A stretch of 64,000 nt of DNA from Candidatus Woesearchaeota archaeon. Lineage in GTDB: Archaea > Nanobdellota > Nanobdellia > Woesearchaeales > 0-14-0-80-44-23. The translations under genes and the position numbers were made by a program. Under the pieces are notes generated by a model. The model worked only from the letters and a program-made list of their open reading frames with translations. It ran no database searches and had not been told where the DNA came from. This document shows, one piece after another, positions 1 to 64,000 of this stretch. The stretch lies in NCBI GenBank assembly GCA_038874135.1, contig JAVZCZ010000001.1:751219-815218 (forward strand). The letters are read 5' to 3'. Each line of letters starts with the position of its first letter. Positions within the stretch are counted from its first letter, which is position 1.

Positions 1-3000
1 TGCTCATACTCTTCTAACTACTTGGAAGTGCAGTGCTCAGATGAGCAAGCCTATGGCAATGCCTCTACATATTTTTACATATTTGAACTTCCATCCGTGA
101 ATACTTACGAACCGAACGATTCTGCAATAATAAACTCTTCCTCATTCCAATTTGAATATGAAATTCTGCCAGAATCGTCAGCATACTTAGTTAAAAACTG
201 CGCCCTTATATTAGATGGAACTTCCTGTAACTCTACTGATTTACCTCACAATGGAACAAACAGCATAAGCTGCCCGTTCAGTGAAGGATCTCACACTTGG
301 AAGGTGCTCTGCACACTCATAGGCTCAGGCCAGGAAACTATTGAAAGTCAAGAAAGAGGATTCTTTGCAGATTATAGTCCTCCAAATATAAACCTAATTA
401 ATCCAAACCAGCCCGCTTACAATTCAGATGTTCCCATTGAATTTAACATTACAGACTCTGCCTCTTCATCATTCAATTGCACAATATCCGGCATTCCAGC
501 ACCATTCAATCTCAGCTCACTTGTTTCCTACTCTTCTAAGCTTAACCTTCCAGTAGGAAAATATAATCTAACGATTTCCTGCTCAGATGCTGCTGGAAAT
601 TCTGCATATACTTGGCAAGAATTTGAACGAATAAATCTTTCAGTTTCAACTGACAAAAAATATTATATTCCTATGGAAAATGTGTTTATAACGCTGAACG
701 CTCCTCCTTCCCAAACAAATATCTCAGTTTCAAAAGGCAATTTCACACTGTCCAAAACAACAACTCCACCATATCCAATAGTCTACATCTTCACATCCTC
801 AAACGAGCCTGGAGATTACCTGGTGCAGGCATTTACAACATATAACAACATAACATTCACTGCCAACACCTCATTCTCAGTCAATATAACTAGAAACCTT
901 ACACTTTCAATATCAGCTAACACCACAACAGCTGAGCCCGGAGTAAGAATCCTATTCTATTCTAATGTTTCAGGAAACCTCACTCCTGTTACATACTTGT
1001 GGGACTTTAATAATGATAACCTTCCCGAAAGCAGCCTTCCAAATACCGAATACTCTTTCTCACAGCCTGGAAGATACCTCGTAACTTTAAAAGTGAACGA
1101 CTCATATTCCTCCGCCTCAGCTTCAATAAATATAACAGTGCTCTCCAGAGCAAATTTGAGCATTACAGTTCTTAACAGGCTTGGAGAACCTCTCGCTGGA
1201 GCAAACATCACGCTAGGCAACACATCTGCCATAACCAACTCCTCTGGAGCAGCAGTCATGCAGAATCTGCTTCAAGGCACATACCCTATAAATGTAACAG
1301 CCACAAATTACAATTCGTATTTCAACACAGTGGACATTTCCTCTAACAAAAACATAACAATATATCTACAAGAGCTCACAGAAGAGCCGGAAATCCTAAT
1401 AACAGAACCAACAGATGGTGCTACAATAACATCCCTTCCAATTACAATAAGGTTCAAAGCAAATTTATCATATCCTACAAACTGCACACTATACAAAAAT
1501 GAACAACAATCCTGGTGGGAACAGCTTTCTCAGATGGCTGTTACAAACAACACTGAAAATACCTTGTCAGTAGCCAATCTCACGGACGGGCAAGTTCTTC
1601 TAAGAATCGTATGCACAGATGTATTCGGAAACAGTGGCACCCAACAGATTTCCCTTAACATCAGCACACTACCAAAAGAGCCGCAATATCCAGAACTAGA
1701 CCAGGCAGAAGAAGAGCTCTACACAAAACAGGAATACTACAACAGCATAGGACCAGCACAGCTTGAAGCAGCTCAACTATTAGGTATACCTGATATGCTC
1801 TCAGATGCTCAGAACCGATTAACACTCGCCAGGAGGGATCTCTCAGACCTCTCATATTCAAAAAAGAGCCCGGAGGAAAAAGAAGCAAGAAAGAGTGAAA
1901 TAATATCTGACGCCGTTTCACGAATCAATGCAATTCCAGATTCAATACAGGTGCTATCTTCTTATGAACAGATACACTATCCAACTCAGCAAGAGCTGGA
2001 AAAGGTGGCAGCTCCCTTCATCTCAGCTAATTCTCTGAAGATAGACCAGCGGACATTCCTAAGAGCAAACTCTCCACTTATTGAGCTAATAACAATAAAT
2101 ACAAAAGCGTTTTCAATAGTGCTAAATTATAACGGGGAGAGCCGAGAAGTGTCTGTAATAAAGCACTCTGTACAGCTCAGCCAACAGCTTAACGAATCAG
2201 CAATCTCAAACCTGATGTTAATACTCAATATTCCAAAACAGATAGCTGACTCAGCAGCAGGAATCACATTTATGGACAGGTATGGACAAAAAGTAGTCAA
2301 AGATGATCCAATCTTTTCACTTCCTGTTACAAGCGAAATAGTTTACCAAATAAACAAGAGCATTGATGCAAATTCTGCTTCTGAGATATCACTCCTCTTA
2401 GTAAGCAAGAGTGCTTCAGTTTCAATACCAGGCATATCGGGACTGGCAGTTTCACAGACAAGGTATTCCATCTGGCCTTTCAATCTCATTGGAGGAAAAA
2501 TTGGCTCCAGTTTAGCTATTCAAATAGTAATACTTGTAGTGCTTCTTACCATATACTTAGTATACACCCTTCAGCCGGAAATAATAAGCAGATCAGCAGA
2601 TGCACTAGGAAATCATATCAAAAATCTCAGACCTCGCTCGGAAAATAGGATGAAGCAAATAGTCCATGCTGAGAAGTCAATTCCCACAACACTACAGAAC
2701 AATTTAGCTAGCATGCCGCAGCAACAAACATACTCACCCATTCAACAACAAGTAGTTCCCATAGGGCCTGGAATGCAGCATTCTTACATTGCTTACAGAA
2801 TGCAACGGGCTCTTCAGTTGGCAGAGCAGAACAACTATGAGGAAGCTTCAGCCGCATATTATGAATTAAAATTCCTTTATAACACGCTCAGCTCTCACGA
2901 AAAATCCCTACTTTATCCGCAATTATTAAACCTGGGACACAAGCTTAACATTTCCTATATCAGACAGTTAGTTTCAGAAGCAAAGTTAAAGGTTAATTCA

Positions 3001-3222
3001 GACTACCAAGAAGCCCTTGAACTTTATGATAAGATCTCCAAGGCATACTCACTGCTCCCTACAGAGTTCAAGTATGCAGTGTTCTCTGAATGTCTTGAGC
3101 TTCTAAACATTCTTGAAAGGGCAAGAAAAAACCAGAACAACTCTGAAAATCAAGCAGTAACCTTCAAAAAGAAAAAAAAGAGGTGCAGGTCAAAATCACA
3201 CGCCAAGGCGAGAAGGGCATAA
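1..3222 (+). CDS. Giant surface protein, 5'-partial, with tandem Ig-like repeats, a single TM helix near aa 830 and a cytoplasmic tail
   Basis: The ORF is open to the window start with no upstream stop in frame. It has repeated ~95-aa units with an NC[ST]L...W.V.C.D..GN Cys-pair motif, many N-x-S/T sequons, and a hydrophobic helix IQIVILVVLLTIYLVYTL followed by a ~230-aa tail. Confidence 0.6.
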   Translation, partial: CSYSSNYLEVQCSDEQAYGNASTYFYIFELPSVNTYEPNDSAIINSSSFQFEYEILPESSAYLVKNCALILDGTSCNSTDLPHNGTNSISCPFSEGSHTWKVLCTLIGSGQETIESQERGFFADYSPPNINLINPNQPAYNSDVPIEFNITDSASSSFNCTISGIPAPFNLSSLVSYSSKLNLPVGKYNLTISCSDAAGNSAYTWQEFERINLSVSTDKKYYIPMENVFITLNAPPSQTNISVSKGNFTLSKTTTPPYPIVYIFTSSNEPGDYLVQAFTTYNNITFTANTSFSVNITRNLTLSISANTTTAEPGVRILFYSNVSGNLTPVTYLWDFNNDNLPESSLPNTEYSFSQPGRYLVTLKVNDSYSSASASINITVLSRANLSITVLNRLGEPLAGANITLGNTSAITNSSGAAVMQNLLQGTYPINVTATNYNSYFNTVDISSNKNITIYLQELTEEPEILITEPTDGATITSLPITIRFKANLSYPTNCTLYKNEQQSWWEQLSQMAVTNNTENTLSVANLTDGQVLLRIVCTDVFGNSGTQQISLNISTLPKEPQYPELDQAEEELYTKQEYYNSIGPAQLEAAQLLGIPDMLSDAQNRLTLARRDLSDLSYSKKSPEEKEARKSEIISDAVSRINAIPDSIQVLSSYEQIHYPTQQELEKVAAPFISANSLKIDQRTFLRANSPLIELITINTKAFSIVLNYNGESREVSVIKHSVQLSQQLNESAISNLMLILNIPKQIADSAAGITFMDRYGQKVVKDDPIFSLPVTSEIVYQINKSIDANSASEISLLLVSKSASVSIPGISGLAVSQTRYSIWPFNLIGGKIGSSLAIQIVILVVLLTIYLVYTLQPEIISRSADALGNHIKNLRPRSENRMKQIVHAEKSIPTTLQNNLASMPQQQTYSPIQQQVVPIGPGMQHSYIAYRMQRALQLAEQNNYEEASAAYYELKFLYNTLSSHEKSLLYPQLLNLGHKLNISYIRQLVSEAKLKVNSDYQEALELYDKISKAYSLLPTEFKYAVFSECLELLNILERARKNQNNSENQAVTFKKKKKRCRSKSHAKARRA

Positions 3223-5564
3223 TTTGTGCTCTGCTTTTAGGAATTGTAACTATAATCTTAGGTAGTTATGCCTGCGCTTTGGAATTTTCACCATCTTCAA
3301 TTAACGAAGTGCTTTCTATTAACAAGTTTGTTCAGAAAAACATAACTTTGAAGAATGAACTCTCCTATCCGGTAAGGATTGCTCTGGTGCCCTCTTCTAA
3401 CATTAGCGATTTATTAGACATCACTCCAAATTCTATTGAAATCGGGGCAAGAGAGTCAAAGAATGTTCTGGTTACAATATACGGAAATGTTGATCCTATA
3501 AAATTTATTAATCGCTCGTATTACATCTTTAATGGCTTCATAAAGCTTGAAGGAGCTAACGCTCAAATACCTACGGACTTGATGGTCACTAATGGAACAA
3601 TAAACCTGCCCAGCAGCATGGTGCTTTCAGCATCGGCAGGTAAGGATTATTTCACTAAATCAGAAAATCTCTCTTTTATAATTGTTGTAACGAATCTTAT
3701 GACAGGCTCAAAACCAAATGTTACTCTTTTCTATTATTTCCTAATTGATAAAAACTCAGAAATTCCCGTTGGGAACGATTCCTTCATAATTACTACTTCA
3801 AAATCAGTTGTAAAGGAATTCATACCAATGTCTTCAATACCTGATGGCACCTATACTTTCAGGGTTGTAATGTCTTATGCAGATAAGAAGAGTGTTGCTG
3901 ATGTGCCCTTCAGGATATCAACCCCATTTATATTCAGAACATTCTTAGGTATAGCTGTATGGCAGTATATACTCGGAGTGATTGCCTTAATAATAATTGG
4001 CTTGTTAGTATACTGGCGAAGGAAGCGTGTTTTGGCTTCTCGTCGTTATGGTGTGAGTGTGGATTTGCGTAGTTTTCCTTCTTCTGGTAGGCTTGTGCGT
4101 TTGGGTAAGTTGGCGGAGTATGGGCGTGATTTTTGGTTTGATTTGGATGGTTTGACTACGCATTGTATTGTGGCTGGTGCTACTGGTGGTGGTAAGACTG
4201 TTGCTGCTCAGGTTTTGGTGGAGGAGGCTTTGAAGGCTGGTGTGGCTGTGGTTGTTTTTGATCCTACGGCTCAGTGGAGTGGTTTTTTGAGGCCTTGTTC
4301 TGATAAGGGTATGTTGTCTTTGTATTCGGGTTTTGGGTTGCGTCGTTCTGATGCTCGGGGTTTTCCGGGTAATGTGAGGCAGGTGTTGGATGCTCGTGAG
4401 GTTTTTGATGTTAGGCGTTTTATGCGTCCTGGTGAGATTGAGATTTTGAGTTTGAATAGGTTGAGGCCTGAGGAGATTGATGTTTTTGTGGCTAATACTG
4501 TTAGGAGCGTGTTTGATGCGGGTTTGGATGAGTGTCGTGAGTTGAGGTTGTTGTTGGTTTATGATGAGGTGCATAGGTTGTTGCCGCGTTTTGGCGGTTC
4601 TGGTGAGGGTTTTGTGCAGATTGAGAGGGCTTGTCGTGAGTTTAGGAAGTGGGGTGTTGGTGTTGTTTTGATTAGTCAGGTTTTGTCTGATTTTGTTGGT
4701 GAGATTAAGGCTAATATTAATACTGAGGTTCAGATGAGGACTCGTGATGAGGGCGATTTGGAGCGTATTCGTGTTAAGTATGGTGATGCTTATCTTAGGG
4801 GTCTTGTGAGGGCTAGTGTGGGTACTGGTATGTTTGAGAATCCCGGTTATAATGGTGGTCGTCCTTTTTTTGTTAGTTTTAGGCCTTTGTTGCATAGTGT
4901 GGTTCGTTTGTCTGATGCCGAGTTGGGTGAGTATAATAGGTTGAATGGGGTGTTGGATGATTTGGAGTTTTGGATTGGCGAGTTGGAGCGTTTGGGTGTG
5001 GACGTGTTTGATTTGAGGTTGGAGTTGAAGTTGGCTTGGGATAAGTTGAGGGTTGGGGGGTTTGGGATGGTGGATGTTTATGTTGAGGGTTTGAGGCCTC
5101 GCGTGTTGGGCGAGTTTGAGCGTTTGGGGAGGCCTGTTCCTAAGCGTGAGGTTAAACGCCTTTCAGATGAGGAGCTTGCAAAGCAGAGGAAGCTGGCTGA
5201 GCAGAGCCGTGCAGAGTTTATAAAAAAGATGGGCATTAAAGAGCAGCAGTCCAAGCAGGAGGAAAAGAAGGAAGAACACATCGTGCAGCCTTACACTTTT
5301 GATAATGGTGCAATGGTTTCGGAGCTTAAGGAGTTGAAAGACGCTATAGAACCTATGAGTGCTGACATCCTCAGAAGCGCGTTGAGTGGAAACAATAAGC
5401 TTTCTGATTGGATAAAGAATGAGCTTAAGAATGAGCAGCTTGCCTCTGAAATTGAGAAGGCGAAGACGAAAAAGGAGATTCTTGATGCAATAACTGCTGA
5501 ACTTGATAAAGCAGAAAAGAGCAGTGAGAAATCTGGAACTGATAAAGGCCAAAAGTCTAAGTAG
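3183..5564 (+). CDS. Membrane protein with TM, ~240-aa ectodomain, TM and a cytoplasmic FtsK/HerA/T4CP-like P-loop ATPase
   Basis: N-terminal TM helix, Ig-like ectodomain, second TM ending ...LVYWRRKR. Walker A is GATGGGKT, Walker B is LLLVYDEVH, followed by a K/E-rich tail. The ATPase part is identical to that of the 6094 gene. Confidence 0.7.
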   Translation: MQVKITRQGEKGIICALLLGIVTIILGSYACALEFSPSSINEVLSINKFVQKNITLKNELSYPVRIALVPSSNISDLLDITPNSIEIGARESKNVLVTIYGNVDPIKFINRSYYIFNGFIKLEGANAQIPTDLMVTNGTINLPSSMVLSASAGKDYFTKSENLSFIIVVTNLMTGSKPNVTLFYYFLIDKNSEIPVGNDSFIITTSKSVVKEFIPMSSIPDGTYTFRVVMSYADKKSVADVPFRISTPFIFRTFLGIAVWQYILGVIALIIIGLLVYWRRKRVLASRRYGVSVDLRSFPSSGRLVRLGKLAEYGRDFWFDLDGLTTHCIVAGATGGGKTVAAQVLVEEALKAGVAVVVFDPTAQWSGFLRPCSDKGMLSLYSGFGLRRSDARGFPGNVRQVLDAREVFDVRRFMRPGEIEILSLNRLRPEEIDVFVANTVRSVFDAGLDECRELRLLLVYDEVHRLLPRFGGSGEGFVQIERACREFRKWGVGVVLISQVLSDFVGEIKANINTEVQMRTRDEGDLERIRVKYGDAYLRGLVRASVGTGMFENPGYNGGRPFFVSFRPLLHSVVRLSDAELGEYNRLNGVLDDLEFWIGELERLGVDVFDLRLELKLAWDKLRVGGFGMVDVYVEGLRPRVLGEFERLGRPVPKREVKRLSDEELAKQRKLAEQSRAEFIKKMGIKEQQSKQEEKKEEHIVQPYTFDNGAMVSELKELKDAIEPMSADILRSALSGNNKLSDWIKNELKNEQLASEIEKAKTKKEILDAITAELDKAEKSSEKSGTDKGQKSK
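4021..5176. repeat. Copy 1 of an exact 1,156-bp GT-rich cassette encoding the ATPase domain
   Basis: Nucleotide-identical to 8201-9356 at a consistent offset of 4180. Composition is roughly T 40 / G 36 / A 12 / C 12, unlike the flanks. Confidence 0.9.
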
Positions 5565-5612
5565 ATTTCTTATACCTTAACCAACAATGTGGTATTTATA
5601 AACTTAGATTAC

Positions 5613-5708
5613 TTAGTATGCATTTATACACATACACTATTTGTGTCACATTTAAAAATTAGTATATAAAATGAAAATATTTATATATCAATATACATAT
5701 TTAGTATG
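5613..5708 (+). promoter_or_regulatory. Three direct repeats TTAGTAT(G/A) in the AT-rich promoter upstream of the RHH-ATPase-adhesin operon
   Basis: Copies at 5613-5620, 5659-5668 and 5701-5708, spaced 46 and 42 bp apart. The last is 33 bp upstream of the first RHH ATG. Confidence 0.35.
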
Positions 5709-5740
5709 AGTTTGTATTCAAAGACCTTGAAAAGGCTTTT

Positions 5741-5941
5741 TTGGGACCCGAAATGCGCAGTACGCCTGAGAAGCATGGCTCAAAGAGAATAACCATAACC
5801 ATAAGCAAGGACCTTTTAGACTTCTTAGATTTAGCTGTGGAGAACAGGCTGTTCGCAAGCAGAAGTCATGCACTTGAAGTCTTAGTAAGGCGCAGGATGG
5901 AGTTTGAGAATGAAGCAAAGAATTACAATTACATTGGATAG
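5741..5941 (+). CDS. Ribbon-helix-helix (CopG/Arc/MetJ-like) DNA-binding protein
   Basis: 66 aa with a KRITITISKDLLDFLD...NRLFASRSHALEVLV pattern typical of the RHH beta-strand plus two helices. It sits directly upstream of the ATPase operon. Confidence 0.55.
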   Translation: MGPEMRSTPEKHGSKRITITISKDLLDFLDLAVENRLFASRSHALEVLVRRRMEFENEAKNYNYIG

Positions 5942-6101
5942 TGAATGCCTGGCATGGGTTGATGAAAAGGTAAAGAATAGAAGCTTTGCTAATCGGAGCC
6001 ACGGCTTTGAATTTTTAATAGCGCGATTCAAGGAGCGCCAAGAACTTCAGAATCTTCTCAACTCGCGAAATTCAAAGGAGGAAGACTTAAAACATGAATA
6101 A
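5904..6101 (+). CDS. Ribbon-helix-helix DNA-binding protein, paralogue of the 5741 gene
   Basis: 65 aa with QRITITLDSECLAWVD...NRSFANRSHGFEFLIARF. It overlaps both the upstream RHH gene and the downstream ATPase gene start. Confidence 0.55.
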   Translation: MRMKQRITITLDSECLAWVDEKVKNRSFANRSHGFEFLIARFKERQELQNLLNSRNSKEEDLKHE

Positions 6102-9100
6102 AAATCCTACCTTCAGGATACTGGAACGGGACAGGCAGCTGGAAAGGAGAAGACAGCAGCTGTACATCCTATTAGGCATCTTAGGAGTTTTACTAGCAGT
6201 TGGTGTTATACTTCTGATAAGAATGTTCATAGGATACGCAGTTCTGGAAAGCAGGGCTGGCACAATAACACAACTTAATATACAGCTCAGATACTCAACA
6301 CACATATGGGCTGGATTTTACGGATTGGCATTCCGCGTTCCCGGATACACTGAGCAGCAGTCTGCAGTTGCAGTCGGCGGCACAGTCTTCTTGCAGCACT
6401 TAGTATTTGACTGCTTAAAAACTACAGACGGCAACATTCCTGAGGTATATGCCAGTACTTCAAGAAACATTGACTGGAATTCACTCCAGCCAGCAACTCC
6501 AGACTTGATTGACAGCTACCTACAAGTAGATCCTTCAGATATAACCTCTGCTTCAAACACATTTACAGAAACAATGTCAATACTCTTAGGAGACAGAGAA
6601 ATCACAAATATTGCTGCAACGCACACCAAAAAGTTCGGAGTTCCGGACAGCACGGACTTTGATATAGGCTTCTTAAAAGATTCGTTGGGAAATCTCGTAT
6701 TTGTAACCCATGTAACTCCAACTTATACCAAAGGATTTAACAACCAAACTATAAACTACCAAATGCTCCTTCCAGTACAAGCAGGAACAGCTCCAGTATA
6801 CTACTTCTTCTCAGACCCATATGACGAGTGCCAAGCAGGGCTTGAAGCTCTCAAAAATGCTACCATATTCGGAAGAGCCATAGACAATGCAACAGGCCTT
6901 CCACTTGAAAATGTTACAGTTAATCTTCATACTGCTACAGTTCTTACCAACTCTACAGGAGACTATTACATAGCAATATTTAACGGCACCTACACCCTAG
7001 TAGCTTTCAAGCCGGGATATTACACCTTTGTTGCAACAAACATCACTCTCCCAGCTGACAATCTGTCTACACCTCAATCTGAAAATATTGTCGAATTTAA
7101 TATATCCCTCATTCCCAACCCTGGAAACCCAACTGGACTCGGAAACCTAACTGGCACTGTAACTGATAAAGACTTCGGAATACCCCTCTATAATGTAACA
7201 GTGTATGTAAACGGCAGAATCGCTAAGACAAACATTACAGGCCAATACCTACTTGAACTGCCAGCAGGAAATCATTCTCTTATAGCAATGAAGGAAAACT
7301 ACAGAACATACTACACTCCAAATGTAACTATACTGCCTGGAAACACCACTGAATTTAATTTCAGTATGGAATATGCAGAGCCAGAAATAAAAGAAACTCC
7401 TGGATATCCGCTAAATACCTTCGTTTCCAACCTACTCAAACAGGCAGTGCAGAGGCCTCAAATAATACTCACTCATAAGATTGATACAAAAGAGATATTT
7501 GAAACATTAAAAGTTGGCTCATATGTCCAGCGCTCATTCAATATAACGAGTTACAGGCCTGCCGAGTCCAAAGTTGAGTTTGAAGTCATAGGAAGTGCTG
7601 CACAGCTGGTAAAGGTTGACAAGAGCAGCTCAATAATACCTCCAAGGGGTGCAGAAAACTTCACCCTTACAATTCTAGCCAATGTGCCTCCAGGCATATA
7701 TACCGGAACATTCCTAATCAAAGGAGACCTTGAAGACAGAATCCCGATAAAGATAGTTGTTTATGAGAAGGATAGACTTCCAATAGAGGCTCTTCTCCTA
7801 GAAGTAGTGCCAATAAAAAAGATAATCAGCCCAGGAGAACTATTTGAATATAAGGTCAGCATGACAAACCTGCTGAGGGACACCCCATACAACATCACCC
7901 TTTCATACAATATCACCTCGCGCTCTTCAAATCTTACTATTCCCGTTGAAGAAGAGACGAGACTCTTGGAAACTCAGCTTTCCTACCTTAAGTATTACAA
8001 GCTTCCCAAAGACCTGCCAGAAGGAGAATACTTCCTTGAAACTAGAGCGGAATTCTTAGAACTATCAACAAACACAAAATCGCTATTCATAGTTAAGAAG
8101 CCAATTTACATGTATGCATTATTCGGAATACTTCCCCTCTGGCAGCTTTTCATAATAATAGTTTTCACCTCCCTCATGACCTTCGCAGGATTAATGTATC
8201 GGAAGCGTGTTTTGGCTTCTCGTCGTTATGGTGTGAGTGTGGATTTGCGTAGTTTTCCTTCTTCTGGTAGGCTTGTGCGTTTGGGTAAGTTGGCGGAGTA
8301 TGGGCGTGATTTTTGGTTTGATTTGGATGGTTTGACTACGCATTGTATTGTGGCTGGTGCTACTGGTGGTGGTAAGACTGTTGCTGCTCAGGTTTTGGTG
8401 GAGGAGGCTTTGAAGGCTGGTGTGGCTGTGGTTGTTTTTGATCCTACGGCTCAGTGGAGTGGTTTTTTGAGGCCTTGTTCTGATAAGGGTATGTTGTCTT
8501 TGTATTCGGGTTTTGGGTTGCGTCGTTCTGATGCTCGGGGTTTTCCGGGTAATGTGAGGCAGGTGTTGGATGCTCGTGAGGTTTTTGATGTTAGGCGTTT
8601 TATGCGTCCTGGTGAGATTGAGATTTTGAGTTTGAATAGGTTGAGGCCTGAGGAGATTGATGTTTTTGTGGCTAATACTGTTAGGAGCGTGTTTGATGCG
8701 GGTTTGGATGAGTGTCGTGAGTTGAGGTTGTTGTTGGTTTATGATGAGGTGCATAGGTTGTTGCCGCGTTTTGGCGGTTCTGGTGAGGGTTTTGTGCAGA
8801 TTGAGAGGGCTTGTCGTGAGTTTAGGAAGTGGGGTGTTGGTGTTGTTTTGATTAGTCAGGTTTTGTCTGATTTTGTTGGTGAGATTAAGGCTAATATTAA
8901 TACTGAGGTTCAGATGAGGACTCGTGATGAGGGCGATTTGGAGCGTATTCGTGTTAAGTATGGTGATGCTTATCTTAGGGGTCTTGTGAGGGCTAGTGTG
9001 GGTACTGGTATGTTTGAGAATCCCGGTTATAATGGTGGTCGTCCTTTTTTTGTTAGTTTTAGGCCTTTGTTGCATAGTGTGGTTCGTTTGTCTGATGCCG

Positions 9101-9636
9101 AGTTGGGTGAGTATAATAGGTTGAATGGGGTGTTGGATGATTTGGAGTTTTGGATTGGCGAGTTGGAGCGTTTGGGTGTGGACGTGTTTGATTTGAGGTT
9201 GGAGTTGAAGTTGGCTTGGGATAAGTTGAGGGTTGGGGGGTTTGGGATGGTGGATGTTTATGTTGAGGGTTTGAGGCCTCGCGTGTTGGGCGAGTTTGAG
9301 CGTTTGGGGAGGCCTGTTCCTAAGCGTGAGGTTAAACGCCTTTCAGATGAGGAGCTGCAGAAGGAAAAGGAGATTGCTATGCAGGAACATGAGAAAGCAA
9401 AACAGCAGGAAGCAGGACAAACTTCACAAAATTCAGATTCCAAGACAGAAACTTCCCAAATTCAAAACACAAAAGTTGAAGAGCAGCCCAGCCAAAATGA
9501 AAAGGCCGAGAACCAAGAGAATGCAAAATCCTCAAATGAAAATAAAATTAAAAGAGTAAGGGAGGGTAAAAAGCAGAGGATGAGGAAATCAGCAAGTTCG
9601 GAAAAAAATAATAAAAAAAGAGGTGCTAAAAAATGA
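6094..9636 (+). CDS. Membrane protein with TM, ~640-aa ectodomain (CarboxypepD_reg-like / Ig-like domains), TM and a cytoplasmic FtsK/HerA/T4CP-like ATPase
   Basis: N-terminal TM helix LYILLGILGVLLAVGVILLI. Two domains resemble TGLPLENVTV...GDYYIA...KPGYY. Second TM, then an ATPase identical to aa 279-664 of the 3183 gene. Confidence 0.7.
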   Translation: MNKNPTFRILERDRQLERRRQQLYILLGILGVLLAVGVILLIRMFIGYAVLESRAGTITQLNIQLRYSTHIWAGFYGLAFRVPGYTEQQSAVAVGGTVFLQHLVFDCLKTTDGNIPEVYASTSRNIDWNSLQPATPDLIDSYLQVDPSDITSASNTFTETMSILLGDREITNIAATHTKKFGVPDSTDFDIGFLKDSLGNLVFVTHVTPTYTKGFNNQTINYQMLLPVQAGTAPVYYFFSDPYDECQAGLEALKNATIFGRAIDNATGLPLENVTVNLHTATVLTNSTGDYYIAIFNGTYTLVAFKPGYYTFVATNITLPADNLSTPQSENIVEFNISLIPNPGNPTGLGNLTGTVTDKDFGIPLYNVTVYVNGRIAKTNITGQYLLELPAGNHSLIAMKENYRTYYTPNVTILPGNTTEFNFSMEYAEPEIKETPGYPLNTFVSNLLKQAVQRPQIILTHKIDTKEIFETLKVGSYVQRSFNITSYRPAESKVEFEVIGSAAQLVKVDKSSSIIPPRGAENFTLTILANVPPGIYTGTFLIKGDLEDRIPIKIVVYEKDRLPIEALLLEVVPIKKIISPGELFEYKVSMTNLLRDTPYNITLSYNITSRSSNLTIPVEEETRLLETQLSYLKYYKLPKDLPEGEYFLETRAEFLELSTNTKSLFIVKKPIYMYALFGILPLWQLFIIIVFTSLMTFAGLMYRKRVLASRRYGVSVDLRSFPSSGRLVRLGKLAEYGRDFWFDLDGLTTHCIVAGATGGGKTVAAQVLVEEALKAGVAVVVFDPTAQWSGFLRPCSDKGMLSLYSGFGLRRSDARGFPGNVRQVLDAREVFDVRRFMRPGEIEILSLNRLRPEEIDVFVANTVRSVFDAGLDECRELRLLLVYDEVHRLLPRFGGSGEGFVQIERACREFRKWGVGVVLISQVLSDFVGEIKANINTEVQMRTRDEGDLERIRVKYGDAYLRGLVRASVGTGMFENPGYNGGRPFFVSFRPLLHSVVRLSDAELGEYNRLNGVLDDLEFWIGELERLGVDVFDLRLELKLAWDKLRVGGFGMVDVYVEGLRPRVLGEFERLGRPVPKREVKRLSDEELQKEKEIAMQEHEKAKQQEAGQTSQNSDSKTETSQIQNTKVEEQPSQNEKAENQENAKSSNENKIKRVREGKKQRMRKSASSEKNNKKRGAKK
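8201..9356. repeat. Copy 2 of the exact 1,156-bp GT-rich ATPase cassette
   Basis: Identical to 4021-5176. The antisense ORFs 4005-4895 and 8191-9075 are also identical. Confidence 0.9.
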
Positions 9637-10457
9637 AGTCAAAAAAATCAGTTAAGTATAGAGCGAGAGTTCACAATAAGGCTAACTCAAGCAAGAAAGA
9701 TTTGAGAAAAAAGAAGGTTCGCATTGAGAGAAAAAATAGCACTAAAACAATTAGTAAAGAAACATCACCTAAAAAATCCAAAGCTTACTTAAAAAAGCGA
9801 TTTGGCAAGATTGATAACAGAGTTATTAAAAATAAAAATAATAAAGTAAAACCAGGAGCTTTAAAGCACAGAAAAAAAGAGAAGAAGCAGAATGTTCAAA
9901 AAAGAAGAAAAGCAATGCAAAAAAAGCCAGCGCCTGAAAACGCAGCCGCAGCAACCAACCAAGTACAGACAAATACGACTTCAACAGCTCAGCAGGCAAA
10001 TTCTCAAATTGAAACACATTCAGATGTGGAAGCGCTTCAAAAAGAATACTCAGATATCAACAGCTATCTGGTTCAGCGAAGAAAAGCGGGAGTTGACACC
10101 TTCATACAGGAACTGAAACTTTTTTCAATACCGTCAAAAATTCAGCTTTTAAAGGCAGAATACTCAAAAGATTATGCTGACAAGATTAGAGTTCAACTTA
10201 ATGAGATTAGAGAAGAGTTAGAAAAAGCAGAACCTCAACCGACCCCCCTTGACCTTCCTAAAGTTCAGCCGAACCAGCCGAATCCATTCTCAGAGCAACA
10301 GCTCACAAGTCAGAATAATAATCATCCCTTAACGCAGGATGCAGAAAACTATTCAAAAGAACTAGCTGAGAAGCGCCTTTCAAATAAAATAAAAAATTCT
10401 CTGAGAAATGCTTCCAAAAAAGTTATGTCCATATTCAAAAAAGGAGGTGGAAATTAG
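9633..10457 (+). CDS. Lys-rich low-complexity protein
   Basis: 274 aa, K/N/Q-rich, with an ATGA start/stop overlap with the upstream gene. No recognisable domain. Confidence 0.4.
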   Translation: MKSKKSVKYRARVHNKANSSKKDLRKKKVRIERKNSTKTISKETSPKKSKAYLKKRFGKIDNRVIKNKNNKVKPGALKHRKKEKKQNVQKRRKAMQKKPAPENAAAATNQVQTNTTSTAQQANSQIETHSDVEALQKEYSDINSYLVQRRKAGVDTFIQELKLFSIPSKIQLLKAEYSKDYADKIRVQLNEIREELEKAEPQPTPLDLPKVQPNQPNPFSEQQLTSQNNNHPLTQDAENYSKELAEKRLSNKIKNSLRNASKKVMSIFKKGGGN

Positions 10458-11615
10458 ATGTTCAACCTTTTCAAACGGAAAAACTCTGAAGAAGTTCCCA
10501 ATCAACAATCAGCTAACGAAGATCTGACAGCTCCAGCACAAACCCAGCAAACTGCTACTACGCAAGGACAGGAAAACCTCGCTGCAGAATTAATGAAGAT
10601 TAAGGCAGAAGTGGAAGCATTTTCAGATGTAAGAAAAGCCACAAATGAGAAACTTACAAGACTAAGCGAGCAGATTGGAGAGCTAAGAGCAATGATTGCA
10701 GACAGAGACAAGGTGATGAATCAGATAGAGGTTAAAGCTACAAAGGCAGCAGATCTCGTAGCCACAGTTAAGCCTGAAGAGCAGATGGTAGAAATAAAGC
10801 GTCAGGATGCAAAACTTGAAGCGTTTAAAGCATCTCTGGAGAGCAATGAACTTTTGATGAAGAGAGTTTTAGACGAACTTAAAGAGATGAGAACAAAGAT
10901 AGCTTCCTTCCGCGGAATTGAGGAACTAATCAACCTTAACAATGAAGTAAAATCTGAAATAATTGAAATAAAAAAGGTTGAAGCAAACATACAAAAGCAT
11001 GCAGACAAGGTAGAAACGATATTTGCAGAGGTTCAGAAAAGATTCGTTGACTTTACAAAAATTGATGATAGGATAGCATCCAACACGAAGCAAATAGCAG
11101 AGCTATCAAAGAACTTGGACGGAGTGAAGGCAACTGCCTCGGCAGCAGCCACAAAAAAGAGTGTAGATGAACTAACTTCCAAATTCTTAGAAATGAAAGA
11201 CCAACTCTCAGAACTGGTTTCAACAATAAACAAGCGCCTCTCCTTAGTGGAGAAGAACAATTCTGCAGCATTTGAAGCTTTTGAAAAAGCGATAATGCAC
11301 AAGTTTAAACTTTCAAAAGAGGAAGTAGCTGTATTTAAAGAGCAAGTACAGCAGAATCAGCAAGCCCAGCCAACTCAGCAAATATCCCAGCCGCAGGATG
11401 TCTCTCAAAAGAGCAATACTCAAGAGCAAAATCTTCAGACCAGTGAAGCACCCGAAGCTCTACCACAGCCGCAAGCCTCTCAGCAGGTTCAGCAGCCGCA
11501 GAGTGAGCCAAATGAGCAAGACTCAAAAAAGCCTGACAGCAGCATTCAGAAAGAGATAAGAGAAGCAGCCAAGTTTGCTAAAAGGATAAAAAGCAAAAAA
11601 AGAAAGAAGAAATGA
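10458..11615 (+). CDS. Coiled-coil protein with a Q-rich C-terminus
   Basis: 385 aa with a heptad-like E/K/L-rich central region and a Q/P-rich tail. It abuts the upstream stop. Confidence 0.45.
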   Translation: MFNLFKRKNSEEVPNQQSANEDLTAPAQTQQTATTQGQENLAAELMKIKAEVEAFSDVRKATNEKLTRLSEQIGELRAMIADRDKVMNQIEVKATKAADLVATVKPEEQMVEIKRQDAKLEAFKASLESNELLMKRVLDELKEMRTKIASFRGIEELINLNNEVKSEIIEIKKVEANIQKHADKVETIFAEVQKRFVDFTKIDDRIASNTKQIAELSKNLDGVKATASAAATKKSVDELTSKFLEMKDQLSELVSTINKRLSLVEKNNSAAFEAFEKAIMHKFKLSKEEVAVFKEQVQQNQQAQPTQQISQPQDVSQKSNTQEQNLQTSEAPEALPQPQASQQVQQPQSEPNEQDSKKPDSSIQKEIREAAKFAKRIKSKKRKKK

Positions 11616-14600
11616 ATAGCTCCAAATTTTTCAAACTAATAATTTTAGGGTTTATAATAGTGGTAGGTCTCCTAAGCCAGTCAAAAGCAGACAGCATCCA
11701 AGCAGTATATGGCAATACTCAACTCATACTCACAGACAAGCCGCAGTACACTTTGGGAGAAAGTGTAAAGATAAACATACTAATCCCAACACAACTGCTT
11801 TCAGGAATGAATGTTGAAATAGATACCCCTGCTAGCAGATACCAACTTCTTGATTCAAATCTTTCAGAAGTATACTTCACTCCACAGCAAGAGGGAAACT
11901 ATACTATTAAAATATCTTCAGCAGCTGGGAATTTAATATCATCAACTTCTTTTTTAGTACTAAGAAAATCTGAAGTTGAAATTCCCTCATCAGATAGCAC
12001 CAGCCCCAAATTGTCTGCAAAAAACTGGAAGGGAAATTATCAAAAAATACTAAGACAGGAATACCTACCTGCCAACAAGAAGCTTTCAATAGAATTCTCA
12101 GAACTTTCAATACAGAAGATTGATTTTTACAATGTTTCAAATCCGAATGGAGAACTGAAAATAGAAGATGTGCCTCTATCTTATGTTGAAAACTTTTCAG
12201 GAAGAGCAGCGCGCTCATTTGCAATAGACCCAACTTTATTAGAATTTACTTATGCTGAAATTTACTTTACTGCAACTGCCAACGAGCTGTGGAAGTGCCG
12301 CGAATACGACTTCTCAACTAGAAGCTGCGCGGGAAGATATGTAAAAATAATGGACACCATTCCGGGCAGGCAGTATATCTTACACCTCACCAAAGAGGAT
12401 CCTCTCTACACAGAAGTATGGAACAATATAACCTGCACCTGCCAGAATACAGGCCCAAATAACGGCTGGGCATACTGCGAGGTATTCTGTCCGGTCAACA
12501 TTCCAATACCAACAGACGCTTTAGATGGATTCATTCAGATACTAGGCTATAATGTCACCATCACTACATCCTACCCGGCAGGCGGGTACATCACGCCTAA
12601 TTCTGGAATGCACTACGGCTTCTTTGATAGGGACCAGCTGAAAAGCAACGGAAACGAATCCCTAATAGGCTATGTGGCTTATGATGGCCCCGGAACAACC
12701 ACTCAGCTCATATACAACACCAGCATGGCACCGTCTGGAGCATATGCATTTAACAGGGCAAACTGCCCGACTTGGACCTCAGGATACTGCACCTGGTATG
12801 TATTTCTCAACTCAACTGCAAAGAGCAGCAAGGTTAAAAGGCCTGTGACTGTTAATATAACTCTTAATAGCATAAACTGGACTTGGAATTATACAACCCC
12901 TGCGCCTTCAAACATTACAATAAACCTTACAAGTCCAGCAGACAATACTGCCCTCGGATTTAGAAATGTGAATTTTTCCTATATTCCCATTTCAAGTTCT
13001 CCAGTTTCAAACTGCAGCCTTTTTATAAACATTACAGGTAGTTGGAATGCAGTTGCCACAAGCTACTCAATACAAAATAATTCTGTCAACAGTATAAATT
13101 ATACTCTTTCTAACGATGGCGAATACCTCTGGAATATCAGGTGTTATGCTGGAGACATCAGCAGTTTTGCACTATACAACAGAACTCTAATAGTTGATAC
13201 CGCACCCCCTTCAGTCACACTTCTTTCTCCTAACAATAACTCATTTTCTAACACATCTATAATCTCTTTCATTTACAATGTGAGTGACAACTTTAACATT
13301 GCTAACTGCTCATTAATACTGGACAATGTTCTAGTTGCAACTTCATACGCAGTTACTAAATATGTCCCGCAGAATATTACCTACGCGTTATCTAATGGCG
13401 TCCACAACTGGAGCATAACTTGTTTTGACTTTGCAGGCAATTTTAACATTTCCGAAAGTAGGATCATAAATATATCCGCAGTACCTACCATCTGGGACAG
13501 AAGGTGGTATGAAACTTCAACATCAGATTATACCTCTACAGCAAACATTTCTCTCGCAAATTTAAGGGACTCAACAGAAAATTCCATATCCGTTTCAGTT
13601 CCAGTTTCAACATCTTACACCCTTGTAGATGCGATTTCTCCATACATTGGAAGCAACGGGGCATTCGTTCCCAAAGGCACAAATGTATCTTTCAGCGGAG
13701 AATTCTCTACCAGCCCAAATGCAAAGGGAGTTATAAGCTGGTTCTTATACCAGACTGAGGGTTCAACAAAAAACCTTCTCTGTAATTACGGAAATGGCGG
13801 CTCGCTAGGCGCACCCATCTCATCAACAACAACTGCAAGCTGCACTATACAAAATGACACTCTAATGCTCCCAACAAATAGATTACAACTTATTATAATC
13901 TACTATAACAATTTCAAAAATTTAGTGTCTGTAACCCACTATTGGGATGGCACTAGGCTCTCGTTCGTTGAATTTTCAAACTTTACTACCTTAGGAACAT
14001 TAAGCGTTGACCTCTCCTATCCAGACACGGATATAACAGTGGGCCAGAACGAACTGTTCAATATGAGCTGCACAGTTAACTGCTCAGGAGGAAGCTGTCT
14101 TAACACACTCGTCTATGCACAGTATAACACGAGCTCAACGGCATTCACCAACATAGGAAGCTCCGGAAATCTCATTCTTAACACTGGAGAGACAAATCCC
14201 CATTCTCTCGGGAATATCAACCAGAGCTACACTACAACATTCTTAATAAAAGGAAACCTTGCATCAACAAACAACATAAGATGCGTAGCAGTTTCAAACT
14301 ATTCAAACGCTACAGGCCAGATTATAAGAAGGGTAGTTGTGGGGGACACTACGCCTCCAACAGTAAGTCTTGGAAATCCAGCAAACTTTTCTTGGCTGAA
14401 GAGTAAAACAGTAACAATCTATTACACGCCCTCAGACAACAGCGGAATTACTAACTGTTCAATATACTTGAATGATATTTTGAATTATACTCTTAATTCA
14501 GTTCCGAACGGGATTGAGCAGAACTTCACATTCCATAATCTTTCAGACGGACTTTACAATTGGACTGTAGCATGTACTGACAATTCGGCACTAACTACCA

Positions 14601-17600
14601 GGGCAGCTGAAAAATGGTTCTATATAGACACACAGAATCCCTCAGTAGAATTGCACCAGCCGGAAAACTTCATAGTTCTAGGAAGCAGCCTTGTGTTGTT
14701 CAACTTCACTGCATATGACGAAATGGCTTTCAACCTATCATGTAACCTGACAGCTGATAATATAATCAGAATTTCCGGCATAAACTCTCTAAACAGTACA
14801 CCTACAATAGTTAATTACACCCTTTCTATGGGGCAGCACTACTGGAATGTCACCTGTAGAGACCTTGCAGGAAACATTAACACGAGCGAGACTAGAACAT
14901 TTAATATAACAAACACTCCTCCTGAAGTTACCCTCATCTCCCCTCCTAACAACTACTGGGATAGAATAGGCAACATAACATTCATATTTAATGCCACAGA
15001 CACAGGCCTAATTTCAAACTGCTCACTAATAATAAATGGCCAGCTGAACCAGACTAAAAATTCAACTTTCTTAACTAACGGCATAAACAACTTTACTATT
15101 CTAAATATGGAATCGGGAGTTTATCTTTGGGAAGTAAACTGTACTGATGAGGGAAACCTGAGCACAATAGCAGGACCTTTCACGCTAAATGTTGATAAGA
15201 GCGTACCTTCTGTTCAGCTCGTATTCCCATCAAACTACTACAACTCCTCAGCTTCCTCTATTGTTCTGCAATTCATAACTACAGATGCTCATTCAGCAAA
15301 CCTCTCCTGCAACTTAACAATTGATGGCATTCTAAATTCAACAGACATAATAGCCCAAAATAATAGTTTAGTCTCACAGCCCATAACCTTCTATGATGGA
15401 ATTCACAATTGGAGTGTCTCCTGCTCTGATCTTGCTGGAAACCTGAATTCTACAAACACCTGGTATTTCAACATTTCAGAAAAACCTTCAGTATCGCTAA
15501 GCAGTCCTGCACCTAACGCCTGGACTAATGGTAATGTCACTTTCACATTTACAGCGTCTGACAATGACGGGCTTTACAACTGCTCTTTATTAATAAATGG
15601 AGCAGTCTATCAAACAAAGAATTCATCGCAACTTACAAATGGCGGACAGAACAACTTCACTGTAACAAATTTGCTTGAAGGAATAAACCAGCAGTGGACA
15701 GTAATCTGCTTTGATTTGGGAATATACAAGAACTTCTACTCACCATCTACAAGAATATTCCATGTGGATAAAACGCCTCCAGCAATAACTCTTAACTACC
15801 CTGCTGATTCAGCTCAGATAAAACAGAAGAATGTCAGCTTTAATTTCAGCGCCTCAGATAACTTCGCTTCTAACCTCTATTGCAACCTGTCCATAAACGG
15901 CCAGATTAACACTTCTGAAATAGCTGTTCAGTCAGGAAGTTCAGTTATCGTGAATGTTTCAGGATTTCCTAACGGTTTATACTACTGGAATGTCTCCTGT
16001 AGGGATTATGCTTACAATGTGAACTGGAGCGAGACAAATTCTTTTAATGTTTCAGTTCCTCCAGAGGTGTTTTTAGAATACCCCCTTGAAGGGCAGTGGG
16101 ACAATTCTGAGAATGTAACATTTTATTACTTAGTAACATCAAATGCAGAGTTACAGTCATGTTCTCTCATAATTAACGGGCAGTTAAATCAGACTGACAA
16201 TTCTCCAGTTAGTTCAGCATACAACAATTTTACCATTTTCCTAATGCCTGAAGGCTATTACACTTGGATGGTAAACTGCACTGATTCATATTGGCTAACC
16301 GGTTCTTCAAATTTGAGGAACCTCACCATTGACAGACAAGCTCCTTGGATAGTGCTAAATTCTCCTTCTAATTCTTCAATTGTTGACTCTAACTATGTAA
16401 CATTTAACTGGACTGCTTTTGACATGATGGCAGATAATATAAGCTGTGACCTATACGTAGATGATTATTTAAGAGAATCAGAAATATATTCTAAAAATGG
16501 AACACCTACCACTAGAACATACATATACTCTGACGGCACCTACTATTGGAATGTTTCATGTCGCGACCCTGCCTATAACATTAATTGGAGCCAAACTTAT
16601 AATTTCACTGTTGAGGCACCTCCAAATGTCACTCTCATAAGTCCTTCTAACTATAACTGGAGCACCGCTTATAGTATAACTTTTGCTTACTTACCTCAAG
16701 ACCCAATAGGGATAAGACAATGCACACTCTACTTTGATGGAAGCCCTAATCAGACTGATTACGACATAGAAGCTAACCAGCTGAATTATTTCACTATAAA
16801 TCCTATAAGTGAGGGAGTTCATACTTGGAGTGTTAACTGCACTGATTCAGATTGGAATACTTACATGCCGCCAGCCTTTACTCTTTATATTGACCGCACC
16901 CCGCCAACAATTGTTATAGAATCTCCTGTCAACCTGTCTGTTTTTTCAATTCCAGATGTAACCTTCAACTTTACTGCGATTGACATGTTATCAGATAATA
17001 TTTCGTGCAAAATAACTATAAATGGTAATTTGAACAGAACTATAACAGTACAGAATGATACTCCTTACAATTTCACGATTGTAAAAATGTCAGATAATAT
17101 CTATTATTGGAATGTGTCCTGCTCAGATTTAGCCGGAAATGCAAATGCTAGCAACACCATGCAGTTTACTGTAAGCGCTATTCCTTCAATAATTCCCATA
17201 TCGCCTGCCAACTTAAGTTGGAGTGAAGTATCACAGATAACATTTTACTTTAATGCAACCGACAACGATGGGCTTTCTAATTGCACTTTACTAATTAATG
17301 GTGTAGCAAATCAGACAAAATCTTCAGGTTTAATAAATGGTGGCATAAACAATATCACTTCTACTCTTACTGAAGGAGAATATGATTGGAGTATCGCTTG
17401 TACAGATTCGGGCATATTCTATAATCTCAACTTGTCCGCTCCTCAAAAGATTTTTGTTGATCTAAATTCCCCGCTGATTGTTCTTTACGCCCCTCTCAGC
17501 GGTAGCATTACTGAAAATAATTCTCCAGTTCTAAATTTTACTGCTTCAGACACGATGTACCCAATTATGTATTGCAACATTACTCTTGACGGAAAATTGA

Positions 17601-18652
17601 AACAATCTTATATTGAATTATATAACAACACACCTTATGCAGAAGCTACCTATAATTTATCTGCAGGAACTCATTACTGGAATGTTAGCTGCTGGGACTA
17701 TGTAAACCATACGGGCTTTAGCGAAACCTGGAACTTTACAGTTCCACTGCCAGACATCACAGTTTCAGCAATTGAATTCATTTATAATACCACAAACCCA
17801 GAAGAAGGCAAACAGCTGATGATAAATGCAACTGTAGAAAATTTAGGGAAGTCCAATGCAAACAATTTCTTAGTGCAATTCTTTGACGGAAATCCCGAAG
17901 ATGGGGGAATTCAGATTGGAAACAATATAACAATGAGTTTACAGCCGCTATCTGCTTCATACGCAATTATGAATTGGACTGCCTCCTTGGGAACTCACAA
18001 TATATTCGTGCTAGTAGATCCTCCAATAGCAACCAATGGAACGGTACAAGAAGAAAATGAGAGTAACAACATAGCTAATAAAACAATACTCATACAAAGT
18101 TGGCATTTCATCTACGGTAACCTTAGCGGAGAATTAGGACTTAGCAGCCAGCTCTATTCGCTGTTATTCCTCTGGAATGTTAGCGACGCCAACAATAGTA
18201 ATATATTTGCAGTTGACTCTGACAGCAATATTGATTGGGGAAGTCTAAAACCATTAGGATTGGATGTGAATAATCAAGCATCTCCCTACGACTTTTCAGT
18301 TCTAGACCAAAAACTAGGTATGTCAAATTATGAAGATTCAATAAACTCAACTTACACCGAGGGAGAATCTCCCAAAATGACAGAAACATTTACAATATAC
18401 GGAAAGCAGATAGAAAATGTTCCGGTAGCATATTCAATTAACAGCTCCAATTTTAAAACAGGAATACTGTGGGACACTTCCGATGGGAACACATACTTTA
18501 ACGGAACTCAGGATGTAGTTTTTGTAACTAAAACCAATATGAACGCACAGGGCAGTTTTGATCAGACAGACTACGAAATGCGCATCCCATCTAACTTGAA
18601 AAATTATATTGGCTCAAATCCAACAGTAGCATTATACTTAGAGATAAGATGA
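11612..18652 (+). CDS. Giant secreted adhesin-like protein with ~19 tandem Ig-like repeats, a CARDB domain and a conserved C-terminal module
   Basis: 2346 aa with an N-terminal signal peptide. The repeated ~95-aa units carry NCSL...W(N)V.C.D.AGN. A CARDB-like block follows (ITVSAIEF...NESNN). The last ~180 aa are homologous to the C-terminus of the 18649 protein. Confidence 0.75.
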   Translation: MNSSKFFKLIILGFIIVVGLLSQSKADSIQAVYGNTQLILTDKPQYTLGESVKINILIPTQLLSGMNVEIDTPASRYQLLDSNLSEVYFTPQQEGNYTIKISSAAGNLISSTSFLVLRKSEVEIPSSDSTSPKLSAKNWKGNYQKILRQEYLPANKKLSIEFSELSIQKIDFYNVSNPNGELKIEDVPLSYVENFSGRAARSFAIDPTLLEFTYAEIYFTATANELWKCREYDFSTRSCAGRYVKIMDTIPGRQYILHLTKEDPLYTEVWNNITCTCQNTGPNNGWAYCEVFCPVNIPIPTDALDGFIQILGYNVTITTSYPAGGYITPNSGMHYGFFDRDQLKSNGNESLIGYVAYDGPGTTTQLIYNTSMAPSGAYAFNRANCPTWTSGYCTWYVFLNSTAKSSKVKRPVTVNITLNSINWTWNYTTPAPSNITINLTSPADNTALGFRNVNFSYIPISSSPVSNCSLFINITGSWNAVATSYSIQNNSVNSINYTLSNDGEYLWNIRCYAGDISSFALYNRTLIVDTAPPSVTLLSPNNNSFSNTSIISFIYNVSDNFNIANCSLILDNVLVATSYAVTKYVPQNITYALSNGVHNWSITCFDFAGNFNISESRIINISAVPTIWDRRWYETSTSDYTSTANISLANLRDSTENSISVSVPVSTSYTLVDAISPYIGSNGAFVPKGTNVSFSGEFSTSPNAKGVISWFLYQTEGSTKNLLCNYGNGGSLGAPISSTTTASCTIQNDTLMLPTNRLQLIIIYYNNFKNLVSVTHYWDGTRLSFVEFSNFTTLGTLSVDLSYPDTDITVGQNELFNMSCTVNCSGGSCLNTLVYAQYNTSSTAFTNIGSSGNLILNTGETNPHSLGNINQSYTTTFLIKGNLASTNNIRCVAVSNYSNATGQIIRRVVVGDTTPPTVSLGNPANFSWLKSKTVTIYYTPSDNSGITNCSIYLNDILNYTLNSVPNGIEQNFTFHNLSDGLYNWTVACTDNSALTTRAAEKWFYIDTQNPSVELHQPENFIVLGSSLVLFNFTAYDEMAFNLSCNLTADNIIRISGINSLNSTPTIVNYTLSMGQHYWNVTCRDLAGNINTSETRTFNITNTPPEVTLISPPNNYWDRIGNITFIFNATDTGLISNCSLIINGQLNQTKNSTFLTNGINNFTILNMESGVYLWEVNCTDEGNLSTIAGPFTLNVDKSVPSVQLVFPSNYYNSSASSIVLQFITTDAHSANLSCNLTIDGILNSTDIIAQNNSLVSQPITFYDGIHNWSVSCSDLAGNLNSTNTWYFNISEKPSVSLSSPAPNAWTNGNVTFTFTASDNDGLYNCSLLINGAVYQTKNSSQLTNGGQNNFTVTNLLEGINQQWTVICFDLGIYKNFYSPSTRIFHVDKTPPAITLNYPADSAQIKQKNVSFNFSASDNFASNLYCNLSINGQINTSEIAVQSGSSVIVNVSGFPNGLYYWNVSCRDYAYNVNWSETNSFNVSVPPEVFLEYPLEGQWDNSENVTFYYLVTSNAELQSCSLIINGQLNQTDNSPVSSAYNNFTIFLMPEGYYTWMVNCTDSYWLTGSSNLRNLTIDRQAPWIVLNSPSNSSIVDSNYVTFNWTAFDMMADNISCDLYVDDYLRESEIYSKNGTPTTRTYIYSDGTYYWNVSCRDPAYNINWSQTYNFTVEAPPNVTLISPSNYNWSTAYSITFAYLPQDPIGIRQCTLYFDGSPNQTDYDIEANQLNYFTINPISEGVHTWSVNCTDSDWNTYMPPAFTLYIDRTPPTIVIESPVNLSVFSIPDVTFNFTAIDMLSDNISCKITINGNLNRTITVQNDTPYNFTIVKMSDNIYYWNVSCSDLAGNANASNTMQFTVSAIPSIIPISPANLSWSEVSQITFYFNATDNDGLSNCTLLINGVANQTKSSGLINGGINNITSTLTEGEYDWSIACTDSGIFYNLNLSAPQKIFVDLNSPLIVLYAPLSGSITENNSPVLNFTASDTMYPIMYCNITLDGKLKQSYIELYNNTPYAEATYNLSAGTHYWNVSCWDYVNHTGFSETWNFTVPLPDITVSAIEFIYNTTNPEEGKQLMINATVENLGKSNANNFLVQFFDGNPEDGGIQIGNNITMSLQPLSASYAIMNWTASLGTHNIFVLVDPPIATNGTVQEENESNNIANKTILIQSWHFIYGNLSGELGLSSQLYSLLFLWNVSDANNSNIFAVDSDSNIDWGSLKPLGLDVNNQASPYDFSVLDQKLGMSNYEDSINSTYTEGESPKMTETFTIYGKQIENVPVAYSINSSNFKTGILWDTSDGNTYFNGTQDVVFVTKTNMNAQGSFDQTDYEMRIPSNLKNYIGSNPTVALYLEIR

Positions 18653-21600
18653 AACGCAGCATAACTTTTGGAATAATTTTTCTACTTTTAATAGCATTAT
18701 CTCTAAAAATTTCCAGTGCGAGCTGTCCGGAAATAATACTTTCATCCAACACCACTATAAAAGATGTAGATATAAAAATAAAAGTTTCAGGGCAGACACA
18801 AGAGTCAGAATTAGTGATAAGAACGCCTTCAGGTCCGTATCGTCTTTTAGGAGATATTCCTTCCCTTACAAGCTTTACTCCAAAAGATGTAGGTAACTAC
18901 TCTGTTGAAGTTTGGCAGGACAAAGTGCTGTGTGACATAAAAAATTTTACCGCACTACCTCACAATAACTCGACACTATTCCTTCCGCCAATACTTTCCA
19001 CAGATAAAAAAGAATACCACTTAGGTGAAGCTGTTAGAATTTCACTCTCACCAGAATATTACGGTTACTCAATTGAAGGTTTAAATTTAAAACTGTTGAC
19101 AGGACAGCAATCCTACTCTCTCTTAGGGGAAATATCTGAGGATATAGAATTCCGACCTGTTTTTGAGGGTAACTATACAATTCTCTTATTAGACTCCATT
19201 GGAAATACTCTTGCTTCTGAAAGCTTTTCCGTCTACGCTTTGAATAGTTACTTTGTTAATAACTTATCTATTAAAAAACGATTTTCGGACAAATTTGAAT
19301 ACAACATCAGCACTAATTCAGAAGACATGATTGTTGAATTCTCAAACTCCTTCATTAAAAGACTAAACCTAAAGAAACTATCTTCAAGTAATCTGGCGAT
19401 AGTTAGGATTTCAGAGTTACTGCCGGAAGAGAGGAGCCGTCTGAATATTCCTACAATTGGAGGTGAAATTAAAGAATCTTTTGAATTAGATCCTTCCGCC
19501 CTAAACTTTTCAGAAGGTGAACTAACAATTGTCCCTTCAGGAAATGAGCTGTGGAAGTGCACTGATTGGAATTATGATGCTCAGTATTGTGTCGGAAGTT
19601 GGATCAAGCAGCAGAATCTTGTTCCCGGTGTTGAAAATGTAATTAAGTTTAACCTTTCCGATCCAGGATATGCTATTGTTGCAACTGCTAACATAACTTC
19701 AATAGCAGCAGCAACCCTCTCTGAAAACTCTTTTGTAGTAGCATATTGCGATGATACAAATGATAGAACTGCTTTCAAGGTTTTCTGGGCTAATGGGAGT
19801 GTAAGAACTAATGAGGTGATAGTTGATTCAACTACTGGAAATTGTGGTTACACCTCAGTTTCTGTTTCAGCACTTACCAACAACTCTTTTGTTATCGGAT
19901 GGATTGATACTGCCAGCAGTTATGCCAGCTTCGCTGTTTATGATGCCTCTGGAAATGTTATTACTCCAAGGGTGGATGTGGATACTACTGCTGGTACTTC
20001 CCGTTCTGTGAGTGTGTCTGCTTTTAATAGTTCTGCTTTTGTTTTTGGTTGGTATGATCAGGCTTCTGCTTATGCTTCTTTTAGGACTTTTAGTTCTTCT
20101 GGTGTGGCTATTTCTTCTGTTGTTAATGTGGATACTACTGCTGGTACTTGTAATGCTGTTTCTGTTTCTGCGGTTAATTCTTCTGCTTTTGTTTTTGGCT
20201 GGTATGATCAGGCTTCTTCTGATATGACTTTTCGTACTTATACTTCTTCTGGCGTTGCGATTTCTGCCGTGACTGATGTGAATACTAAGGTGGGTACTGG
20301 TTCTTTTTCTGTTTCTGTTGCTGCTTATAATTCTAGTGCTTTTGTTATTGTTTGGTATGATCAGAGGCTGGGTTATGTTAGTTTTCGTCAGTATTCTGTT
20401 GCTGGTGTTCAGATTGGGAGTCAGGTTAATCCGGATACTGCTGTTGGGACTACTGCTTCTGGTGTTTTTGTTTCTTCTGTTGGTGTGAATTCTAGTGTTT
20501 TTGCTGTGGGTTGGAATGATTTGACTACTGATGTTGTTAGTTCTGTGAGGACTTATAGTGGTGCTGGTGCTGCTGTTTCTTCTGAGGTGGTTGTGCAGGC
20601 TAATGCTTTGAAGTATAATGCTCTTGCCGGCTACTACCCTGCTACAGGCATAGGTTTCTGCAATGGAAACTTTGTAGCAATAATTGTTAATACTTCTTCG
20701 CAGGCATTTTTTAAAGCATACATGCCTAATGGAAGCGAATGGGACGGAAACTGTCCTGATGTTATACCGCCTCAAGTTGTTCTGAATAGTCCTCAGCAAG
20801 CCGCTGTCTTCTATAGTGATACTGTGGATTTTAATTTTACAGTAACCGACAATGTAGATTTAGTAATTCCAAACTGTACCCTTTGGATAAACACTTCATC
20901 AACATTCTCTCCAAACATAACAATTTACAATATAACCTCTAATAAGATGAACAACATAACTCTATCTCAAATTCCAGACAACAAATACATTTGGAATGTC
21001 AGGTGTTATGACAATGCAGGCAACTCAGCATTTGCTTCTTCAAATTTTTCATTATTTATCAACAAGAATCCACCTCAAATCTTGAACCCCCTCCTGAATG
21101 AAAGTACAGTAAATCAGAGCCATTCAGTAAAGTTTAATGTCTCAATAACCGATTCATATGGTATAGACTCTGCATATATAACTATGATGTACCCAAACGG
21201 TTCATCAAATAATTATTATCTTAATAGAAGTGGGAATGAATTTTACTTCATAATTAATAATACAATCCAGATAGGAACATATTCTGTGATATATGTGTGG
21301 GCTAATGATACCCTCGGACAAAACTCTTCTCTAACCCTTTCAGATCTCCAGTTTAATGTCACGCCTTCACCACCTGCTCAATTCAACCTTTTAAGTCCCC
21401 CGAATGCAACAGAGTCAACAAACCTGCGACCAAACTTGACTTGGGAGACATCTTACGATGAGACATTCCTTAATTATACTATTCAGATTTCTCAGGATGA
21501 AAACTTCGCAACAGTACTCTTTACATATTATAATCCGGGTGTTTATAATACTTCAAGAGTGCTGGATTATGCCCTAGAAGCGAATAAGAAATATTACTGG

Positions 21601-24600
21601 CAAGTTATTGCATACGACACCTTTGGCAATTATAAATATTCAACAAATTACTTCTCATACATAACTGACACTTTGGCACCTTCCATCGTGCTAAATATGC
21701 CGGGAAATCTTTCATTCATAAATTCTACACAAGTCAACTTTACATTTACACCTTCAGATGCTAACACGATATCAAGATGTACTCTCTACCTAAATGTCAC
21801 AGGAGCATTCCTCCCTAACACAAGTATAACTCAAGTTGTTAAAGACACTCCAAATTTAATACAAGCTGAAATTAAAGATGAGGGCGCCCACTTGTGGAAT
21901 ATCCTGTGTAATGATAGCGCAGGAAATTCTGCGTTTGCTCCTCAGAACTTCACCTTTATTTCAGATCTTAACCCGCCCTCAATACAACTATTAAGTCCTC
22001 CCAACGGCAGTACATACAACATTTCCAATTTTGTAAATTTCACTATAAATGCATCTGATAGGATATCCGCAGTATACCGCTGCACACTCATAATAAATGG
22101 ACAGCCCGTTCTTACTTCTTATTCTGTGCAGGACGGAGTGCCATACACATTTCAGTATTTCTTGCTGAATGGAAATTACTCCTGGCAGGCAGAATGTTAC
22201 GACTTAAACGGTCATTCAAACCTTTCTTATTCCTACAACATTTCAGTTTTAGTTATTGATTCAGTACCTCCAATCGTAACCTTAACTAGCCCCGCACAGG
22301 ACCAATACCTTTCCAGTAAAACAGTACTATTCAATTATACTCCGCAAGACGCTACTGGAATAAAGAACTGCACCCTATTTATTGATGGCAATGAAAACGA
22401 AACTGACTTTTCTGTTAGGAACTTGGAACCAAACTACTTCTTATTAGAATACTTAGAGGACGGGGTTCATAACTGGACTGTGCTCTGCTTTGACAATAGC
22501 AGCCAGCAGAACAGCTACGCACCCACCCCTGTAAGGTTCTCAATAGATACAACTCCGCCATCAGTAATTCTTATCTCTCCAGAAGATGGAGTTCTTACTA
22601 ATAATTCTCTAGTCACCTTTGTATACGCACCATCAGATGCAAATCTTGAAAATTGCTCCCTCTACACTAATTCTTCTAGCGAGTGGATGATGGAATCAAC
22701 AGACTTCTACCCAATTAATAATCAGCAGAATGTTTTTCAAAAATCAGTTGCGGATGGAGTTCTCGTTTGGAATGTTGTTTGTTATGATAAGGGCGGGCTC
22801 TCCAGCTTTGCTGACTTTAACCGAACATTGAATGTTGATACAACTCCGCCGCGATACGCCAATATAACTCTGATCCCGACAAGCCCAACTGAATATTCAC
22901 CTTATGGGGAGTATTACTTTAATATAACATGGATTGATGATTTTAATTTGTCATCTGTATATTTTGAGAGCAACTTTTCAGGAACCTTTGAGAATGAGAG
23001 TCCCAACCACTTTGAAAACATTTACTATGTTCACAAGACAGGTCTTAACTCAGGAACATACCAGATTAGGTGGTACGCTACTGATTCGGCAAAAAATCAG
23101 AACGAAACCCCGGCAATTCAGTATGATATAACTAAAGCAGAGCCTAACCTTACTTTAAAAATAAACAATTATTCTTATAATTTGACTGTTGAGGAAGATA
23201 GCATAGTTAATATCTCAGCAGAGCTCTTAGAGCCACCCGGAGCATACCTCTCTATTTATATTAACAATAATCTCATTACTAACGGAACTTCTCCTATTTA
23301 TACTACTTACAACTTTACAGAGCCTGGATCTTATAATGTTACTGCGAGCTTTGAAGGAAGCCAAAACTACCTTTCAGCATTCAGAACAATAATTGTAAAT
23401 GTCTCAGACACTACACCCCCAATTATAGTTCCCATCTTCCCGCAGAATAACTCATTCATAGGGGAAAATCACATTGTATTTTCTTACAATGTAACTGACA
23501 GCAGCCAAATTGCCAACTGTTCTTTATTCATAAATAGAACATTAAACCAGAGCAATACCAGCATACAGAATGGAATAAACTACTTTGAAGTTGACTTTCA
23601 AGATGGCAACTACTCCTGGCACCTCTCCTGTTATGACGAGTTTTCAAACTATGCTGAAAGCCCGGAGATATACTTCACTTCAATAAGGTCAGATAAAATA
23701 ATTGCTTCAGCACATCCTCAACAGCCGCAGTACCAAAAGGGTGAAACGGCAATACTTATAGGAAATACTACGAGCATCTTCGGAACACCATTAGATACAA
23801 ATATTTATGCTAATGTAATAAGAGGCAATACTACGATAGAATGGTGGAACACTTCATTCAAATACAGAAGGCCTATATTTATAAATAACTCAATGAACGC
23901 TTCAACATACTTGCAGGCGCTAATCAACATTTCAAACCTTAGCGCTTCAATTTCTAACTGTTCTGAACTCAGAATTGTAATGAACAACTCTTTTGAGCAC
24001 ACCCTAATCCCCTCAGAAGTACTCTTAGAAGAGGGAAATGCTTCGTGCCTGCTAAGATTTAATGCGAATGCTTCTGCACTCGCCACGAATGAGAACAACT
24101 ACTATGTATATTACGGAAACTCAGGAGCAGGAGCCCAGCAGCAGCTTCCAGAACTTGCAGGCATATCAGTACAGCGTAAGTCTGTTGTGGGAACTACAAC
24201 TTCAATCACTGATACGATGAGTGAGGTGAATACTTCAAGAGCGTTCCTGCTTTTCAGCGCCAATGTCGCCAGCTCAACTCCTGCAGTTTGGGAAATAACG
24301 GGAAGAATATTATCCTCAACGCAGGTAGTGTTTGAAAGATACTCGGGAACCACATCTGCAAATATATCCTGGCAGGTTATAGAAGGCTCAGAGATTAATG
24401 TGCAGAGGGGAACCGCATCATTTGGAGCTACACAATCAAATACTACAATACTTATAGATAGTGTTAATCTAAACGAGTCTTTCATAATAATAACCGGAAG
24501 GACCAGCAGCACCACAGCAGGGAATGCAAACATGGGCTTCTTTAGGGCAATGTTCCTTAACTCTACTGCAATTTATATTGAAAGGGCTACAACTGGAAGC

Positions 24601-26487
24601 ACTGCTGTTGCAGAATGGCAGGTAGTTTCGTGGAGTGGTGCGAGAGTGCAGAGTGGAAACATCTCTTTCATAACAGCTTCGCAGAGCGTCCCCATAGAAG
24701 AGGTTAATCTTTCCAGGAGCATGCTGATATTCAGCACTGCTGTAACTGGCAACACCAGGATAGGAGCTAACATGATTTTTGGCAACTTTACCAATTCCAC
24801 AACAGCATACTTCTCAAGAACGAATGCTGCAGGAACAGCATATGTTTCCTGGTTTGCAGTTGAGCTTCCCCAATACTACTCAGTACAAGCCGGAACAGTT
24901 TCAATCACAGCAGATACCAATGTTCAAATATACCCCGTGCGCACTGAGAAGACATTTCATCTGCACTCAGCTTCAGCAGTAGGAGCAACCAGCACTACCT
25001 ACTCTGATGCCCTAATAAGAGCCGAGCTAACAAATAGCTCAAATCTTATGCTGGATAAGGTGTCTGGCACAAATACCAACTATGTTGCCTGGTTTGTAGT
25101 AGAAGAAAAATATCTTTCAGCTAATTCGGGAATGGAAGAAGCTTTAATGGCATACAACTACAACTCCACATTGACAGGGCTTTACACTCTAAGTTGGGTT
25201 TCCGGAAAGAGCCCGGTGGGCAACTACACCTTTGTATACTCTGCAACAAAAACTAATTACTCATCTGCAAGGGCATACTCCACATTTGAGATAATTCCAG
25301 ACACAACTCCGCCCAATGTTACGCTTGTAAGCCCACTTCAACTTGAAAAGAGGGGCGTCGGAAATATAATCTTTTCCTACATACCTTATGACTTGAACCT
25401 TCTAAACTGCACACTCTACCTTGGAAAGGACGGAACTTTTTCTCCGAACATTACGAGCACGAGTCCAATAAATAATGCAGTAAACAATCTTTCAGTATAC
25501 TTAGACATCGGATTATACACTTGGAATGTGCTTTGTAGGGACAGTGAAGGAAACTCTGCATTTGCTCTGCAGAACAGGACACTTAACATAACAGGCCCAG
25601 ACCTATACCCTGTTGCTGTTTGGTTTAGCAACACGCCCAGGATTGAGACCGTTAACACAACCATCTTTGTTAACATTTCTAATAAGGGGCTTTCTGATTG
25701 TACTAAAAACTTCACTGTTGAGTTCAGGAGAAGTGGGCTGCTCATAGGCAATCTGAGTGTGCAGGGGCTGCTGATTGGCGAAGTTAAAAGCTTGAACTCT
25801 TCATTCCTGTTAGGTCCCGGCATTAATAATTTAAGTATTAGCATAGATCCTGATAACAGGATTAACGAGTCGGACGAGTCAAACAACAATGCTTATGAGG
25901 TTATTGCTGTTGAGTTTTATCAGTACTATTACGGAAATCTTAGCTTTTTACAGGTTTTGAGCAAGTCCTCAAACGAGTCTGTATTCACTTGGGAAAATTC
26001 AAATCCTGAAGATGGGGTTATTTTAGTTGCTGATATTGATTCAAAATTTGAGATTGGAAACTTAAGAGCCCTGACTCGGAATGCAAATGGGGATCCAGTT
26101 ATAAATGATCTTTCAGAATTGGATGAGGCTTTTAATTCTTCAAATCTTAACGATTCTATTAAGAATGTGTGGGGAAACGGCACTGACATTCCAATAATGA
26201 CTGCCAACTTTACGATAGGACAGTTTAATATTTCTAACGTTCCGGTAGCATATTCCAGAAATTCCACTTCTTCAATTACGGGAATACTCTGGGACTCTGC
26301 AGATGATTTAAGCCACAACCTTCAGTATGACAGCTCTGATAGGGAAGATATAGTTCTAATCACAAAGATTCACCCGTTAGCAGACTGTTCTTTTGGTAGC
26401 TGCAATTATGAGATAAGAATTCCAGCAGCTCTACGCTCTTACAAGCCTAACACCGACCTCGTAGTTTTTTACACCATGCTAAACTGA
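18649..26487 (+). CDS. Giant secreted adhesin-like protein with beta-propeller-like blades, Ig-like repeats, a CARDB domain and a conserved C-terminal module
   Basis: 2612 aa with a signal peptide. The ATGA overlap with the upstream gene suggests translational coupling. Blade repeats resemble SVSVSAFNSSAFVFGWYDQAS. Many NC[ST]L...C.D..GN domains are followed by CARDB and the shared C-terminal module. Confidence 0.75.
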   Translation: MKRSITFGIIFLLLIALSLKISSASCPEIILSSNTTIKDVDIKIKVSGQTQESELVIRTPSGPYRLLGDIPSLTSFTPKDVGNYSVEVWQDKVLCDIKNFTALPHNNSTLFLPPILSTDKKEYHLGEAVRISLSPEYYGYSIEGLNLKLLTGQQSYSLLGEISEDIEFRPVFEGNYTILLLDSIGNTLASESFSVYALNSYFVNNLSIKKRFSDKFEYNISTNSEDMIVEFSNSFIKRLNLKKLSSSNLAIVRISELLPEERSRLNIPTIGGEIKESFELDPSALNFSEGELTIVPSGNELWKCTDWNYDAQYCVGSWIKQQNLVPGVENVIKFNLSDPGYAIVATANITSIAAATLSENSFVVAYCDDTNDRTAFKVFWANGSVRTNEVIVDSTTGNCGYTSVSVSALTNNSFVIGWIDTASSYASFAVYDASGNVITPRVDVDTTAGTSRSVSVSAFNSSAFVFGWYDQASAYASFRTFSSSGVAISSVVNVDTTAGTCNAVSVSAVNSSAFVFGWYDQASSDMTFRTYTSSGVAISAVTDVNTKVGTGSFSVSVAAYNSSAFVIVWYDQRLGYVSFRQYSVAGVQIGSQVNPDTAVGTTASGVFVSSVGVNSSVFAVGWNDLTTDVVSSVRTYSGAGAAVSSEVVVQANALKYNALAGYYPATGIGFCNGNFVAIIVNTSSQAFFKAYMPNGSEWDGNCPDVIPPQVVLNSPQQAAVFYSDTVDFNFTVTDNVDLVIPNCTLWINTSSTFSPNITIYNITSNKMNNITLSQIPDNKYIWNVRCYDNAGNSAFASSNFSLFINKNPPQILNPLLNESTVNQSHSVKFNVSITDSYGIDSAYITMMYPNGSSNNYYLNRSGNEFYFIINNTIQIGTYSVIYVWANDTLGQNSSLTLSDLQFNVTPSPPAQFNLLSPPNATESTNLRPNLTWETSYDETFLNYTIQISQDENFATVLFTYYNPGVYNTSRVLDYALEANKKYYWQVIAYDTFGNYKYSTNYFSYITDTLAPSIVLNMPGNLSFINSTQVNFTFTPSDANTISRCTLYLNVTGAFLPNTSITQVVKDTPNLIQAEIKDEGAHLWNILCNDSAGNSAFAPQNFTFISDLNPPSIQLLSPPNGSTYNISNFVNFTINASDRISAVYRCTLIINGQPVLTSYSVQDGVPYTFQYFLLNGNYSWQAECYDLNGHSNLSYSYNISVLVIDSVPPIVTLTSPAQDQYLSSKTVLFNYTPQDATGIKNCTLFIDGNENETDFSVRNLEPNYFLLEYLEDGVHNWTVLCFDNSSQQNSYAPTPVRFSIDTTPPSVILISPEDGVLTNNSLVTFVYAPSDANLENCSLYTNSSSEWMMESTDFYPINNQQNVFQKSVADGVLVWNVVCYDKGGLSSFADFNRTLNVDTTPPRYANITLIPTSPTEYSPYGEYYFNITWIDDFNLSSVYFESNFSGTFENESPNHFENIYYVHKTGLNSGTYQIRWYATDSAKNQNETPAIQYDITKAEPNLTLKINNYSYNLTVEEDSIVNISAELLEPPGAYLSIYINNNLITNGTSPIYTTYNFTEPGSYNVTASFEGSQNYLSAFRTIIVNVSDTTPPIIVPIFPQNNSFIGENHIVFSYNVTDSSQIANCSLFINRTLNQSNTSIQNGINYFEVDFQDGNYSWHLSCYDEFSNYAESPEIYFTSIRSDKIIASAHPQQPQYQKGETAILIGNTTSIFGTPLDTNIYANVIRGNTTIEWWNTSFKYRRPIFINNSMNASTYLQALINISNLSASISNCSELRIVMNNSFEHTLIPSEVLLEEGNASCLLRFNANASALATNENNYYVYYGNSGAGAQQQLPELAGISVQRKSVVGTTTSITDTMSEVNTSRAFLLFSANVASSTPAVWEITGRILSSTQVVFERYSGTTSANISWQVIEGSEINVQRGTASFGATQSNTTILIDSVNLNESFIIITGRTSSTTAGNANMGFFRAMFLNSTAIYIERATTGSTAVAEWQVVSWSGARVQSGNISFITASQSVPIEEVNLSRSMLIFSTAVTGNTRIGANMIFGNFTNSTTAYFSRTNAAGTAYVSWFAVELPQYYSVQAGTVSITADTNVQIYPVRTEKTFHLHSASAVGATSTTYSDALIRAELTNSSNLMLDKVSGTNTNYVAWFVVEEKYLSANSGMEEALMAYNYNSTLTGLYTLSWVSGKSPVGNYTFVYSATKTNYSSARAYSTFEIIPDTTPPNVTLVSPLQLEKRGVGNIIFSYIPYDLNLLNCTLYLGKDGTFSPNITSTSPINNAVNNLSVYLDIGLYTWNVLCRDSEGNSAFALQNRTLNITGPDLYPVAVWFSNTPRIETVNTTIFVNISNKGLSDCTKNFTVEFRRSGLLIGNLSVQGLLIGEVKSLNSSFLLGPGINNLSISIDPDNRINESDESNNNAYEVIAVEFYQYYYGNLSFLQVLSKSSNESVFTWENSNPEDGVILVADIDSKFEIGNLRALTRNANGDPVINDLSELDEAFNSSNLNDSIKNVWGNGTDIPIMTANFTIGQFNISNVPVAYSRNSTSSITGILWDSADDLSHNLQYDSSDREDIVLITKIHPLADCSFGSCNYEIRIPAALRSYKPNTDLVVFYTMLN
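19969..20624. repeat. Copy 1 of an exact 656-bp GT-rich cassette encoding propeller-blade repeats
   Basis: Nucleotide-identical to 30550-31205. The composition is anomalous. Flanking sequence is homologous but diverged. Confidence 0.9.
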
Positions 26488-26655
26488 GTTCAAATGTTTC
26501 TTTACATTTAGTTATCTAGTTTATCTATTAATATATTTAATATAATAAATTAATTATTTTAATTTATTAAGTTAAATATTTTTTTAATTAATTTATTATT
26601 TTAATAACTTAATCAGCAAGTTTTAAAACCCCTATTAACTTATTAAAAATCTAAG

Positions 26656-27150
26656 ATGCCAATTTTAAAGAAAGAGCAACCAACTGCATTTCAGGAGCCA
26701 CCTAAAGAAGTGCCGCCCTTGGCGCGGGAGATAATTGAAAGGAGCAAGATAGCTGGGCATACCGAACTTCCTCAGGAACTTCCACGAATTGCCGAATTGG
26801 TTGAAAGCCCAAAACAGGAATATCCAATACCACAAGAGTCAGCTCACGCTTCCGACGACATAAAAGAAGTGAAAGAACGCCTTGAACGAATAGAATCCTT
26901 GCTCAGAACTGCTGTTCCGGGAAAATATCTCATACTGAGAGATGGGAAAGTACTTAAGAACATTGCCGATTTGAGAAGCGCTTTAGCCACGATGAGTTCG
27001 GAAACATTCAATTTGCATGTCAACTTTGAGAGGAATGACTTTGCAAATTGGGTTAGGAATGTCTTCTTGGAAAAAGAGCTTGCTGATAAGTTGGATGGAG
27101 CCACGAGCAGGGCTCAGATGATTAGAATTTTAAACGAATATTTTGACTGA
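26656..27150 (+). CDS. Hypothetical soluble protein with a C-terminal HVNFERND domain
   Basis: 164 aa. The last ~70 aa are similar to the cytoplasmic C-terminus of the 35335-37869 protein (F.HVNFERND.A.W...LA..L...M..IL). Confidence 0.5.
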   Translation: MPILKKEQPTAFQEPPKEVPPLAREIIERSKIAGHTELPQELPRIAELVESPKQEYPIPQESAHASDDIKEVKERLERIESLLRTAVPGKYLILRDGKVLKNIADLRSALATMSSETFNLHVNFERNDFANWVRNVFLEKELADKLDGATSRAQMIRILNEYFD

Positions 27151-27378
27151 GAAATTCTTAAGTTTTCTTCTCGTGAAGACAAAGTTTATTTTTAAACGAA
27201 ATCCCATTTGAACATTTTTAAGTTATATAATTCTTTATTTTTAATAAAAAAGAATTTTAATCCGTTATAATTAAAAAATAAGCATTTTAATGGTTTTTTT
27301 TATAGATTTTTTATGATTTTTTTTAGAAATATTTATATATTAGTATACCTTTTTGTAGTTTAAATTAATAAAAAAGTT

Positions 27379-27413
27379 ATTGGTATACTGCAATGATTAA
27401 AAAGTATACCAAT
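27379..27413. promoter_or_regulatory. Palindromic operator-like site, ATTGGTATACT-N13-AGTATACCAAT
   Basis: Perfect 11-bp inverted repeat 41-75 bp upstream of the 27454 ATG. An additional TAGTATACC half-site lies at 27341-27349. Confidence 0.4.
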
Positions 27414-27453
27414 AGCTTATTTACAAGCTTAAAGCAAGCAAGAGGGTGTCAAC

Positions 27454-28224
27454 ATGAAAAGGCGAATCAAAAACTTAGGAGCAATAGCCTCCTTCCTGGC
27501 TTTGTTGCTAGCAGCAGCAGTTCTGGCAGAACCTCAACAGGAGCCAATAGGTCCTGACAGCATAAACCAGTTAGGCTCCAGCAGGCATACCCCCGCAGCT
27601 ATTCCATCACGCCCAGCATATGCAGGAAACGTAACTGAACTTTCAGTCTATACTCAGACCACAACACTCGGCTGGCAAGGTTACTATGGAAATGTAACGG
27701 GTACAATAGTTCTTGATGATGCTAATAATCACACAATGTATGACTGGGCAATTGCACATCCAGAAGGAGAAATCTATGCAGTAATCCAACCAGTAGCTGA
27801 TTGGGACCAGGTTTCATGTGCAACTCCAGCTCAGATAAGTACGATAGAAAACAACACTTACAAGTTTAACACTTATCCGAACGGAACACTAAAGCCCTCA
27901 TTAGATGCAGACAGCATTACAAACACATTTGCAGCAAACTTTGATGGAGACTTTTATGTCGGCTCAACACGAATAAATGCTACATCCGGGTGTAAGGCAG
28001 CATACCTCTATGTCAATGATGCTCCAGACCCGTCAAAGAAGTTTACTGAGACATTGCTATACGACCAGGTGAATGCTAATCTCATCTTCACAGCAATCCT
28101 GGTAGAGAATACGGCAACAGGATTTGACGGGCTGCCTCACGACTTTCAGATGATAGTAGCAGAGAACGGTCACAATGGAGATGAAACCACAACAACATAC
28201 TACTTTTATGTAGAACTGCAATAA
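27454..28224 (+). CDS. Secreted protein, paralogue of the 28495 gene
   Basis: Signal peptide. Shared motifs with the 28495 product are YxGNVTG, ...YDW... and FDFQMIV...YY.YVEL. Confidence 0.55.
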   Translation: MKRRIKNLGAIASFLALLLAAAVLAEPQQEPIGPDSINQLGSSRHTPAAIPSRPAYAGNVTELSVYTQTTTLGWQGYYGNVTGTIVLDDANNHTMYDWAIAHPEGEIYAVIQPVADWDQVSCATPAQISTIENNTYKFNTYPNGTLKPSLDADSITNTFAANFDGDFYVGSTRINATSGCKAAYLYVNDAPDPSKKFTETLLYDQVNANLIFTAILVENTATGFDGLPHDFQMIVAENGHNGDETTTTYYFYVELQ

Positions 28225-28294
28225 GGGAAAGCCATACTTGCTTTCTCTTATTAATTTTCACCTCCAGGCGAGGCGAGCAAGCGAGTGATGAAAA

Positions 28295-28498
28295 ATGGAA
28301 CGCATCCCAGCACTAAATCCCAGATACACAAAAGTGGTCTGGCAGGAAACCCCTCAATCTGTAAGGGTTATACAGGGTATCTATTCTGAAGATGGAGACT
28401 TCATAAGAGTTAAAGGCGACTATAAAGAGGTTCTAATCAGAAAGGATAAGGTGATCTCCATAGAGCACAAGCAGGCTGCGCGGGGTGATATAAAATGA
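28295..28498 (+). CDS. Small hypothetical protein
   Basis: 67-aa ORF between the two paralogues, with an ATGA overlap with the downstream gene. Confidence 0.35.
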   Translation: MERIPALNPRYTKVVWQETPQSVRVIQGIYSEDGDFIRVKGDYKEVLIRKDKVISIEHKQAARGDIK

Positions 28499-29187
28499 AA
28501 AAAGTATTCATACTAATCTTGCTGGCAGCATTTCTCGCATTCTCAGTCCGCGCAGTTCCGACTGGCCCTGTTATAATGAGCAACAGTACAGACTACGGTC
28601 CATCTAATGCTGGCACACTGGTCAGCACTGCTGGAGGAACGATTACAACATATCTATTAAATGCTACTCAGCAGAACCTTAGATGGAAGGCATATGTCGG
28701 AAATGTGACTGGAAGGTATGTGCTTCAGGACTCTGCCAACTACTCCATCTACGACTGGAGCTTCACAATAAACTCGGGAGAGGTATATGCCACGAGAGCG
28801 TCCTCAGTCAACTGGGCAAATGTGAACTGCGCAAGCCCCGCACAGATAAGTTCAGAAGAATCAGCACTGAATCAGAACTCAGCCAATCCCGATACCATCT
28901 CAAAGACATTCAACACAAAATTTCACAACGCCTTTTCAGTAGGAACTGTCCCAATAAGTGCCAACTCTTGCAACTCCACAGCAACTAATGTTAACGGAGC
29001 CCCTCAAAGCACCTACTTTCAAGAAGTGCTCTTACATGATCAAGCGAGCGCTTTCATATACGCAACTCTTTTGAGCATTGGACAGACTGGTTATAATAAT
29101 CAGCATTTTGATTTTCAAATGATAGTGCCTGAAGACGAGATTACTCCGGGAAACACTCAGTACTACCTGTATGTAGAGCTCATATGA
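28495..29187 (+). CDS. Secreted protein, paralogue of the 27454 gene
   Basis: Signal peptide MKKVFILILLAAFLAFSVRA. Conserved C-terminal HFDFQMIVPE...YYLYVELI. Confidence 0.55.
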   Translation: MKKVFILILLAAFLAFSVRAVPTGPVIMSNSTDYGPSNAGTLVSTAGGTITTYLLNATQQNLRWKAYVGNVTGRYVLQDSANYSIYDWSFTINSGEVYATRASSVNWANVNCASPAQISSEESALNQNSANPDTISKTFNTKFHNAFSVGTVPISANSCNSTATNVNGAPQSTYFQEVLLHDQASAFIYATLLSIGQTGYNNQHFDFQMIVPEDEITPGNTQYYLYVELI

Positions 29188-29194
29188 GCCAGAG

Positions 29195-30112
29195 GTGATT
29201 AAATTGAAAATCAAGCAAGCCATTCAAGCATTGGCAGTGGGACTTCCTCTGGCATTCCTGCTCTACTTTTGGACTGCCTCACTAATATTATTTGCAGGCA
29301 AGGCTGAAGCAGTTTCATCCTGGAATGTTAATGCTACAGTCAATGTAACAAACGCTCCGCCAACAGTTGTGAGCGTGCTTTTAGACGACAATGTAACATC
29401 GCCTGCTGACACAATTGACCTAGTAGCAGGGGGCACTCAGCTAGTTTACTGCAACGCTACCGTGAATGATACTAACGGGTACTTAGACATAACTAGCGCT
29501 AGGGCTGTGCTCTACCACTCTTCCTCAACCCCCAATGCAGCTGATAACAACGAGACGCACTACACTAACAACTCATGCACACTACTCGCCGGCTCAGGCA
29601 TATCCAGACCTGTTTCCTGCGCATTCAATATGCTTTACTACGCAACTAACGGCACTTGGACTTGTAATGTAACTGCTTTTGACTCAGATAATGCCAACGG
29701 CACCGGCATAGATACTGCAAATGTGAGCATACTTGTAGCACTTAACATCTCTACACAGGTTCTAAACTATGGAAACCTTGCTCCACTGCAGGAATCCAGC
29801 CCGGTTACAGAAACAATAACAAACCACGGCAATGTGCAGATTGACCTCGTGCTGAATGGAACAGACATGCCCTGCACTTCAGTAGGAATAATAACTCCAA
29901 ACGCACAGCATTATAATGTTACAGGAACAGGAACGACTTATGCCACAATGACTCCCCTGCAGTACAATCCCGTGACCGAAACCTCATTTAACCTTGCGAA
30001 GAGGACTGACGCTGCTGAGAGCACAAGGGCAACCTACTGGAAAATCATACCTCCAGTAGGAACCAAGGGGATATGCACAGGAAATGTAACAATAGCAGCA
30101 GTAGTGGGATAA
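29195..30112 (+). CDS. Secreted or membrane-anchored protein with a ~260-aa domain shared with the C-terminus of the 30160 protein
   Basis: N-terminal hydrophobic segment. Domain motifs are LLDD...CN.T..D..G......AVLY, NGTWTCNVT and IDL.LNGT.M.C.. Confidence 0.55.
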   Translation: MIKLKIKQAIQALAVGLPLAFLLYFWTASLILFAGKAEAVSSWNVNATVNVTNAPPTVVSVLLDDNVTSPADTIDLVAGGTQLVYCNATVNDTNGYLDITSARAVLYHSSSTPNAADNNETHYTNNSCTLLAGSGISRPVSCAFNMLYYATNGTWTCNVTAFDSDNANGTGIDTANVSILVALNISTQVLNYGNLAPLQESSPVTETITNHGNVQIDLVLNGTDMPCTSVGIITPNAQHYNVTGTGTTYATMTPLQYNPVTETSFNLAKRTDAAESTRATYWKIIPPVGTKGICTGNVTIAAVVG

Positions 30113-30159
30113 ACTTTTTTTATAAAACTTTTTAAATATATTCTCATTTTAAATGGCTA

Positions 30160-32418
30160 ATGTTGAAATATAATCAGAGGTTTATTTTATATGCATCATT
30201 TCTAATTTTAATAGCAGCACTTTCCAGTATGGCAGCTGCTGCTCCAATAACATTTTCTACACACTTCTTAGCTCCTATAGCAGTCGCTTCTCTGTCTAGA
30301 GACTCATTCGTAATCGCGTATTGTGACAATACCTCCGCCAAGGTCGCCTTTCAAATTTATAGAACTAATGGCACCCAGCTCCTTGCAGAGCGGGATGTGG
30401 ACACAACACTTGGAACAAACCCTTGCGGTTACACTTCAGTTGCAGTTTCAGCTTTTAATTCAACACACTTTGTTATCGGCTGGATAGACAGCGGAAGCTC
30501 TTATGCAAGCTTTCAAGTGTTTGATATAAATGGGAATCCATATTCCAGCAGGGTGGATGTGGATACTACTGCTGGTACTTCCCGTTCTGTGAGTGTGTCT
30601 GCTTTTAATAGTTCTGCTTTTGTTTTTGGTTGGTATGATCAGGCTTCTGCTTATGCTTCTTTTAGGACTTTTAGTTCTTCTGGTGTGGCTATTTCTTCTG
30701 TTGTTAATGTGGATACTACTGCTGGTACTTGTAATGCTGTTTCTGTTTCTGCGGTTAATTCTTCTGCTTTTGTTTTTGGCTGGTATGATCAGGCTTCTTC
30801 TGATATGACTTTTCGTACTTATACTTCTTCTGGCGTTGCGATTTCTGCCGTGACTGATGTGAATACTAAGGTGGGTACTGGTTCTTTTTCTGTTTCTGTT
30901 GCTGCTTATAATTCTAGTGCTTTTGTTATTGTTTGGTATGATCAGAGGCTGGGTTATGTTAGTTTTCGTCAGTATTCTGTTGCTGGTGTTCAGATTGGGA
31001 GTCAGGTTAATCCGGATACTGCTGTTGGGACTACTGCTTCTGGTGTTTTTGTTTCTTCTGTTGGTGTGAATTCTAGTGTTTTTGCTGTGGGTTGGAATGA
31101 TTTGACTACTGATGTTGTTAGTTCTGTGAGGACTTATAGTGGTGCTGGTGCTGCTGTTTCTTCTGAGGTGGTTGTGCAGGCTAATGCTTTGAAGTATAAT
31201 GCTCTGGCTGGCTACTACCCTGCCACGGGCATACGCATGTGTGACAACGCATTCGTAATAGCAATTTCTAATACAAGCACGCAAGCATTCTTCACAGGAT
31301 ATTATGCCAATGGAACCAACTGGAATGGAATATGCACGCCTCCGAATATGAACTCATCTAAAATAACCTCTTCAGAAGATAACTTTTACTACAATGCAAC
31401 CCTGATTGGATGGTGCAATGCAACCCATCCTGACAGCCAAAACATCTCATACTACTACAACTGGTACCTAAACGGGCTATTAAACAAAAGTGGACAAACA
31501 CAGTATAGCACTCCAGGAGTCGCAGTGAATGTGGATAACATAACCTCATCATACCTCTCAATAGGCCAAAACTGGACTTTGGAATGCATTGCCTATGACG
31601 GATTATCCAACTCAACACCTCTCAACTCGACAGCAGTGACAATAGTGGATATAAATAGGCCTCCCCTGATAACCTCAATTCTTTTGGACGATGACATCCT
31701 TGCTCCTTCTTTTCAGATAGATTTATCTGCGGGCTCAACTAAAAGGGTTAATTGTAATGGCACAATTCAGGATCCAGATGGAATCTCAGACATTGTGAGC
31801 ATATCAGCAGTACTTTACGCTTCTGGCAACGGCACTCTTCCTACATTTCCCGAAGACAATAACACATTATACCGAAACTACAGCTGCTCACTATCCCAAA
31901 TAAACCTGACCTCTGGCTCTTTTAACTGCTCATTCGCATTGTGGTATTATGCCCAAAACGGCACCTGGACATGCAATGTTACTATTAATGACACAAAGTC
32001 CCACTACGCTTCAGCAATAATAAATTCAACTGTTAACGAGCTGGTGGCATTTGAAGTTTTCCCACTAACAGTTGACTATGGCAATATGGCTCCTGGAAGC
32101 ACCAGCGCGTCTTCAACAAATCTGCTAATAACCAATATGGGCAATACAAAAATTGACTTAATACTTAATGGCACCAACATGAGCTGCACCTTAGGATTTG
32201 TAGGAGCTTCAAACCAGCATTATAATTTGACAGGGTTTGACCAGGAATATTCTAATATGAGAGCACTTACCGAGCTTCCGTTTACCGCTTCAGATTTTGA
32301 CCTTCAAAAGCGTGTAACCTCGGAAGCTAACAGGACTGCCTATTGGCGCGTTCAAATCCCTACAGGCGTTAAGGGAAGATGTCTAGGTATAATTCAGCTG
32401 ACAGCTCAGAAGGGTTAA
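30160..32418 (+). CDS. Secreted protein with beta-propeller-like blades plus a C-terminal domain homologous to the 29195 protein
   Basis: Signal peptide. The blades include a 219-aa stretch 100% identical to the 18649 protein. The C-terminal ~260 aa are homologous to the 29195 protein. Confidence 0.65.
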   Translation: MLKYNQRFILYASFLILIAALSSMAAAAPITFSTHFLAPIAVASLSRDSFVIAYCDNTSAKVAFQIYRTNGTQLLAERDVDTTLGTNPCGYTSVAVSAFNSTHFVIGWIDSGSSYASFQVFDINGNPYSSRVDVDTTAGTSRSVSVSAFNSSAFVFGWYDQASAYASFRTFSSSGVAISSVVNVDTTAGTCNAVSVSAVNSSAFVFGWYDQASSDMTFRTYTSSGVAISAVTDVNTKVGTGSFSVSVAAYNSSAFVIVWYDQRLGYVSFRQYSVAGVQIGSQVNPDTAVGTTASGVFVSSVGVNSSVFAVGWNDLTTDVVSSVRTYSGAGAAVSSEVVVQANALKYNALAGYYPATGIRMCDNAFVIAISNTSTQAFFTGYYANGTNWNGICTPPNMNSSKITSSEDNFYYNATLIGWCNATHPDSQNISYYYNWYLNGLLNKSGQTQYSTPGVAVNVDNITSSYLSIGQNWTLECIAYDGLSNSTPLNSTAVTIVDINRPPLITSILLDDDILAPSFQIDLSAGSTKRVNCNGTIQDPDGISDIVSISAVLYASGNGTLPTFPEDNNTLYRNYSCSLSQINLTSGSFNCSFALWYYAQNGTWTCNVTINDTKSHYASAIINSTVNELVAFEVFPLTVDYGNMAPGSTSASSTNLLITNMGNTKIDLILNGTNMSCTLGFVGASNQHYNLTGFDQEYSNMRALTELPFTASDFDLQKRVTSEANRTAYWRVQIPTGVKGRCLGIIQLTAQKG
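30550..31205. repeat. Copy 2 of the exact 656-bp GT-rich propeller cassette
   Basis: Identical to 19969-20624. The antisense ORFs at 20012-20227 and 30593-30808 are also identical. Confidence 0.9.
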
Positions 32419-32445
32419 GATTTAAATAATCGTGGTGATGAAGAT

Positions 32446-33636
32446 ATGAGTATGAAGATATTAACAAGAGTTTTTGTAATCTCCCTGTTCCTTATTTCAG
32501 CTTCCATTCCCTGCCTTGCAAGTTTAGGAGTAAGCCCAGGAGCTCTGATTTTTCCAAACATGCTGAGAGGCGGTTTTGCACAGCGTCAGATACTCATAAG
32601 CACCCTCTCAGAGCCAATAAATGTTCAGCTAAATGCAGGAGGCGAAATTGACTCTTGGATTGAATTCTCCCGTCAAAACCTCACAGTACTTCCAAACATT
32701 TCAACCGCAGTATCAATAGTTGTAAGGCCACCTGCAGACATTCCTAACGGCAACTATTCCGGGTTTGTCACGGTGTTTAGAACTCCTATGGATAACTCTC
32801 AGAACATAACTGGGATAGGAAATGTTGTAGTTATGAGCGTGAGAGTTCCGATAACTGTTGAGGTTACTGACAGAGAATCTAAGAAGTGTAGGGCGTACTC
32901 ATTTTCAATAGATAGTGTGGAGCAGGGCAGCCAGGCAAAGCTCAGAATGGTTGTGATAAATGATGGCAATGTTAAAATGTCTTCTCCGGTAAGAGTGGAC
33001 ATCTGGGATCAGCAGAGGACATCTATAGTTAAGTTTCAACAGTTTTCAACACCTAATGTTCTGCCAACTTTGGAACAGGCTATAGATTTTTCTCTCTCTG
33101 TTGAGCAGCTTCCAACAGGTCAATACTGGGCAGAGATATCTGTGCCGGAGTGCGACGCTTATTCCATAGTGACTTTTGACATCCTTGAAAAGGGGGCGCT
33201 CTTATCCAAAGGTTCGCTGCTGCAGATAATTAATGAGCCCTGGATCTCAGTAGGACAGACTGCAAAGATAGAAGCCATTTTCAAAAATGAAGGAGCCAGA
33301 AGCGTTCTGGCAAGGTTTAAGGGCACAGTGTCTTATCAAGGGCAGCTCGTGTCAGTTCTAGAATCTGACGAAGTTGAAGTTCCTGCTGGGGCAACAGAAT
33401 CCTTAATTACCTATTTTAAACCTGCACTTCCCGGCTCTTACACTATTGAAGGAAGAGTATATTATGGAAAAAAGGTTACCTTTCCAGCATCTTCAATAAT
33501 AAATGTGAAGGAGAGCCAGAGAATTCACTTAGATCTTATTACTCTGATTTATATAATGATACTGATTGCCAGCCTTGTTCTGCTGTTCCTCATATTTAGA
33601 AGGCATAGGAAGAGGATGCGAAAGAGACTTTTCTGA
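32446..33636 (+). CDS. Secreted protein with a C-terminal TM anchor and basic tail
   Basis: Signal peptide, CARDB/Ig-like segments, and a C-terminal LITLIYIMILIASLVLLFLIFRRHRKRMRKRLF. Confidence 0.55.
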   Translation: MSMKILTRVFVISLFLISASIPCLASLGVSPGALIFPNMLRGGFAQRQILISTLSEPINVQLNAGGEIDSWIEFSRQNLTVLPNISTAVSIVVRPPADIPNGNYSGFVTVFRTPMDNSQNITGIGNVVVMSVRVPITVEVTDRESKKCRAYSFSIDSVEQGSQAKLRMVVINDGNVKMSSPVRVDIWDQQRTSIVKFQQFSTPNVLPTLEQAIDFSLSVEQLPTGQYWAEISVPECDAYSIVTFDILEKGALLSKGSLLQIINEPWISVGQTAKIEAIFKNEGARSVLARFKGTVSYQGQLVSVLESDEVEVPAGATESLITYFKPALPGSYTIEGRVYYGKKVTFPASSIINVKESQRIHLDLITLIYIMILIASLVLLFLIFRRHRKRMRKRLF

Positions 33637-33679
33637 TATCTCTAAAAATTTTTTTATATGGGATAACTTTTAACAATTT

Positions 33680-35338
33680 TTAATATCTCCTTACAAAGTC
33701 TACAAATGTTTCTAAAATCTTTAGCTGGTAAGATGCAAATCCCTGCTTGAACAGCAGTCTGTTCTTTCTGCGCAGGTTGTAAATTATGGCAATTTCCTTC
33801 CTGGGGCTTAGCTCCTTAACTTTGAGTACAATCTCCTCATTTTCAATTGAATTCTCAACCTCAGCAGCAGGCTCCTTTTCAATTTTTATTTCTCCTTCTA
33901 TGCTCCCTCCCAGAGCTCCTGGCTCATGCACCTCAATGTTGTAAACTGGAGCGCTTCCCACATTTCTGATAATTAATTCTACCTTATAAAGTCCGATTTT
34001 TTCTAAAGAAACATTTCTCTTTATCAACAGAGGCTCCTTCCTCCTGGATATGTACTTCATTGTTTCCTTGCCTAAAAGGAAGAGAATTGATATGCTTAGT
34101 AGTATAAGGAATAAAATTTTTAGAGTGGTGCTCTGTAATAACTTGATAATTCTTGATGGTGCCTGCTTCTTAGGCTTCTTAACCGCATCTAAAGTGATGC
34201 TGTAATTTCCATCAGTTCTGTTATTATATTTTATAAGAATATCAGGTGCACCGTTAGAGTTGATGTCTGCGGGAGCAGTGGAATATTTGTTGAATAAGAA
34301 TCCAGGACCGCCGAAGAATCCTATATAAATCATGTCCCCTTTTATTGGAGTTAAGGTTAGGAAGTAGTTTGTGCCTTCATAAGTAAAGAACCAAATTGGT
34401 CCTTTATACATTGTCACATTAAACTCGTCCTGTTCAGCAAAGTTTCCTATATAGATTATTTCTGCTTTTGTGAACAGCCTTCTCTCTTCAGGCGTCAGCT
34501 CTCTTACAGGCGTCTGATTTGTAATGTTTTTCTTCTCTTCCGGCGGCGGTGGTGGCATTCCTCCTCCCCCACCGCTTTTTTCCTCTCCAGGCTTTTCAGG
34601 ACCCTCATTCGTTATATTCGGCATAGTAAAATTTCTTGGTATCACATTTAGCACGAAAATATCGTGAGTTGCGTTGCAGCCGTCAAACGCCACTATGGTT
34701 ATTAAGAAGGTGCCCACGCTTTTAAGCCGAGTAGATATCTCTCCCGTGGTTGAATTTATTTCAAACAGCTCGGTGTTGTCTGAAAATGTTATATTATCTC
34801 CGTCGGGATCTGTTGCCTTTACTATTGTTCTGAAAAAGTCATACTGAAACATTGTGATTGAGCCCAAAGGTTCCAGTACTGGCGGTTGGTTTCCTACACA
34901 ATACCTAAACCTGAACCACTGGCTCCAATCACCATAGCTCTCATTATCAAATCCCCGTACTCTCCAAAAGTAGTCGCCTTTTGAGTAGGTAATGCTCAGG
35001 TTTGAATAGTTCGTCTGCTTATCGCCCTCTGGTATGTCTTCTGTTTCAAATGCTAAGAAAGAGAAGTTGTTATCAAGTCCAACATGTAACTGGTATGTTA
35101 TTTTGTCCAAGTTGTAGTCTATGGAATTGTTCCAAAGGTAGTAAGAGATTTCTGAATCTTCAAATATCAGAGAGTTATTCTCAGGATATACTAAGCGCGG
35201 GGGTGTCGGAGGTGCATTTTCTACATTTACTTCTGAAACAGCCATGCCTGTTTTTTCCAACCTGCTTCTTAGAAAAAGCACTAACCCAACTATTAATATT
35301 GCAATTCCCACAGCGCTTTTTATCCTGTTCAAGTTCAT
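33680..35338 (-). CDS. Membrane-anchored surface protein with an FN3/cadherin-like region and a Gly/Pro linker
   Basis: N-terminal TM helix, a DPDGD motif, a GGGGGMPPPPP linker, and a second hydrophobic helix. Confidence 0.5.
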   Translation of the reverse strand: MNLNRIKSAVGIAILIVGLVLFLRSRLEKTGMAVSEVNVENAPPTPPRLVYPENNSLIFEDSEISYYLWNNSIDYNLDKITYQLHVGLDNNFSFLAFETEDIPEGDKQTNYSNLSITYSKGDYFWRVRGFDNESYGDWSQWFRFRYCVGNQPPVLEPLGSITMFQYDFFRTIVKATDPDGDNITFSDNTELFEINSTTGEISTRLKSVGTFLITIVAFDGCNATHDIFVLNVIPRNFTMPNITNEGPEKPGEEKSGGGGGMPPPPPEEKKNITNQTPVRELTPEERRLFTKAEIIYIGNFAEQDEFNVTMYKGPIWFFTYEGTNYFLTLTPIKGDMIYIGFFGGPGFLFNKYSTAPADINSNGAPDILIKYNNRTDGNYSITLDAVKKPKKQAPSRIIKLLQSTTLKILFLILLSISILFLLGKETMKYISRRKEPLLIKRNVSLEKIGLYKVELIIRNVGSAPVYNIEVHEPGALGGSIEGEIKIEKEPAAEVENSIENEEIVLKVKELSPRKEIAIIYNLRRKNRLLFKQGFASYQLKILETFVDFVRRY

Positions 35339-37869
35339 TTTATTCCGTTCAATATTTTCAGCATTTCTTCCTTATTTCTTGCTTTTCTTAATCTTGCCGC
35401 TAAATTCCTATCCCTAATCTCGTCCCTTATCCAATCTGCAAGATCGTTCCTTTCAAAATTGACATGGTAGTTGAAAGTGTCAGAGTCGGCATATTTAATC
35501 TCCCTTTTGAGTTCTTCTATACTTCTAACAACTCTCCCATTGTAAAGATGCAGGGGATTTATTTTAAGTCCGCATTCACTTTTGGGCTGATTTGAGCTTT
35601 TCAATTCTTTTTCTTCTCCACTCTTAACTTGGCTTCTTATTTCTTCTAACCTTTTTATTCTACTTCTCAACTCTTCAGCTTCCTCTGGAGAAAGATCTCT
35701 TGGATCTATGCTTTTTAACTCTTCAAGCACAGAATCAACATTCTGTACATCTTCTTTTTCTTCCAGCAAGCCTTCTTCTCCGCTGAATTCATCTTCATAA
35801 AAAGTTTCCTTTCCCATTCTGAAATAATAAAATGCAAGAGCCGTCACAATAAAAACACCCATCACTATTCCAACATATTTTGAACTGCTTCTTAAAGTTT
35901 CAAAAACAGAATATCCGCTTATATTGTTTTTTTCATAAGTCGGCTTTTTAAGTAGGACTGATTTTATACTTCCCAAATCGCTTTCTGATACTTTAGAGTT
36001 TACTACGAACTTGATAACATTTTCTTTTCCATTTGTGGGGAAGCCTATTATAGGGTCACTTTGGATTATTGTGTAGCCCTTGCTTATGAAGCGAAGTTTA
36101 GATACATCTTCTGCAATGTTTTTCGGAATCAGCATTACAATTGAGGAGTTGTTTTCTTCCTTATCTAAAATGAGTTTATCTTCAATAAATGTGATATGCT
36201 CAGTGGAGCCCTCATATATTATGCTTACAAGCCTTCCGGAAATCAACTGCTTAACTCCTTCCTGTTCAGAGCTGACCTTCTTTATATAGTCTAAGTCTCC
36301 AGAATTTTGCGGGTAAGTCTTTGAAATGGCAGACACCACATCTTCGTTGTTTGCCCTTACTTCAACTTCTGAGTAGTTCGTTAATTCTAAACTTAGAGGA
36401 ACAGCACTTAGCAGCGATCTTAATGCTATCTTCTGCCTTGAAACCTCAGAAAGTATGTCTTCATCTTTTGAAGTGCTCGTTCTTAACCCTTTCAATTCTG
36501 AGATTACTCCTTCAAGTCTCATCAATGAGTTTTGCGCCTCTTCTAATAAGCCGGTTGCATCCAGAATTTCTGAAGGGATTTCTTGCATTTTTTGGATTCT
36601 CTTCTGAATTTCCACCTTAGCAGCTTCTGCAGAGCTTATCGCTTCGCCTATACTCCTTATTGTTTGCGGGGAAAGTTCAGAATCAACATCACTTTTAACA
36701 GCTATCGCACTTACCTCATTAGAAAGCCCGCCTTCATTTCCAGCCAGGTCAACTGCTGATACTGCGTAGTAATATGTTTTTCCTTCCGCTACATTTCTAT
36801 CAACATAATATGTTTCACTAGTCTTATCGTAGTAATCCAGATAGCTTACTCCAGTTGAAGAGCTTCTATATATTCTAAATTCTGATATGTTATCCCCTTC
36901 AAATCTTATACTTAAATTTATCTTACCATCTTTTTGAGATGAAGCGCTTAGGATTGGCGCTTCAGGTGCTACTGTATCTATTATGAAAAGTTTTCCAGAA
37001 GTTATTAGGTCCCCACTTGTGCCATAGTAATCAGTACCCCTGAATGAAAAAGAGCCTATCTTGTTTCCCATACCCTTATCAATTATGAGATACCCGCGCC
37101 AAACCCTTCCAGAACCGACTAGGTCTATACTTTTTATGTTATCATCCACCTTATATGTTAATATTGGCGTTGGTACTAATTCAGTTGAAGCTGTTAGAGT
37201 AACCTCATACAGCCCATCCTTCAATGGTGGATTTTTTGAGAGCGAAATCTGAGCATAGACTGGACTTCTCACATAAAAGTTTATAACTTGTTCAACCTTG
37301 TTTCCAACAGAATCAAAACATCTTATCAGGTATGACTTTGGGCCTTGAGATAGTCCTGAGAGGATAGTTTGATGGCTGAAACCATCTGCACTTTCCAGTT
37401 GCCTTTTTACTCCTGAAGATTCGTAGGAACAGTTAGCCCTTTCATTAGTCGCAACGAACATCATAACATAATCTGTGCTTATTGAGCCAGAAGGCCCGCT
37501 TCCCACTATTAAGGGGGGTGTAGTGTCTACTGTAAAATTAATTAGAATCGGAGTGCTGCTCTCATTGTTTAAGTTGGTGCAGACGGCATAGAATTCATAG
37601 TAATCGTCTTCCAAGCTTAGGTTCAGCCAGTGTTCTGTGTCGTTACCCTGCATAAGATTTTCCATCTGTGAATATGTAACATTGTTTTCTGATATTCTGC
37701 AGAGAGCACTCTCGTTTGTTATTGTGAGAAGATTAACATTTTTATTATTGGTGTCTGCTGTTGGTGCATATGCAACTATCTTTGGAGCGGCAAGAGTGGA
37801 TGTTGCACACGCTATTGTGATAATCAGGATTATTATGTTCTCCTTCCACGAGATGTGATAATTTTTCAT
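35335..37869 (-). CDS. Surface protein with Ig-like and fibronectin-III domains, a coiled coil, a TM helix and a cytoplasmic HVNFERND domain
   Basis: Signal peptide. FN3 signature FRIYRSS...TYYYAVSAVDLAGNEG. TM helix YVGIVMGVFIVTALAFYYF. The C-terminal 70 aa are similar to the 26656 product. Confidence 0.6.
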   Translation of the reverse strand: MKNYHISWKENIIILIITIACATSTLAAPKIVAYAPTADTNNKNVNLLTITNESALCRISENNVTYSQMENLMQGNDTEHWLNLSLEDDYYEFYAVCTNLNNESSTPILINFTVDTTPPLIVGSGPSGSISTDYVMMFVATNERANCSYESSGVKRQLESADGFSHQTILSGLSQGPKSYLIRCFDSVGNKVEQVINFYVRSPVYAQISLSKNPPLKDGLYEVTLTASTELVPTPILTYKVDDNIKSIDLVGSGRVWRGYLIIDKGMGNKIGSFSFRGTDYYGTSGDLITSGKLFIIDTVAPEAPILSASSQKDGKINLSIRFEGDNISEFRIYRSSSTGVSYLDYYDKTSETYYVDRNVAEGKTYYYAVSAVDLAGNEGGLSNEVSAIAVKSDVDSELSPQTIRSIGEAISSAEAAKVEIQKRIQKMQEIPSEILDATGLLEEAQNSLMRLEGVISELKGLRTSTSKDEDILSEVSRQKIALRSLLSAVPLSLELTNYSEVEVRANNEDVVSAISKTYPQNSGDLDYIKKVSSEQEGVKQLISGRLVSIIYEGSTEHITFIEDKLILDKEENNSSIVMLIPKNIAEDVSKLRFISKGYTIIQSDPIIGFPTNGKENVIKFVVNSKVSESDLGSIKSVLLKKPTYEKNNISGYSVFETLRSSSKYVGIVMGVFIVTALAFYYFRMGKETFYEDEFSGEEGLLEEKEDVQNVDSVLEELKSIDPRDLSPEEAEELRSRIKRLEEIRSQVKSGEEKELKSSNQPKSECGLKINPLHLYNGRVVRSIEELKREIKYADSDTFNYHVNFERNDLADWIRDEIRDRNLAARLRKARNKEEMLKILNGIK

Positions 37870-37870
37870 G

Positions 37871-38026
37871 TTAAAGCTTTATCTTTGAGACAAGGTTGTT
37901 GTCTCTTTTTACTGCCTCTTCAATTGCCTTTTGCAGGTATTCTTTTAGGGTTGTGTTCTTGAGAAAGGCGATGACCTTAGCTTTTGTGTGCAGGTCCTCG
38001 CTTAGGTCTAGATTTATCTTTTTCAT
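37871..38026 (-). CDS. Small ribbon-helix-helix protein, not in the supplied ORF track because it is under 60 aa
   Basis: Hand translation gives MKKINLDLSEDLHTKAKVIAFLKNTTLKEYLQKAIEEAVKRDNNLVSKIKL. Its stop lies 1 nt upstream of the ATG of the 35335-37869 gene. Confidence 0.4.
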   Translation of the reverse strand: MKKINLDLSEDLHTKAKVIAFLKNTTLKEYLQKAIEEAVKRDNNLVSKIKL

Positions 38027-38191
38027 TTTCAGCCGCTCCTCGGAAATTCCCGAATTACTTTAATTACTTCAATTGTTAAAAGAATTTAAATAGTTTTCTA
38101 TATTAAAATTATAAAAGTTATAAAAATTATTTAACTAATCTTAACAACTTAAACTATAAAAATAATATATATAAGAATTGAAAATGGTTTT

Positions 38192-39928
38192 TTAGTAAGC
38201 GTATTCTTCTTTCTTCTTCCTTCTCTTAAAGAAGGCTATCACTATCAACACTATCAGTACCGCTATTGCAATGGGAAGCCCATAGGTTGTAGCATAATAC
38301 ACATAATCAAATCCTGCTTCTTTCATTGGGAACTTGGCTGTCTTAAACTTCACTAGAGCATCTTGCCGCTCTCCGTAGTAAGCATTAACTGTTATCTGAG
38401 AATTTTCATTTATGTCACCTTCAGTAAGCTTCTCAGGTGCGTAAACCTCTATCTTTCTCTTTTCTCCAGGCAGCAGTGCAAAGGCGCCTTTTGAGGAGAT
38501 CGTAGTGGGTATTCCATTAATTATTACATCCGGAAGCTCTACACTCACATAAGCCTTAACCCTTCCAATGTTCTCTATCTCAACCAGGAATGCACCCGTT
38601 CGCGCATTATACTCTAAGTTGGTTATGTTGATATCTGAGTTGTCCATAACTTCAATTACTGATATTACAACTGTTGCCTGAAGCACTTTTTCCAATGACT
38701 TTTTAGACTCGCCATACAGCGTGTAAAGGCTAGCACTTATATTTCCCTGCAATCTTTCAGAAACTGGATATGTCACTGTCTTCTTTGAATTCCCATCTAT
38801 AAAGACAGCTTCAGAATCTCCAACACTAACCCTATTGCCATTTTCGTCACTTAGGATGATAGTTCCCTTAAAGTAAGCTGCTTGGGGTTTTGGATTTGAG
38901 TATGTGACCTCTAACCTCTGAGTTGCTCTATTGTAAGTTATCTGAAATAGTTCAAGCTGCAGCTCATATTTGGGAAGATAAAAGAGATCCAGCCCTTCTA
39001 CCTGTGCTATTGCGCCCTGAGGATTTCTAGCTCCTTGAGCAAACTTTACAAACACGCTCAGCCCAAGGTTTCTTCTAAGCGTAGTTGCAGTTCCAACCAG
39101 CTCATTTCCTATGAGGACTGCAAACTTTATACCGCTCTTCTTTACAAACTCGCTTACAACATCTGGAACATTGTTTGAACCTATGAATATTACCGGCTCA
39201 ACCCCGCTCATTATCTCTTTTTCTATGAACTCTCCATTTGTGAATATGACCTGCTTTTTGTCAGATATTGCAAGATATCTCTTTTGTATTTCTATGTTGT
39301 TCTCAAAGCGGTCGCCTTCCTTGTTTATCACTTCAGGATTGTATTTCTGGAAGGTGGAAAGCACGCTCCTATCCACATTTCCATAAATTATTATCTTATC
39401 AACTCTTCGCGAGGATAGAAGAGCATCTACTCTGCCCACATTTCTGCTGTTCACAAATAAGACATACCAGCCGTCCAAAACAGCATATGGTGCCACAGAT
39501 ATGGCATTATAGCCATACGAATCATCTATTATTATAAACTTGGTAATCTGCGGGAGGTTGTTTTTTAGCAAATCTAAGTTTACATCCGAATATGAAAGCT
39601 CTTCTGCATTGAAACCACGCGCCTCAACAATAGCCCTATACCCAACAACATATGGAACTTTTGAGGAGCTGATTATCTGAATGTTCTTCTTATTTGGATC
39701 TATCGTATTCAAAAGAAGAGGGCCCGCCTTGCTGCTTACTAAAAAGCCGTTATCAGCTTTTATCAGGTTGGCGTATAAAAGCGTTGAATAAACATCTCGC
39801 CAGTCCTGCGAATTGGCTATTACATAATCCGGAGTAAGCGCTTGAACCCCCCTTGCTATGAGTATTCCAGCAATAATGAGAATTATTCCAAAAGCCAACC
39901 TGCTCCTCTTCATAAGTTTCCACCCCAA
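38192..39928 (-). CDS. Secreted protein with a C-terminal TM anchor
   Basis: Signal peptide. C-terminal LPIAIAVLIVLIVIAFFKRRKKKEEYAY. Confidence 0.55.
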   Translation of the reverse strand: MGWKLMKRSRLAFGIILIIAGILIARGVQALTPDYVIANSQDWRDVYSTLLYANLIKADNGFLVSSKAGPLLLNTIDPNKKNIQIISSSKVPYVVGYRAIVEARGFNAEELSYSDVNLDLLKNNLPQITKFIIIDDSYGYNAISVAPYAVLDGWYVLFVNSRNVGRVDALLSSRRVDKIIIYGNVDRSVLSTFQKYNPEVINKEGDRFENNIEIQKRYLAISDKKQVIFTNGEFIEKEIMSGVEPVIFIGSNNVPDVVSEFVKKSGIKFAVLIGNELVGTATTLRRNLGLSVFVKFAQGARNPQGAIAQVEGLDLFYLPKYELQLELFQITYNRATQRLEVTYSNPKPQAAYFKGTIILSDENGNRVSVGDSEAVFIDGNSKKTVTYPVSERLQGNISASLYTLYGESKKSLEKVLQATVVISVIEVMDNSDINITNLEYNARTGAFLVEIENIGRVKAYVSVELPDVIINGIPTTISSKGAFALLPGEKRKIEVYAPEKLTEGDINENSQITVNAYYGERQDALVKFKTAKFPMKEAGFDYVYYATTYGLPIAIAVLIVLIVIAFFKRRKKKEEYAY

Positions 39929-39963
39929 AATGAATACTTTTAAGTATTAATGCGGAGCTTTTT

Positions 39964-41112
39964 TTAAATCTTTTGCCCTATTACCCTCTTGTTTTCAGGC
40001 AAGTCCTCTGAGCAGTAGTAGTCAGCCAGCTGGAATAATGCCTTAAAAATAAATAGGACAGCTAATATGTTGAAAAGCACAATTAATGCTAATGGAATCT
40101 GCATGCTGGCAAGGTCAGCGTTTGAGATGTAGATTGAAATTGCTAGTGCTGCAATGCCTAAATTCTTTACTAAAACACCATCTGAAAGCAGCAATAGTGC
40201 TGATAATAACAGGGGAAACAGCACTCCACCAAGGCGAACTAGCAGGTAAGCAGAGCTGCTGTTGCATGTAACTTTTGTAAAGAAGTGCTCATTTGCGTCT
40301 GAACTAAATATTACTGACTCACAAGAGCAGTTAAGAGCTAAGCCGACCAATCCGTGTCCCAGCTCATGAACTGCTATCGTGCTTGCAAAAAGAAATGTTA
40401 ACATTGAAATCATAAAAAAGAGGTAGTGTACGAATCTAAGAGAATTTTTACTAAGTCCCTCTTCAAATTTTTTTCCTTCACTTCTTTCAGCATCCTTAAA
40501 CTCAACTAATCCTCCAGAATTTCTAATTAGAACCATGAGTGCAGCGCATAGAAAAATCAAGGGAGCAAACCAGAATTTTCCTACTAAAATTCTTAGTGAA
40601 GAAAACAAAGATATTACGCTGCCCAGCAGCCCGTACAAAGCAATTAAAAGCCAAGCCTCTGAAATCGCCTTATGCGAGCTAGTGTATTTTGGATTATGAG
40701 CAATTCTGAGCATCACTCCCAAGAGCATGAGCAGGAGAAAAGATAGCAGGTTTAGTATGAATAAGAATGATCCGGGAATTATAGCCATTCCAACAGCGGC
40801 CATGCTGAAAATCGTCATAAACAAAATTATCCGCTTGTCTCCAGCAAGCAGGTAAGCTATATAGGATAAGAGTGCTGCTAGGGGAGTGATAAAAGCAGAG
40901 CCTGCTAGGATGAGTTCCAGCTCAGAAGGTTTGACATGGCTGAAAGCCCAGAAAATGTTTAGAACGCCGGAAGCAAGGTAGAATCCTGAGAGAAAGATAA
41001 AACTCCAAACGAGCCTTCTCCCCTCTTCTTTGTTTATCCTTGCAGTGAGAATCCAGCAGAGCAGGGTAGCTAAAAAAAAGAACACCGCATTTACAATAAG
41101 TATTTCTTCCAT
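39964..41112 (-). CDS. Polytopic membrane zinc metalloprotease (HExxH)
   Basis: Multiple TM helices and an HELGH motif. The start is moved to MEEILIV because a TATA-like TTTTATAAA sits ~27 bp upstream, implying a leaderless mRNA. The ORF track's longer start at 41187 lies upstream of that TATA. Confidence 0.5.
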   Translation of the reverse strand: MEEILIVNAVFFFLATLLCWILTARINKEEGRRLVWSFIFLSGFYLASGVLNIFWAFSHVKPSELELILAGSAFITPLAALLSYIAYLLAGDKRIILFMTIFSMAAVGMAIIPGSFLFILNLLSFLLLMLLGVMLRIAHNPKYTSSHKAISEAWLLIALYGLLGSVISLFSSLRILVGKFWFAPLIFLCAALMVLIRNSGGLVEFKDAERSEGKKFEEGLSKNSLRFVHYLFFMISMLTFLFASTIAVHELGHGLVGLALNCSCESVIFSSDANEHFFTKVTCNSSSAYLLVRLGGVLFPLLLSALLLLSDGVLVKNLGIAALAISIYISNADLASMQIPLALIVLFNILAVLFIFKALFQLADYYCSEDLPENKRVIGQKI

Positions 41113-41134
41113 AAAATGTATTTGGCACTTGCAC

Positions 41135-41143
41135 TTTATAAAA
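41135..41143 (-). promoter_or_regulatory. TATA-box-like element for the metalloprotease gene
   Basis: TTTTATAAA on the minus strand, centred about -27 from the ATG at 41112. Confidence 0.35.
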
Positions 41144-41204
41144 TTGCGCCTCTCAATTTGTTTTAACCTAAAAATATAAAAGAGCACAACTATTTACTTA
41201 GTTT

Positions 41205-42263
41205 ATGAAGAGCAGAGAAGGAGCCTGCTTTATGCGAGCCGAAGTTAGTATAGAAGATCCGGAATTCTACATAAAGCAGGCGTTTTTAAACGCTCGCAAA
41301 GCCCTCTCTCAGAAGGAAAAGAAAAGGAAAAAGTCTAAATCAGGATTCTTCTCAGCTAAGCGGAGATATGCAGATAGGATAACTTTGTTTCAGCAGTTTT
41401 TCAAAGAGCGCTTCTCAGAGATTATAGGAGCATTTCCGGAGTTGTGGCGGCTTTCTCCATTTTATAGAGAGCTTACTAATATAACATTTGGGGTTGACGA
41501 GTTCAAAAACGCGCTCGGCTCGCTCTCCTGGACAATCTCTAAGATTAACGGGCTTTCAAGTCAGTATAGGATTAAGATTTTATCTGCGGACAACTTAGAA
41601 GAAGCTCGCAATTTGATGAGGGAGTATGAAGGGAGAATCTCCTCGCTGCTGAGGGAGTTAAGCCCAGCTCTGAACTTCTTGAGAACTGCTAAGGAAGAAA
41701 TAAGGAATTATCCAATAGTTAGGCAGGACACCTTCACTGTTGCAATAGCTGGCTTTCCAAATGTTGGCAAGTCCACACTTCTCTCAAAACTAACAAAATC
41801 GCGCCCGGACATAGCGCCATACCCATTCACTACTAAATCTCTTCTATTAGGGTATGCCAGCGCCTTTGACTTTGCAAGCTCAGACATTCAGATAATAGAC
41901 ACGCCGGGAACTTTGGACAGGCCTGAGAAGATGAACAGCATAGAAAAGCAGGCATATTCTGCAATGAGAAACCTTGCTAATCTGATAGTTTATGTTTTTG
42001 ACCCAACGCTCCAATACCCTTTACAACTTCAAGAACAGCTCCTTTCAGAGATAACCACCTTCGGAAAGCCGGTGATAATTTACATAAGTAAGACTGACAT
42101 TCAAAGTGAGGAAGTAGTGAGAACTGTTGAAGAAATAAAAAACAAGCACAATTCTTTTACAAATTCAGAAGAGCTGGCTTCAGAACTTAGAAGGATTGCT
42201 AGAGAGTATTACGCTAAGCTTAAGGCTCAAAAGTTTGGAAACAAAAATAAAGGCTCAAACTAA
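41205..42263 (+). CDS. Nog1-family GTP-binding protein
   Basis: G1 GFPNVGKST, G3 DTPG, and an N-terminal helical NOG1-like region. 352 aa. Confidence 0.7.
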   Translation: MKSREGACFMRAEVSIEDPEFYIKQAFLNARKALSQKEKKRKKSKSGFFSAKRRYADRITLFQQFFKERFSEIIGAFPELWRLSPFYRELTNITFGVDEFKNALGSLSWTISKINGLSSQYRIKILSADNLEEARNLMREYEGRISSLLRELSPALNFLRTAKEEIRNYPIVRQDTFTVAIAGFPNVGKSTLLSKLTKSRPDIAPYPFTTKSLLLGYASAFDFASSDIQIIDTPGTLDRPEKMNSIEKQAYSAMRNLANLIVYVFDPTLQYPLQLQEQLLSEITTFGKPVIIYISKTDIQSEEVVRTVEEIKNKHNSFTNSEELASELRRIAREYYAKLKAQKFGNKNKGSN

Positions 42264-42279
42264 TATCTTTTTATAAGGT

Positions 42280-42585
42280 TTACTCATATGCGGTTAACTT
42301 CTTGTTCTTCGCCCTTCTAAGCTTTTCTCTTATTAGGTCAATCTTCTGGCTGCAAGTTGGGCATAGCATTATTATGTTTGAGAACTCATCTTTTCCCCCG
42401 CTGGCAATAGGAATTAGATGAAAGAAGTGGCACTCCTTCAGCCTTACGGGAGTTTTGCAGTTCGCGCATCTTAAGGTTATTTTCTGCTCGTGTCCACACT
42501 CAGAACATCTTATAATACTATTCTCCAGAAACTCTAAGATTACTGAGCGCTTCACCTGCTTGCTCATACTTAGATATACTTGCAC
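42280..42585 (-). CDS. HNH endonuclease-domain protein
   Basis: CxxC...CxxC zinc pairs with an HF.H.IP...GG......N...LC..C motif. Confidence 0.55.
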   Translation of the reverse strand: MQVYLSMSKQVKRSVILEFLENSIIRCSECGHEQKITLRCANCKTPVRLKECHFFHLIPIASGGKDEFSNIIMLCPTCSQKIDLIREKLRRAKNKKLTAYE

Positions 42586-42591
42586 GCCTGT

Positions 42592-44766
42592 TTAAATCTT
42601 TTTCTCCCCAATAAGCTTTGAACTCTCTTTAGTCCCATTATCTTTTTCATAATATTCCTGCTTAGAAGGGCATTCGGGATTCAGGCAGAACTTCCAAGGC
42701 CTCTTCCCCTTGTTAATTATTAGAACAATTGGCCAGGAGCACTTTTCACACTTCTCTTCGGATGGCTTAACCATTCCCTTCTGCGGAATGCTGAAAGTTG
42801 TCTTGCACTCAGGATAGCGGTCGCAGGCGATAAACCTCTTCCCCGACTTCTTTGAGAATAGTATTTTGAGGTTTCCCTCATTACAGGATGGACACTTTCC
42901 AACAGTGTTCTGACTGTGAATAGTTTTTTCATTCGCATCTTTAAGCTCAGCTCCCATCTCCTTCTCCTGTTTCTTGAACTTCAAAAGCACCTTAGTCAGG
43001 AGCTCTCGCGCTTCTTGAAGGACTTCTTCCCTCTTCTTTTTTCCTTCCATGACAAGGTCTGCTTCGTCTTCAAAATGCCTCGTAAGCTCTACATCCACTA
43101 TCTCCGGACAGTATCTTTCAAGAGTTTTTTCAGTGGTTATGCCAAGCTGAGTTGCCCTTATTGCCTGCCCTTCAATGTAGCCCCTCTTATAAAGCGTTTC
43201 AACAACAGTTGCCCTAGTTGCTTTAGTCCCCAGGTTCTTTGCAGAGAGCTCGCTAACCAGGGAAGCTGGGGAATACCTCTTAGGCGGCTGGGTCTCCTTC
43301 TCCTCAATCCTAATTGAAAGAACCTTAACCTGCTGACCCATCTCCATTTTTGGAAGCTGCGCCTCCTTGATATTAGCGTAAGGAGCATACAATTCCATCC
43401 AGCCCCTCTCACGAATTGAGAGGCCCTCGCATACAAAAGTTTCAGGACCAGATACAATTTCAGCTTTTACCCTCTCTAAAACTGCAGGATTTCCAAATGT
43501 TGCCAGAAATCTCTTAACAATCAGGTCATAAATCTTTTCAGATTCGGAGTCCAGCTTCTTAGGTGCATTTCCCGTGGGATAAATTGCAGGGTGCGCTGGA
43601 TCGGTCTTCTTTCCATTGTTGGGAGTCAGCTTTGCACTTCTTAAATCTTGGAATCCGCGCATTCCAGTAAGCTTCTCAATCAGCACAGCATAATCTCTCT
43701 GCTTTTGCAGGGATGACATTATTTCGTTGAATCCAATACTGAGAGGAAGCTGCTGAGAAGAAGTTCTTGGGTAAGATATAAGCCCCTCAGTGTATAGCGC
43801 CTGTGCAATGTCCAGACACCTTTTAGGATTAATGCCGAAGCACCTATAAGCTTCTACCTGCAGTGTAGTCAGGTCAAATGGGAAAGGTGGGCTCTTAAAA
43901 ACTTCGGAACTTTCAACCCTTGCTACAGAGCACTTGCTCCCAGAAGCGTTCTTTAGAGCAAGCTCAGCCTCTTCCTTATTCCAGAACCTATCATGCTTGT
44001 GCACAGCTTCAAAATTTTCACTTCCGACCCTGCCGTTGAGTATAACCTGCCAATATTTTTTTGGAACGAAACTACTTATCTGCTCCTCCCTGTCTACAAC
44101 TATCTTAAGCGCTGGGCCCTGCACCCTTCCTGAGCTCATCACTTTAAATGTGCCAACACTCTTTATTGCAGATGTGAGAGCTCTTGAAATGTTTATGCCG
44201 TAATAGTAATCCAACTCGTGTCTCAACAGTCCCGCTTCTGCCTGGCCCCAGTCAATTGTTGGGCTCTTGTTCTCATAGGCACGCACCAGATCCTTCTGAG
44301 TAAGTGCAGAGAACTTCATCCTGCAGCCGTCCTTCTGCTTGCAGATGAACCTTAGAACATTTAATCCAATTACTTCACCCTCTATATCGTAATCAGTGGC
44401 AACAGTGAAAAAGCTTGACTTCGCGCTTGCAGCTTCCAAAGCTTTTATGTATTTCTTAGTGTGAGCGCTTTCCTTCTTAATCTTATAAGCAGGAGCCCAC
44501 TCCACTTCAAAAACAGGATACTTCCACTTGTTACCTCCTTTTTCCATAAGCCCAAAGAGGTGGCCCACAGCGCATCCGACTAATATTTTCCTGCCGCCCC
44601 TCTCAATCTCATAATATGGAACGCCTCCCTCAGAAATCCTCTTTACAGTGCCTTCTGCCAGCGCATTAGCTATCCTGGCAGCAACTTTCGGCTTCTCAGT
44701 TATTATCAACTCGTAACCTTCGCCTAAAGCTTTTTCTCCTTCCGATTTTGAAGCCCTTCTAGCCAT
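42592..44766 (-). CDS. topA: DNA topoisomerase I (type IA)
   Basis: TOPRIM ELIITEKP, an active-site Tyr in the GLISYPRTSS motif, and C-terminal Cys4 zinc ribbons. Confidence 0.88.
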   Translation of the reverse strand: MARRASKSEGEKALGEGYELIITEKPKVAARIANALAEGTVKRISEGGVPYYEIERGGRKILVGCAVGHLFGLMEKGGNKWKYPVFEVEWAPAYKIKKESAHTKKYIKALEAASAKSSFFTVATDYDIEGEVIGLNVLRFICKQKDGCRMKFSALTQKDLVRAYENKSPTIDWGQAEAGLLRHELDYYYGINISRALTSAIKSVGTFKVMSSGRVQGPALKIVVDREEQISSFVPKKYWQVILNGRVGSENFEAVHKHDRFWNKEEAELALKNASGSKCSVARVESSEVFKSPPFPFDLTTLQVEAYRCFGINPKRCLDIAQALYTEGLISYPRTSSQQLPLSIGFNEIMSSLQKQRDYAVLIEKLTGMRGFQDLRSAKLTPNNGKKTDPAHPAIYPTGNAPKKLDSESEKIYDLIVKRFLATFGNPAVLERVKAEIVSGPETFVCEGLSIRERGWMELYAPYANIKEAQLPKMEMGQQVKVLSIRIEEKETQPPKRYSPASLVSELSAKNLGTKATRATVVETLYKRGYIEGQAIRATQLGITTEKTLERYCPEIVDVELTRHFEDEADLVMEGKKKREEVLQEARELLTKVLLKFKKQEKEMGAELKDANEKTIHSQNTVGKCPSCNEGNLKILFSKKSGKRFIACDRYPECKTTFSIPQKGMVKPSEEKCEKCSWPIVLIINKGKRPWKFCLNPECPSKQEYYEKDNGTKESSKLIGEKKI

Positions 44767-44905
44767 ACTAAAACAAACCCTTACAAATTTAAACCACAGC
44801 AGGAAGCATATAAAAAGCTTGCGAAAGAAAATTTACGCCGAATCATAATAACATGACAACATCCTTTGCGAAAGCTTTAAAAATGAATGGGGGCTTCCCA
44901 CCTGT

Positions 44906-45430
44906 ATGGCGAAGCTAAGAAAGGGAAGGGCTTACAGGAAGCTGAAGAGGCCTTACACCAGAATTTCCAAGTTCAGGAACAAGTCGTTCGTAAGAATGGA
45001 CCCTCACATCAAAGTGATAAGGTTTGTTATGGGGGATCCTAACAAGAAGTTTGAATACACCTTAAACTTGATTGCTAAGTCCTCTCTTCAGATAAGACAG
45101 GAGGCAATTGAAGCTGCAAGGCAGATTGCTAACAGGATTCTTGAAGGAAAACTTGGCAAGACCGGCTTCTTTTTCAGGATAAGAGCTTATCCTCATCAGG
45201 TGTTAAGGGAGAAGCCGATGGCAACCGGGGCAGGTGCAGATAGAACCAGTACGGGAATGGCAGCCCCATTTGGAAAGCCTATAGGTGTTGCAGCGCGCGT
45301 CTTAAAGGGCTCTACGGTCTTTGAAGTCCAAGTGAATGAATCTGATTTGGACATAGCCAAGCACGCTCTCAAAGAGGCTTCTTACAAGTTGCCATTGTCA
45401 TATCAGATAACTGTTCAGAAAAATAATTAA
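44906..45430 (+). CDS. rpl10e: 50S ribosomal protein L10e (uL16)
   Basis: N-terminus MAKLRKGRAYRK...RISKF and the conserved MATGAGADR motif. Confidence 0.88.
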   Translation: MAKLRKGRAYRKLKRPYTRISKFRNKSFVRMDPHIKVIRFVMGDPNKKFEYTLNLIAKSSLQIRQEAIEAARQIANRILEGKLGKTGFFFRIRAYPHQVLREKPMATGAGADRTSTGMAAPFGKPIGVAARVLKGSTVFEVQVNESDLDIAKHALKEASYKLPLSYQITVQKNN

Positions 45431-45474
45431 AGTTATTCTTTTTTTACACTTCAACATTTTTTAGATGAGGCTTT

Positions 45475-47328
45475 ATGAAGAGAACAAGGATTTTTTCAAT
45501 ATTCTCACTGGCAATTTTTGTATTTGCTATGCTCTCAGTTACAACTTACGCTTCAAAAACAAATCTTCTGGCAGTTTCTGAAACTGAGCACGGCCATGTT
45601 GGAAGCGTTGTGCCTCTTAACCTGGAAGTGCTTCCGGGAAGTGGGCGAATACTGATAAATACAGCCCCTCTCACAAGGCCGGATACTCAGATTTCTTTTA
45701 GAATAGCCACGCAGATAGCCTGCGAGGAGGCAAATGTGGATTGTTCAACTCTAGACTTCATATACACTCTTGATTCCTCCTCGCCACTTGTTAGCGGGCC
45801 CAGTGCAGGTGCTGCAATTTCAGCCCTGGCATATTCTGAACTTAAGGGCTATCATATTAATGAGAATTATGCAATGACTGGCACCATAAATGCTGGCGGC
45901 ATAATTGGGCCTGTGGATGGAATTCGTGAGAAGGTGAGTGCGGCTTCCAGGGCAAATATAAGCCTTGTTCTAGTTCCTCAGATAGAGTTCAGTTCTAGCT
46001 TAAACTTGAATAAGAGTCTAACTGAGAATTTAAGCAGTGAAAATTCGGATAATGAAAATATTGAAGAGTTTGGCGCTTCTATAGGTGTTAGGGTTGTTAG
46101 GGTTTCTACACTATATGAGGCGCTTAGCTATCTAACCTCAGAATTTAAGTATGAGACGCCAGAAATCCTGAGGAATGCTGCATATTCTGCAATAATGAAG
46201 AATATTTCTGAAGAGCTATGCGCTGAAACTTTGCAGCTTCTGAACACTTCAAGAGTTTATAATCTGTCTCAAGATTACCTCTTAGCTCTTAACCTTTCTC
46301 AGAAGGCAATGCTTGACTATTCAAAAGGCAGTTATTATTCTAGTGCGAGCAGGTGCTTCGGGGCTAATTTGAAGCTGAGAGGGCTTATCGCTTCTTCAGA
46401 GGCACCATATAGTGCTGAAGAAGTCTTGATAAGGTTTGATTCTGTTCTGTCAGCAATTCGGTCTGAGAGGCAGTCTCTTCCTAAGAGTTATGAAAGTTTG
46501 GAAGAACTTCAAGCATTTATGGTTACCTCTTCCCGACTGGAAGAAGCCTCTAAGTATTTAGACGATGCGAGGATTAACATAGTGGAGAAAAATTATACTG
46601 GTGCAATGCTTTCAATAACCTCTGCAGAGGAACGCCTTAAAAGCGCCATCTTATGGAAGAAGCTTTTTAACCTGCCCGGAAAAAAATTGAGCTTGTCAGA
46701 GCAGAAGCTTAAAAATGCGTGTATTGCCAAGATTGTGGAGGCTCAAGAGAGCTACCAATACGCCAACTTCATCCTTCCTGACTATCTGAATTCTACTCGT
46801 GAAAAGATAATTTCTGCTCTTTCAAGCTTGAACAGCTCATACTATGCTGATTGCTTCTATCAGGCAGCTCTCGGTAAGTCTGAAGCCGATTCGGTTATTT
46901 TGCTTTCCAGTATGGAAGGTGAGAACCTGACCCCCTTCCTGGCTGCTCGGCTCAATGCATCAGAAAGGGAGATTTCTATTCAACAGAAGGAGGGAATATT
47001 TCCGCTCATCAGTTTTAGTTATTATGATTATTCTTTATCTCTGAAGGAAGACTCCCCATCTGCGTCTATGTTATATGCAGGATATGCCTTGGAGCTCTCC
47101 AAGCTTTCTCAATATTTCTTGTCTGATAAGAAAGTTCCTAGACAAATAATCCATTCTCTCTTATTAGTTATTTTGATATTTATCGCAGGCGTTTCCTCGG
47201 GACTTCTGCTCTTTCTGGCATTTTCATCATTTAGAAGACGCAGGTTTAGAAAAGCACTGCAATTTAGCAAGGGTGAAGCTTTTAAAAAAACACCTAAGCA
47301 TAAGGGTAAATTTCTTAGAATTAGGTGA
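45475..47328 (+). CDS. Secreted or membrane S16 (Lon-type) serine peptidase lacking an ATPase domain
   Basis: Signal peptide, a GPSAGAA catalytic Ser motif with a downstream Lys region, and a C-terminal TM helix. Confidence 0.65.
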   Translation: MKRTRIFSIFSLAIFVFAMLSVTTYASKTNLLAVSETEHGHVGSVVPLNLEVLPGSGRILINTAPLTRPDTQISFRIATQIACEEANVDCSTLDFIYTLDSSSPLVSGPSAGAAISALAYSELKGYHINENYAMTGTINAGGIIGPVDGIREKVSAASRANISLVLVPQIEFSSSLNLNKSLTENLSSENSDNENIEEFGASIGVRVVRVSTLYEALSYLTSEFKYETPEILRNAAYSAIMKNISEELCAETLQLLNTSRVYNLSQDYLLALNLSQKAMLDYSKGSYYSSASRCFGANLKLRGLIASSEAPYSAEEVLIRFDSVLSAIRSERQSLPKSYESLEELQAFMVTSSRLEEASKYLDDARINIVEKNYTGAMLSITSAEERLKSAILWKKLFNLPGKKLSLSEQKLKNACIAKIVEAQESYQYANFILPDYLNSTREKIISALSSLNSSYYADCFYQAALGKSEADSVILLSSMEGENLTPFLAARLNASEREISIQQKEGIFPLISFSYYDYSLSLKEDSPSASMLYAGYALELSKLSQYFLSDKKVPRQIIHSLLLVILIFIAGVSSGLLLFLAFSSFRRRRFRKALQFSKGEAFKKTPKHKGKFLRIR

Positions 47329-47370
47329 TTTTGATAAGAAAATATTTTTTCTTATATGTTGAAAACCCAT

Positions 47371-47394
47371 GCAAGCAACCCGAAGGTTGCTTGC
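47371..47394 (+). other. Perfect 10-bp stem hairpin with a CGAA tetraloop
   Basis: GCAAGCAACC-cgaa-GGTTGCTTGC, 43 nt downstream of the 45475 gene stop. No T-tract follows. Confidence 0.3.
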
Positions 47395-47553
47395 CTGGGA
47401 AAAAGAGGTGATAGATCGTGATTTTTTCTACTATGTAGTGAAACTATCTAATATTTAAAACTTTCTGTTTTTTTCTATATTTTAGTAGTAACAAAATGGG
47501 GACGAATCTTTAAATAATTGTTAATTAAAGGTTTTTGAAGGAACAATAAAAAA

Positions 47554-48210
47554 ATGAGAATCGCTATTTGTGAAAGCTGCAGAGAGCATCCTGCACAAGT
47601 CTCATTTAAATATTCACGAAGCTTGTGCTATAGCTGCTTCTCAGCACTGTTGGAAAGGAGATGCAGAATTGACTTAAGAAGGCACGAGTGTCTTGAACCC
47701 CTATTGAGGGCTGAGAGAGTTTTACTAATTGAGCAAACTGCTCTGGAAGGAATGGCAGCAGAGCAGTTTCTCCACAAGCTTAACCCCAAATTAACAGTGT
47801 TTAGAACGCCCACTAAAAATTTTTCTCCTAATCAAATACTAAGCATTGCTAATGAAAAAAAAGCAAAGTTAATCGCGCTAGCGTGGAGCATTGAACGCGA
47901 ATGTTCTCTTTTTTTAAAAGAATATTTAACAACACGAACTCAAAAGACAATATCTCAGCCATGCTTAAAATCTTCAGGAAGGCTGATTTTTAAGGTTTTT
48001 AGAAATGCAAGGATTGAAGAACTTAAGGCATACTTAAAATGTGAAAAAGTAAAAATCCCAGAATTTGAAGTGCCATCTTCTGATAAGCCAATCTACAGAA
48101 TGCTTTCACGAATGGAAAGGCAATATCCAGAAATAAAGTTTTCCCTACTCTCCTCAGCTGATAAACTTGTTAAGATCCGGAAAACTTTCGGAAAAGGAAA
48201 GAACATCTAA
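47554..48210 (+). CDS. Hypothetical protein with an N-terminal Cys-rich (zinc-ribbon-like) motif
   Basis: CESC...CYSC pairs in the first 30 aa. No confident family assignment. Confidence 0.4.
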   Translation: MRIAICESCREHPAQVSFKYSRSLCYSCFSALLERRCRIDLRRHECLEPLLRAERVLLIEQTALEGMAAEQFLHKLNPKLTVFRTPTKNFSPNQILSIANEKKAKLIALAWSIERECSLFLKEYLTTRTQKTISQPCLKSSGRLIFKVFRNARIEELKAYLKCEKVKIPEFEVPSSDKPIYRMLSRMERQYPEIKFSLLSSADKLVKIRKTFGKGKNI

Positions 48211-48239
48211 ATTAATCCAATTTTTTCTATGAACAAGGT

Positions 48240-49223
48240 ATGCGCAGGATTCCGACAATTATCCTCTTATGCATCACTATACTAACTGTAAATTTTTTTA
48301 AAAAATTCTCATATGCAAACTTTTTTGAAATAGTTGGCAGTGCAGTCCGGGATGAGGGAAGCATTAGTGTTTATTTCTGCCCAAGACAAGACTGTCTGGA
48401 GATATTTTTAAATATACTCTCAAGTGCTCAATCGGTAGAGTGTGCCCTCTACACCGTGTCACCTGAAGTTATAACAGCTATCCAACAAGTTCCACAACAC
48501 ACAATCTTGATTGACTACAAAACCTATCAGAGGCTTTCAGAAAAAGTGACAGACATAATTCCAGTTTATTCCGAAGGAATAATGCACAACAAGTTCTGCA
48601 TTATTAATAAAAGTATTTTAATTACAGGATCCTGGAATCCGACTCTAGCGGACTCTTTCAAAAACAATAATAACATGCTAATCATTCATTCACAAAAAAT
48701 CTCTAACAATTATGAAGAGAAGTTTAAGCAGCTTCTATTGAGGAACACACAGAGATATTCCCCTAAGATTAAACATAAAATTATTCTCAGCAACGCCCTT
48801 GTTGAGAATTACTTCTGCCCAGAAGACAATTGTAGCAGAATTCTTATTGAAAAAATAAACTCTGCAACATCAACAATCTACTTTATGACATTCAGCTTCA
48901 CTGAGGATTCTGTAGGAGACGCTTTGTTAAAAAAGAATTCGGCAGGAATTATAATCTCAGGAATATTTGATAGGCAGCAACTTTCCAATTTTTCAGAATA
49001 TGAAAGACTACTAAATGCGGGAATAGATGTTTCAGCAGACTCTAACAAATACCTTATGCATCACAAGGTTTTCATAATAGATAACTCAACAGTGATTACC
49101 GGAAGCTTTAATCCTACACAGAATGGAAATACAAAAAATGATGAGAACATCTTAATAATTCACAGTCGAGAGATAGCATCTCGCTATGTTGAAGAATTTT
49201 TAAATTTGAAAGCTGATAATTAA
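48240..49223 (+). CDS. Phospholipase D-like (HKD) family protein, nuclease or phosphatidyltransferase-like
   Basis: Two HxK(x)4D motifs: MHNKFCIINKSILITGSWNPT and MHHKVFIIDNSTVITGSFNPT. Signal peptide. Confidence 0.7.
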   Translation: MRRIPTIILLCITILTVNFFKKFSYANFFEIVGSAVRDEGSISVYFCPRQDCLEIFLNILSSAQSVECALYTVSPEVITAIQQVPQHTILIDYKTYQRLSEKVTDIIPVYSEGIMHNKFCIINKSILITGSWNPTLADSFKNNNNMLIIHSQKISNNYEEKFKQLLLRNTQRYSPKIKHKIILSNALVENYFCPEDNCSRILIEKINSATSTIYFMTFSFTEDSVGDALLKKNSAGIIISGIFDRQQLSNFSEYERLLNAGIDVSADSNKYLMHHKVFIIDNSTVITGSFNPTQNGNTKNDENILIIHSREIASRYVEEFLNLKADN

Positions 49224-49233
49224 AAATATTAAA

Positions 49234-50730
49234 CTATTTTATCACAACCATGTCGCTTCCAATGTTCTTAAGAAACTCAACTGCAGACTCCAACCTTTCC
49301 CTGTTTGAAGAATATAGTGTCAGGATTGGTTCTCCGACATTTACTTGACTGTCCACATGCTTATAGAGGTATATCCCTGCCAGCTTATCTTTGGGAGTTC
49401 CAGCTGCTCGGCACACCTGTGCAATGAGCTGGCTGTCAATGTGTGCTATCCTCCCGCTGTTATAGGCAGTCATCGTGTAGGAGAACCTTCCAGGGGAGAG
49501 CTCCTTCTCGTCAGGAACTCTTCCCCCCTGAGCTTCAATTATCTCCGTGAATTTTCTGAGAGCCCTTCCAGATTCAAGTATCTCCTTGGCAAGCTTATAC
49601 CCCTGCCCTTTCTTTGCCTTTCCACCCATTTCTAACAGCTTGGCTGCCATCTTAAGAGATTTCTCTTTAAGGTCCAAAGGCATTCCCGGCTTGTTCTGAA
49701 GTATTCTTAATATATCTCTCATCTCCAACAGGGCACCTATGCCATTGCCTATTGGTTGAGAACCGTCACTCAGCATAACCTCAAATTTTATATCCAGCGC
49801 CTTTCCAATCTCTACAAACATCCTTGCAAGCTTTTTCGCTTCAAATACACTTTCAACCTTAGCACCCTTCCCTACAGGTATGTCTATCAGCACATGAGTT
49901 GCAGAGACGGACTTCTTCTTAGCTATTATACTTGCCAACATCTGCGATGGAGAATCTATCCCCAGAGGATATTCCAGCCTAATTATCGTGTCATCTGCAG
50001 GTGCCAGAGAAACTGCACCTCCCCAGACGATACATCCTCCAGTTTTCTGAACTATGCTCTTTATCTCATCTACTCCAAAGGAAACATTTGCTATGACTTC
50101 AATAGTGTCAGCAGTGCCGGCTGGACTGGTAATTGCTCTAGAGCTTGTTTTCGGGATTAAAAGCCCCGCCTCAGCCACTATTGGAACAACAATGGGCGTT
50201 GTCCTATTGCCAGCAACACCGCCTATGCAGTGCAAGTCAAATACGGGAGGCTCAAATTTTATCGTTTCCCCACTTTCAACCATCGCTTTAGTAAGTGCAA
50301 TGGTCTCCCTAAGCGTAGTTGGCCTCATGTAGCATGCAGCTATAAAATATGATATCTCGCTTTCTGAAAGGCGATTTTCAACGATATCTCTGACTATCTG
50401 GCTCATCTCTTGAGGTGTGAGCTCCTTGCCTTCCATCTTCTTTCTTATCAACGACACTGACAGCGGCTTTCCTTCAGGCTGAACCTCAACAATTTCGCCG
50501 CCCTTACATTTAAGTTTGGAAGCAACCTCTTCAAAAACAGCTATCCTGCCCTTAGGCACAAGCTTTTTGTTCTTAGCTATATCAATTATTGCTACAACAT
50601 CAATCCCCTGCTTCTTTATCAGAACTCTGTCGCCGTAGTGAAGGTCCAGTTTAACCGCATCACTCTCATTCAGCACTACTATCGGTGCATCTCCAGTTCC
50701 TATGCCTAAAAGCATTGTTCTCAATTTCAT
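49234..50730 (-). CDS. deoA: AMP phosphorylase (archaeal thymidine-phosphorylase family)
   Basis: 498 aa. The extra N-terminal domain is typical of archaeal AMPpase. Phosphate-binding motif HCIGGVAGNRTT...SSRAITSPAGTADTIE. Confidence 0.75.
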   Translation of the reverse strand: MKLRTMLLGIGTGDAPIVVLNESDAVKLDLHYGDRVLIKKQGIDVVAIIDIAKNKKLVPKGRIAVFEEVASKLKCKGGEIVEVQPEGKPLSVSLIRKKMEGKELTPQEMSQIVRDIVENRLSESEISYFIAACYMRPTTLRETIALTKAMVESGETIKFEPPVFDLHCIGGVAGNRTTPIVVPIVAEAGLLIPKTSSRAITSPAGTADTIEVIANVSFGVDEIKSIVQKTGGCIVWGGAVSLAPADDTIIRLEYPLGIDSPSQMLASIIAKKKSVSATHVLIDIPVGKGAKVESVFEAKKLARMFVEIGKALDIKFEVMLSDGSQPIGNGIGALLEMRDILRILQNKPGMPLDLKEKSLKMAAKLLEMGGKAKKGQGYKLAKEILESGRALRKFTEIIEAQGGRVPDEKELSPGRFSYTMTAYNSGRIAHIDSQLIAQVCRAAGTPKDKLAGIYLYKHVDSQVNVGEPILTLYSSNRERLESAVEFLKNIGSDMVVIK

Positions 50731-50736
50731 CTTAAT

Positions 50737-51819
50737 TCACTCCGCTTCTCCTCGCCAGTATTCATCCTTGTATATCTTTAAAAATGTTGAGAAAAGGGCA
50801 AGTACTACAGGCCCTATAAACACGCCCACAACCCCAAAAAACATTATGCCCCCAACTGTTCCAAACATAACTATCAGTGGATGAGTTTTTATCTTGCTGC
50901 CAACTATCTTAGGCCTGAGAAGATTGTCAATCGTACTAACTATTATGGCTCCATAAGCAAATATGAATATCCCATTTTTGAGCATCGCAATATTGTCCAT
51001 GCTTATTCCCTTTATGACATGGTAAGCAGATATTGGAAGCCAAATTGCTACTGCTCCCATGAATGGAATCAGAGCTGCTATTACTGTAAAGAATCCCCAG
51101 ATGAGGGCTGCCTTGACACCAAACAGGTAGAATCCGAAAGCAGCTAACGCTCCTTGTACAACTGCTATAACTATGTTTCCATATATTACTCCATTCAGAG
51201 TCGTAATCACCCTCTTAGCAGCTTCTTTTTTATGACTCTCTTTTATCATCAAAGTGTCCCAAATGGATTTGTATATCTCTTCCGCATCTCTTAAAAAGAA
51301 GAACATGGTAAAGAATATTATGAAAAGGTGAAATGCAACTCCAGGTATTATTTTTATGAGAGAAGCAATGTTCTGAGTAATGAACGAAGTGAAGTTGGAG
51401 ATCATCTCAAGTGAGATCTTATTGAATGGCTGCGTATACATAACCTTGCTGATAAGAGAGTAGATGGTGCAGGCTATCTTTCCATCATCTTTACACCCAA
51501 CACCGGTATAGCTCTGCTCTATGAACTGTTGGACCACAGCATAAGAACCTGAAAGTTCACTGAGCAGACGATTTATAAGCAGAACTGATGGGACTGCAAT
51601 CAAAAGAAATGCAAGCACACTCACAACTCCAGCAGATAAGTTCTTATTGTTAATCCTTCTAAGGATAAACCTGTAAAGTGGGCTGAAGGTGTAAGAGAAT
51701 AAGAAAGCCATAAAAATGTCTACAAAAAAAGGTCTTACTATCAAAAAAGAGAGCACTGCCAGACTGCACAGAATGAATATTAAAAAATACTTAGAAGTGG
51801 CTCCATCCCTCTTTTTCAT
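50737..51819 (-). CDS. AI-2E family transporter (PerM-like permease)
   Basis: 360 aa with about 8 TM helices. Architecture resembles the AI-2E/UPF0118 family. Confidence 0.55.
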   Translation of the reverse strand: MKKRDGATSKYFLIFILCSLAVLSFLIVRPFFVDIFMAFLFSYTFSPLYRFILRRINNKNLSAGVVSVLAFLLIAVPSVLLINRLLSELSGSYAVVQQFIEQSYTGVGCKDDGKIACTIYSLISKVMYTQPFNKISLEMISNFTSFITQNIASLIKIIPGVAFHLFIIFFTMFFFLRDAEEIYKSIWDTLMIKESHKKEAAKRVITTLNGVIYGNIVIAVVQGALAAFGFYLFGVKAALIWGFFTVIAALIPFMGAVAIWLPISAYHVIKGISMDNIAMLKNGIFIFAYGAIIVSTIDNLLRPKIVGSKIKTHPLIVMFGTVGGIMFFGVVGVFIGPVVLALFSTFLKIYKDEYWRGEAE

Positions 51820-51847
51820 CCTCGCATTCCCTTTCCTAGTTGAAAAA

Positions 51848-51920
51848 TGGGCCCGCCCGGATTCGAACCGGGGACCTTCTGCACGTCAAGCAGACGTCAT
51901 AGCCTCTAGACTACGAGCCC
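51848..51920 (-). tRNA. tRNA-Val(GAC)
   Basis: Reverse complement folds as GGGCTCG acceptor, anticodon loop TTGACGT and T-arm CCCGG-TTCGAAT-CCGGG, 73 nt. Confidence 0.8.
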
Positions 51921-52007
51921 TCTTTCTAAAACAAACATTCCATCCTTATTTAAATATTTCGCCAAATATCAAAATGTTTAAAAATAACTGAATATGCTCT
52001 CCATCCT

Positions 52008-52093
52008 GCGGGGGTATCAAAGGCTGGTCAAATGAGCGGGACTTAAGATCCCGTCCCCTAGCGGGTTCGGGGGTTCAAATCCCTCCCCCCGCA
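52008..52093 (+). tRNA. tRNA-Leu(TAA)
   Basis: Acceptor GCGGGGG/CCCCCGC, anticodon stem CGGGA/TCCCG with loop CTTAAGA, long variable arm, 86 nt. Confidence 0.8.
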
Positions 52094-52138
52094 TTTAACC
52101 GATTGTTTTAAAAACAAAGCCAGATTCCAGGAGTTTGC

Positions 52139-52245
52139 GCCTCTGTAGCTCAGTGGTAGAGCGCCACCTTGGTATATTCCGCAGTCAACCCAGGCTTGGA
52201 ATTGCAGAAAGGTGGAGGTCGCGAGTTCAATCCTCGCCAGAGGCT
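52139..52245 (+). tRNA. tRNA-Thr(GGT) with a ~35-nt intron at the canonical 37/38 position
   Basis: Acceptor GCCTCTG/CAGAGGC, D-arm GCTC-AGTGGTA-GAGC, anticodon stem CCACC/GGTGG separated by 42 nt (loop TTGGTA + intron + A), T-arm GCGAG-TTCAATC-CTCGC. Confidence 0.7.
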
Positions 52246-52760
52246 TACTTTACAAATCGGTACATGTTCAGAAAGCTCTTGATTGTTGCTTCTATGTCTG
52301 CAGTGTCGGAGCTTACTATGTTCTCAAAGTGTTGAGTGTAGTTTTTATAGAAAAACTTGTCGTAAACCGTTCTCATAAAGAAATAGAAAGGCGTCTGCTC
52401 CCACCTGCCTTCATAATCAGTTTCAAGATAGGAATCAACTTTTACTTCCATTTCACCCTGATTGAGTAAAGCCTTATGCCCGTCTATCTCAACTTCTACA
52501 TCCTTAAGGTCTCGTATAATGATTTGAAGCCTTATTACAGATTTGGCATAATCACTCATCTTCTTGAAAGGCATCATGTCTATATCTATAAACTTGCCAG
52601 ACTGTTTAACATGCTCTTCATTCTTTATCTCCCGCCTGTCATACCCTTTCTCTTTTAGCCATTCGTTTATTATCCTGTAAAGCTCGTTAAAGCTGAAGAG
52701 TCCAGAATACTTTATCACACGCCCCTGCACTACAGGCATCTGCTCTGACATTCTTATCAC
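52245..52760 (-). CDS. Hypothetical protein, tandem paralogue A
   Basis: 171 aa, clearly homologous to the adjacent 52761-53276 product (YKG.F..N.LY......WL.E.G.D; DVEV..DG.K). Confidence 0.5.
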   Translation of the reverse strand: MIRMSEQMPVVQGRVIKYSGLFSFNELYRIINEWLKEKGYDRREIKNEEHVKQSGKFIDIDMMPFKKMSDYAKSVIRLQIIIRDLKDVEVEIDGHKALLNQGEMEVKVDSYLETDYEGRWEQTPFYFFMRTVYDKFFYKNYTQHFENIVSSDTADIEATIKSFLNMYRFVK

Positions 52761-53276
52761 CTACACCATGCTTCCAGTTCCTTCCATTCCGAGGTATGCC
52801 TTAACATCTTCATAAAATCTTAACACATAATAATAAAGAGGGTCTACATGCTTAAAATCCAAATCCTGTCTCAAAACATACTTGTCAAAGAACTCCTGCA
52901 TTTTAATTAAGAATTTGCTTTCATCCCACAAAGTTTTTCCATACTCATCAGGATAATCAGTCTGAACCTTTCCTGAAAAAGTTATTATCACGCGGGCATC
53001 CTGCATCTTCTTCTTTTCCCCATCTTTTATAACCTCAACATCCCTTACGCCGTAAAAGTGAAATTCCACGCTTATAACATACTTGACATATCCTGTGATT
53101 TTTTTTTCAGCCTCCCAGCTCAGCTCAATCTCAGGAGGCTTGTGCTTATACTTCCTTTCATAAAAATCAAAACCCTCATTTATAAGCCAGTTAGACATGA
53201 ACTTGTAAAGCCCATTTATGTCAAAGATGCCCTTATATTTCAGAACAGTGTTGGGAAGCTTTATCTCTCTCATCAA
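52761..53276 (-). CDS. Hypothetical protein, tandem paralogue B
   Basis: 171 aa, abuts paralogue A with no gap. Confidence 0.5.
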   Translation of the reverse strand: MMREIKLPNTVLKYKGIFDINGLYKFMSNWLINEGFDFYERKYKHKPPEIELSWEAEKKITGYVKYVISVEFHFYGVRDVEVIKDGEKKKMQDARVIITFSGKVQTDYPDEYGKTLWDESKFLIKMQEFFDKYVLRQDLDFKHVDPLYYYVLRFYEDVKAYLGMEGTGSMV

Positions 53277-53341
53277 AACCCTTTAAAGAAAAGTTTGTTT
53301 ATAAAAGTTTCCCTATTATTCCAGCAGTGCGCTTCGCATTT

Positions 53342-53884
53342 TTAGAGTTTACTTCTGCACTCAACGCAAACCAGCATGTCTTTTACTCTGTATAACTTCT
53401 TGGCAGGATTTCCGCAGAGCTCGCAAACTGAATTGCTAATTGTCCTTACAGGCTTATGTTCCTCTTCCCTTATCTCAAACTTTTCTACTATTAGATCAAA
53501 AAGCTCCGGCTGTATCTTTAAGATGTCCTTAATTGTCAGCAGCCCGATTATGTTCTGTCCGTCCACTATTGGAAGGTGCCTTATGTTGTTGTCCCTCATC
53601 TTTATCAGAGCATTGTATATGTCGGCTTCAGGCCCTATTGTTATTAGCTTCTTGACCATCAGCTTCTTCACAGGAACTTTTGAGCAGTCAATGTTTTGAG
53701 CAACTGCCTTTCTGACAATGTCCTGCTCGGTTATTATGCCTCTAAGCTTCTTGCCCTCAGTTATTAGTAATCCCCCAACATGCTTCTGCTTCATTATCCT
53801 AGCACAATCGCAGATGCTGGTTTCAGGACTAACCGTTATGGGCTCCCTAGTCATTGCGTCGCATACCTTATACCCAGTTTTCAT
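53342..53884 (-). CDS. CBS-domain pair protein with a C-terminal zinc ribbon
   Basis: Two CBS motifs (...HVGGLLIT..GKLRGIITEQDI...) and a C-terminal CELCGN...CVECR. Confidence 0.7.
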   Translation of the reverse strand: MKTGYKVCDAMTREPITVSPETSICDCARIMKQKHVGGLLITEGKKLRGIITEQDIVRKAVAQNIDCSKVPVKKLMVKKLITIGPEADIYNALIKMRDNNIRHLPIVDGQNIIGLLTIKDILKIQPELFDLIVEKFEIREEEHKPVRTISNSVCELCGNPAKKLYRVKDMLVCVECRSKL

Positions 53885-53951
53885 TCTGAGATGAAGTAAC
53901 CCTCAGATGCTTATAAAGATTATTATAAAATAAAACAACAATAAAAAAGGT

Positions 53952-55820
53952 CTATGCGTTTATTAGAATTTCCATTTTTGGACCGAATATTTTTTTTAGA
54001 GACTCAAAGCTTTTCTCCTTTATGAACACCACAGGCGCTTTTTCCAGCTTTGCAAGTTCAGAGTCCATCTCTTCAAAGCTGCTTTCTCTCAACTCAGATA
54101 TCTCGCCATCCTCATTCACATTTGCCATTTGAACCTTCTTCCCCTCCTGCTCTGTCTTTATTATGAAGGCGGCCTTTTCCAGCATTATTACTTCTGCATA
54201 TTTATTTTCATCATACTTTATCTTGATCTTTACTCGTTCAATCTGCTGTACATGGTACCTCTGCAGATATTCTATAACATACTTTATAAATTCGGAGAAG
54301 GAATTCTTGAGCCTTTGAAGCTCCGCCTTGTCCAGTTTTCGTTCTTCGTAATCTTTTTTTCCCTTGATTATCTCTCTAAGTAGCCTGCTGAACTTTTCAG
54401 GCATCTTTCCAGTGTTAACAAGATGCTTTTCAAACAGTTCGGCAATTTCTTCTTCTGAAGCTTGAGTTATGCCTTCTGTTTTTAGAATGTCTCTTACAGC
54501 GGTTATAGTGCTTTCATATATGCTCCTCATGCTTTCCTCTTCTTTCATCTTGTTTATCTGGCTAAATAGGCGTTGTATCCTCTTTAGATATGCCTTTGCG
54601 TCTGTGAGAAGCTGGTCTATCTCTTTTCCAGTCAGCTCCTTCTTTTCCCCATGCTCAATGTCTTTTCTTACTTTTATATTTCTCTCTAATATGTCAACAT
54701 ATTTTTCTTCTAGAAGTCCTTCTTTCTTTACAAAGATTTCTCGCATCATCTCAGCAGTTTCTCTAGGAGCTGGCGGTGGCACGCCGTACAGCATTAGAGC
54801 TGCCTGTGATGGGGTAAGAATTGCATAGTATATGTCTTCCATTCCTATATCTTTCAGTTTCGTCTCAACATGGTTGAGCATCTGTTCTCCCGTGCTCATA
54901 AACATGTCTATTGCTTCCTGAGAGGGCTTTATCCTACCCATCTTTAAAAGCTGCTTCCAAGGCATAAATATTCCTCTATCGTATAATGGCACTCCGTCCC
55001 TCAACAGGGTGAATATTATTGGATTCGCTTCTCTGAGAGAGTCCCAGAAGTCAGTAAGTATGTACACTTGTATGTTTAGCTTATTTTTTATTCCTGTAAT
55101 CTCTCCGGCTTCTATTCCCATGCTTATTATTATTGCCCTCAGCTTGTCTTTGAGCTCAGCTCTAGTCATTCTCTTAACATCAGTGTCGTCAATAACAACC
55201 CACACGTCAATATCTGAATTCTTAGTTGCCTTCCCCTTAACAAGAGATCCTGCTAATACGTAACTCACTATGTACTTCTCAAATTTCTTAATTACCATTG
55301 ACTTGTGAATTTCTCCAATCTTTATTGCAGAGAGCATTCCATTGTCATAAACTGGCGCCGCCATTGCTATTGTTTGTAAAAGCTCATATTTACCGTCGTA
55401 GCAGGACTGCCACAGCTCTGAAAGTAGCACAGTTTTGGGCACCAGCTTTTCATCTACTTCTCTTGCCATCTGCTCAACTATTGATGCCAGCTTTAGAGAA
55501 AGCTCGTCTTTGCTCATCTTCTTTGAATCAGAATCATCAACTAGGATTAGTAAAGGAAGCTGCTGTTTTCCATCTTTTTTCTCATCTTCCTTATTTTCAG
55601 GCGGGAGCAGTGCTATCCCAACCACATAGTTTGAGAACTTTTCTAAAAGTCTCTTCTTAAACTCGTCAATCTTTCCCTTTAATTCCAGAATGTTCTTCTT
55701 AGTCTCTTCCGGAAGCTGCGTAATGAGTTTGTCAGTATCATTACTTTCAGCCTGCTGATTAATTCCCATTTTTTGAGAATTATCATTTTTTTCTTCTGCC
55801 TTTTTCCTTGCCATAAACAT
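53952..55820 (-). CDS. Hypothetical protein with two nucleotidyltransferase-like motifs and a possible HEPN-like Rx4H motif
   Basis: GS...DIDVWVVIDD (Pol-beta NTase signature), a second degenerate LLILVDDSD, and RKDIEH. Confidence 0.45.
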   Translation of the reverse strand: MFMARKKAEEKNDNSQKMGINQQAESNDTDKLITQLPEETKKNILELKGKIDEFKKRLLEKFSNYVVGIALLPPENKEDEKKDGKQQLPLLILVDDSDSKKMSKDELSLKLASIVEQMAREVDEKLVPKTVLLSELWQSCYDGKYELLQTIAMAAPVYDNGMLSAIKIGEIHKSMVIKKFEKYIVSYVLAGSLVKGKATKNSDIDVWVVIDDTDVKRMTRAELKDKLRAIIISMGIEAGEITGIKNKLNIQVYILTDFWDSLREANPIIFTLLRDGVPLYDRGIFMPWKQLLKMGRIKPSQEAIDMFMSTGEQMLNHVETKLKDIGMEDIYYAILTPSQAALMLYGVPPPAPRETAEMMREIFVKKEGLLEEKYVDILERNIKVRKDIEHGEKKELTGKEIDQLLTDAKAYLKRIQRLFSQINKMKEEESMRSIYESTITAVRDILKTEGITQASEEEIAELFEKHLVNTGKMPEKFSRLLREIIKGKKDYEERKLDKAELQRLKNSFSEFIKYVIEYLQRYHVQQIERVKIKIKYDENKYAEVIMLEKAAFIIKTEQEGKKVQMANVNEDGEISELRESSFEEMDSELAKLEKAPVVFIKEKSFESLKKIFGPKMEILINA

Positions 55821-55927
55821 CTCCTCTATTTTTTCTTACTTTACCACTTACTTTACCGGCATATATAAAGGTTTCCAAACAAAGTTTTAAATAATCATCT
55901 GTCTTCTAACCCTACAGGTGGTTTAAT

Positions 55928-56542
55928 ATGGGAGTTGACTATGCTAAGATTGAGCAGAGGATACTTGACGAGGCACTTCCGGGAGCCGAAACCTTGGAGT
56001 CCTTGATATATGGAGCTTACTATAAAATTCTGGATTCTGATGAGCTGCACTATAAAGAGCACGCATTTGAAGATGTTCATAAGGATAAACTTGTAAATGA
56101 GATTATCAGTAGATTGAAGCAGTTCTTTTTGGCGAAAAACGAGGACTACAAGCAAATGGACAAGGAGCTGTTTGATAAGAATTTTAACGATTATATAATG
56201 AAAAGCGTTTTCGGTATAACTCCTTCTGAGCTAAGAGAACAGTTCATGGATTTAAAAAGGATAACTCATCAACACATAAGCCAAATCGCATCCTCAATCT
56301 CTAGAAACTATTATTCTTATACAGTGCATTCTGCCTTTTCCGACATTAAAAGTTTAAGTGACATCAAGGGCGCTTTTGACTACCTCAAAAACAGCTACAA
56401 GTCTTTAGGTATTAATCCTCCAGATTTTGAAAAGAAGATTGCCGAGTCACCTAATAAACTGCCCATGGATATTGTAAAGCAGCACTACTTAGAGGTTGCA
56501 AGCCAGAAGTATGAAAATAAGCTGAAACAGAAGTATTCTTAA
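55928..56542 (+). CDS. Hypothetical protein
   Basis: 204-aa ORF with coding-like composition. No recognised family. Confidence 0.4.
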   Translation: MGVDYAKIEQRILDEALPGAETLESLIYGAYYKILDSDELHYKEHAFEDVHKDKLVNEIISRLKQFFLAKNEDYKQMDKELFDKNFNDYIMKSVFGITPSELREQFMDLKRITHQHISQIASSISRNYYSYTVHSAFSDIKSLSDIKGAFDYLKNSYKSLGINPPDFEKKIAESPNKLPMDIVKQHYLEVASQKYENKLKQKYS

Positions 56543-56569
56543 CTTTTAACTTTTGCAGCTAAAATTTTT

Positions 56570-57238
56570 TTATCTTAACTTTTTTGAAAGCCCGCTGGCT
56601 ATAAAGCCGAATGGAGCCATGAGCCAGCTTCCTCCTGCAAGTGTTTTCTTTAAACGGATTGCTTTTTCCAATGAAAGGGATTCTGAAAATGTAGTGTAGC
56701 CCGATCCAACTTCAAAAGGGAAGTGCGCATCAGAGCCACCTGTTCTTGCAATTTTGTACTTCTGAGCTGCAACTTCTGCATTCCTGTTTGCTCCAGGCAC
56801 TATGTTTCTCGCGTTAAATGTTTCAATTGCATCCACAACTTTAGCTGCCCTTTTGAGATCTCCGCTGAAATTCTTCCTGAACCGCGTAAAGGGGTGCGCT
56901 ATTGAGCAGAGAGCCCCCTGCCGTCTTATCTCATCTATAACATCTTCAAACCTGCCCGGGCGTATCCTCTCATTAAGATAATACGCAAGTATCTCCCCCT
57001 TATCAGTAAGGATTTCCTCTCCAATCACAACTTCAAAAGTTTTGTTAGAAAATAGCTTCTTTGCAAGCTTCTTGGCTTCTAAAGCACCTCTAATCTCGTT
57101 GTGGTCTGTTATTGCAATACCATCTAGCCCTCTAATCTTCGCGAACCTCAAAGTGTCTTTAATGCTCTGAAAACTGCATTTGGAGTAAATCGTGTGGCAG
57201 TGAAGATCATACCTAAGCTTTTTCTCATCCGAGTCCAT
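56570..57238 (-). CDS. PHP-domain metal-dependent phosphoesterase
   Basis: DLHCHT...GLDGIAITDHN...SDAH motifs. Confidence 0.7.
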   Translation of the reverse strand: MDSDEKKLRYDLHCHTIYSKCSFQSIKDTLRFAKIRGLDGIAITDHNEIRGALEAKKLAKKLFSNKTFEVVIGEEILTDKGEILAYYLNERIRPGRFEDVIDEIRRQGALCSIAHPFTRFRKNFSGDLKRAAKVVDAIETFNARNIVPGANRNAEVAAQKYKIARTGGSDAHFPFEVGSGYTTFSESLSLEKAIRLKKTLAGGSWLMAPFGFIASGLSKKLR

Positions 57239-57286
57239 GCTCGCAGTTTTTCTCAGGTTAAATATAAAACTTGTGCTTCCGCAAAA

Positions 57287-57294
57287 TTTTTATA
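57287..57294 (+). promoter_or_regulatory. TATA-box-like element upstream of tRNA-Gly
   Basis: TTTTATAA about 30 bp upstream of the tRNA 5' end. Confidence 0.3.
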
Positions 57295-57322
57295 ACCTTA
57301 TCAGATAATCAAAAACCTGTGT

Positions 57323-57394
57323 GCGGCCGTGGTCTAGCGGCTATGATTCGAGCTTCCCAAGCTTGCGACCCGGGTTCGAATCCCGGCGGCCGCA
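57323..57394 (+). tRNA. tRNA-Gly(CCC)
   Basis: Acceptor GCGGCCG/CGGCCGC, anticodon stem CGAGC/GCTTG with loop TTCCCAA, T-arm CCGGG-TTCGAAT-CCCGG, discriminator A, 72 nt. Confidence 0.8.
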
Positions 57395-57465
57395 TTTTTC
57401 ACTTCTTAATAGAGAAAAAATTTAAATATTGCACTGTCTAAAGAGTTTTTGTAGGGGGTGTTTTT

Positions 57466-58713
57466 ATGAAAGCTTGGAAGAAGTTTTTAGTCGGCGCTGT
57501 TGTTGGTGGGGCTCTGCTCGTATCAGCTTTAGTGCCAAGCTGTCAGAAGCAGCATTCAAACTTTTACATCCTTGATGAGTGGGCGGTTATGGAAGGATGC
57601 ACTTCAAGTTCAAATTTTTCAGCAAAGGGCGTTCCTAAGCTGGAGATGATTGTTAAGCAGCCGGTTGTCTACATAAGGTCTGAATCTGAGATGGATGATT
57701 TGGATTTAAGGTTTGAGCTTCCCACTATTTCAAGTAGGAATTCCGTATTAGTATACCCTCAAGCTTCAGTTTCTGAAAGCGCTGTTGAGTGGAACAATGT
57801 TAAAGTGTTCAGCTCTATTAACAAGGTTGTAAATCCTGCGAAATCAGGAAACTCAGACCTGGACGCTCTGCTAGATGTACTTGGAGAGACCGATTCAAAC
57901 ATATTAAGTGTCGGTTCAACAAGGTCAAAATTCTTATTTTATGAGGCGGAGCTTAAATTTTCAAATCCGGTCAGAATCTCTTATGATAATGAAGAGGTGC
58001 GAATAAGAAACATTGCAGATTACACATTAGAAAATTTGGTTTTTTCTGCAGAGTTTCCGACAGGGGAAAGTCCAATCTTCGGCAGGAACTACTTTGCAAC
58101 TGCAGCCAAGCTTAATCCTGGAGAGGAGCTTGTGCTTAAACTTTCAGAGAATGCTCCTGAATATTCAATATTTAAGGATGACCTAATTAGATTGGGCTTT
58201 TCTGAGCGGGAGGCTGATGCATTCGTAAATACTTGGGCTTCAAAGCTTTTAAACCCAGGAATTCAAGGGCGATCTGCACAGCTGACCTTTAGGATTCCTG
58301 AAAAAGAATATGACAAAATAATCCCGTTAAAGGCAAATCCCGTTCCGAAAGATACAAACAGAGCAATGTATGTTCTGTTAGATGCTGGCTCATGCCTTAA
58401 ACCAAGTTCAGAATTATATGAGAAATATGCACAAATACTTCCGGCAGAAGCTCTGGCGCTTCTTAGAAATCCAGATTCCAAGTGGCAGCTGACTGCAGAT
58501 CCTGATTATAAGAAGTCAGAGGTAACATGCGAGGCGTGCGGCTGGATATGCTACTCAACACCAGTCCCATTTGAGTATGTTATCTCAGGAGATAGAGGAG
58601 ATCAGCTTGAGATTAGAATTAGAAATGTGCAGTGCTTCGGCAGGGTGCCAATCTTCTATTATAATAGCAAGGAATTTAGGCCTTCCCTCTCTCTTGAAGA
58701 TGTGGACAAGTAA
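57466..58713 (+). CDS. Hypothetical secreted or lipoprotein-like protein
   Basis: N-terminal hydrophobic signal ending in Cys (LVSALVPSC). 415 aa. Confidence 0.4.
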   Translation: MKAWKKFLVGAVVGGALLVSALVPSCQKQHSNFYILDEWAVMEGCTSSSNFSAKGVPKLEMIVKQPVVYIRSESEMDDLDLRFELPTISSRNSVLVYPQASVSESAVEWNNVKVFSSINKVVNPAKSGNSDLDALLDVLGETDSNILSVGSTRSKFLFYEAELKFSNPVRISYDNEEVRIRNIADYTLENLVFSAEFPTGESPIFGRNYFATAAKLNPGEELVLKLSENAPEYSIFKDDLIRLGFSEREADAFVNTWASKLLNPGIQGRSAQLTFRIPEKEYDKIIPLKANPVPKDTNRAMYVLLDAGSCLKPSSELYEKYAQILPAEALALLRNPDSKWQLTADPDYKKSEVTCEACGWICYSTPVPFEYVISGDRGDQLEIRIRNVQCFGRVPIFYYNSKEFRPSLSLEDVDK

Positions 58714-59499
58714 TCATATTGAGAATGAGTATGTGAAGCTTTTTCCAAGGTTTCCTTTTTCCTCTTTCAAATTTTTGTATGCTTCGTATATTTCTCTTCT
58801 CCTTTCCAGCACGAGTTTCATGACTCCCTCTTTGTGTCCAGCGCCTAGAACTGCGATGACTTTTTTTCCAGGATTTGACCTCATTATTTCAACTATCCTG
58901 CTAGCCATTATCCGATTCCTGTCCTCAACGAGCACTTCATACAAGCTAGGGTACCTCTTCTTAATCTCTTCAACAGCCCTTTTTACAACTTCATCTTCAG
59001 GCACTTTTTCAAGGTCAAGCTGAACATCCTGAGCAATCATTCCGCGCTTAAACAAAATTCCACTAATTAAGTCCCAAGCCATTCTGGAAGCCTCTCTAAG
59101 CGTGAATCTTCTGGAAAACTCTTTGAGTGTAATTTCAAGGTTTCTATCTATTAAGAAGATTGGAATTTCACGCCTTTTTGCTTCCATTATTGCAGCCTTC
59201 ATATCCACGCCAGGAGTAGAGCCTATGCTTTCGCCCAAACGCTTTTGAATTATTCCTCCAATCTTAGCAAAGAGGTATCCCTTGAAGCCCAACTTTTTTG
59301 TATCTGAAAGAGATGGCCCTCTCTTTTCTTCCAGTACGCTCATTAACGCCTGCATCCTGTTTGAGTCCAGTTCTAATGCGCAGATTTCCGGAGAAAATTC
59401 TGAAAACTTGTCCCTTATTAGTTTAGAGGTTGAGGTTGCAATGTGAGAGGTTCCAACTATGAGCAACCTTTTTTTAACATATTCTTCTGCCTCGTCCAT
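58714..59499 (-). CDS. TraB/PrgY/GumN-family protein
   Basis: An N-terminal LLIVGTSHIATSTS...ICALELD pattern characteristic of the TraB family. Confidence 0.55.
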   Translation of the reverse strand: MDEAEEYVKKRLLIVGTSHIATSTSKLIRDKFSEFSPEICALELDSNRMQALMSVLEEKRGPSLSDTKKLGFKGYLFAKIGGIIQKRLGESIGSTPGVDMKAAIMEAKRREIPIFLIDRNLEITLKEFSRRFTLREASRMAWDLISGILFKRGMIAQDVQLDLEKVPEDEVVKRAVEEIKKRYPSLYEVLVEDRNRIMASRIVEIMRSNPGKKVIAVLGAGHKEGVMKLVLERRREIYEAYKNLKEEKGNLGKSFTYSFSI

Positions 59500-59600
59500 T
59501 AAAATGGCTTTTTATAGTGCTCATTATAAAGTTTATGCGCAAGATTTAAATAGTAGCAATTAAATAGTCAGCCCATCCAAAAATATGGAGGGATAAGGCT

Positions 59601-59894
59601 ATGCTCAAGATGAAGAGGATAAGTGAGATGTATGGTATGAAGGTTTTTACTGATGCTGGCGACTATTTTGGAGATGTAGAAGAGGCTGTGCTTACCTCTT
59701 CCAAGATTTATGGGTGGAGAATAAGGGCAGGCAGGGAGTCATTCCTGGGAAAGATTTTGGGAGGAGGAGCTAAGGGTGTAATTGTGCCTCACCACTTTGT
59801 TGAGAGTATAGGGGATGTTATGATTATAAGGAAGCTCGCAATACCCAGCTCTGCAACAGAAACAGCAGAGGAATCCCCGCGTGAAGAGGAGTAA
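59601..59894 (+). CDS. PRC-barrel domain protein
   Basis: 97 aa with a G.KV....G...G.V.....D pattern typical of small archaeal PRC-barrel proteins. Confidence 0.55.
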   Translation: MLKMKRISEMYGMKVFTDAGDYFGDVEEAVLTSSKIYGWRIRAGRESFLGKILGGGAKGVIVPHHFVESIGDVMIIRKLAIPSSATETAEESPREEE

Positions 59895-59930
59895 TTTCTT
59901 CTTTTTACCCTGTTCTTCTGTTATCCGCTT

Positions 59931-60410
59931 ATGTCTAAGACGCTCAAATTTTTGAACACTAGAGATGCAAAGGAAGTATTAAATATTGTGAAGGAGCAGT
60001 GGGGTGCTGATTTAATATCTGAAGGATTTCTTGATAAGTTTGCTCTCATGCAGGACTCAAATAACAACATATTCATAATTTCTAAAGGAGTCTCAGCGCT
60101 CAACAGTGTCAAGCATTTGAGAATTGACTCGGCAGGATTATACTTTGGAGAATTGAAAAATGGTAATCTCAGATTGAGTATTGAAGGTTCTCAAATTGTT
60201 GGCAGGCATGCTTCAAAGAACATAGTTAAACTTTCAAGAGAGGAATGTTCTGAATGGATGAAGGGCAACTCAATTAGAAAAGACATCCCATCACACCAAG
60301 GGTACCTCATTGTTAAATACGAAAACTATTTTCTAGGCTGCGGCAGAATTAAGGACGGAATGCTCCTAAACTTTATCCCGAAGGTCAGGCGGGTTTCTGA
60401 GCCCTGGTAA
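59931..60410 (+). CDS. Nip7-like ribosome biogenesis factor (PUA domain)
   Basis: 159 aa. GLYFGELKNGNLRLSIEG and KDIPSHQGYLIVKYENYFLGCG align with the Nip7 motifs ...GICLGKF..GKFRL.I... and DDIPEHAGVIVF..NDVPLGFG. Confidence 0.55.
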   Translation: MSKTLKFLNTRDAKEVLNIVKEQWGADLISEGFLDKFALMQDSNNNIFIISKGVSALNSVKHLRIDSAGLYFGELKNGNLRLSIEGSQIVGRHASKNIVKLSREECSEWMKGNSIRKDIPSHQGYLIVKYENYFLGCGRIKDGMLLNFIPKVRRVSEPW

Positions 60411-61233
60411 GCTTATCTGCTTCTTCTAAAATTCTTAAAAGGTTCTCATACTTCAGGTTTTGTATCTTCTTATTGAGTATTCCCCTTCCAAGAGGGATTC
60501 TGCTAACTAGTATTCCAGCTTCCCTCTTTGTTATTTTAAGCATTTTTATGAAGATTTCACGAAGAGCATTCTTAACTAGCTTATCCCGCTGCAGGTAAAG
60601 CTCTCTAAGAAGGTATCTCTGAAACATAAGCTCAGAGGAGAGTGCTTCTTCAATACTTATTGGCTCGCGCTTCCTCACACTTACAAGTACGGTTCTGGCC
60701 TTTGGTGCCGGGCTGAATGATTCTGGAAGTATCTCCCTCACGAAGTTCATTCTTAAAAATGCGTCTGCAAAAAGCCCAAGCTTCGTATTCTTGGCAGCTA
60801 TCCTATCTGAGAACCTCTTGGGAAGGAGCAATATGGCTTTTTCATATTCTCTTAGGAAGAGTTGGTGCATAAGCGGCTCACAAATTAGGAATGGCGTGCT
60901 GGATATTATTTTGTTGAAATTAATTTTGGATATCACCTTAATTGCATCGCCTAATATCGGCTCTACATAGTCTAAGTGTTGAACTTCCTTTTTCAGGATT
61001 TCAAATGTTTTAGGTTCAATTTCAACTGCATAGACCTTTTTGCATTTTGGGATGTTCTTAGTAATTGTGCCTATGCCAGCTCCGACTTCAAAGATAATGT
61101 CTTCAGGCATGACTTCCAAGAGCGTTATTATTTCCATTATGTTGTCCCTATTGTTAAGAAAATGCTGATCCATTGACGGATCTGGACTGAAATGATACCT
61201 CTTAAAAATTATGTCCAGCTCATCTTCTTCCAT
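60385..61233 (-). CDS. ksgA: 16S/18S rRNA adenine dimethyltransferase (KsgA/Dim1)
   Basis: QHFL.N, a SAM motif VFEVGAGIGTIT, and a KIISSTPFLICEPL substrate loop (like NLPYNISTPL). Confidence 0.65.
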   Translation of the reverse strand: MEEDELDIIFKRYHFSPDPSMDQHFLNNRDNIMEIITLLEVMPEDIIFEVGAGIGTITKNIPKCKKVYAVEIEPKTFEILKKEVQHLDYVEPILGDAIKVISKINFNKIISSTPFLICEPLMHQLFLREYEKAILLLPKRFSDRIAAKNTKLGLFADAFLRMNFVREILPESFSPAPKARTVLVSVRKREPISIEEALSSELMFQRYLLRELYLQRDKLVKNALREIFIKMLKITKREAGILVSRIPLGRGILNKKIQNLKYENLLRILEEADKLTRAQKPA

Positions 61234-61281
61234 GCACTCTCACTTTTGTTAGAGAATTTATAACTTTTTCTTTTTAGTAAT

Positions 61282-61686
61282 TCACGCTTCTCTTATTGTG
61301 ACTAAAATCCTGGATTTCGGGCTTTTAAGATACTTCACAAGATCTCTTGACATTTGAGAAGCCGCCTTATCAGCCAATACGCCCAGCGTCCTTTCTGATT
61401 CATAGTCACTTTTTCTTATTACAATCTCCCGGTCAGAGCTAAAACTTTTATTCAGCACTGCTCTAATAGTTTCTCTGATGCCGTTTCCGCATATTTCAAT
61501 TTCAATCATATGCGATTTTACCATTTTAATGAACTCTTGGATGGCTTCTGGAGAAAAATCAGCGCTGACACCAAGAATGCAGTCTCCATTCTTAGTTAAT
61601 TCAGAGTCCTTAGTAAATTCTATTGTTTTTTTATGAGTGGCAAGTATGTTTTTATGTCCAAAGGCGTTAAAACTGACCTGCGCCAT
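61282..61686 (-). CDS. Hypothetical small protein
   Basis: The start is trimmed to the internal Met (MAQVSF...) to remove a 74-bp overlap with the 61697-61948 ORF. Confidence 0.4.
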   Translation of the reverse strand: MAQVSFNAFGHKNILATHKKTIEFTKDSELTKNGDCILGVSADFSPEAIQEFIKMVKSHMIEIEICGNGIRETIRAVLNKSFSSDREIVIRKSDYESERTLGVLADKAASQMSRDLVKYLKSPKSRILVTIREA

Positions 61687-61696
61687 TTCAAAATTC

Positions 61697-61948
61697 CTAC
61701 TGCAAAACTTCGTCAATGGGCTTCTTCTTCTCTTCTTTCTTCTGTTCAGACTGCTTCTGCCCAAGCTCAACTCCCAAATCTTTCAAAGACTTAAGATGCA
61801 TCTGCATAAGCTGTTCAACTATTGAGAGGGTCTTCAAAAATTCTTCCCTTTCCTTGGCAAGAGTAGCCAAAGCCCCCTTATGGAATCCAATTTGTTCTTC
61901 TCTGCTCATTTCGCCCTTCTTCTCAGCCATTTTTCTCACACTCCCCAT
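61697..61948 (-). CDS. Small coiled-coil protein
   Basis: 83 aa, helical and K/E-rich. It overlaps the aIF5B stop by 13 nt. Confidence 0.35.
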   Translation of the reverse strand: MGSVRKMAEKKGEMSREEQIGFHKGALATLAKEREEFLKTLSIVEQLMQMHLKSLKDLGVELGQKQSEQKKEEKKKPIDEVLQ

Positions 61949-63732
61949 AATTTATTCTCTTTTCTCATCTCCAGAGCAATTTCTCTCAGAGCCTCAACCT
62001 CATCTTCCCTTAAGTATTCCTTATAATTTTTTATCTTTACAAAATCGCTTTCAGGCATAAATGAATATAAAACATCTCCAGGATTGAGCTGTCTTCCTAT
62101 AGTAACACCTTCCAGGCTAACTGCTACTTGTTTGCCCTTAACCGCAGCAGGTATGCTCTGATTTTCCTCCTGTATTGTTTTTACTACTGTAACCTTTTTG
62201 CCATCCTTCATCAGAGGGGTTTCGGGCTTCAGAGTGCCTAACAGCACTTCAACTCCAACAATTGCCGGATTGCTCTTCCTAAATATGAAGTTTGGAAGTA
62301 TCTGAATCTTGCACGGAGAGGTTATTGAACTCAGAGCAGCTCTTTCCAACTCTTCCTTTCTGGCATCTCTCCACCTTTCAAACTCGTCAAGTAGATTATA
62401 TATTATGTTAGAAGTGATTATCTTAACCTTTGAAGAGTTCAAATACTCTTTAGCCTCCTTGTTAGGTGAGGATTCAAATGCAACTATCACTGCATTAAGC
62501 GGTTCCCTCTCCAAAGATGCCTCTGCATCTATAACATCGCTTTTAGTAATTGCTCCGAGCCCAACCTTTCTTATCTTTATCCCGCTGTTCTTAAAGAGGG
62601 TTACAACAGCTTCTAATGCTCCCAAATTTGCAGCCTTAACTATTATCCCTTCCTCCTCTGTTTCTATGAATATCTTTTTTATATCCCCCTGAACTTCATC
62701 TGATACTATACTTATCTCATTTTCCTTCCTGCATCCTAAAAAGGGCATTCCTGCAAGCATGCCTTCTGTTTCAGAACATTTGAGGCAAACTGAGGTAGCA
62801 GCAACAGCTTCCTCAACCTGCACAAGTTCATACCTTTTATCCTTTCTCGTAGGAGCCTTCTTTTCAAATATAGCTCTCACCTTAGCAGAAATGGGTCTCT
62901 CAACTCCCCCTACAACTATGAAATCTCCTTTTCTTAGAGTTCCATCATAAATTACTGCTTCAACAGTGCTTCCAAGGCCGGGTTCTTCCTTAACTTCTAA
63001 GATTGAGCCTTTAGCGTTTCCCTCAGCAGTGCAGTGAAGTCCTGAGCTTAGATATCTCTGCACAAGCCCCACTATCAAGCTTAGCAGTTCGGGAATTCCC
63101 TCGCCCGTTTTAGCAGAAACTGGAACTATTGCAATCTGTCTTGTAAAGTCCTCAACCCTGTCAAAACGTTCAGAAGCAAAGCCCATTGCGTACAATCTTT
63201 CCACTATGGTGTATATTCTCTGGTCTAGCAGCGCCTGCGTTTCACTACCCTGTTTTGAAATATTTTGTATGAGAAGCTCTTTAGGCATCGGTTCCCATCC
63301 AGGCACCATGTCAATCTTGTTTGCGGCAACTATGAACGGCGTCTTATTTGCTTTGAGAATGCCTATTACTTCCTCTGTTTGCGGCATGAACCCTTCATTT
63401 ACATCCACAACTACAACTGCAAAGTCAGCTATTGAGCCGCCCCTCTTTCTCAGGCTAACAAAGGCAGAGTGTCCCGGAGTGTCTATAAATAGTATCCCGG
63501 GAAGGTTGAAATTAATCTTTGACTTGCAAAGTATTGGCTCGCAGATGCTCTTTATGTTCTCTATAGGGATTAAATACGCATTTATGCTCTGTGTAATCTG
63601 GCCTGCTTCGGTCTTAGTTATTGAGCTGCCCATAATTCTGTCTAGCAGGGAAGACTTTCCATGGTCTACATGCCCTTCAAATACGCATATTGGGCTTCTG
63701 AGCCTCTTGTTGCTTGGGCACTGCTCTTCCAT
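61936..63732 (-). CDS. infB: Translation initiation factor aIF5B (IF2 homologue)
   Basis: G1 GHVDHGKSSLLD, G3 DTPGH, NKID and a C-terminal beta-barrel. 598 aa is typical of archaeal aIF5B. Confidence 0.85.
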   Translation of the reverse strand: MEEQCPSNKRLRSPICVFEGHVDHGKSSLLDRIMGSSITKTEAGQITQSINAYLIPIENIKSICEPILCKSKINFNLPGILFIDTPGHSAFVSLRKRGGSIADFAVVVVDVNEGFMPQTEEVIGILKANKTPFIVAANKIDMVPGWEPMPKELLIQNISKQGSETQALLDQRIYTIVERLYAMGFASERFDRVEDFTRQIAIVPVSAKTGEGIPELLSLIVGLVQRYLSSGLHCTAEGNAKGSILEVKEEPGLGSTVEAVIYDGTLRKGDFIVVGGVERPISAKVRAIFEKKAPTRKDKRYELVQVEEAVAATSVCLKCSETEGMLAGMPFLGCRKENEISIVSDEVQGDIKKIFIETEEEGIIVKAANLGALEAVVTLFKNSGIKIRKVGLGAITKSDVIDAEASLEREPLNAVIVAFESSPNKEAKEYLNSSKVKIITSNIIYNLLDEFERWRDARKEELERAALSSITSPCKIQILPNFIFRKSNPAIVGVEVLLGTLKPETPLMKDGKKVTVVKTIQEENQSIPAAVKGKQVAVSLEGVTIGRQLNPGDVLYSFMPESDFVKIKNYKEYLREDEVEALREIALEMRKENKLWGV

Positions 63733-63765
63733 GCATAAGAGAAATTTTGAGGTGCTTTTAAATCT

Positions 63766-64000
63766 TTACAAAATTTCAGAGCAGAGCCATCTGTAATATT
63801 CTTTATTTGCCTCAGCTTCCATTTTGAGAATGCAGGGAACATCGTATGGGTGAACCTTTTCAATTTCTCTTTTGACACTATTAAAATTGCTGGCTCTTGT
63901 TTTTAATATCAGTGCATATTCCCTTGCGCGCTCAACTCTTCCATTCCACTTATAGATACTGTCTATTCTGAACATATTTGCGCAGGCGACCAGCTTCTTA
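63766..64000 (-). CDS. cutA: Divalent-cation tolerance protein CutA, 5'-partial at the window edge
   Basis: KLVACANMFRIDSIYKWNG...HPYDVPCIL matches the CutA core (KLAAC...SLYYWEG...HPYE.P). The ORF stays open to position 64000. Confidence 0.65.
   Translation of the reverse strand, partial: KKLVACANMFRIDSIYKWNGRVERAREYALILKTRASNFNSVKREIEKVHPYDVPCILKMEAEANKEYYRWLCSEIL

Follow-up and report, generated by a model that had tools for sequence, protein, structure and literature searches.

A gene cluster of Woesearchaeota-type archaea that combines genes for a membrane-anchored HerA/VirB4-clade ATPase and giant secreted glycoproteins, a candidate contact and transfer apparatus

The Ced and Ted DNA-import systems of Crenarchaeota include the ATPases CedB/CedD and TedB (PMC9905601, PMC11868833), and the Ced system of Sulfolobales works with two paralogous HerA-clade ATPases anchored by transmembrane (TM) segments (PMC11868833). 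The locus described here resembles both systems in its TM-anchored ATPases of the HerA/VirB4 clade and its archaeal cell-contact context. It shares with Ced the presence of two paralogous ATPases (here ATPS and ATPL), and CedD is the best NCBIfam match of ATPL (30 bits against a cut-off of 600). In contrast to Ced and Ted, there is neither a CedA/VirB6-like channel nor a CedA1/VirB2-like pilin, and the motor is preceded by a 630-aa extracellular glycodomain instead of a cytoplasmic VirB4-like N-terminal domain. Its partners are a coiled-coil protein, a domain designated X and giant secreted proteins, and most relatives have a single ATPase. Identity with Ced, Ted or a T4SS was rejected by tests on channel, pilin and family model. 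No protein with five or more TM segments (VirB6/CedA-like polytopic channel) was found in 1-33,636, no small two-TM ORF was present in the operon, and no Pfam or NCBIfam match indicated a VirB2/CedA1-like pilin. Against the CedB/CedD/VirB4 family, ATPL scored 30.3 bits with CedD (cut-off 600), and its N-terminal part is extracellular; the TraC and TrbC models gave 17-18 bits, and all matches were confined to the P-loop region. A search of 1-33.6 kb for a channel (VirB6/CedA/ComEC-like), pilin, nuclease, relaxase or ssDNA-binding protein gave no candidates.

Other described ATPases share single traits with the locus. A TM segment stands immediately before the motor, as in TrwB of the VirD4/TrwB coupling proteins, and ribbon-helix-helix (RHH) proteins are encoded nearby, like the accessory proteins of T4SS relaxosomes; unlike the T4SS ATPases VirB4, VirD4 and TrwB, ATPL has a huge extracellular loop and neither an all-alpha domain nor a VirB4 N-terminal domain, and no other T4SS component accompanies it. 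Type VII EccC/EssC are likewise membrane-anchored FtsK-like ATPases encoded beside small signal-less helical and large secreted proteins, but the motor here has one ATPase domain, not three, and no WXG100, EccB, EccD or EccE was matched, so a type VII assignment was rejected. The HerA helicase of HerA-NurA end resection (PDB 4D2I) differs in that ATPL is embedded in the membrane and carries an ectodomain. HerA sensu stricto was rejected as well: no HAS-barrel was found, for which there is no room because only about 60 aa separate the second TM segment from Walker A, and no NurA, Mre11 or Rad50 domains occur among the neighbours. HerA ATPases are common in defence systems. In PADLOC only the ATPases gave matches (mad8, 3e-15; HerA models, 1e-9) and the neighbouring genes gave none, which does not fit an anti-phage HerA or MADS system.

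The window (the whole stretch of DNA analysed, 64,000 nucleotides) belongs to a Woesearchaeota (DPANN) genome, in agreement with the archaeal source proposed in an earlier note on this DNA. Coordinates refer to the + strand unless stated otherwise. Seven same-strand ORFs (5741-5941, 5904-6101, 6094-9636, 9633-10457, 10458-11615, 11612-18652 and 18649-26487) are spaced by 0 nt or less at 6/6 junctions. Direct reading of the junctions found the coordinates and overlaps of that note in place, including ATGA at 9633, 11612 and 18649, the TAG/ATG abutment at 10457/10458 and the 8-nt overlap at 6094-6101. The 38-nt overlap claimed for the two RHH genes holds if both start with TTG, but shrinks to 32 nt if the in-frame ATGs 5753 and 5910 are used. 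The AT-rich region noted upstream is also present: the spacer (5565-5752) has TATA-like boxes at 5663 and 5680 and an A+T content of 77.8% (5565-5740) versus 59.7% in the window, and is, from sequence only, a candidate archaeal promoter. Since start/stop overlaps are frequent all over the same compact genome, the coupling of these genes is unexceptional by itself; it is the conservation of gene order that goes beyond chance.

ATPL (6094-9636) spans the membrane twice: a glycosylated ectodomain of 630 aa lies between its two TM segments, and the HerA/VirB4-clade ATPase and a K/Q/E-rich tail follow in the cytoplasm. The large ectodomain and cytoplasmic ATPase described earlier are both present, but the protein is not strictly bitopic: the two hydrophobic segments (aa 24-42 and 673-691) give an N-in/C-in topology with a 630-aa loop. 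All 21 N-glycosylation sequons of the loop and cytoplasmic part lie in the loop, with 0 in the cytoplasmic motor, and positive residues flank both TM segments on the cytoplasmic side. The motor lies about 60 residues after the second TM segment, with Walker A (GATGGGKT) at aa 754-761 and Walker B reading LLLVYDE, and passes Pfam DUF87 and HerA_C. Its ASCE P-loop core, Walker motifs and HerA-like fold place it in the HerA/VirB4 clade of the FtsK-HerA translocase superfamily, which bears out the suggestion of a DNA-translocase-family ATPase. The motor is nearer to HerA and VirB4 than to FtsK, still a member of the same superfamily, and VirB4 and EccC, with roles in assembly or protein secretion, are among its close structural relatives. 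The ectodomain begins with domain X (aa 43-262; 6220-6879), a conserved region with two invariant Cys that is homologous to the downstream proteins d256 and d230 and for which no solved structural relative was found. The rest (6883-8109) contains two transthyretin-like (CarboxypepD_reg) domains and, close to the membrane, Ig-like domains homologous to the ectodomain of ATPS; a weak SlaB-like match of the ectodomain lies far under the cut-off.

The adhesin and ATPase pair noted just upstream (1-5564) is present, the adhesin ORF running off the 5' end of the window. This large type-I surface protein, adhU (1-3222), carries ectodomains of the PKD, CarboxypepD_reg and Ig-like types and a TM segment (aa 829-847 in the numbering of the listed ORF); its cytoplasmic tail is helical, with a polybasic end. 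ATPS (3183-5564) is a membrane ATPase with a short, Ig-like ectodomain (about 215 aa) between two TM segments (aa 13-31 and 249-267), followed by a HerA-like motor and, at the C-terminus, a DUF5752-like domain.

The two small proteins opening the seven-gene block, RHH1 (5741-5941, likely start ATG 5753) and RHH2 (5904-6101, likely start ATG 5910), had Pfam RHH_1 as their best match below threshold (15.2 and 13.7 bits versus 20.5). A profile of 21 orthologues matched the RHH domain of NikR (E 3.5e-10) and also HicB3 and CopG; the earlier assignment therefore stands, as CopG/NikR-type proteins with predicted DNA binding. The K-rich cytoplasmic protein (9633-10457; 18% Lys) has a basic low-complexity N-terminal half and a conserved C-terminal helical motif, RKxGxD..I..LKL..IPxKI. 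Next to it, the conserved cytoplasmic protein CC (10458-11615), a coiled coil as proposed, has 13 residues that are invariant among 18 orthologues; its tail, Q/P-rich and polybasic, varies. Neither the K-rich protein nor CC has a TM segment or signal peptide. The giants G1 (11612-18652; 2346 aa) and G2 (18649-26487; 2612 aa) are secreted Ig-repeat glycoproteins with 132 and 128 sequons and a common, conserved C-terminal domain. Big_7 (E 2.4e-23), Big_13 (2.9e-23) and CARDB (1e-8) were found in G1, and Big_7 and CARDB in G2. As noted earlier, both lack membrane anchors, the only hydrophobic segment being N-terminal and signal-like. Tandem Big/CARDB domains behind a signal peptide make them Ig-like repeat proteins of the adhesin type, with a probable adhesive function.

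Relatives of ATPL occur in 568 or more stretches from species-level genomes and in 1330 protein clusters, all from Woese-, Pace- and Nanoarchaeia. The order surface protein, ATPase, small cytoplasmic protein, coiled-coil protein and giant adhesin is conserved. The coiled-coil gene lies 3' of the ATPase in 54/60 testable loci, with a small gene between them in 53/60, and an adhU homologue is directly 5' of the ATPase in 37/61 (median gap 7 nt, 15 overlaps). A giant adhesin gene was detected downstream in 23/49 testable loci, a count lowered in part by the flank limit and divergence. Relatives with as little as about 37% identity still keep the gene order and the overlaps between stop and start codons. 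RHH genes, detected 5' of the ATPase in 8/56 loci, are the least conserved part of the cluster. Absence of the ATPase from homologous loci had been named as refuting the proposal; the neighbourhood is conserved and the ATPase is there, and the block is supported as a functional unit that relatives retain. Searches of the literature found no description of the cluster, in line with the view that this co-organisation is not a described system.

The limits 5741-26487 given earlier for the unit proved too narrow: the upstream surface protein and ATPase are part of the ancestral core, and the secreted-protein genes at 26656-33636 have domains in common with the ATPase and G2. The RHH-RHH-ATPase segment, found in 12/83 loci, looks like a lineage-specific tandem addition. 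The downstream genes are tied to the motor by domains shared with the ATPase. The small cytoplasmic protein d164 (26656-27150) ends in a DUF5752-like domain (aa 80-161) that matches the one at the C-terminus of ATPase homologues (97.8%, E 1.2e-12) and is also common to ATPS and r844. Domain X recurs in the secreted stand-alone proteins d256 (27454-28224; hhalign 97.7%, E 1.9e-12) and d230 (28495-29187; 36% identical to d256). They are followed by secreted d305 (29195-30112), paralogous to the C-terminal part of d752. In d752 (30160-32418), also secreted, a d305-like domain follows a G2-like repeat module (residues 34-527, approximately the module at G2 residues 346-834). The last gene, d396 (32446-33636), encodes a protein with a signal peptide, Ig-like domains and, at its C-terminus, a TM anchor, and co-occurs in 11 loci. 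Three genes on the - strand are possibly associated components: r844 (35335-37869), a surface protein with a TM segment and a cytoplasmic DUF5752-like tail; r578 (38192-39928), strongly conserved in 14 loci (E about 1e-126 to 1e-143), with a signal, a C-terminal TM segment and a weak ArlF-like region whose match is far under the cut-off; and r407 (39964-41187), an 8-TM protein in 13 loci with no family match. The unit extends from the first base to about 33.6 kb and possibly as far as 41 kb.

In the most likely reading, the locus encodes an envelope apparatus, lineage-wide in Woesearchaeales/Pacearchaeales-type DPANN, that acts as an ATP-driven machine for polymer (probably DNA) translocation or assembly at adhesin-mediated contacts; we give this reading a probability of roughly 40%. 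To our knowledge, every characterised member of the FtsK-HerA superfamily forms a ring, and by likeness the ATPase would form one at the membrane and spend ATP on threading or extruding a polymer by way of a passage made of the TM helices and the ectodomain stalk. The most likely cargo would be DNA, because of the analogy with CedB/CedD, VirB4/VirD4 and FtsK and the nucleotide-scavenging lifestyle typical of Woesearchaeota/Pacearchaeota-type organisms. Translationally coupled adhU and the giants could serve for attachment and as a scaffold, the coiled-coil protein and the small proteins with the ATPase's C-terminal domain could be adaptors or pilots, secreted domain-X paralogues may extend or decorate the extracellular part, and the RHH proteins may regulate the locus. 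Conservation, gene order, topology, domain sharing, the Ced precedent and a candidate AMP-phosphorylase-type nucleotide-salvage enzyme encoded in the window argue for translocation. Against it stand the lack of a channel, pilin, nuclease, relaxase and ssDNA-binding protein in 1-33.6 kb, the ordinary Sec-type signals of the giants, which need no dedicated ATPase, and detection of giant genes in fewer than half of the testable loci. Moreover, the matches to named DNA translocases cover only the P-loop and are far under cut-off, and VirB4 and EccC, too, are close structural relatives.

The leading alternative is a motor for fibre or coat assembly or protein secretion, in which a VirB4/EccC-like ATPase would energise the export or polymerisation of proteins, not of DNA; it is a serious but less probable contender. 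The cargo could be d256 and d230, added onto the ATPase's own domain-X base, or the adjacent signal-less helical proteins. That the ectodomain begins with the same domain as these secreted proteins suits this reading, as does the position of d256-type genes, present in 20/83 loci and right after the coiled-coil gene in many Pacearchaeota-type loci; yet d256 and d230 carry cleavable Sec-type signals, and d256 arrays are also found where no DUF87 gene lies within 10 kb. Similarly, signal-less helical proteins immediately 3' in 53-54/60 loci recall T7SS substrates, but WXG100 or pilin-like proteins are lacking and EccC has three ATPase domains versus one. Rather doubtful is an envelope or S-layer scaffold with a coupled segregation or remodelling ATPase, in which the giants would be coat glycoproteins on membrane stalks (adhU, the ATPase ectodomain, d396 and r578) and the motor would tie the envelope to a process in the cytoplasm, for instance chromosome partition or division. 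The giants are anchorless and heavily sequon-rich and the cluster is near-universal in the lineage, in favour of this reading; the SlaB-like (ATPL ectodomain) and ArlF-like (r578) matches point the same way but are far under cut-off, and FtsK is in the superfamily but the motor is nearer to HerA and VirB4, with no division genes linked to the cluster. Fortuitous adjacency, with fast-evolving surface genes piling up by an unrelated HerA-like, defence or mobile-element ATPase, is very improbable: surface genes do cluster in archaeal 'dark matter' islands (PMC4158269), and the frequency of such ATPases in defence and the PADLOC matches would suit it, but it is largely refuted by synteny with overlapping stops and starts kept to about 37% identity, by domains shared between the ATPase and its neighbours, by fusion of ATPase and ectodomain in one protein, and by the lack of effector partners, an integrase or viral relatives.

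A separate peculiarity concerns the motor segment. Keto-richness on one strand is what C-to-T and A-to-G changes are expected to produce where DNA is exposed as a single strand, and RadA prefers GT-rich DNA. The motor cassette is an exact 1156-bp repeat with copies in ATPS (4021-5176; 75% G+T, about 97% NNK codons) and ATPL (8201-9356, the ATPase module; 372/384 codons NNK), 100% identical over 1.15 kb. In a small clade only, 97-100% of cassette codons end in G or T; the effect has sharp borders, covers one 1.15-kb coding segment and is stable across species with 29-45% GC. Vertebrate mitochondrial DNA has strand-asymmetric composition with a GT-rich H strand (PMC1794132), and Borrelia vls is a skewed gene-conversion locus (PMC9159922). 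The cassette is similarly keto-rich on one strand and homogenised by gene conversion, but differs from these cases in being limited to a 1.15-kb coding segment of a cellular gene, saturated (97-100% NNK), sharply bordered and stable in species of differing GC. An unlikely joint reading would be that the locus represents an undescribed Woese/Pacearchaeota class of envelope-spanning translocon and that its cassette is held G/T-only by a strand-specific process. The translocon, its HerA-type motor fused to an extracellular stalk that starts with a domain lacking a solved structural relative, would serve DNA uptake or exchange with hosts or neighbours at adhesin-mediated contacts. In one clade, exactly the motor segment would undergo recurrent single-strandedness and gene conversion, with R-loops, one-strand transfer plus recombination, or the RadA preference as candidate processes. 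If true, such a local and heritable regime of mutation or recombination would have no described counterpart in any cellular gene. As a natural example of extreme strand-specific recoding with sharp limits, the G/T-only, gene-converted cassette could point to a mechanism of targeted mutation or recombination.

DPANN archaea account for a large share of archaeal diversity and are mostly host-dependent, and we know of no answer to how Woesearchaeota-type cells attach or acquire nucleotides or DNA. New protein families come with the cluster, namely those of domain X, the coiled-coil partner and the DUF5752-like tail. Conserved in hundreds of species, it connects a translocase-class motor directly with giant adhesins and the cell surface, and is a specific candidate, open to test, for a contact and transfer apparatus.

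The observation of the seven-gene block at 5741-26487 was confirmed: ORF calls bore out the seven co-directional reading frames on the + strand where the earlier note had placed them, and the overlaps and abutment it claimed were present on direct reading of each junction. These comprise an 8-nt overlap (6094-6101) between RHH2, the second of two small ribbon-helix-helix (RHH) proteins, and the ATPase; ATGA start/stop overlaps at 9633, 11612, and 18649; and a TAG-ATG abutment at 10457/10458. The 38-nt overlap reported for RHH1 and RHH2 holds only with TTG starts and shrinks to 32 nt if translation begins at the in-frame ATGs (5753 and 5910). The preceding spacer (5565-5740) has an A+T content of 77.8%, against 59.7% for the window, and carries TATA-like boxes at positions 5663 and 5680. 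Overlapping genes are common elsewhere in this compact genome, so spacing alone is little proof of coupling. The spacer that follows the second giant adhesin (26488-26655) is 86.9% A+T, with a T7 run at 26579, and could be a candidate terminator and promoter for the downstream secreted-protein genes.

RHH1 and RHH2 were each sub-threshold in Pfam; a profile built from 21 orthologues matched the NikR RHH domain (E 3.5e-10), in support of two RHH proteins. The large membrane ATPase ATPL (6094-9636) matches, at 100% identity, an NCBI entry annotated as a HerA-like domain protein from a Candidatus Woesearchaeota MAG. Its two hydrophobic segments (TM1, aa 24-42; TM2, aa 673-691), the Arg-rich flanks before TM1 and after TM2, and the N-glycosylation sequons (21 in the 630-aa loop, 0 in the 489-aa C-terminal part) define an N-in/C-in protein with a large ectodomain. 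The motor was modeled with a pLDDT of 89, and a PDB sequence search with it returned HerA (1.8e-7), in agreement with the HerA-like class. The ectodomain begins with domain X (220 aa, two invariant cysteines, model pLDDT 86.8), followed by two CarboxypepD_reg domains and then Ig-like domains. A viral origin was rejected for the motor, for which a scan of viral contigs gave one match, to the P-loop only, and for domain X, for which a BFVD fold search gave no match at E 0.001 or better. No TM segments or signal peptides were found in the K-rich protein (9633-10457) or the coiled-coil protein CC (10458-11615). The CC core is well conserved, with 13 invariant residues across 18 orthologues; a named family was rejected for it, as searches gave scattered coiled-coil noise only. 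Homology of the K-rich C-terminal motif to the C-terminal hairpin of the ATPase was unsupported (hhalign probability 0.1%).

The giant adhesins G1 and G2 are predicted to be secreted without a membrane anchor, as the earlier note had proposed, their sole hydrophobic segment being N-terminal and signal-like. They contain Big_7, Big_13, and CARDB domains, 132 (G1) and 128 (G2) sequons, and a common C-terminal domain. Among the downstream genes at 26656-33636 (+), d256 and d230 each encode domain X as a separate secreted protein (hhalign 97.7%, E 1.9e-12). The two share 36% identity, and their family, confined to DPANN, numbers more than 547 hypothetical proteins. At its C-terminus d164 has the same DUF5752-like domain that ends the ATPase homologues, the upstream short-ectodomain ATPase ATPS, and r844. 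In d752, a d305-like domain is combined with a module almost the same as aa 346-834 of G2 (E 5e-178). This repeat module of about 490 aa is almost intact in both G2 (19684-21150) and d752 (aa 34-527; 30259-31740); it contains propeller-like repeats of about 50 aa each and includes a 150-nt tandem duplication, seen as a tandem repeat at 19948-20247. On the opposite strand, r578 (38192-39928 (-), 578 aa) is very strongly conserved (E about 1e-126 to 1e-143) and has a signal, a C-terminal TM segment, and a weak ArlF-like region, and r407 (39964-41187 (-)) is an 8-TM protein without family assignment; they recur a few kb away from the ATPase in 14 and 13 loci, respectively. The housekeeping genes further downstream in the window are archaeal (NOG1 GTPase, aIF5B, topoisomerase, and a candidate AMP phosphorylase). 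A 107-nt tRNA at 52139-52245 (+), matched by Rfam (60.3 bits) and absent from the ARAGORN output, is probably of the archaeal type that contains an intron.

When each GTDB species was represented by one genome, a scan gave at least 598 pattern matches, at least 568 of which encode ATPase relatives; the best 80 of these all came from Woese/Pace/Nanoarchaeia-type MAGs, a few of them filed under different names. A profile search yielded 1330 protein clusters, none annotated beyond DUF87, HerA-domain, or hypothetical protein. For synteny, ORFs were called in 83 loci and searched with the window proteins, the denominators being the loci with enough flank. A coiled-coil gene lies on the same strand within 3 kb downstream of the ATPase in 54/60 loci, with a small gene between the two in 53/60. 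A large surface protein is encoded directly upstream in 37/61 (median gap 7 nt, 15 overlaps), and a giant adhesin downstream in 23 of the 49; RHH genes upstream (8/56) and tandem ATPase pairs (12/83) are rarer. The same gene order was found in gene calls on independent contigs. Homologous loci lacking the ATPase, which by the earlier note would refute its proposal, did not occur among these loci, themselves selected via the ATPase. Three d256-anchored loci give a weak test of the converse, partners without ATPase: one has a series of RHH, PKD-protein, and DUF87 genes, and in the other two, where d256 arrays stand next to giant adhesins, the 10 kb around contain no DUF87 gene. The 5741-26487 block first delimited is only part of the unit, which also takes in the surface-protein gene adhU (1-3222, continuing beyond the 5' end of the window) and ATPS (3183-5564) upstream and the secreted-protein genes downstream. 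Judged from gene order, adhU and ATPS represent the ancestral arrangement, as in most relatives, and the RHH-RHH-ATPL segment was apparently added in tandem; in L042, a related locus with a single ATPase, the order is RHH, adhU, ATPase, d164-like, CC, giant.

The earlier interpretation as a functional system stands in part: the conserved cluster with its ATPase is present in homologous loci, and its fold class, topology, synteny, and domain sharing are matters of observation, whereas for ring formation and cargo we only infer. To our knowledge, all characterised membrane-anchored members of the superfamily are ring ATPases. Their roles include DNA translocation (FtsK, TraB, VirD4, CedB/CedD), energising of secretion or pilus machines (VirB4), and protein export (EccC). 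With only about 60 residues between a TM helix and the motor, the layout points to a ring apposed to the membrane, like that of TrwB. Our tentative reading, to which we give a probability of about 0.4, is that the cluster would serve ATP-driven translocation of a polymer, most likely DNA, at adhesin-mediated contacts. Domain-X paralogy and the signal-less helical neighbour proteins favour an ATPase that drives protein or fibre assembly and secretion, a possibility we rate as less probable. An envelope scaffold with a coupled cytoplasmic process is more doubtful still. Fortuitous adjacency, a defence system, or a mobile element is very improbable; PADLOC matched the ATPase only, and defence-system membership was rejected. 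The closest known system is Ced, where DNA import requires both of two TM-anchored paralogues of the HerA clade, CedB and CedD (PMC11868833; PMC9905601). The cluster differs in that its operon has neither a CedA/VirB6-like channel nor a CedA1/VirB2-like pilin and its ATPase bears an extracellular region N-terminal of the motor; the CedD model scored 30 bits against a cut-off of 600. Assignment to T7SS failed as well (single ATPase domain, no WXG100 protein), as did that to HerA-NurA (no HAS-barrel; no NurA, Mre11, or Rad50 gene). No description of the cluster was found in full-text literature searches.

The motors of both ATPases are encoded by an exact direct repeat of 1156 bp (4021-5176 = 8201-9356). 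This cassette is 75% G+T (A 0.148, C 0.099, G 0.371, T 0.381), against approximately A 0.33, C 0.24, G 0.18, and T 0.25 in its flanks, and 372/384 of its codons in ATPL end in G or T (NNK). The border at the end of TM2 is sharp, the NNK share rising from about 40% to 100% inside one 20-codon block. This state is shared by the nearest relatives (L001, L005, L042, and the metagenome contigs L086-L088), and across this clade about 97-100% of cassette codons end in G or T and third-position A and C are at 0.00-0.03, despite a genome GC of 29-45%. The remaining 84 orthologous modules are normal (G+T median 0.48, maximum 0.58), confining the NNK cassette to a small clade among the modules compared. 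L005 and L042 draw on essentially a single codon for each amino acid, namely that with the fewest A and C. Relative to the outgroup consensus, replacements of K by R (14) and of I by V (9) are the most frequent. Paralogous cassettes inside NNK genomes are 96.9-100% identical, whereas in 10 two-ATPase non-NNK genomes the two modules of each genome are 63-95% identical; the recoded state therefore accompanies strong concerted evolution. Between NNK genomes, cassettes are 77-84% identical, except L005 and L042 (97%). The sense RNA folds normally, and the CA-rich antisense strand is almost structureless. Stop-free antisense ORFs, in register with the ATPase codons, are present at 4005-4895 (-) (296 aa) and 8191-9075 (-) (294 aa); their products are low-complexity and T/K/N/P/Q/H-rich. 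They are probably not genes, since NNK sense codons yield such frames automatically as a by-product of codon bias. In L004, a distant relative outside the clade, the ATPase is followed, about 8 kb downstream, by an RVT_1 reverse-transcriptase gene (21531-22733).

An assembly artefact was rejected as the source of the exact repeat, because six independent assemblies have the same tandem arrangement and the L001 copies are only 96.9% identical. Recent horizontal transfer was rejected as the reason for the 100% identical four-fold sites of L005 and L042, as near-single codon usage per amino acid is enough to fix synonymous sites. An antisense gene was rejected as the driver, since it would leave the avoidance of third-position C unaccounted for and its frame follows automatically from NNK, and GC-biased gene conversion was rejected since C is depleted, not enriched. 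A comparable signature is known on the exposed H strand of mitochondria (PMC1794132). C-to-T and A-to-G changes on an exposed coding strand would be expected to produce the signature of the cassette, though not its restriction to one cassette, its saturation, or its sharp borders. The cause may be deamination associated with R-loops or transcription, repeated transfer and recombination of the segment in single-stranded form, selection for GT-rich pairing DNA preferred by RadA, or selection acting on the mRNA. The cluster is real, widely conserved, and apparently without a published description; it is an envelope system that relies on a known class of motor, made more interesting by its unexplained recoded cassette.

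Follow-up and report, generated by a model that had tools for sequence, protein, structure and literature searches.

The window, a 64,000-nucleotide stretch of contig JAVZCZ010000001.1 from Candidatus Woesearchaeota archaeon, a tiny and probably symbiotic organism, encodes two adjacent giant secreted paralogues, P1 and P2, which consist in large part of a tandemly repeated ~95-aa Ig-like unit with a Cys pair, detected far above chance level. The best overall explanation, and in our view a fairly probable one, is that the units form a disulfide-stapled, glycan-coated stalk in Sec-exported surface proteins that are anchored by a shared C-terminal domain (CTD). Both giants combine a variable N-terminal head, an Ig array, a CARDB domain and the conserved CTD of ~190 aa. 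The 14 units of P1, and the seven units with three degenerate relatives in P2, would build a long, stable stalk serving as a spacer, so that the heads, held tens of nanometres off the cell, might touch other cells or surfaces. The CTD would pair with homologous modules encoded in the same conserved cluster, those of small secreted paralogues and of the ectodomain of a membrane HerA-like ATPase, and so keep the giants attached to the cell.

Layout and surface location of the giant proteins

The two giant open reading frames are present as the initial annotation had them (Table 1). P1, labelled 'CARDB domain-containing protein [Ca. Woesearchaeota]' at NCBI, consists of a signal peptide, a head region, two units, an insert of ~290 aa, 12 further units, CARDB and the CTD. 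P2 comprises a signal peptide, an Ig-like head, a region of ~50-aa repeats, Ig units interspersed among other domains, CARDB and the CTD. P1 contains 132 NxS/T sequons (5.6 per 100 aa) and P2 contains 128 (4.9 per 100 aa), compared with ~0.5 per 100 aa in cytoplasmic ORFs, and across the family each unit has ~7; the total number of Cys residues is even in both (42 and 28, respectively). Giant size, a signal peptide and the richness in sequons therefore identify P1 and P2 as surface proteins. To this extent their designation as giant adhesins holds, while the adhesin role itself is plausible by analogy. No binding domain was recognised in the two heads, and Pfam detects only Ig-type domains and CARDB in P1 and P2; the heads of homologues vary and include Laminin_G_3, DUF2341, MG2 and 3keto-disac_hyd. 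The C-termini of P1 and P2 show neither a membrane anchor nor any known sorting signal.

A seed HMM built from 10 P1 units only detected 14 units in P1, fewer than the ~19 first proposed, and seven in P2 (i-E 1e-14 to 8e-23). The iterated HMM yielded 24 units in the window (i-E 4e-15 to 4e-31). The earlier estimate of ~8 repeats in P2 was fair, since the protein has seven canonical units and three degenerate, Cys-less relatives. The domain had been assigned to at least five proteins in all, of which three are solid carriers, one is weak and one is unsupported. The third solid carrier is the 5'-partial ORF 1-3222, a type-I membrane protein (TM at aa 836-854) with PKD and CarboxypepD_reg domains, in which the seed HMM finds three units (i-E 4e-9, 7e-5 and 3e-8). 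ORF 35335-37869, another type-I membrane protein (TM at aa 665-683), shows a weak but significant match to the family HMM (whole-protein E 1.4e-10), and both of its degenerate units retain the Cys pair. ORF 30160-32418 has no significant unit by the seed HMM (best i-E 0.061, aa 397-499) or by the family HMM (none below 0.5); the 815 nt that it has in common with P2 at 94.5% identity correspond to the ~50-aa-repeat region, not to the Ig unit.

P1 and P2 might instead be structural envelope proteins of an S-layer or canopy, with the Ig array and CARDB forming a lattice or sheath and the nearby coiled-coil and TM proteins acting as SlaB-like stalks. This is unlikely: family members reach 7719 aa and up to 39 units, their heads are swapped (LamG, DUF2341, MG2, subtilase) and several paralogues are present at each locus. 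Such a pattern is characteristic of variable surface adhesins and not of a lattice made by one or two proteins, and the weak matches invoked for an envelope role lie far below significance.

Table 1. Features of the window discussed in the text (aa, residues of the encoded protein)
Feature	Positions	Strand	Evidence
Two Cys-pair Ig units (aa 31-219), 5'-partial ORF 1-3222	91..657	+	HMMs
Third Cys-pair Ig unit (aa 463-559), ORF 1-3222	1387..1677	+	HMMs
CTD-like extracellular domain (aa ~45-250) of membrane HerA-like ATPase, ORF 6094-9636	6226..6843	+	hhalign
Coiled-coil protein, 385 aa, directly upstream of P1	10458..11615	+	Conserved partner gene in cluster
P1, giant secreted protein, 2346 aa	11612..18652	+	ORF list
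P1 N-terminal signal peptide or signal anchor	11612..11692	+	Hydrophobic segment aa 6-24 (hydropathy scan)
P1 Cys-pair Ig units 1-2 (aa 435-626)	12914..13489	+	Iterated HMM i-E 8e-23, 2e-28
P1 unbroken array of 12 Cys-pair Ig units (aa 916-2049)	14357..17758	+	i-E 1e-25 to 4e-31
P1 CARDB domain (aa 2047-2156)	17750..18079	+	Pfam PF07705, 35.7 bits vs cut-off 22.7
P1 CTD (aa 2157-2346), end ...YLEIR	18080..18649	+	
P2, giant secreted P1 paralogue, 2612 aa	18649..26487	+	ORF list, Pfam, NCBI
P2 Cys-pair Ig unit (aa 708-809)	20770..21075	+	HMMs
P2 two degenerate Cys-less relatives (aa 810-907, 911-1009)	21076..21675	+	Family HMM i-E 0.017, 9e-7
P2 four Cys-pair Ig units in a run (aa 1011-1401)	21679..22851	+	HMMs
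P2 degenerate Cys-less relative (aa 1405-1498)	22861..23142	+	Family HMM i-E 8e-5
P2 Cys-pair Ig unit (aa 1591-1683)	23419..23697	+	HMMs
P2 Cys-pair Ig unit (aa 2222-2318), immediately ahead of CARDB	25312..25602	+	HMMs
P2 CARDB domain (aa 2317-2415)	25597..25893	+	Pfam PF07705, 40.3 bits
P2 CTD (aa 2416-2612)	25894..26484	+	CTD HMM E 2e-65
Small secreted CTD homologue, 256 aa	27454..28224	+	CTD HMM E 4.5e-8
Second small secreted CTD homologue, 230 aa	28495..29187	+	CTD HMM and hhalign
Two degenerate Cys-pair units (aa 29-118, 127-204), ORF 35335-37869	37258..37785	-	Family HMM i-E 3-4e-4

Cys pair and alternation of subtypes in the unit

The Cys pair is complete in all 24 window units, among which P8, C34 and C74 are invariant and conservation is 90% or higher at W70, D76 and G66; the motifs noted initially (NC[ST]L..NG, W.V.C.D.AGN and F.FTA.D) represent the true consensus. 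The two residues behave as a pair, as first supposed: of 1545 full-length units taken from the 150 best database matches, 1343 have both, 191 neither and 11 a single one. The Cys columns (34 and 73) are also the top covarying pair in the family alignment, a signal that the existence of two subtypes and kinship among units may inflate. They lie in a covariation ladder (32-74, 35-72, 39-67) consistent with strands 4 and 7 pairing in antiparallel orientation. The Cys residues sit on these neighbouring antiparallel strands, corresponding to strands C and F, respectively; the AF2 model of the unit at 14921-15205 has a pLDDT of 95.8. Judging from these sequence patterns, the pair most likely constitutes an intradomain disulfide staple.

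Many Woesearchaeota come from anoxic habitats and waters, where extracellular disulfides are uncertain, and no thiol oxidase was found among the window ORFs scanned. The possibility that the two Cys residues, in the surface protein of an anaerobe, are free thiols buried in the fold, or a pair that senses redox state or metal, is nevertheless improbable. The both-or-none pattern and the replacement of the two Cys residues by small hydrophobic pairs (S/A/I and V/A in Cys-less family members) are as expected of a buried disulfide. The two columns covary most strongly and lie on strands predicted to be adjacent; moreover, two Cys residues alone seldom form a metal site.

In the 12-unit array of P1, two subtypes alternate, one of the NC[ST]L.ING type and the other of the N[LI]SC.L..DG type, with unit identities of 25, 39, 25, 37, 26 and 40% at lags 1 to 6. 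Because the alternation is strict, adjacent units are only ~25% identical. Alternation is family-wide (28.5% identity at lag 1 vs 36.0% at lag 2; 81/121 proteins). Orthologues of P1, which are 57-69% identical to it, contain exactly 14 units in every case, and for 12/14 units the best match in the orthologue from locus L001 occupies the same position. The best unit-to-unit DNA matches reach 60-72% over 68 nt. The massive expansion initially proposed was thus not a recent event, as the units are 25-49% identical pairwise, have positional orthologues and number 14 in each orthologue.

Family assignment and comparison with known systems

The family consensus scores 44.7 bits (cut-off 27, E 2e-11) against Pfam Big_13 (PF19077), and whole proteins reach 83 bits for Big_7 and 82.7 bits for Big_13. 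Single units are mostly sub-threshold, with E<0.01 in 10/24 for Big_7 and 5/24 for Big_13; no match was obtained in NCBIfam. Homologues bear precomputed PF19077, PF17957 and PF07705 labels, with matches flagged as 'faint' or 'weak'. In a PDB profile search, 9kvu_A was matched along its full length and SiiE (2yn3), given as the Big_13 example structure (PMC9704523), at the DG.Y....D.AGN...VD region. By fold, the unit belongs to the Ig-like beta-sandwiches of the bacterial Big_13/Big_7 class, from which the rod of the Salmonella giant adhesin SiiE is built, and forms an archaeal subfamily (Woesearchaeota and other DPANN) marked by the both-or-none Cys pair, ~6-7 sequons per unit, period-2 alternation of subtypes and a fixed unit number in orthologues.

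Like the Big_13 domains of SiiE, the unit is an Ig sandwich of ~95 aa that is repeated in tandem many times over within giant surface proteins and shares the motif mentioned above. Of its conserved Asp residues (D27 87%, D75 96%, D91 61% in the family), D75 and D91 align with those of the SiiE 'DAAGN' and 'IDS' motifs, matching two of the three Asp residues of the type-I interdomain Ca2+ sites (PMC5466336). In contrast, SiiE leaves a Gram-negative bacterium by type 1 secretion, while P1 and P2 are archaeal and Sec-exported; the aligned stretch of SiiE lacks Cys at the second Cys position, and the archaeal units have the Cys pair, ~7 sequons each, two alternating subtypes and single-unit scores under the Pfam cut-off.

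The SiiE BIg domains, which at the consensus level belong to one Pfam family with the archaeal units, have been proposed to sum weak interactions with host glycans (PMC5466336), and P1 and P2 have no separate lectin domain by Pfam. Multivalent weak glycan binding by the units themselves, along a rod that is more than a passive spacer, appears quite improbable: the predicted N-glycans (about 6-7 per unit) would mask most of the surface, the conserved residues belong to the core and loops (W, C, D, G) with no obvious surface patch, and homologues possess dedicated LamG-type heads.

The family profile matches 27,324 cluster representatives at E<=1e-3, so the domain is not confined to the island or the lineage; named matches are mostly DPANN (Woesearchaeota, Pacearchaeota, Nanoarchaeia), and three bear other labels. 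The initial annotation regarded the unit as lineage-specific and possibly novel, unless it matched Pfam confidently; the consensus does pass the Big_13 threshold, with single units weak or sub-threshold. The repeat is not new, because it represents a Cys-stapled, sequon-rich form of an adhesin domain already known from bacteria. A new adhesion domain unrelated to Pfam families, which had undergone a recent and massive expansion in the island, would agree with the sub-threshold single units, the empty NCBIfam search and the 'faint' or 'weak' labels, but is very improbable, being contradicted by the consensus and whole-protein scores, the number of matches, the low unit identity and the fixed 14 units.

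Big_7 domains are usually found in glycoside hydrolases, alone or a few at a time, unlike the archaeal family with its arrays of 12-35 units. The closest solved relative, the 'bacterial immunoglobulin domain B1' of CelAly (9kvu; Big_7, PF17957), carries V and A in place of the two Cys residues. The Fn3-like (X1) modules of Clostridium thermocellum CbhA (3pdd, 3pdg), a cellulase and not a giant repeat protein, show 13-14% identity and lack the Cys pair. Periscope proteins likewise present a functional head on a tandem Ig-type stalk and include Big_13 among their repeat folds, but their repeats are near-identical in DNA and vary in number by strain (PMC9704523), whereas archaeal neighbours are ~25% identical and fixed at 14. 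VARTIG proteins of Thermococcales resemble P1 and P2 in being large, secreted by archaea and equipped with E-set Ig domains and CARDB, and a disulfide was proposed for the conserved Cys pair of their Ig domain (PMC8416519); they differ in lineage, domain family and gene neighbourhood, and lack the long alternating array and the CTD. The giant adhesin of the Gram-positive Mobiluncus mulieris (PMC10619420) has many Ig-like repeats, each internally cross-linked, disulfides included. Stapling of every stalk domain would be a principle common to this adhesin and the archaeal stalk; the adhesin is bacterial, and its cross-links include ester, isopeptide and thioester bonds.

The shared C-terminal domain and its gene cluster

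The CTDs of P1 and P2 are 36% identical, and no match to the domain was found in Pfam and PDB fold searches. Two small secreted homologues are encoded downstream of P2, the 256-aa one with a Sec-type signal peptide; alignment of the CTD profile with the small-protein profile by hhalign gave a probability of 98.5% (E 3e-15). The ectodomain of the HerA-like ATPase is related both to the small proteins (98.7%, E 1.6e-16) and to the CTD (96.9%, E 1.5e-10). The ATPase itself has TM segments at aa 24-42 and 673-691 and a DUF87/HerA P-loop, with HerA 4d2i as the best PDB match (E 1e-7). The stop codon of the coiled-coil gene overlaps the ATG of P1 by 4 nt, and its product is 38-55% identical to counterparts in loci L001, L003, L004 and L005. 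The CTD module is thus common to the giants, the small secreted proteins and the HerA-like ATPase ectodomain, and the cluster is kept across DPANN loci. The CTD and this conserved, undescribed surface gene cluster constitute a more novel result than the Ig repeat.

The repeat unit and its family assignment

The two giant secreted proteins, P1 (2346 aa) and its paralogue P2 (2612 aa), both begin with a hydrophobic Sec signal and are built from a ~95-aa Ig-like module of a known class with a coupled Cys pair and dense sequons; the modules alternate between A and B types, and their number is fixed. The repeat is real and significant. An HMM started from ten P1 units alone detects 14 units in P1 (aa 435-626 and an unbroken block at aa 916-2049), seven in P2 (i-E 1e-14 to 8e-23), and three in the 5'-partial ORF at the start of the window; iterated searching converged at 24 units. 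In the alignment of these (A1), Pro8, Cys34, and Cys74 are invariant, and Gly66, Trp70, and Asp76 nearly so. The motifs by which the initial annotation described the repeat are the true consensus of the units, but its count of about 19 units in P1 is too high. P2, for which approximately eight were suggested, has seven canonical units, and a broader family HMM adds three degenerate Cys-less relatives.

At least five proteins of the island were initially proposed as carriers, a number in need of correction. The 5'-partial ORF belongs here, as does the ORF at 35335, in which both Cys residues are retained by two degenerate units (whole-protein E 1.4e-10). The ORF at 30160, in contrast, is unmatched by the unit HMMs and drops out. 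Its likeness to P2 is due to a separate near-duplicate of another region, an 815-nt segment (94.5% identical; 656 nt exactly) coding for ~50-aa repeats with a 150-nt period and a propeller-blade look. This ~50-aa-repeat region has no Pfam match.

Features of the window discussed in the text
Feature	Position (strand)	Description
Island	1-41187	gene cluster
5'-partial ORF	1-3222	unit carrier
ATPase gene	3183-5564
ATPase gene	6094-9636	membrane ATPase with extracellular N-terminal domain
ATPase repeat	4021-5183 and 8201-9363	1164 nt, 99.8% identical
P1	11612-18652 (+)	giant secreted protein
P1 C-terminal domain	18080..18649	~190 aa
P2	18649-26487 (+)	giant secreted protein
815-nt near-duplicate	19842-20652 and 30423-31233	in P2 and in the ORF at 30160
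P2 C-terminal domain	25894..26484	~190 aa
ORF	26656-27150	164 aa
Small secreted proteins	27454-28224 and 28495-29187
Secreted protein	29195-30112	sequon- and Cys-rich, ~300-aa family
ORF	30160-32418	C-terminal ~300 aa of the same family
ORF	35335-37869 (-)	type-I membrane protein, unit carrier

The family consensus, built from 2265 units of the whole family, has Big_13 (PF19077, gathering threshold 27 bits) as its top Pfam match, with 44.7 bits and an E-value of 2.1e-11 over profile positions 19-102 of 102. The units therefore match an existing family at the family level, contrary to the novelty initially claimed for them, although only a minority of individual units is labelled. Whole-protein scores of P1 and P2 are 82.7 and 36.7 bits for Big_13, and 83.0 and 42.5 bits for Big_7 (PF17957, gathering threshold 24.1 bits). 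None of nine single units tested reaches 27 bits with Big_13 (range 13-20 bits), whereas three of nine just pass with Big_7 (26.4, 26.7, and 27.3 bits), one scores 22.4 bits, and the rest are lower or absent. E<0.01 is obtained by 10 of the 24 units with Big_7 and by five with Big_13. The precomputed Big_13 matches carry a 'faint' flag, Big_7 is absent from the Pfam matches of the family consensus, and NCBIfam contains no match for P1 or P2. As in Big_13, the fold is an Ig-like β-sandwich. The unit profile also matches the BIg domains of the Salmonella giant adhesin SiiE (PDB ID: 2yn3) across DG.Y....D.AGN...VD, a stretch common to both; 2yn3 is the example structure for Big_13 in a review (PMC9704523). 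By its consensus, whole-protein, and 2yn3 matches, the unit is a diverged member of a bacterial Ig family already known, a new variant inside Big_13/Big_7, and the proposed lineage-specific novel family is unsupported. PKD, He_PIG, and cadherin-like families gave no significant match for the family consensus: K319L-like_PKD (24.8 bits, less than 27) and PKD_4 (15.8 bits) fall below threshold, as does fn3 (14 bits), while He_PIG and Cadherin are not among its Pfam matches at E<=1.

Cysteine pair, sequons, and stability of the array

Among 1545 full-length units of the top 150 proteins, both Cys residues are present in 1343, neither in 191, and a single one in 11. Units devoid of the pair have Ser, Ala, or Ile plus Val or Ala at the two positions, and the solved relative (PDB ID: 9kvu) has Val and Ala; these residues fit two core-facing neighbours. 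Columns 34-73 rank first in mutual information, and the coupling ladder (32-74, 35-72, 39-67) is consistent with antiparallel pairing of strands 4 and 7. Since the Cys residues are located on predicted strand 4 (31-38) and strand 7 (66-76), with none on strand 3 (19-26), the pair looks like an intra-sheet staple of the C-F type (strand naming follows an assumed Fn3-like topology), and not like a B-F pair. A pair of the intra-sheet C-F kind is present in domain 2 of CD4. The canonical inter-sheet B-F disulfide of V/I/C-set Ig domains is rejected by the location of the Cys residues on strands 4 and 7 and by the covariation ladder. The two Cys residues probably form a disulfide; a non-disulfide pair was considered as the alternative.

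NxS/T sequons occur at 5.6 and 4.9 per 100 aa in P1 and P2, respectively, compared with ~0.5 in cytoplasmic ORFs. Units contain a mean of 6.3 sequons in the window and 7.4 family-wide, and conserved sequons lie on the flanks of both Cys residues (N-C-[ST] and N-V-[ST]-C). Conserved Asp residues are found at positions 27 (87%), 75 (96%), and 91 (61%). The type-I interdomain Ca2+ site of SiiE consists of three conserved Asp residues, one from the C-terminal end of the preceding domain and two from loops (PMC5466336); Asp75 and Asp91 align with SiiE Asp residues, the alignment covering two of the three.

Within the 12-unit block of P1, identity between units at lags 1 to 4 is 25%, 39%, 25%, and 37%, respectively. 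The family-wide values are 28.5% at lag 1 versus 36.0% at lag 2; of the 121 proteins with six or more units in a run, 81 have an identity more than 5 points higher at lag 2 than at lag 1. The A-B pair is therefore the building block of the array. The count of two-Cys units is exactly 14 in five orthologues or close relatives (57-100% identity), and 12 of the 14 P1 units have their best match at the same position in the orthologue from locus L001 (mean 57% on the diagonal, 30% off). At the DNA level, units share only 68-nt matches at 60-72%, and no long repeats are present. The array is old and fixed. A massive expansion had been proposed initially; recent tandem amplification is ruled out by the ~25% identity of neighbours, the fixed 14 units, and the lack of long DNA repeats. 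In periscope proteins, tandem repeats are highly identical in DNA and protein sequence and vary in number among close relatives; the P1 array has neither, with the same 14 units in every orthologue, and the periscope mechanism was rejected.

Homologues, the C-terminal domain, and its gene cluster

The window is archaeal, encoding a NOG1-type GTPase, topoisomerase I, an AMP-phosphorylase-like protein, aIF5B, KsgA, and ribosomal protein L10e. Exact or near-exact NCBI matches of P1 and P2 are annotated as 'MAG: CARDB domain-containing protein [Candidatus Woesearchaeota archaeon]', and one copy is located on GCA_038871545.1 (JAVZHW010000001.1). The one orthologous locus found with the P1 query, L001 (PEXD01000056.1, Ca. 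Woesearchaeota archaeon CG07_land), contains an orthologue with 59% identity. The P1 and P2 ORFs overlap by 4 nt. The NCBI model of P1 (2330 aa) starts 16 codons downstream, at 11660, and thereby truncates the hydrophobic signal. The ATG at 11612 looks like the better start, because the signal peptide is then complete and there is a 4-nt overlap with the upstream stop codon.

Productive homologue searches were the exhaustive one with the unit profile and the one with full-length P1; word-indexed searches with the unit alignments (A1 and A2) were uninformative, each yielding a single fragment. At E<=1e-3, the exhaustive profile search matched 27,324 cluster representatives, of which 10,537 reach E<=1e-10 and 1,790 reach E<=1e-30. 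The best matches come from giant proteins, which are as long as 7719 aa and contain as many as 39 matched stretches. Named homologues are mostly from Ca. Woesearchaeota, Pacearchaeota, Nanoarchaeia, or an 'archaeon', with the exception of one 'Bacteroidota' and one 'bacterium' label; two partial members with at least 90% identity are labelled Ca. Micrarchaeia. The odd labels may be binning artefacts. In their sources, homologues are named 'CARDB domain-containing', 'Ig-like domain-containing', 'DUF2341 domain-containing', or 'hypothetical'. Neither the subfamily nor the cluster was found in literature on DPANN giant or surface proteins, Big_13/Big_7, SiiE, and a DPANN HerA/FtsK cluster, a limited library and hence not proof of their being undescribed.

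Composition was examined in the best 150 of the 27,324 representatives. Head domains are exchanged among homologues (Laminin_G_3, DUF2341, MG2, 3-keto-disaccharide-hydrolase-like, and subtilase). On the C-terminal side of P1 and P2, the last Ig unit is followed by CARDB (PF07705, gathering threshold 22.7 bits; aa 2047-2156 of P1, 35.7 bits; aa 2317-2415 of P2, 40.3 bits), a single domain per protein distinct from the repeat unit, and then by the ~190-aa C-terminal domain (CTD). The latter is present in 88 of the 150 top family members, at the very C-terminus in 87 of these. No transmembrane segment and no known sorting signal were found at the C-terminus of P1 or P2.

This terminal module is common to neighbouring secreted and membrane proteins. 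The CTD is homologous to the two small secreted proteins encoded downstream of P2, and to paralogues of these from other loci, with an hhalign probability of 98.5% (E 3e-15) and additional HMM matches. For the membrane ATPase at 6094, the extracellular N-terminal domain matches both the small proteins (98.7%, E 1.6e-16) and the CTD (96.9%, E 1.5e-10). The CTD ends in a hydrophobic -Y-x-E-[LI]-x motif and the small proteins in Y-Y-[FL]-Y-V-E-L-x; neither a Pfam family nor a neighbour among PDB folds was found for the module. The ATPase domain itself is closest to HerA (PDB ID: 4d2i, E 1e-7), with weak further matches to DUF87, HerA_C, FtsK, and TraD-type models.

The island is conserved as a gene cluster in the distant DPANN loci L001, L003, L004, and L005, whose giant proteins share 34-59% identity with P1. 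Its elements are a PKD/Ig membrane protein, the ectodomain-bearing DUF87/HerA-like membrane ATPase, a basic protein, a coiled-coil protein (38-55% identity between loci), one or more giant Ig-array proteins, two to four small CTD-like proteins, a ~305-330-aa secreted Cys-containing protein, and a 9-TM polytopic membrane protein.

Several further observations concern these genes. The 1164-nt segment shared by the two ATPase genes spans the ATPase domain, while their ectodomains differ; a contig of another assembly (L002) begins inside this repeat (window ~9227), and the identity stems either from gene conversion or from a faulty assembly. The stretches 4001-6000 and 8001-10000, which include the duplicated ATPase segments, differ from the remainder of the window by a strongly positive GC skew (+0.45 and +0.38, respectively). 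A short cytoplasmic, weakly DUF5752-like module with the motif NFERND.A.W.R, perhaps a docking motif, occurs in the 164-aa ORF and in the cytoplasmic tail (C-terminal ~70 aa) of the type-I membrane protein at 35335; in L003 and L005, it is found in the C-terminal tails of the ATPase homologues. The secreted sequon- and Cys-rich ~300-aa family, with no Pfam or NCBIfam match, is also conserved in L003, L004, and L005 (31-33% identity), where its genes follow those of the giant proteins. In L004 and L005, where the clusters adjoin a ribosomal protein operon, genes for ParA, MarR, HEPN/MNT, a ParE-type toxin, and a recombinase-like protein interrupt or flank the cluster, which hints at a variable or formerly mobile region.

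Proposed function and significance

The signal peptide, sequons, stalk architecture, and lectin-type heads of homologues indirectly suggest that P1 and P2 may be fibrillar giant adhesins; an S-layer or structural role, and binding by the units themselves, were considered as alternatives. In the proposed mechanism, the Cys pair would staple each module by a disulfide, glycans on the predicted sequons would shield the rod, and low identity between neighbours might curb inter-domain misfolding, an idea derived from titin and other eukaryotic repeat proteins. Asp27, Asp75, and Asp91, at the domain ends, might provide interdomain Ca2+ sites like those of SiiE and so stiffen the rod, which would hold the head out for contact with a host cell or surface. 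The CTD could keep the giant protein on the cell through pairing with homologous modules.

Taken alone, the repeat is nothing unusual; a more novel lead is offered by the C-terminal module that several proteins share, together with the conserved cluster around the HerA-like membrane ATPase. A tentative and rather doubtful extension is that the Ig-array giants constitute one part of a conserved DPANN surface apparatus, in which CTD-type modules assemble as a filament or dock on the HerA/FtsK-type ATPase and the giants serve as adhesive tips. If true, the apparatus would couple attachment to the host cell with an ATP-driven translocase through which symbiont and host exchange DNA or protein.

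Present Pfam models pick up a minority of units, so a dedicated profile would better annotate thousands of metagenomic proteins. How DPANN archaea attach to other cells and exchange material with them is largely obscure, and their genomes are rich in very large unannotated surface proteins. For such proteins, a readable architecture is now available, with a head, an alternating Ig array (presumably disulfide-stapled), CARDB, and a C-terminal module; the conserved cluster and the shared module, which lacks a PDB fold neighbour, are concrete targets in DPANN co-cultures.

Follow-up and report, generated by a model that had tools for sequence, protein, structure and literature searches.

Probable recurrent gene conversion between two propeller-protein genes of a Candidatus Woesearchaeota archaeon, with a strand-specific codon composition confined to the tract

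Interlocus gene conversion and the concerted evolution of linked paralogues, including bacterial and parasite surface antigens and adhesins, leave a near-identical, in-frame segment between homologous but diverged flanks. Sequences then cluster by genome within the tract and by gene in the flanks, the copies have strain polymorphisms in common, and the tracts may be mosaic and bidirectional. The locus described here has all of these properties, but it belongs to a DPANN archaeon, the process has been kept across three species with differing tract ends, and the tract carries an extreme strand-specific codon bias. Conversion-driven rises in GC3 are known from Hsp70 and histone paralogues, among others. 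In protocadherin clusters, GC-biased conversion has likewise given converted stretches a third-position composition sharply unlike that of the unconverted remainder of the same genes, and repeated conversion shifts the third-position composition of converted regions (PMC1852091). At the present locus, in contrast, GC3 falls to 0.21 instead of rising, G and T are enriched on the sense strand only, and the bias reaches 98-100% as opposed to 54-69% GC3 in the protocadherins (PMC1852091).

Three other phenomena invite comparison. Fungal repeat-induced point mutation also limits base changes to duplicated segments and ends at the duplication borders. It mutates C to T on either strand, disrupts reading frames and drives the copies apart, whereas the frames here are intact, the copies are identical, and the changes are strand-specific and include A to G and purine to T. 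Diversity-generating retroelements, with their pairs of template and variable repeats, are known in DPANN archaea and resemble this locus in having a short coding segment twice within surface-protein genes. However, the copies studied here show zero differences, adenine-specific ones included, both lie inside full-length genes, the tracts are much longer, and the window (the whole 64-kb stretch of DNA analysed) contains no reverse transcriptase. Lastly, damage to single-stranded DNA produces C-to-T and A-to-G changes on one strand and drags amino acid usage along; an enrichment of G+T marks, for example, the heavy strand of animal mitochondrial DNA. Such signatures have been linked to transcription (strand asymmetry associated with the non-template strand; PMC2927911) and to recombination intermediates, where resection and break-induced replication cause strand-coordinated mutation clusters (PMC6786661, PMC9262586, PMC6765108). 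They appear as genome- or replichore-wide gradients or as one-off clusters, whereas here a saturated bias fills duplicated tracts of 0.65-1.2 kb and additionally needs purine-to-T changes.

The host is a member of Candidatus Woesearchaeota (DPANN), a tiny symbiotic archaeon whose genome measures about 0.9 Mb. The two genes and their shared segment are arranged as follows:

18649..26487, + strand: gene G, giant secreted/surface protein of 2612 aa (ORF list, translation, Pfam)
19681..20760, + strand: predicted seven-bladed beta-propeller of G, residues 345-704 (pairwise and six-sequence alignments; homologous to the modelled domain of L)
19969..20624, + strand: probable conversion tract, copy in G, blades 3-6 plus the start of blade 7 (exact identity; 98% of codons G/T-ending)
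20625..20652, + strand: right shoulder in G, with native codon composition and 24 of 28 positions shared with the L copy (printed sequences, codon-level identity track)
30160..32418, + strand: gene L, secreted protein of 752 aa (ORF list, translation)
30550..31205, + strand: probable conversion tract, copy in L (exact identity; same G/T-ending codon composition)
31206..31233, + strand: right shoulder in L, counterpart of the G shoulder (24 of 28 positions shared)

G and L lie 10.6 kb apart in direct orientation, and the synteny of the locus is conserved in the sister species, whose gene L orthologue (P0002) is full-length and 68% identical. The product of G starts with a signal-like segment (a signal peptide as judged by eye from the sequence), followed by the propeller at residues ~345-704, Ig-like repeats and a CARDB domain; Pfam matches are Big_7, Big_13 and CARDB, and NCBI names it 'CARDB domain-containing protein' of Ca. 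Woesearchaeota. L, for which a Pfam search gave no match, combines a signal-like N-terminus with a propeller (residues ~33-394) and C-terminal beta-rich domains. The shared domain has no Pfam family and no match in PDB sequence searches. It is confidently modelled as a seven-bladed beta-propeller (AlphaFold2 model of the L domain: pLDDT 92.9, pTM 0.92, seven times four strands), and the PDB structures that match the model are generic propellers only (TM 0.5-0.58). Presumably it is a ligand- or host-binding module.

The original prediction held that 19969-20624 and 30550-31205 are identical and in frame in both genes, and pairwise comparison within the window bears this out: 656 nt with 0 mismatches, not extendable by a single base at either end, covering codons 441-658 plus 2 nt of G and codons 131-348 plus 2 nt of L, both in frame 0. 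The segment thereby spans ~4.4 repeat units of 50 aa (150 nt) each; adjacent units are 61-64% identical at the DNA level. Beyond the tract, G and L are homologous yet clearly diverged (~57% nucleotide and ~50% amino acid identity), as had been proposed, and the flanking peptides quoted in that prediction were correct according to the translations and the alignment. The abruptness of this transition, in the codon-by-codon alignment, was upheld for the left edge but not fully for the right one, where a shoulder of 28 nt (20625-20652 and 31206-31233) is identical at 24 positions before ordinary divergence sets in. All four differences in the shoulder are synonymous. The shoulder in G is either the leftover of an older, longer tract or a homology anchor. 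The only other exact repeat of at least 30 nt in the window is a pair of 1156 nt (4021-5176 and 8201-9356).

Identical repeats in a metagenome-assembled genome could be an assembly artefact, in which a segment was pasted into a second gene by a chimeric or repeat-collapsing join, or two similar regions were merged into a consensus. De Bruijn graphs unify copies that differ at few sites, contigs of other assemblies from the same and related species break within these repeats, and a sister-species contig that codes for a G/L hybrid may be a mis-join. However, the gene pair and tract recur in three other MAGs of the same species (GCA_038871545.1, GCA_038872315.1 and GCA_038731275.1, with 0, 0 and 1 differences between the copies), so that four assemblies, built from different samples and distinguished by strain SNPs at other sites, agree on all four junctions (two left, two right). 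A chimeric join would have no shared k-mer beyond the tract to rest on, since the match gains 0 nt at either end; each gene keeps its reading frame and the homologous register; comparable tracts with other boundaries exist in two further species; and a collapse cannot create a codon bias. Three strain SNPs in the tract (offsets 96, 265 and 321) show the same base in both copies of each strain, while offset 593, 64 nt from the edge, is a copy-specific SNP in one strain; that assembler thus separated the copies there. Assembly collapse, named in the original prediction as a possible refutation, is therefore very unlikely to have produced the patch, though one or a few true differences between the copies may still be concealed by it: a de Bruijn assembler assigns one common sequence to copies differing at very few sites, and for this reason the interior exactness of the 656-nt repeat is unprovable from assemblies. 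Likewise, the co-variation at the interior SNPs at offsets 265 and 321, which are not phasable by k-mers, could partly reflect bubble popping. The near-identity of the copies, with at most four variable sites among the four assemblies, is robust.

Related species further illuminated the history of this gene pair, which has been homogenised independently in two of them, with different end points. In the sister species (JGI Ga0210051_1000514), G and L share a tract of 391 nt with 1 mismatch, which starts within 7 nt of our left end and stops 258 nt before our right end. A species from Kamchatka (JBNAUL010000001.1) has a tract of 747 nt with 1 mismatch, reaching from blade 1 to blade 6 and confirmed in a second MAG of that species. 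In the comparison of our pair with the sister pair, informative sites group gene-wise over species-wise by 37:13 in the left flank but by 0:113 in the shared tract. The tract is real and reproducible, is flanked by diverged homologous sequence and evolves in concert within each genome. The right-hand part of our tract is L-type (21 versus 6 G-type informative amino acid sites, p = 0.006), which indicates that L-type sequence overwrote gene G in our lineage; blades 1-2 of the Kamchatka tract are G-type (7 versus 1 sites). Conversion hence ran both ways, from L to G here and from G in those Kamchatka blades.

We regard the 656-nt identity as very probably the recent product of genuine, recurrent ectopic (interlocus) gene conversion, which would homogenise the central propeller blades while the remainder of both proteins stays diverged. 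The idea of a conversion patch laid over pre-existing paralogues, put forward in the original prediction, thus gains support from the tract edges and diverged flanks, the site patterns, the co-varying SNPs and the tracts of two further species. A more specialised variant would be a surface-variation cassette system of the pilE/pilS or vlsE type, with the large adhesin G drawing on the small L as its donor. G and L both encode surface proteins; sequence moved segment-wise and in frame, from L to G in our lineage; and a related population has a hybrid gene. Such a system is nonetheless hardly credible, because only two copies exist within the window, both in full-length ORFs with signal-like N-termini, the result is homogenisation instead of diversification, part of the Kamchatka tract was converted the other way, and strains differ at only 3-4 tract sites.

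The remark of the original prediction that the flanks are of 'native composition' was a valid hint at a second property of the patch. Third positions in the tract are A 0.00, C 0.02, G 0.19 and T 0.79. The combined G/T fraction is 0.98, compared with 0.97 in the 1156-nt duplicate and 0.98-1.00 in the Kamchatka tract, and it is 0.39-0.60 in all remaining ORFs of the window. Nearly every codon of these three tracts ends in T, or takes a final G if T would alter the amino acid. The codon table holds essentially one codon per amino acid: leucine is encoded by 43 TTG and 4 CTT, against a background of 72% CTN, and four-fold sites comprise 124 T, 0 G, 1 A and 1 C. In the per-codon track the bias begins and ends at the identity boundaries, and a scan of the whole window for G/T-ending stretches retrieved only the four cassette copies, which also account for long antisense ORFs:

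4021..5176, + strand: 1156-nt duplicate, copy 1, in membrane protein B (ORF 3183-5564), entire HerA/FtsK-like ATPase domain (Pfam)
8201..9356, + strand: 1156-nt duplicate, copy 2, in membrane protein C (ORF 6094-9636), exactly identical to copy 1
19867..20799, - strand: long antisense ORF that is no gene but a by-product (ORF list; low-complexity translation)
30460-31284, 4005-4895 and 8191-9075, - strand: further antisense ORFs of the same kind (ORF list)

A Pfam search matched none of the four antisense ORFs. They exist because G/T-ending sense codons give antisense codons that start with C or A and are never stops, in a codon-aligned antisense frame derived from the coordinates. The proteins B and C are not alignable outside the 1156-nt duplicate, in which 97% of the codons are G/T-ending. 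Two changes seen in strain JAVYQW are common to both copies, and the contigs of two other assemblies break inside the copy at 8201-9356.

A third-party donor, such as a virus, a plasmid or another locus whose coding strand is extremely rich in G+T (a hot-spring replicon of single-stranded DNA would be one candidate) and which bears homologues of both the propeller and the ATPase domain, might have recombined into both paralogues. A block import would make composition and identity boundaries coincide in both genes, tract composition is far from that of the host, and HerA/FtsK-type ATPases are common in mobile elements. However, codon positions 1+2 of the tract are 81% identical between ours and the sister but 73% between ours and Kamchatka, whereas position 3 shows 52% and 83%, respectively. 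Positions 1+2 thus follow the species tree and position 3 is convergent, which argues against a shared mobile donor. The amino acid sequence also follows the species tree, at orthologue level to the native-composition L gene of the sister; the Kamchatka tract ends elsewhere and encodes a protein sequence of its own; a search of IMG/VR with a 35-mer of the tract gave no match; and two independent recipients would need end points identical to the nucleotide. An import is accordingly very unlikely.

Slightly less unlikely, though still improbable, is selection on the nucleic acid itself, which would purge A/C-ending codons (owing to a nuclease or toxin cutting at A or C, deaminating conditions or slow wobble translation of NNU codons) while conversion merely keeps the copies alike. 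The change is almost purely synonymous, with 75 third-position changes from sister to ours towards G/T and 0 away, and amino acid identity to the sister orthologue is 73.5% in the tract and 74.5% in the left flank. These values fit a strong bias acting at an ordinary rate and, equally well, selection on nucleotide composition. Moreover, the preference for TTG over CTN and the tie of AGG and CGT maximise whole-codon G+T, and the same state was reached in two lineages. On the other hand, the bias ends at identity boundaries inside single domains and genes, where mRNA-level or translational needs are not obviously bounded; it affects a cytoplasmic ATPase domain as well as an extracellular propeller, and the sister species copes with ordinary codons. 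The amino acid composition has also been dragged along, as is typical of mutation pressure, with shifts from K to R, I to V, T to A and N to S. In composition the ATPase-domain cassette is an extreme outlier among 120 homologues (K>R 1348:48, I>V 1223:140; ratio of 'keto' residues 3.06, compared with a median of 0.77 and a maximum of 1.06), and the propeller tract shows I>V at 69:11 and N>S at 30:1.

We somewhat favour a mutation or repair bias coupled to conversion as the source of the codon composition. A sense-strand drive for which T is the sink, running from C to T, from A to G and from purine to T, would act only where both copies can pair; purifying selection would purge damaging amino acid changes, and conversion would spread every surviving change to both copies. 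Polymorphisms of the G/T kind make up 4 of 6 inside the cassettes and 8 of 84 outside (Fisher p = 0.0025). A purely mutational drive needs at least 50-100-fold directionality to account for the four-fold sites. Conversion alone is insufficient, because the sister species converts its 391-nt tract with only a weak bias (G/T third positions 0.60).

As the likeliest specific mechanism we tentatively propose single-strand damage, although the odds are somewhat against it. The sense strand of the tract may be repeatedly single-stranded in resected ends, D-loops, R-loops or transcript-templated repair, where heat would damage it in a thermophile-like host; strand-coordinated mutation is known to arise from recombination intermediates (PMC6786661, PMC9262586, PMC6765108). 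The IVYWREL fraction, a crude temperature proxy compared across three lineages, is 0.40-0.42 in ours, 0.395 in Kamchatka and 0.352 in the sister, the species with the weak tract bias, while the tRNAs in the window, at 56-65% G+C, are on the low side for a link to temperature. G versus T shows no gradient along the tracts, which might count against a fixed initiation site with graded single-strand exposure. All three biased tracts concern the sense strand of co-oriented genes, and transcription and replication strands are thus indistinguishable.

A dedicated programmed system, either homology-dependent editing of duplicated DNA or a reverse-transcriptase or transcript-templated pathway that copies damaged or edited sense RNA back into both genes, is also unlikely, if the least so of these alternatives. 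Modification is limited to duplicated segments, as in repeat-induced point mutation, the sense-strand polarity in 3 of 3 cases fits an RNA intermediate, and slow background processes would hardly reach so complete a recoding. However, no gene for a deaminase, reverse transcriptase or recombinase was found within the 64-kb window. The intact ORFs and normal protein divergence imply that the system must act slowly and be filtered by selection, and the adenines at codon positions 1 and 2, identical in both copies, rule out a diversity-generating retroelement.

Taken as a whole, recurrent conversion combined with a coupled mutation or repair bias is probably the best explanation of this locus. We know of no described precedent for a strand-specific, T/G-ending signature in an overwritten stretch, and this codon composition, co-extensive with the patch, is the more remarkable part of the finding.

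The propeller tract occurs in two paralogous genes, one for a 2612-aa surface protein (G) and one for a 752-aa secreted protein (L). Its two copies are identical at 656/656 nt and can be extended by zero bases at either end; this identity is that of the assembled sequence, exactness in the interior of a repeat lying beyond what assemblies can prove. Both copies are in frame without a mismatch, as the original prediction had stated, and the flanking peptides that it quoted are correct.

Copies of the propeller tract
19969-20624, in G (ORF 18649-26487, + strand): codons 441-658 plus 2 nt, in frame
30550-31205, in L (ORF 30160-32418, + strand): codons 131-348 plus 2 nt, in frame

The only other exact repeat of at least 30 nt in the window is a 1156-nt duplicate (4021-5176 = 8201-9356), which covers the entire HerA/FtsK-like ATPase domain in two membrane proteins that are otherwise unrelated (ORFs 3183-5564 and 6094-9636). 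The propeller tract consists of approximately 4.4 units of a 150-nt (50-aa) repeat, adjacent units being 61-64% identical. The codon-by-codon alignment of G and L that had been proposed delimited the tract within a homologous region of approximately 360 residues. Outside the tract the two genes share about 50% of amino acids and 57% of nucleotides, and register and frame are kept without any indel across the junctions. Divergence of the flanks had been described as abrupt. This holds for the left edge, where identity drops at once; the right edge has a 28-nt shoulder (24/28 identical, the four differences all synonymous), followed by ordinary divergence.

The same arrangement of G and L is found in three further assemblies of this species from other samples: JAVZHW (252 kb), JAVZGD (53.6 kb), and JAVYQW (495.6 kb). 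The strains differ by approximately 0.25%, and the assemblies thus are not copies of one another. The tracts of G and L are the same in three genomes, and JAVYQW has one difference, at tract offset 593 and in the G copy only. No sequence common to G and L outside the tract could guide a chimeric join. Several contigs end inside duplicated tracts: two contigs of other assemblies begin 130 nt before the end of the second 1156-nt copy, one stops 122 nt into it, and two SPAdes contigs of a sister species (see below) begin with exactly 55 nt of their own tract.

Contig ends inside tracts
Window position ~9227, ATPase duplicate: position 1 of contigs L005 and L006
Window position ~8322, ATPase duplicate: end of contig L026
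Positions 1-55 of contigs L008 and L009, and position 1 of contig L027

Such ends are the effect of a true repeat on the de Bruijn graph and show that the duplicated tracts fragment short-read assemblies of these genomes. That the tract is an assembly artefact is very unlikely.

Four tract positions (offsets 96, 265, 321, and 593) vary among the four genomes. Offset 593 is copy-specific; the other three vary by strain and agree between the two copies within each strain, with the qualification that interior sites are not k-mer-phaseable. Offset 96 was probably phased by the assembler because it lies within about 127 nt of unique flank, the overlap length suggested by the contig ends. In JAVYQW, offsets 518 and 677 of the 1156-nt duplicate carry G instead of T in both copies, these again being interior sites that are not k-mer-phaseable.

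Two related species contain G/L pairs of their own. In the sister species (JGI contig Ga0210051_1000514) synteny is conserved, and L has an orthologue with 68% identity. G orthologues were missed by a protein search that used the N-terminal 720 aa of G, and the G region was instead rebuilt from this contig, on which it was located by exact DNA pattern. The sister G and L have 391 nt in common with one mismatch; the left end of this tract lies within 7 nt of that of the window tract, and its right end 258 nt earlier. A MAG of a Kamchatka species (JBNAUL010000001.1) has two propeller genes at a distance of 13.9 kb; with one mismatch, they agree over 747 nt, which reach from blade 1 into the start of blade 6. 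A second MAG of this species has the same sequence, and its contig breaks inside the tract. Between the propeller genes, the Kamchatka contig (L013 and L014 merged) also carries a 166-nt direct repeat with 90% identity (20200-20365 vs 22091-22255).

The comparison of tract grouping took in all three species. A codon alignment of the four sequences from the window and the sister species separates sites that group the sequences by gene from those that group them by species:

Informative sites in the four-sequence codon alignment
Left flank: 37 gene-wise, 13 species-wise
Part converted in both species: 0 gene-wise, 113 species-wise

Past the tract end, gene-wise sites reappear. Three features of ectopic gene conversion with concerted evolution are thus present: a near-identical in-frame segment within diverged homologues (656/656 against flanks of ~57%), clustering of the tract by genome and of the flanks by orthologue (0:113 against 37:13), and strain polymorphisms common to both copies (offsets 96, 265, and 321 in the propeller tract, 518 and 677 in the ATPase duplicate), subject to the limit on phasing of interior sites. 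The observation behind the original prediction is confirmed, and its reading as a conversion patch laid over pre-existing paralogues is supported by the diverged homologous flanks, the species-wise tract sites, and the shared strain polymorphisms.

In the portion converted only in the window's lineage, 21 informative amino acid sites are L-type and 6 are G-type (p = 0.006), and residues agree with the sister L at 69% and with the sister G at 52%. Hence, L overwrote G in this lineage. Blades 1-2 of the Kamchatka tract are G-type instead (7 vs 1 L-type). Conversion has thus acted in both directions, and we are highly confident that it is recurrent. A contig of the sister-species population (L012, JGI Ga0210049_1002054) encodes a 1099-aa hybrid, P0035, composed of the G N-terminus, the tract, and the L C-terminus. 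It reflects either recombination between the direct repeats, with a deletion of approximately 10.7 kb, or an erroneous join by the assembler.

Two specialized systems do not account for the tract. In diversity-generating retroelements, template and variable repeats differ at adenines and a reverse transcriptase is encoded nearby; the tract copies show 0 differences, no reverse transcriptase was found among the window ORFs, and this system was rejected. Antigenic variation of the pilE/pilS or vlsE type relies on several silent partial donors and one expression site and generates diversity. The window contains two copies, both within complete ORFs, the outcome is homogenization, and the direction of conversion between G and L differs between lineages.

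The converted segments stand out by their codon usage. Third codon positions in the propeller tract are A 0.00, C 0.02, G 0.19, and T 0.79, i.e. G or T at 98%. The 1156-nt duplicate has 97% G/T-ending codons and a GC skew of +0.57, and the range in every other ORF of the window and in the flanks of the same genes is 39-60%. A phase-aware scan of the whole window detected the G/T-ending state at the four cassette copies only, and a per-codon track shows that in both genes the bias switches on and off no more than about one codon from where identity begins and ends. The only other extreme scan windows, 9359-9556 and 9874-10068, deviate in the opposite direction (A/C-rich) and are low-complexity Lys/Glu/Gln-rich tails of the ATPase protein and the next ORF. 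Codon usage in the tract is reduced to approximately one codon per amino acid (GCT, GGT, GTT/GTG, ACT, CCT, TCT/AGT, TTG, AGG/CGT, ATT, TTT, TAT, CAT, AAT, GAT, TGT, AAG, GAG, CAG). Leucine is encoded by TTG 43 times and by CTT 4 times against a background of 72% CTN; synonymous first positions are therefore affected, too.

The Kamchatka tract is in the same G/T-ending state over its own, different extent, with 124 T, 0 G, 1 A, and 1 C at four-fold sites, and its final ~30 identical nt have native composition. The sister tract is mildly shifted (0.60 G/T-ending vs 0.41-0.46 in its flanks). In comparison with the sister L, 75 third-position differences lead to G/T and none leads away from it (C>T 44, A>T 19, G>T 19, A>G 6, C>G 6). 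Three species, two of which are biased, do not serve to polarize substitutions, since parsimony then places the changes on the sister branch. No gradient of G versus T was found along the tracts. Among eleven further loci, ten from a genome search with the propeller profile (L015-L024) and the sister hybrid contig L012, no comparable duplicated G/T-ending tract was detected; their few extreme windows are single sites without a duplicated partner.

With GC3 at 0.21, T3 at 0.79, A3 at 0.00, and C3 at 0.02, the shift is strand-asymmetric. GC-biased gene conversion, which raises G+C at third positions symmetrically on both strands, was rejected, as GC3 falls in the tract. Repeat-induced point mutation causes C-to-T changes on both strands of duplicated DNA and inactivates the copies. 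Here the ORFs are intact, and the changes to T or G affect one strand and include transversions. Long antisense ORFs (274-310 aa) overlap all four cassette copies:

Antisense ORFs over the cassette copies
19867-20799 (- strand), over the tract in G
30460-31284 (- strand), over the tract in L
4005-4895 (- strand), over the first ATPase copy
8191-9075 (- strand), over the second ATPase copy

G/T-ending sense codons yield antisense codons starting with C or A, which keeps this reading stop-free. Antisense genes as the cause of the bias were rejected because the four ORFs are codon-aligned, have low-complexity translations, and match no Pfam family. They are by-products that could be mis-annotated as genes.

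Amino acid usage is pulled in the same direction as the codon bias, most strongly in the ATPase cassette:

Residue frequencies in the ATPase cassette relative to 105 aligned homologues
R: 2.0x
V: 1.7x
G (residue): 1.6x
K: 0.29x
I: 0.37x
Q: 0.42x

Amino acid replacements run mainly one way (K>R 1348:48, I>V 1223:140, S>G 281:30, Q>R 132:0). Since neither Ala nor Pro is altered in frequency, the enrichment is in G+T and not in G+C. The ratio (R+V+G+W+C+F)/(K+I+N+T+Q+H+M) reaches 3.06; in 120 homologues, none of which shows such a shift, its median is 0.77 and its highest value 1.06. The propeller tract is shifted more mildly (I>V 69:11, T>A 44:13, N>S 30:1), and its protein identity to the sister orthologue (73.5%) is close to that of the left flank (74.5%). 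Its first and second codon positions follow the order of the species tree (81% identity to the sister, 73% to Kamchatka); third positions are convergent (52% and 83%, respectively). The former pattern argues for vertical descent in each lineage and against import from a shared mobile donor, which was rejected on these grounds; a 35-mer of the tract had no match in IMG/VR that would point to a viral donor. A third-party donor in general has a lower probability than a mutational origin linked to exposure of the sense strand. The same applies to selection on nucleotide composition. In a comparison of two strains, G/T changes account for 4 of the 6 independent changes inside the cassettes and for 8 of 84 outside (Fisher p = 0.0025).

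Among the mechanisms considered, we infer exposure of the sense strand to be the most likely one behind the codon bias, with rather low confidence. The two copies would pair and convert repeatedly, and pairing would be possible only within the already identical tract, which would keep the tract borders sharp. Some step would leave the sense strand of the tract single-stranded; candidates are a resected end, the strand displaced in a D-loop, an R-loop, and a transcript that templates repair. Deamination would then change cytosine to T and adenine to G, and purines would become T where the base is lost and A is inserted opposite the gap. Thymine would thus be a sink, and G the end state where T changes the amino acid. 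Selection would purge harmful replacements, and conversion would pass the rest to both copies. Strand-coordinated mutation is known to arise from recombination intermediates (PMC6786661, PMC9262586, PMC6765108). A shift in the third-position composition of converted regions is a known effect of repeated conversion, too, but it is symmetric and towards GC (PMC1852091). The sense-strand mechanism needs very high directionality, and several observations weigh against it: the tracts show no gradient, the sister species converts without strong bias, and no candidate enzyme is encoded within the window. Moreover, transcription and replication polarity are inseparable in these tracts. A dedicated editing or retro-copying system is again a less probable explanation. 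The IVYWREL fraction of syntenic proteins is 0.399 in the window species, 0.395 in Kamchatka, and 0.352 in the weakly biased sister species (0.418 for the window housekeeping proteins), a hint, from three lineages and a crude proxy, that heat matters for the bias.

A more far-reaching idea, which we consider rather unlikely, is that thermophilic DPANN archaea have a homology-dependent, sense-strand-specific recoding process that changes synonymous A and C in paired converting segments to T (or G). It would reduce tracts to about one G/T-ending codon per amino acid and might proceed by transcript-templated or R-loop-coupled conversion or by a dedicated editing or repair activity. If true, such recoding would amount to a mutational mechanism not described before, and its sequence signature would mark active ectopic recombination in archaeal genomes.

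Both proteins correspond to NCBI entries from MAGs named Candidatus Woesearchaeota. The window, which begins farther upstream than the 252-kb contig JAVZHW010000001.1, otherwise contains archaeal housekeeping genes (NOG1 GTPase, topoisomerase I, L10e, aIF5B, KsgA, tRNAs). The NOG1 gene is a single 352-aa gene here and in other assemblies (L002/L003 21046-22107) and occurs in two pieces (244 aa and a second fragment) in JAVZHW (L001 21046-22259), possibly owing to a frameshift or sequencing error. A 107-nt tRNA match in Rfam at 52139-52245 (+), adjoining tRNA-Leu (52007-52094) and without an ARAGORN call, probably is an intron-containing archaeal tRNA. G contains Ig-like domains (Big_7, Big_13) and CARDB according to Pfam, in which neither L nor the propeller part of G had a match. 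Upstream of G, a gene for a 2346-aa protein contains internal repeats (13404-17170) that have diverged and recur every ~561-576 nt. The C-terminal region of this protein resembles the C-terminus of G (18416-18485 vs 26236-26305, 70 nt, 71% identity), which is ordinary unconverted paralogy inside one cluster.

An AlphaFold2 model of L residues 28-396, with 21 homologues as input, predicts an all-beta domain of 28 strands in seven groups of four (pLDDT 92.9, pTM 0.92). By this model, the domain shared by G and L is a seven-bladed beta-propeller. The best Foldseek matches are generic propellers (prolyl oligopeptidase, sialidases, fucose lectins; TM 0.5-0.58), and a profile search of PDB sequences with the propeller gave no match. 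The confident model together with these results points to an uncurated propeller family, which comprises a few dozen archaeal proteins, mostly from DPANN, with about 20 homologues in archaeal metagenomes. The context suggests a role in cell-surface binding. In P0007, a distant homologue of 762 aa, consecutive blades are nearly identical at the protein level, which suggests that blades may also be homogenized within one gene in this family.

That paralogous surface-protein genes undergo conversion is known. For the recoding coupled to it we know of no earlier description; our literature search found no description of such tracts and nothing on the accessions. At least three tracts, the propeller patch among them, show recurrent paralogue conversion together with near-complete, sense-strand-specific G/T-ending usage. 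This usage is a simple signature searchable genome-wide. Such tracts break or mis-join metagenome assemblies and give rise to spurious long antisense ORFs and hybrid genes. If mutational, the G/T-ending usage, seen in three tracts and two species, would record which strand becomes exposed when archaea recombine or transcribe their DNA at high temperature. DPANN archaea have minimal genomes and are uncultured. The tracts provide direct multi-species evidence that homologous recombination homogenizes parts of DPANN host-interaction surface proteins. Homogenization affects one specific portion of a probable binding module common to a giant adhesin-like and a small secreted protein, which suggests that G and L must present the same surface.
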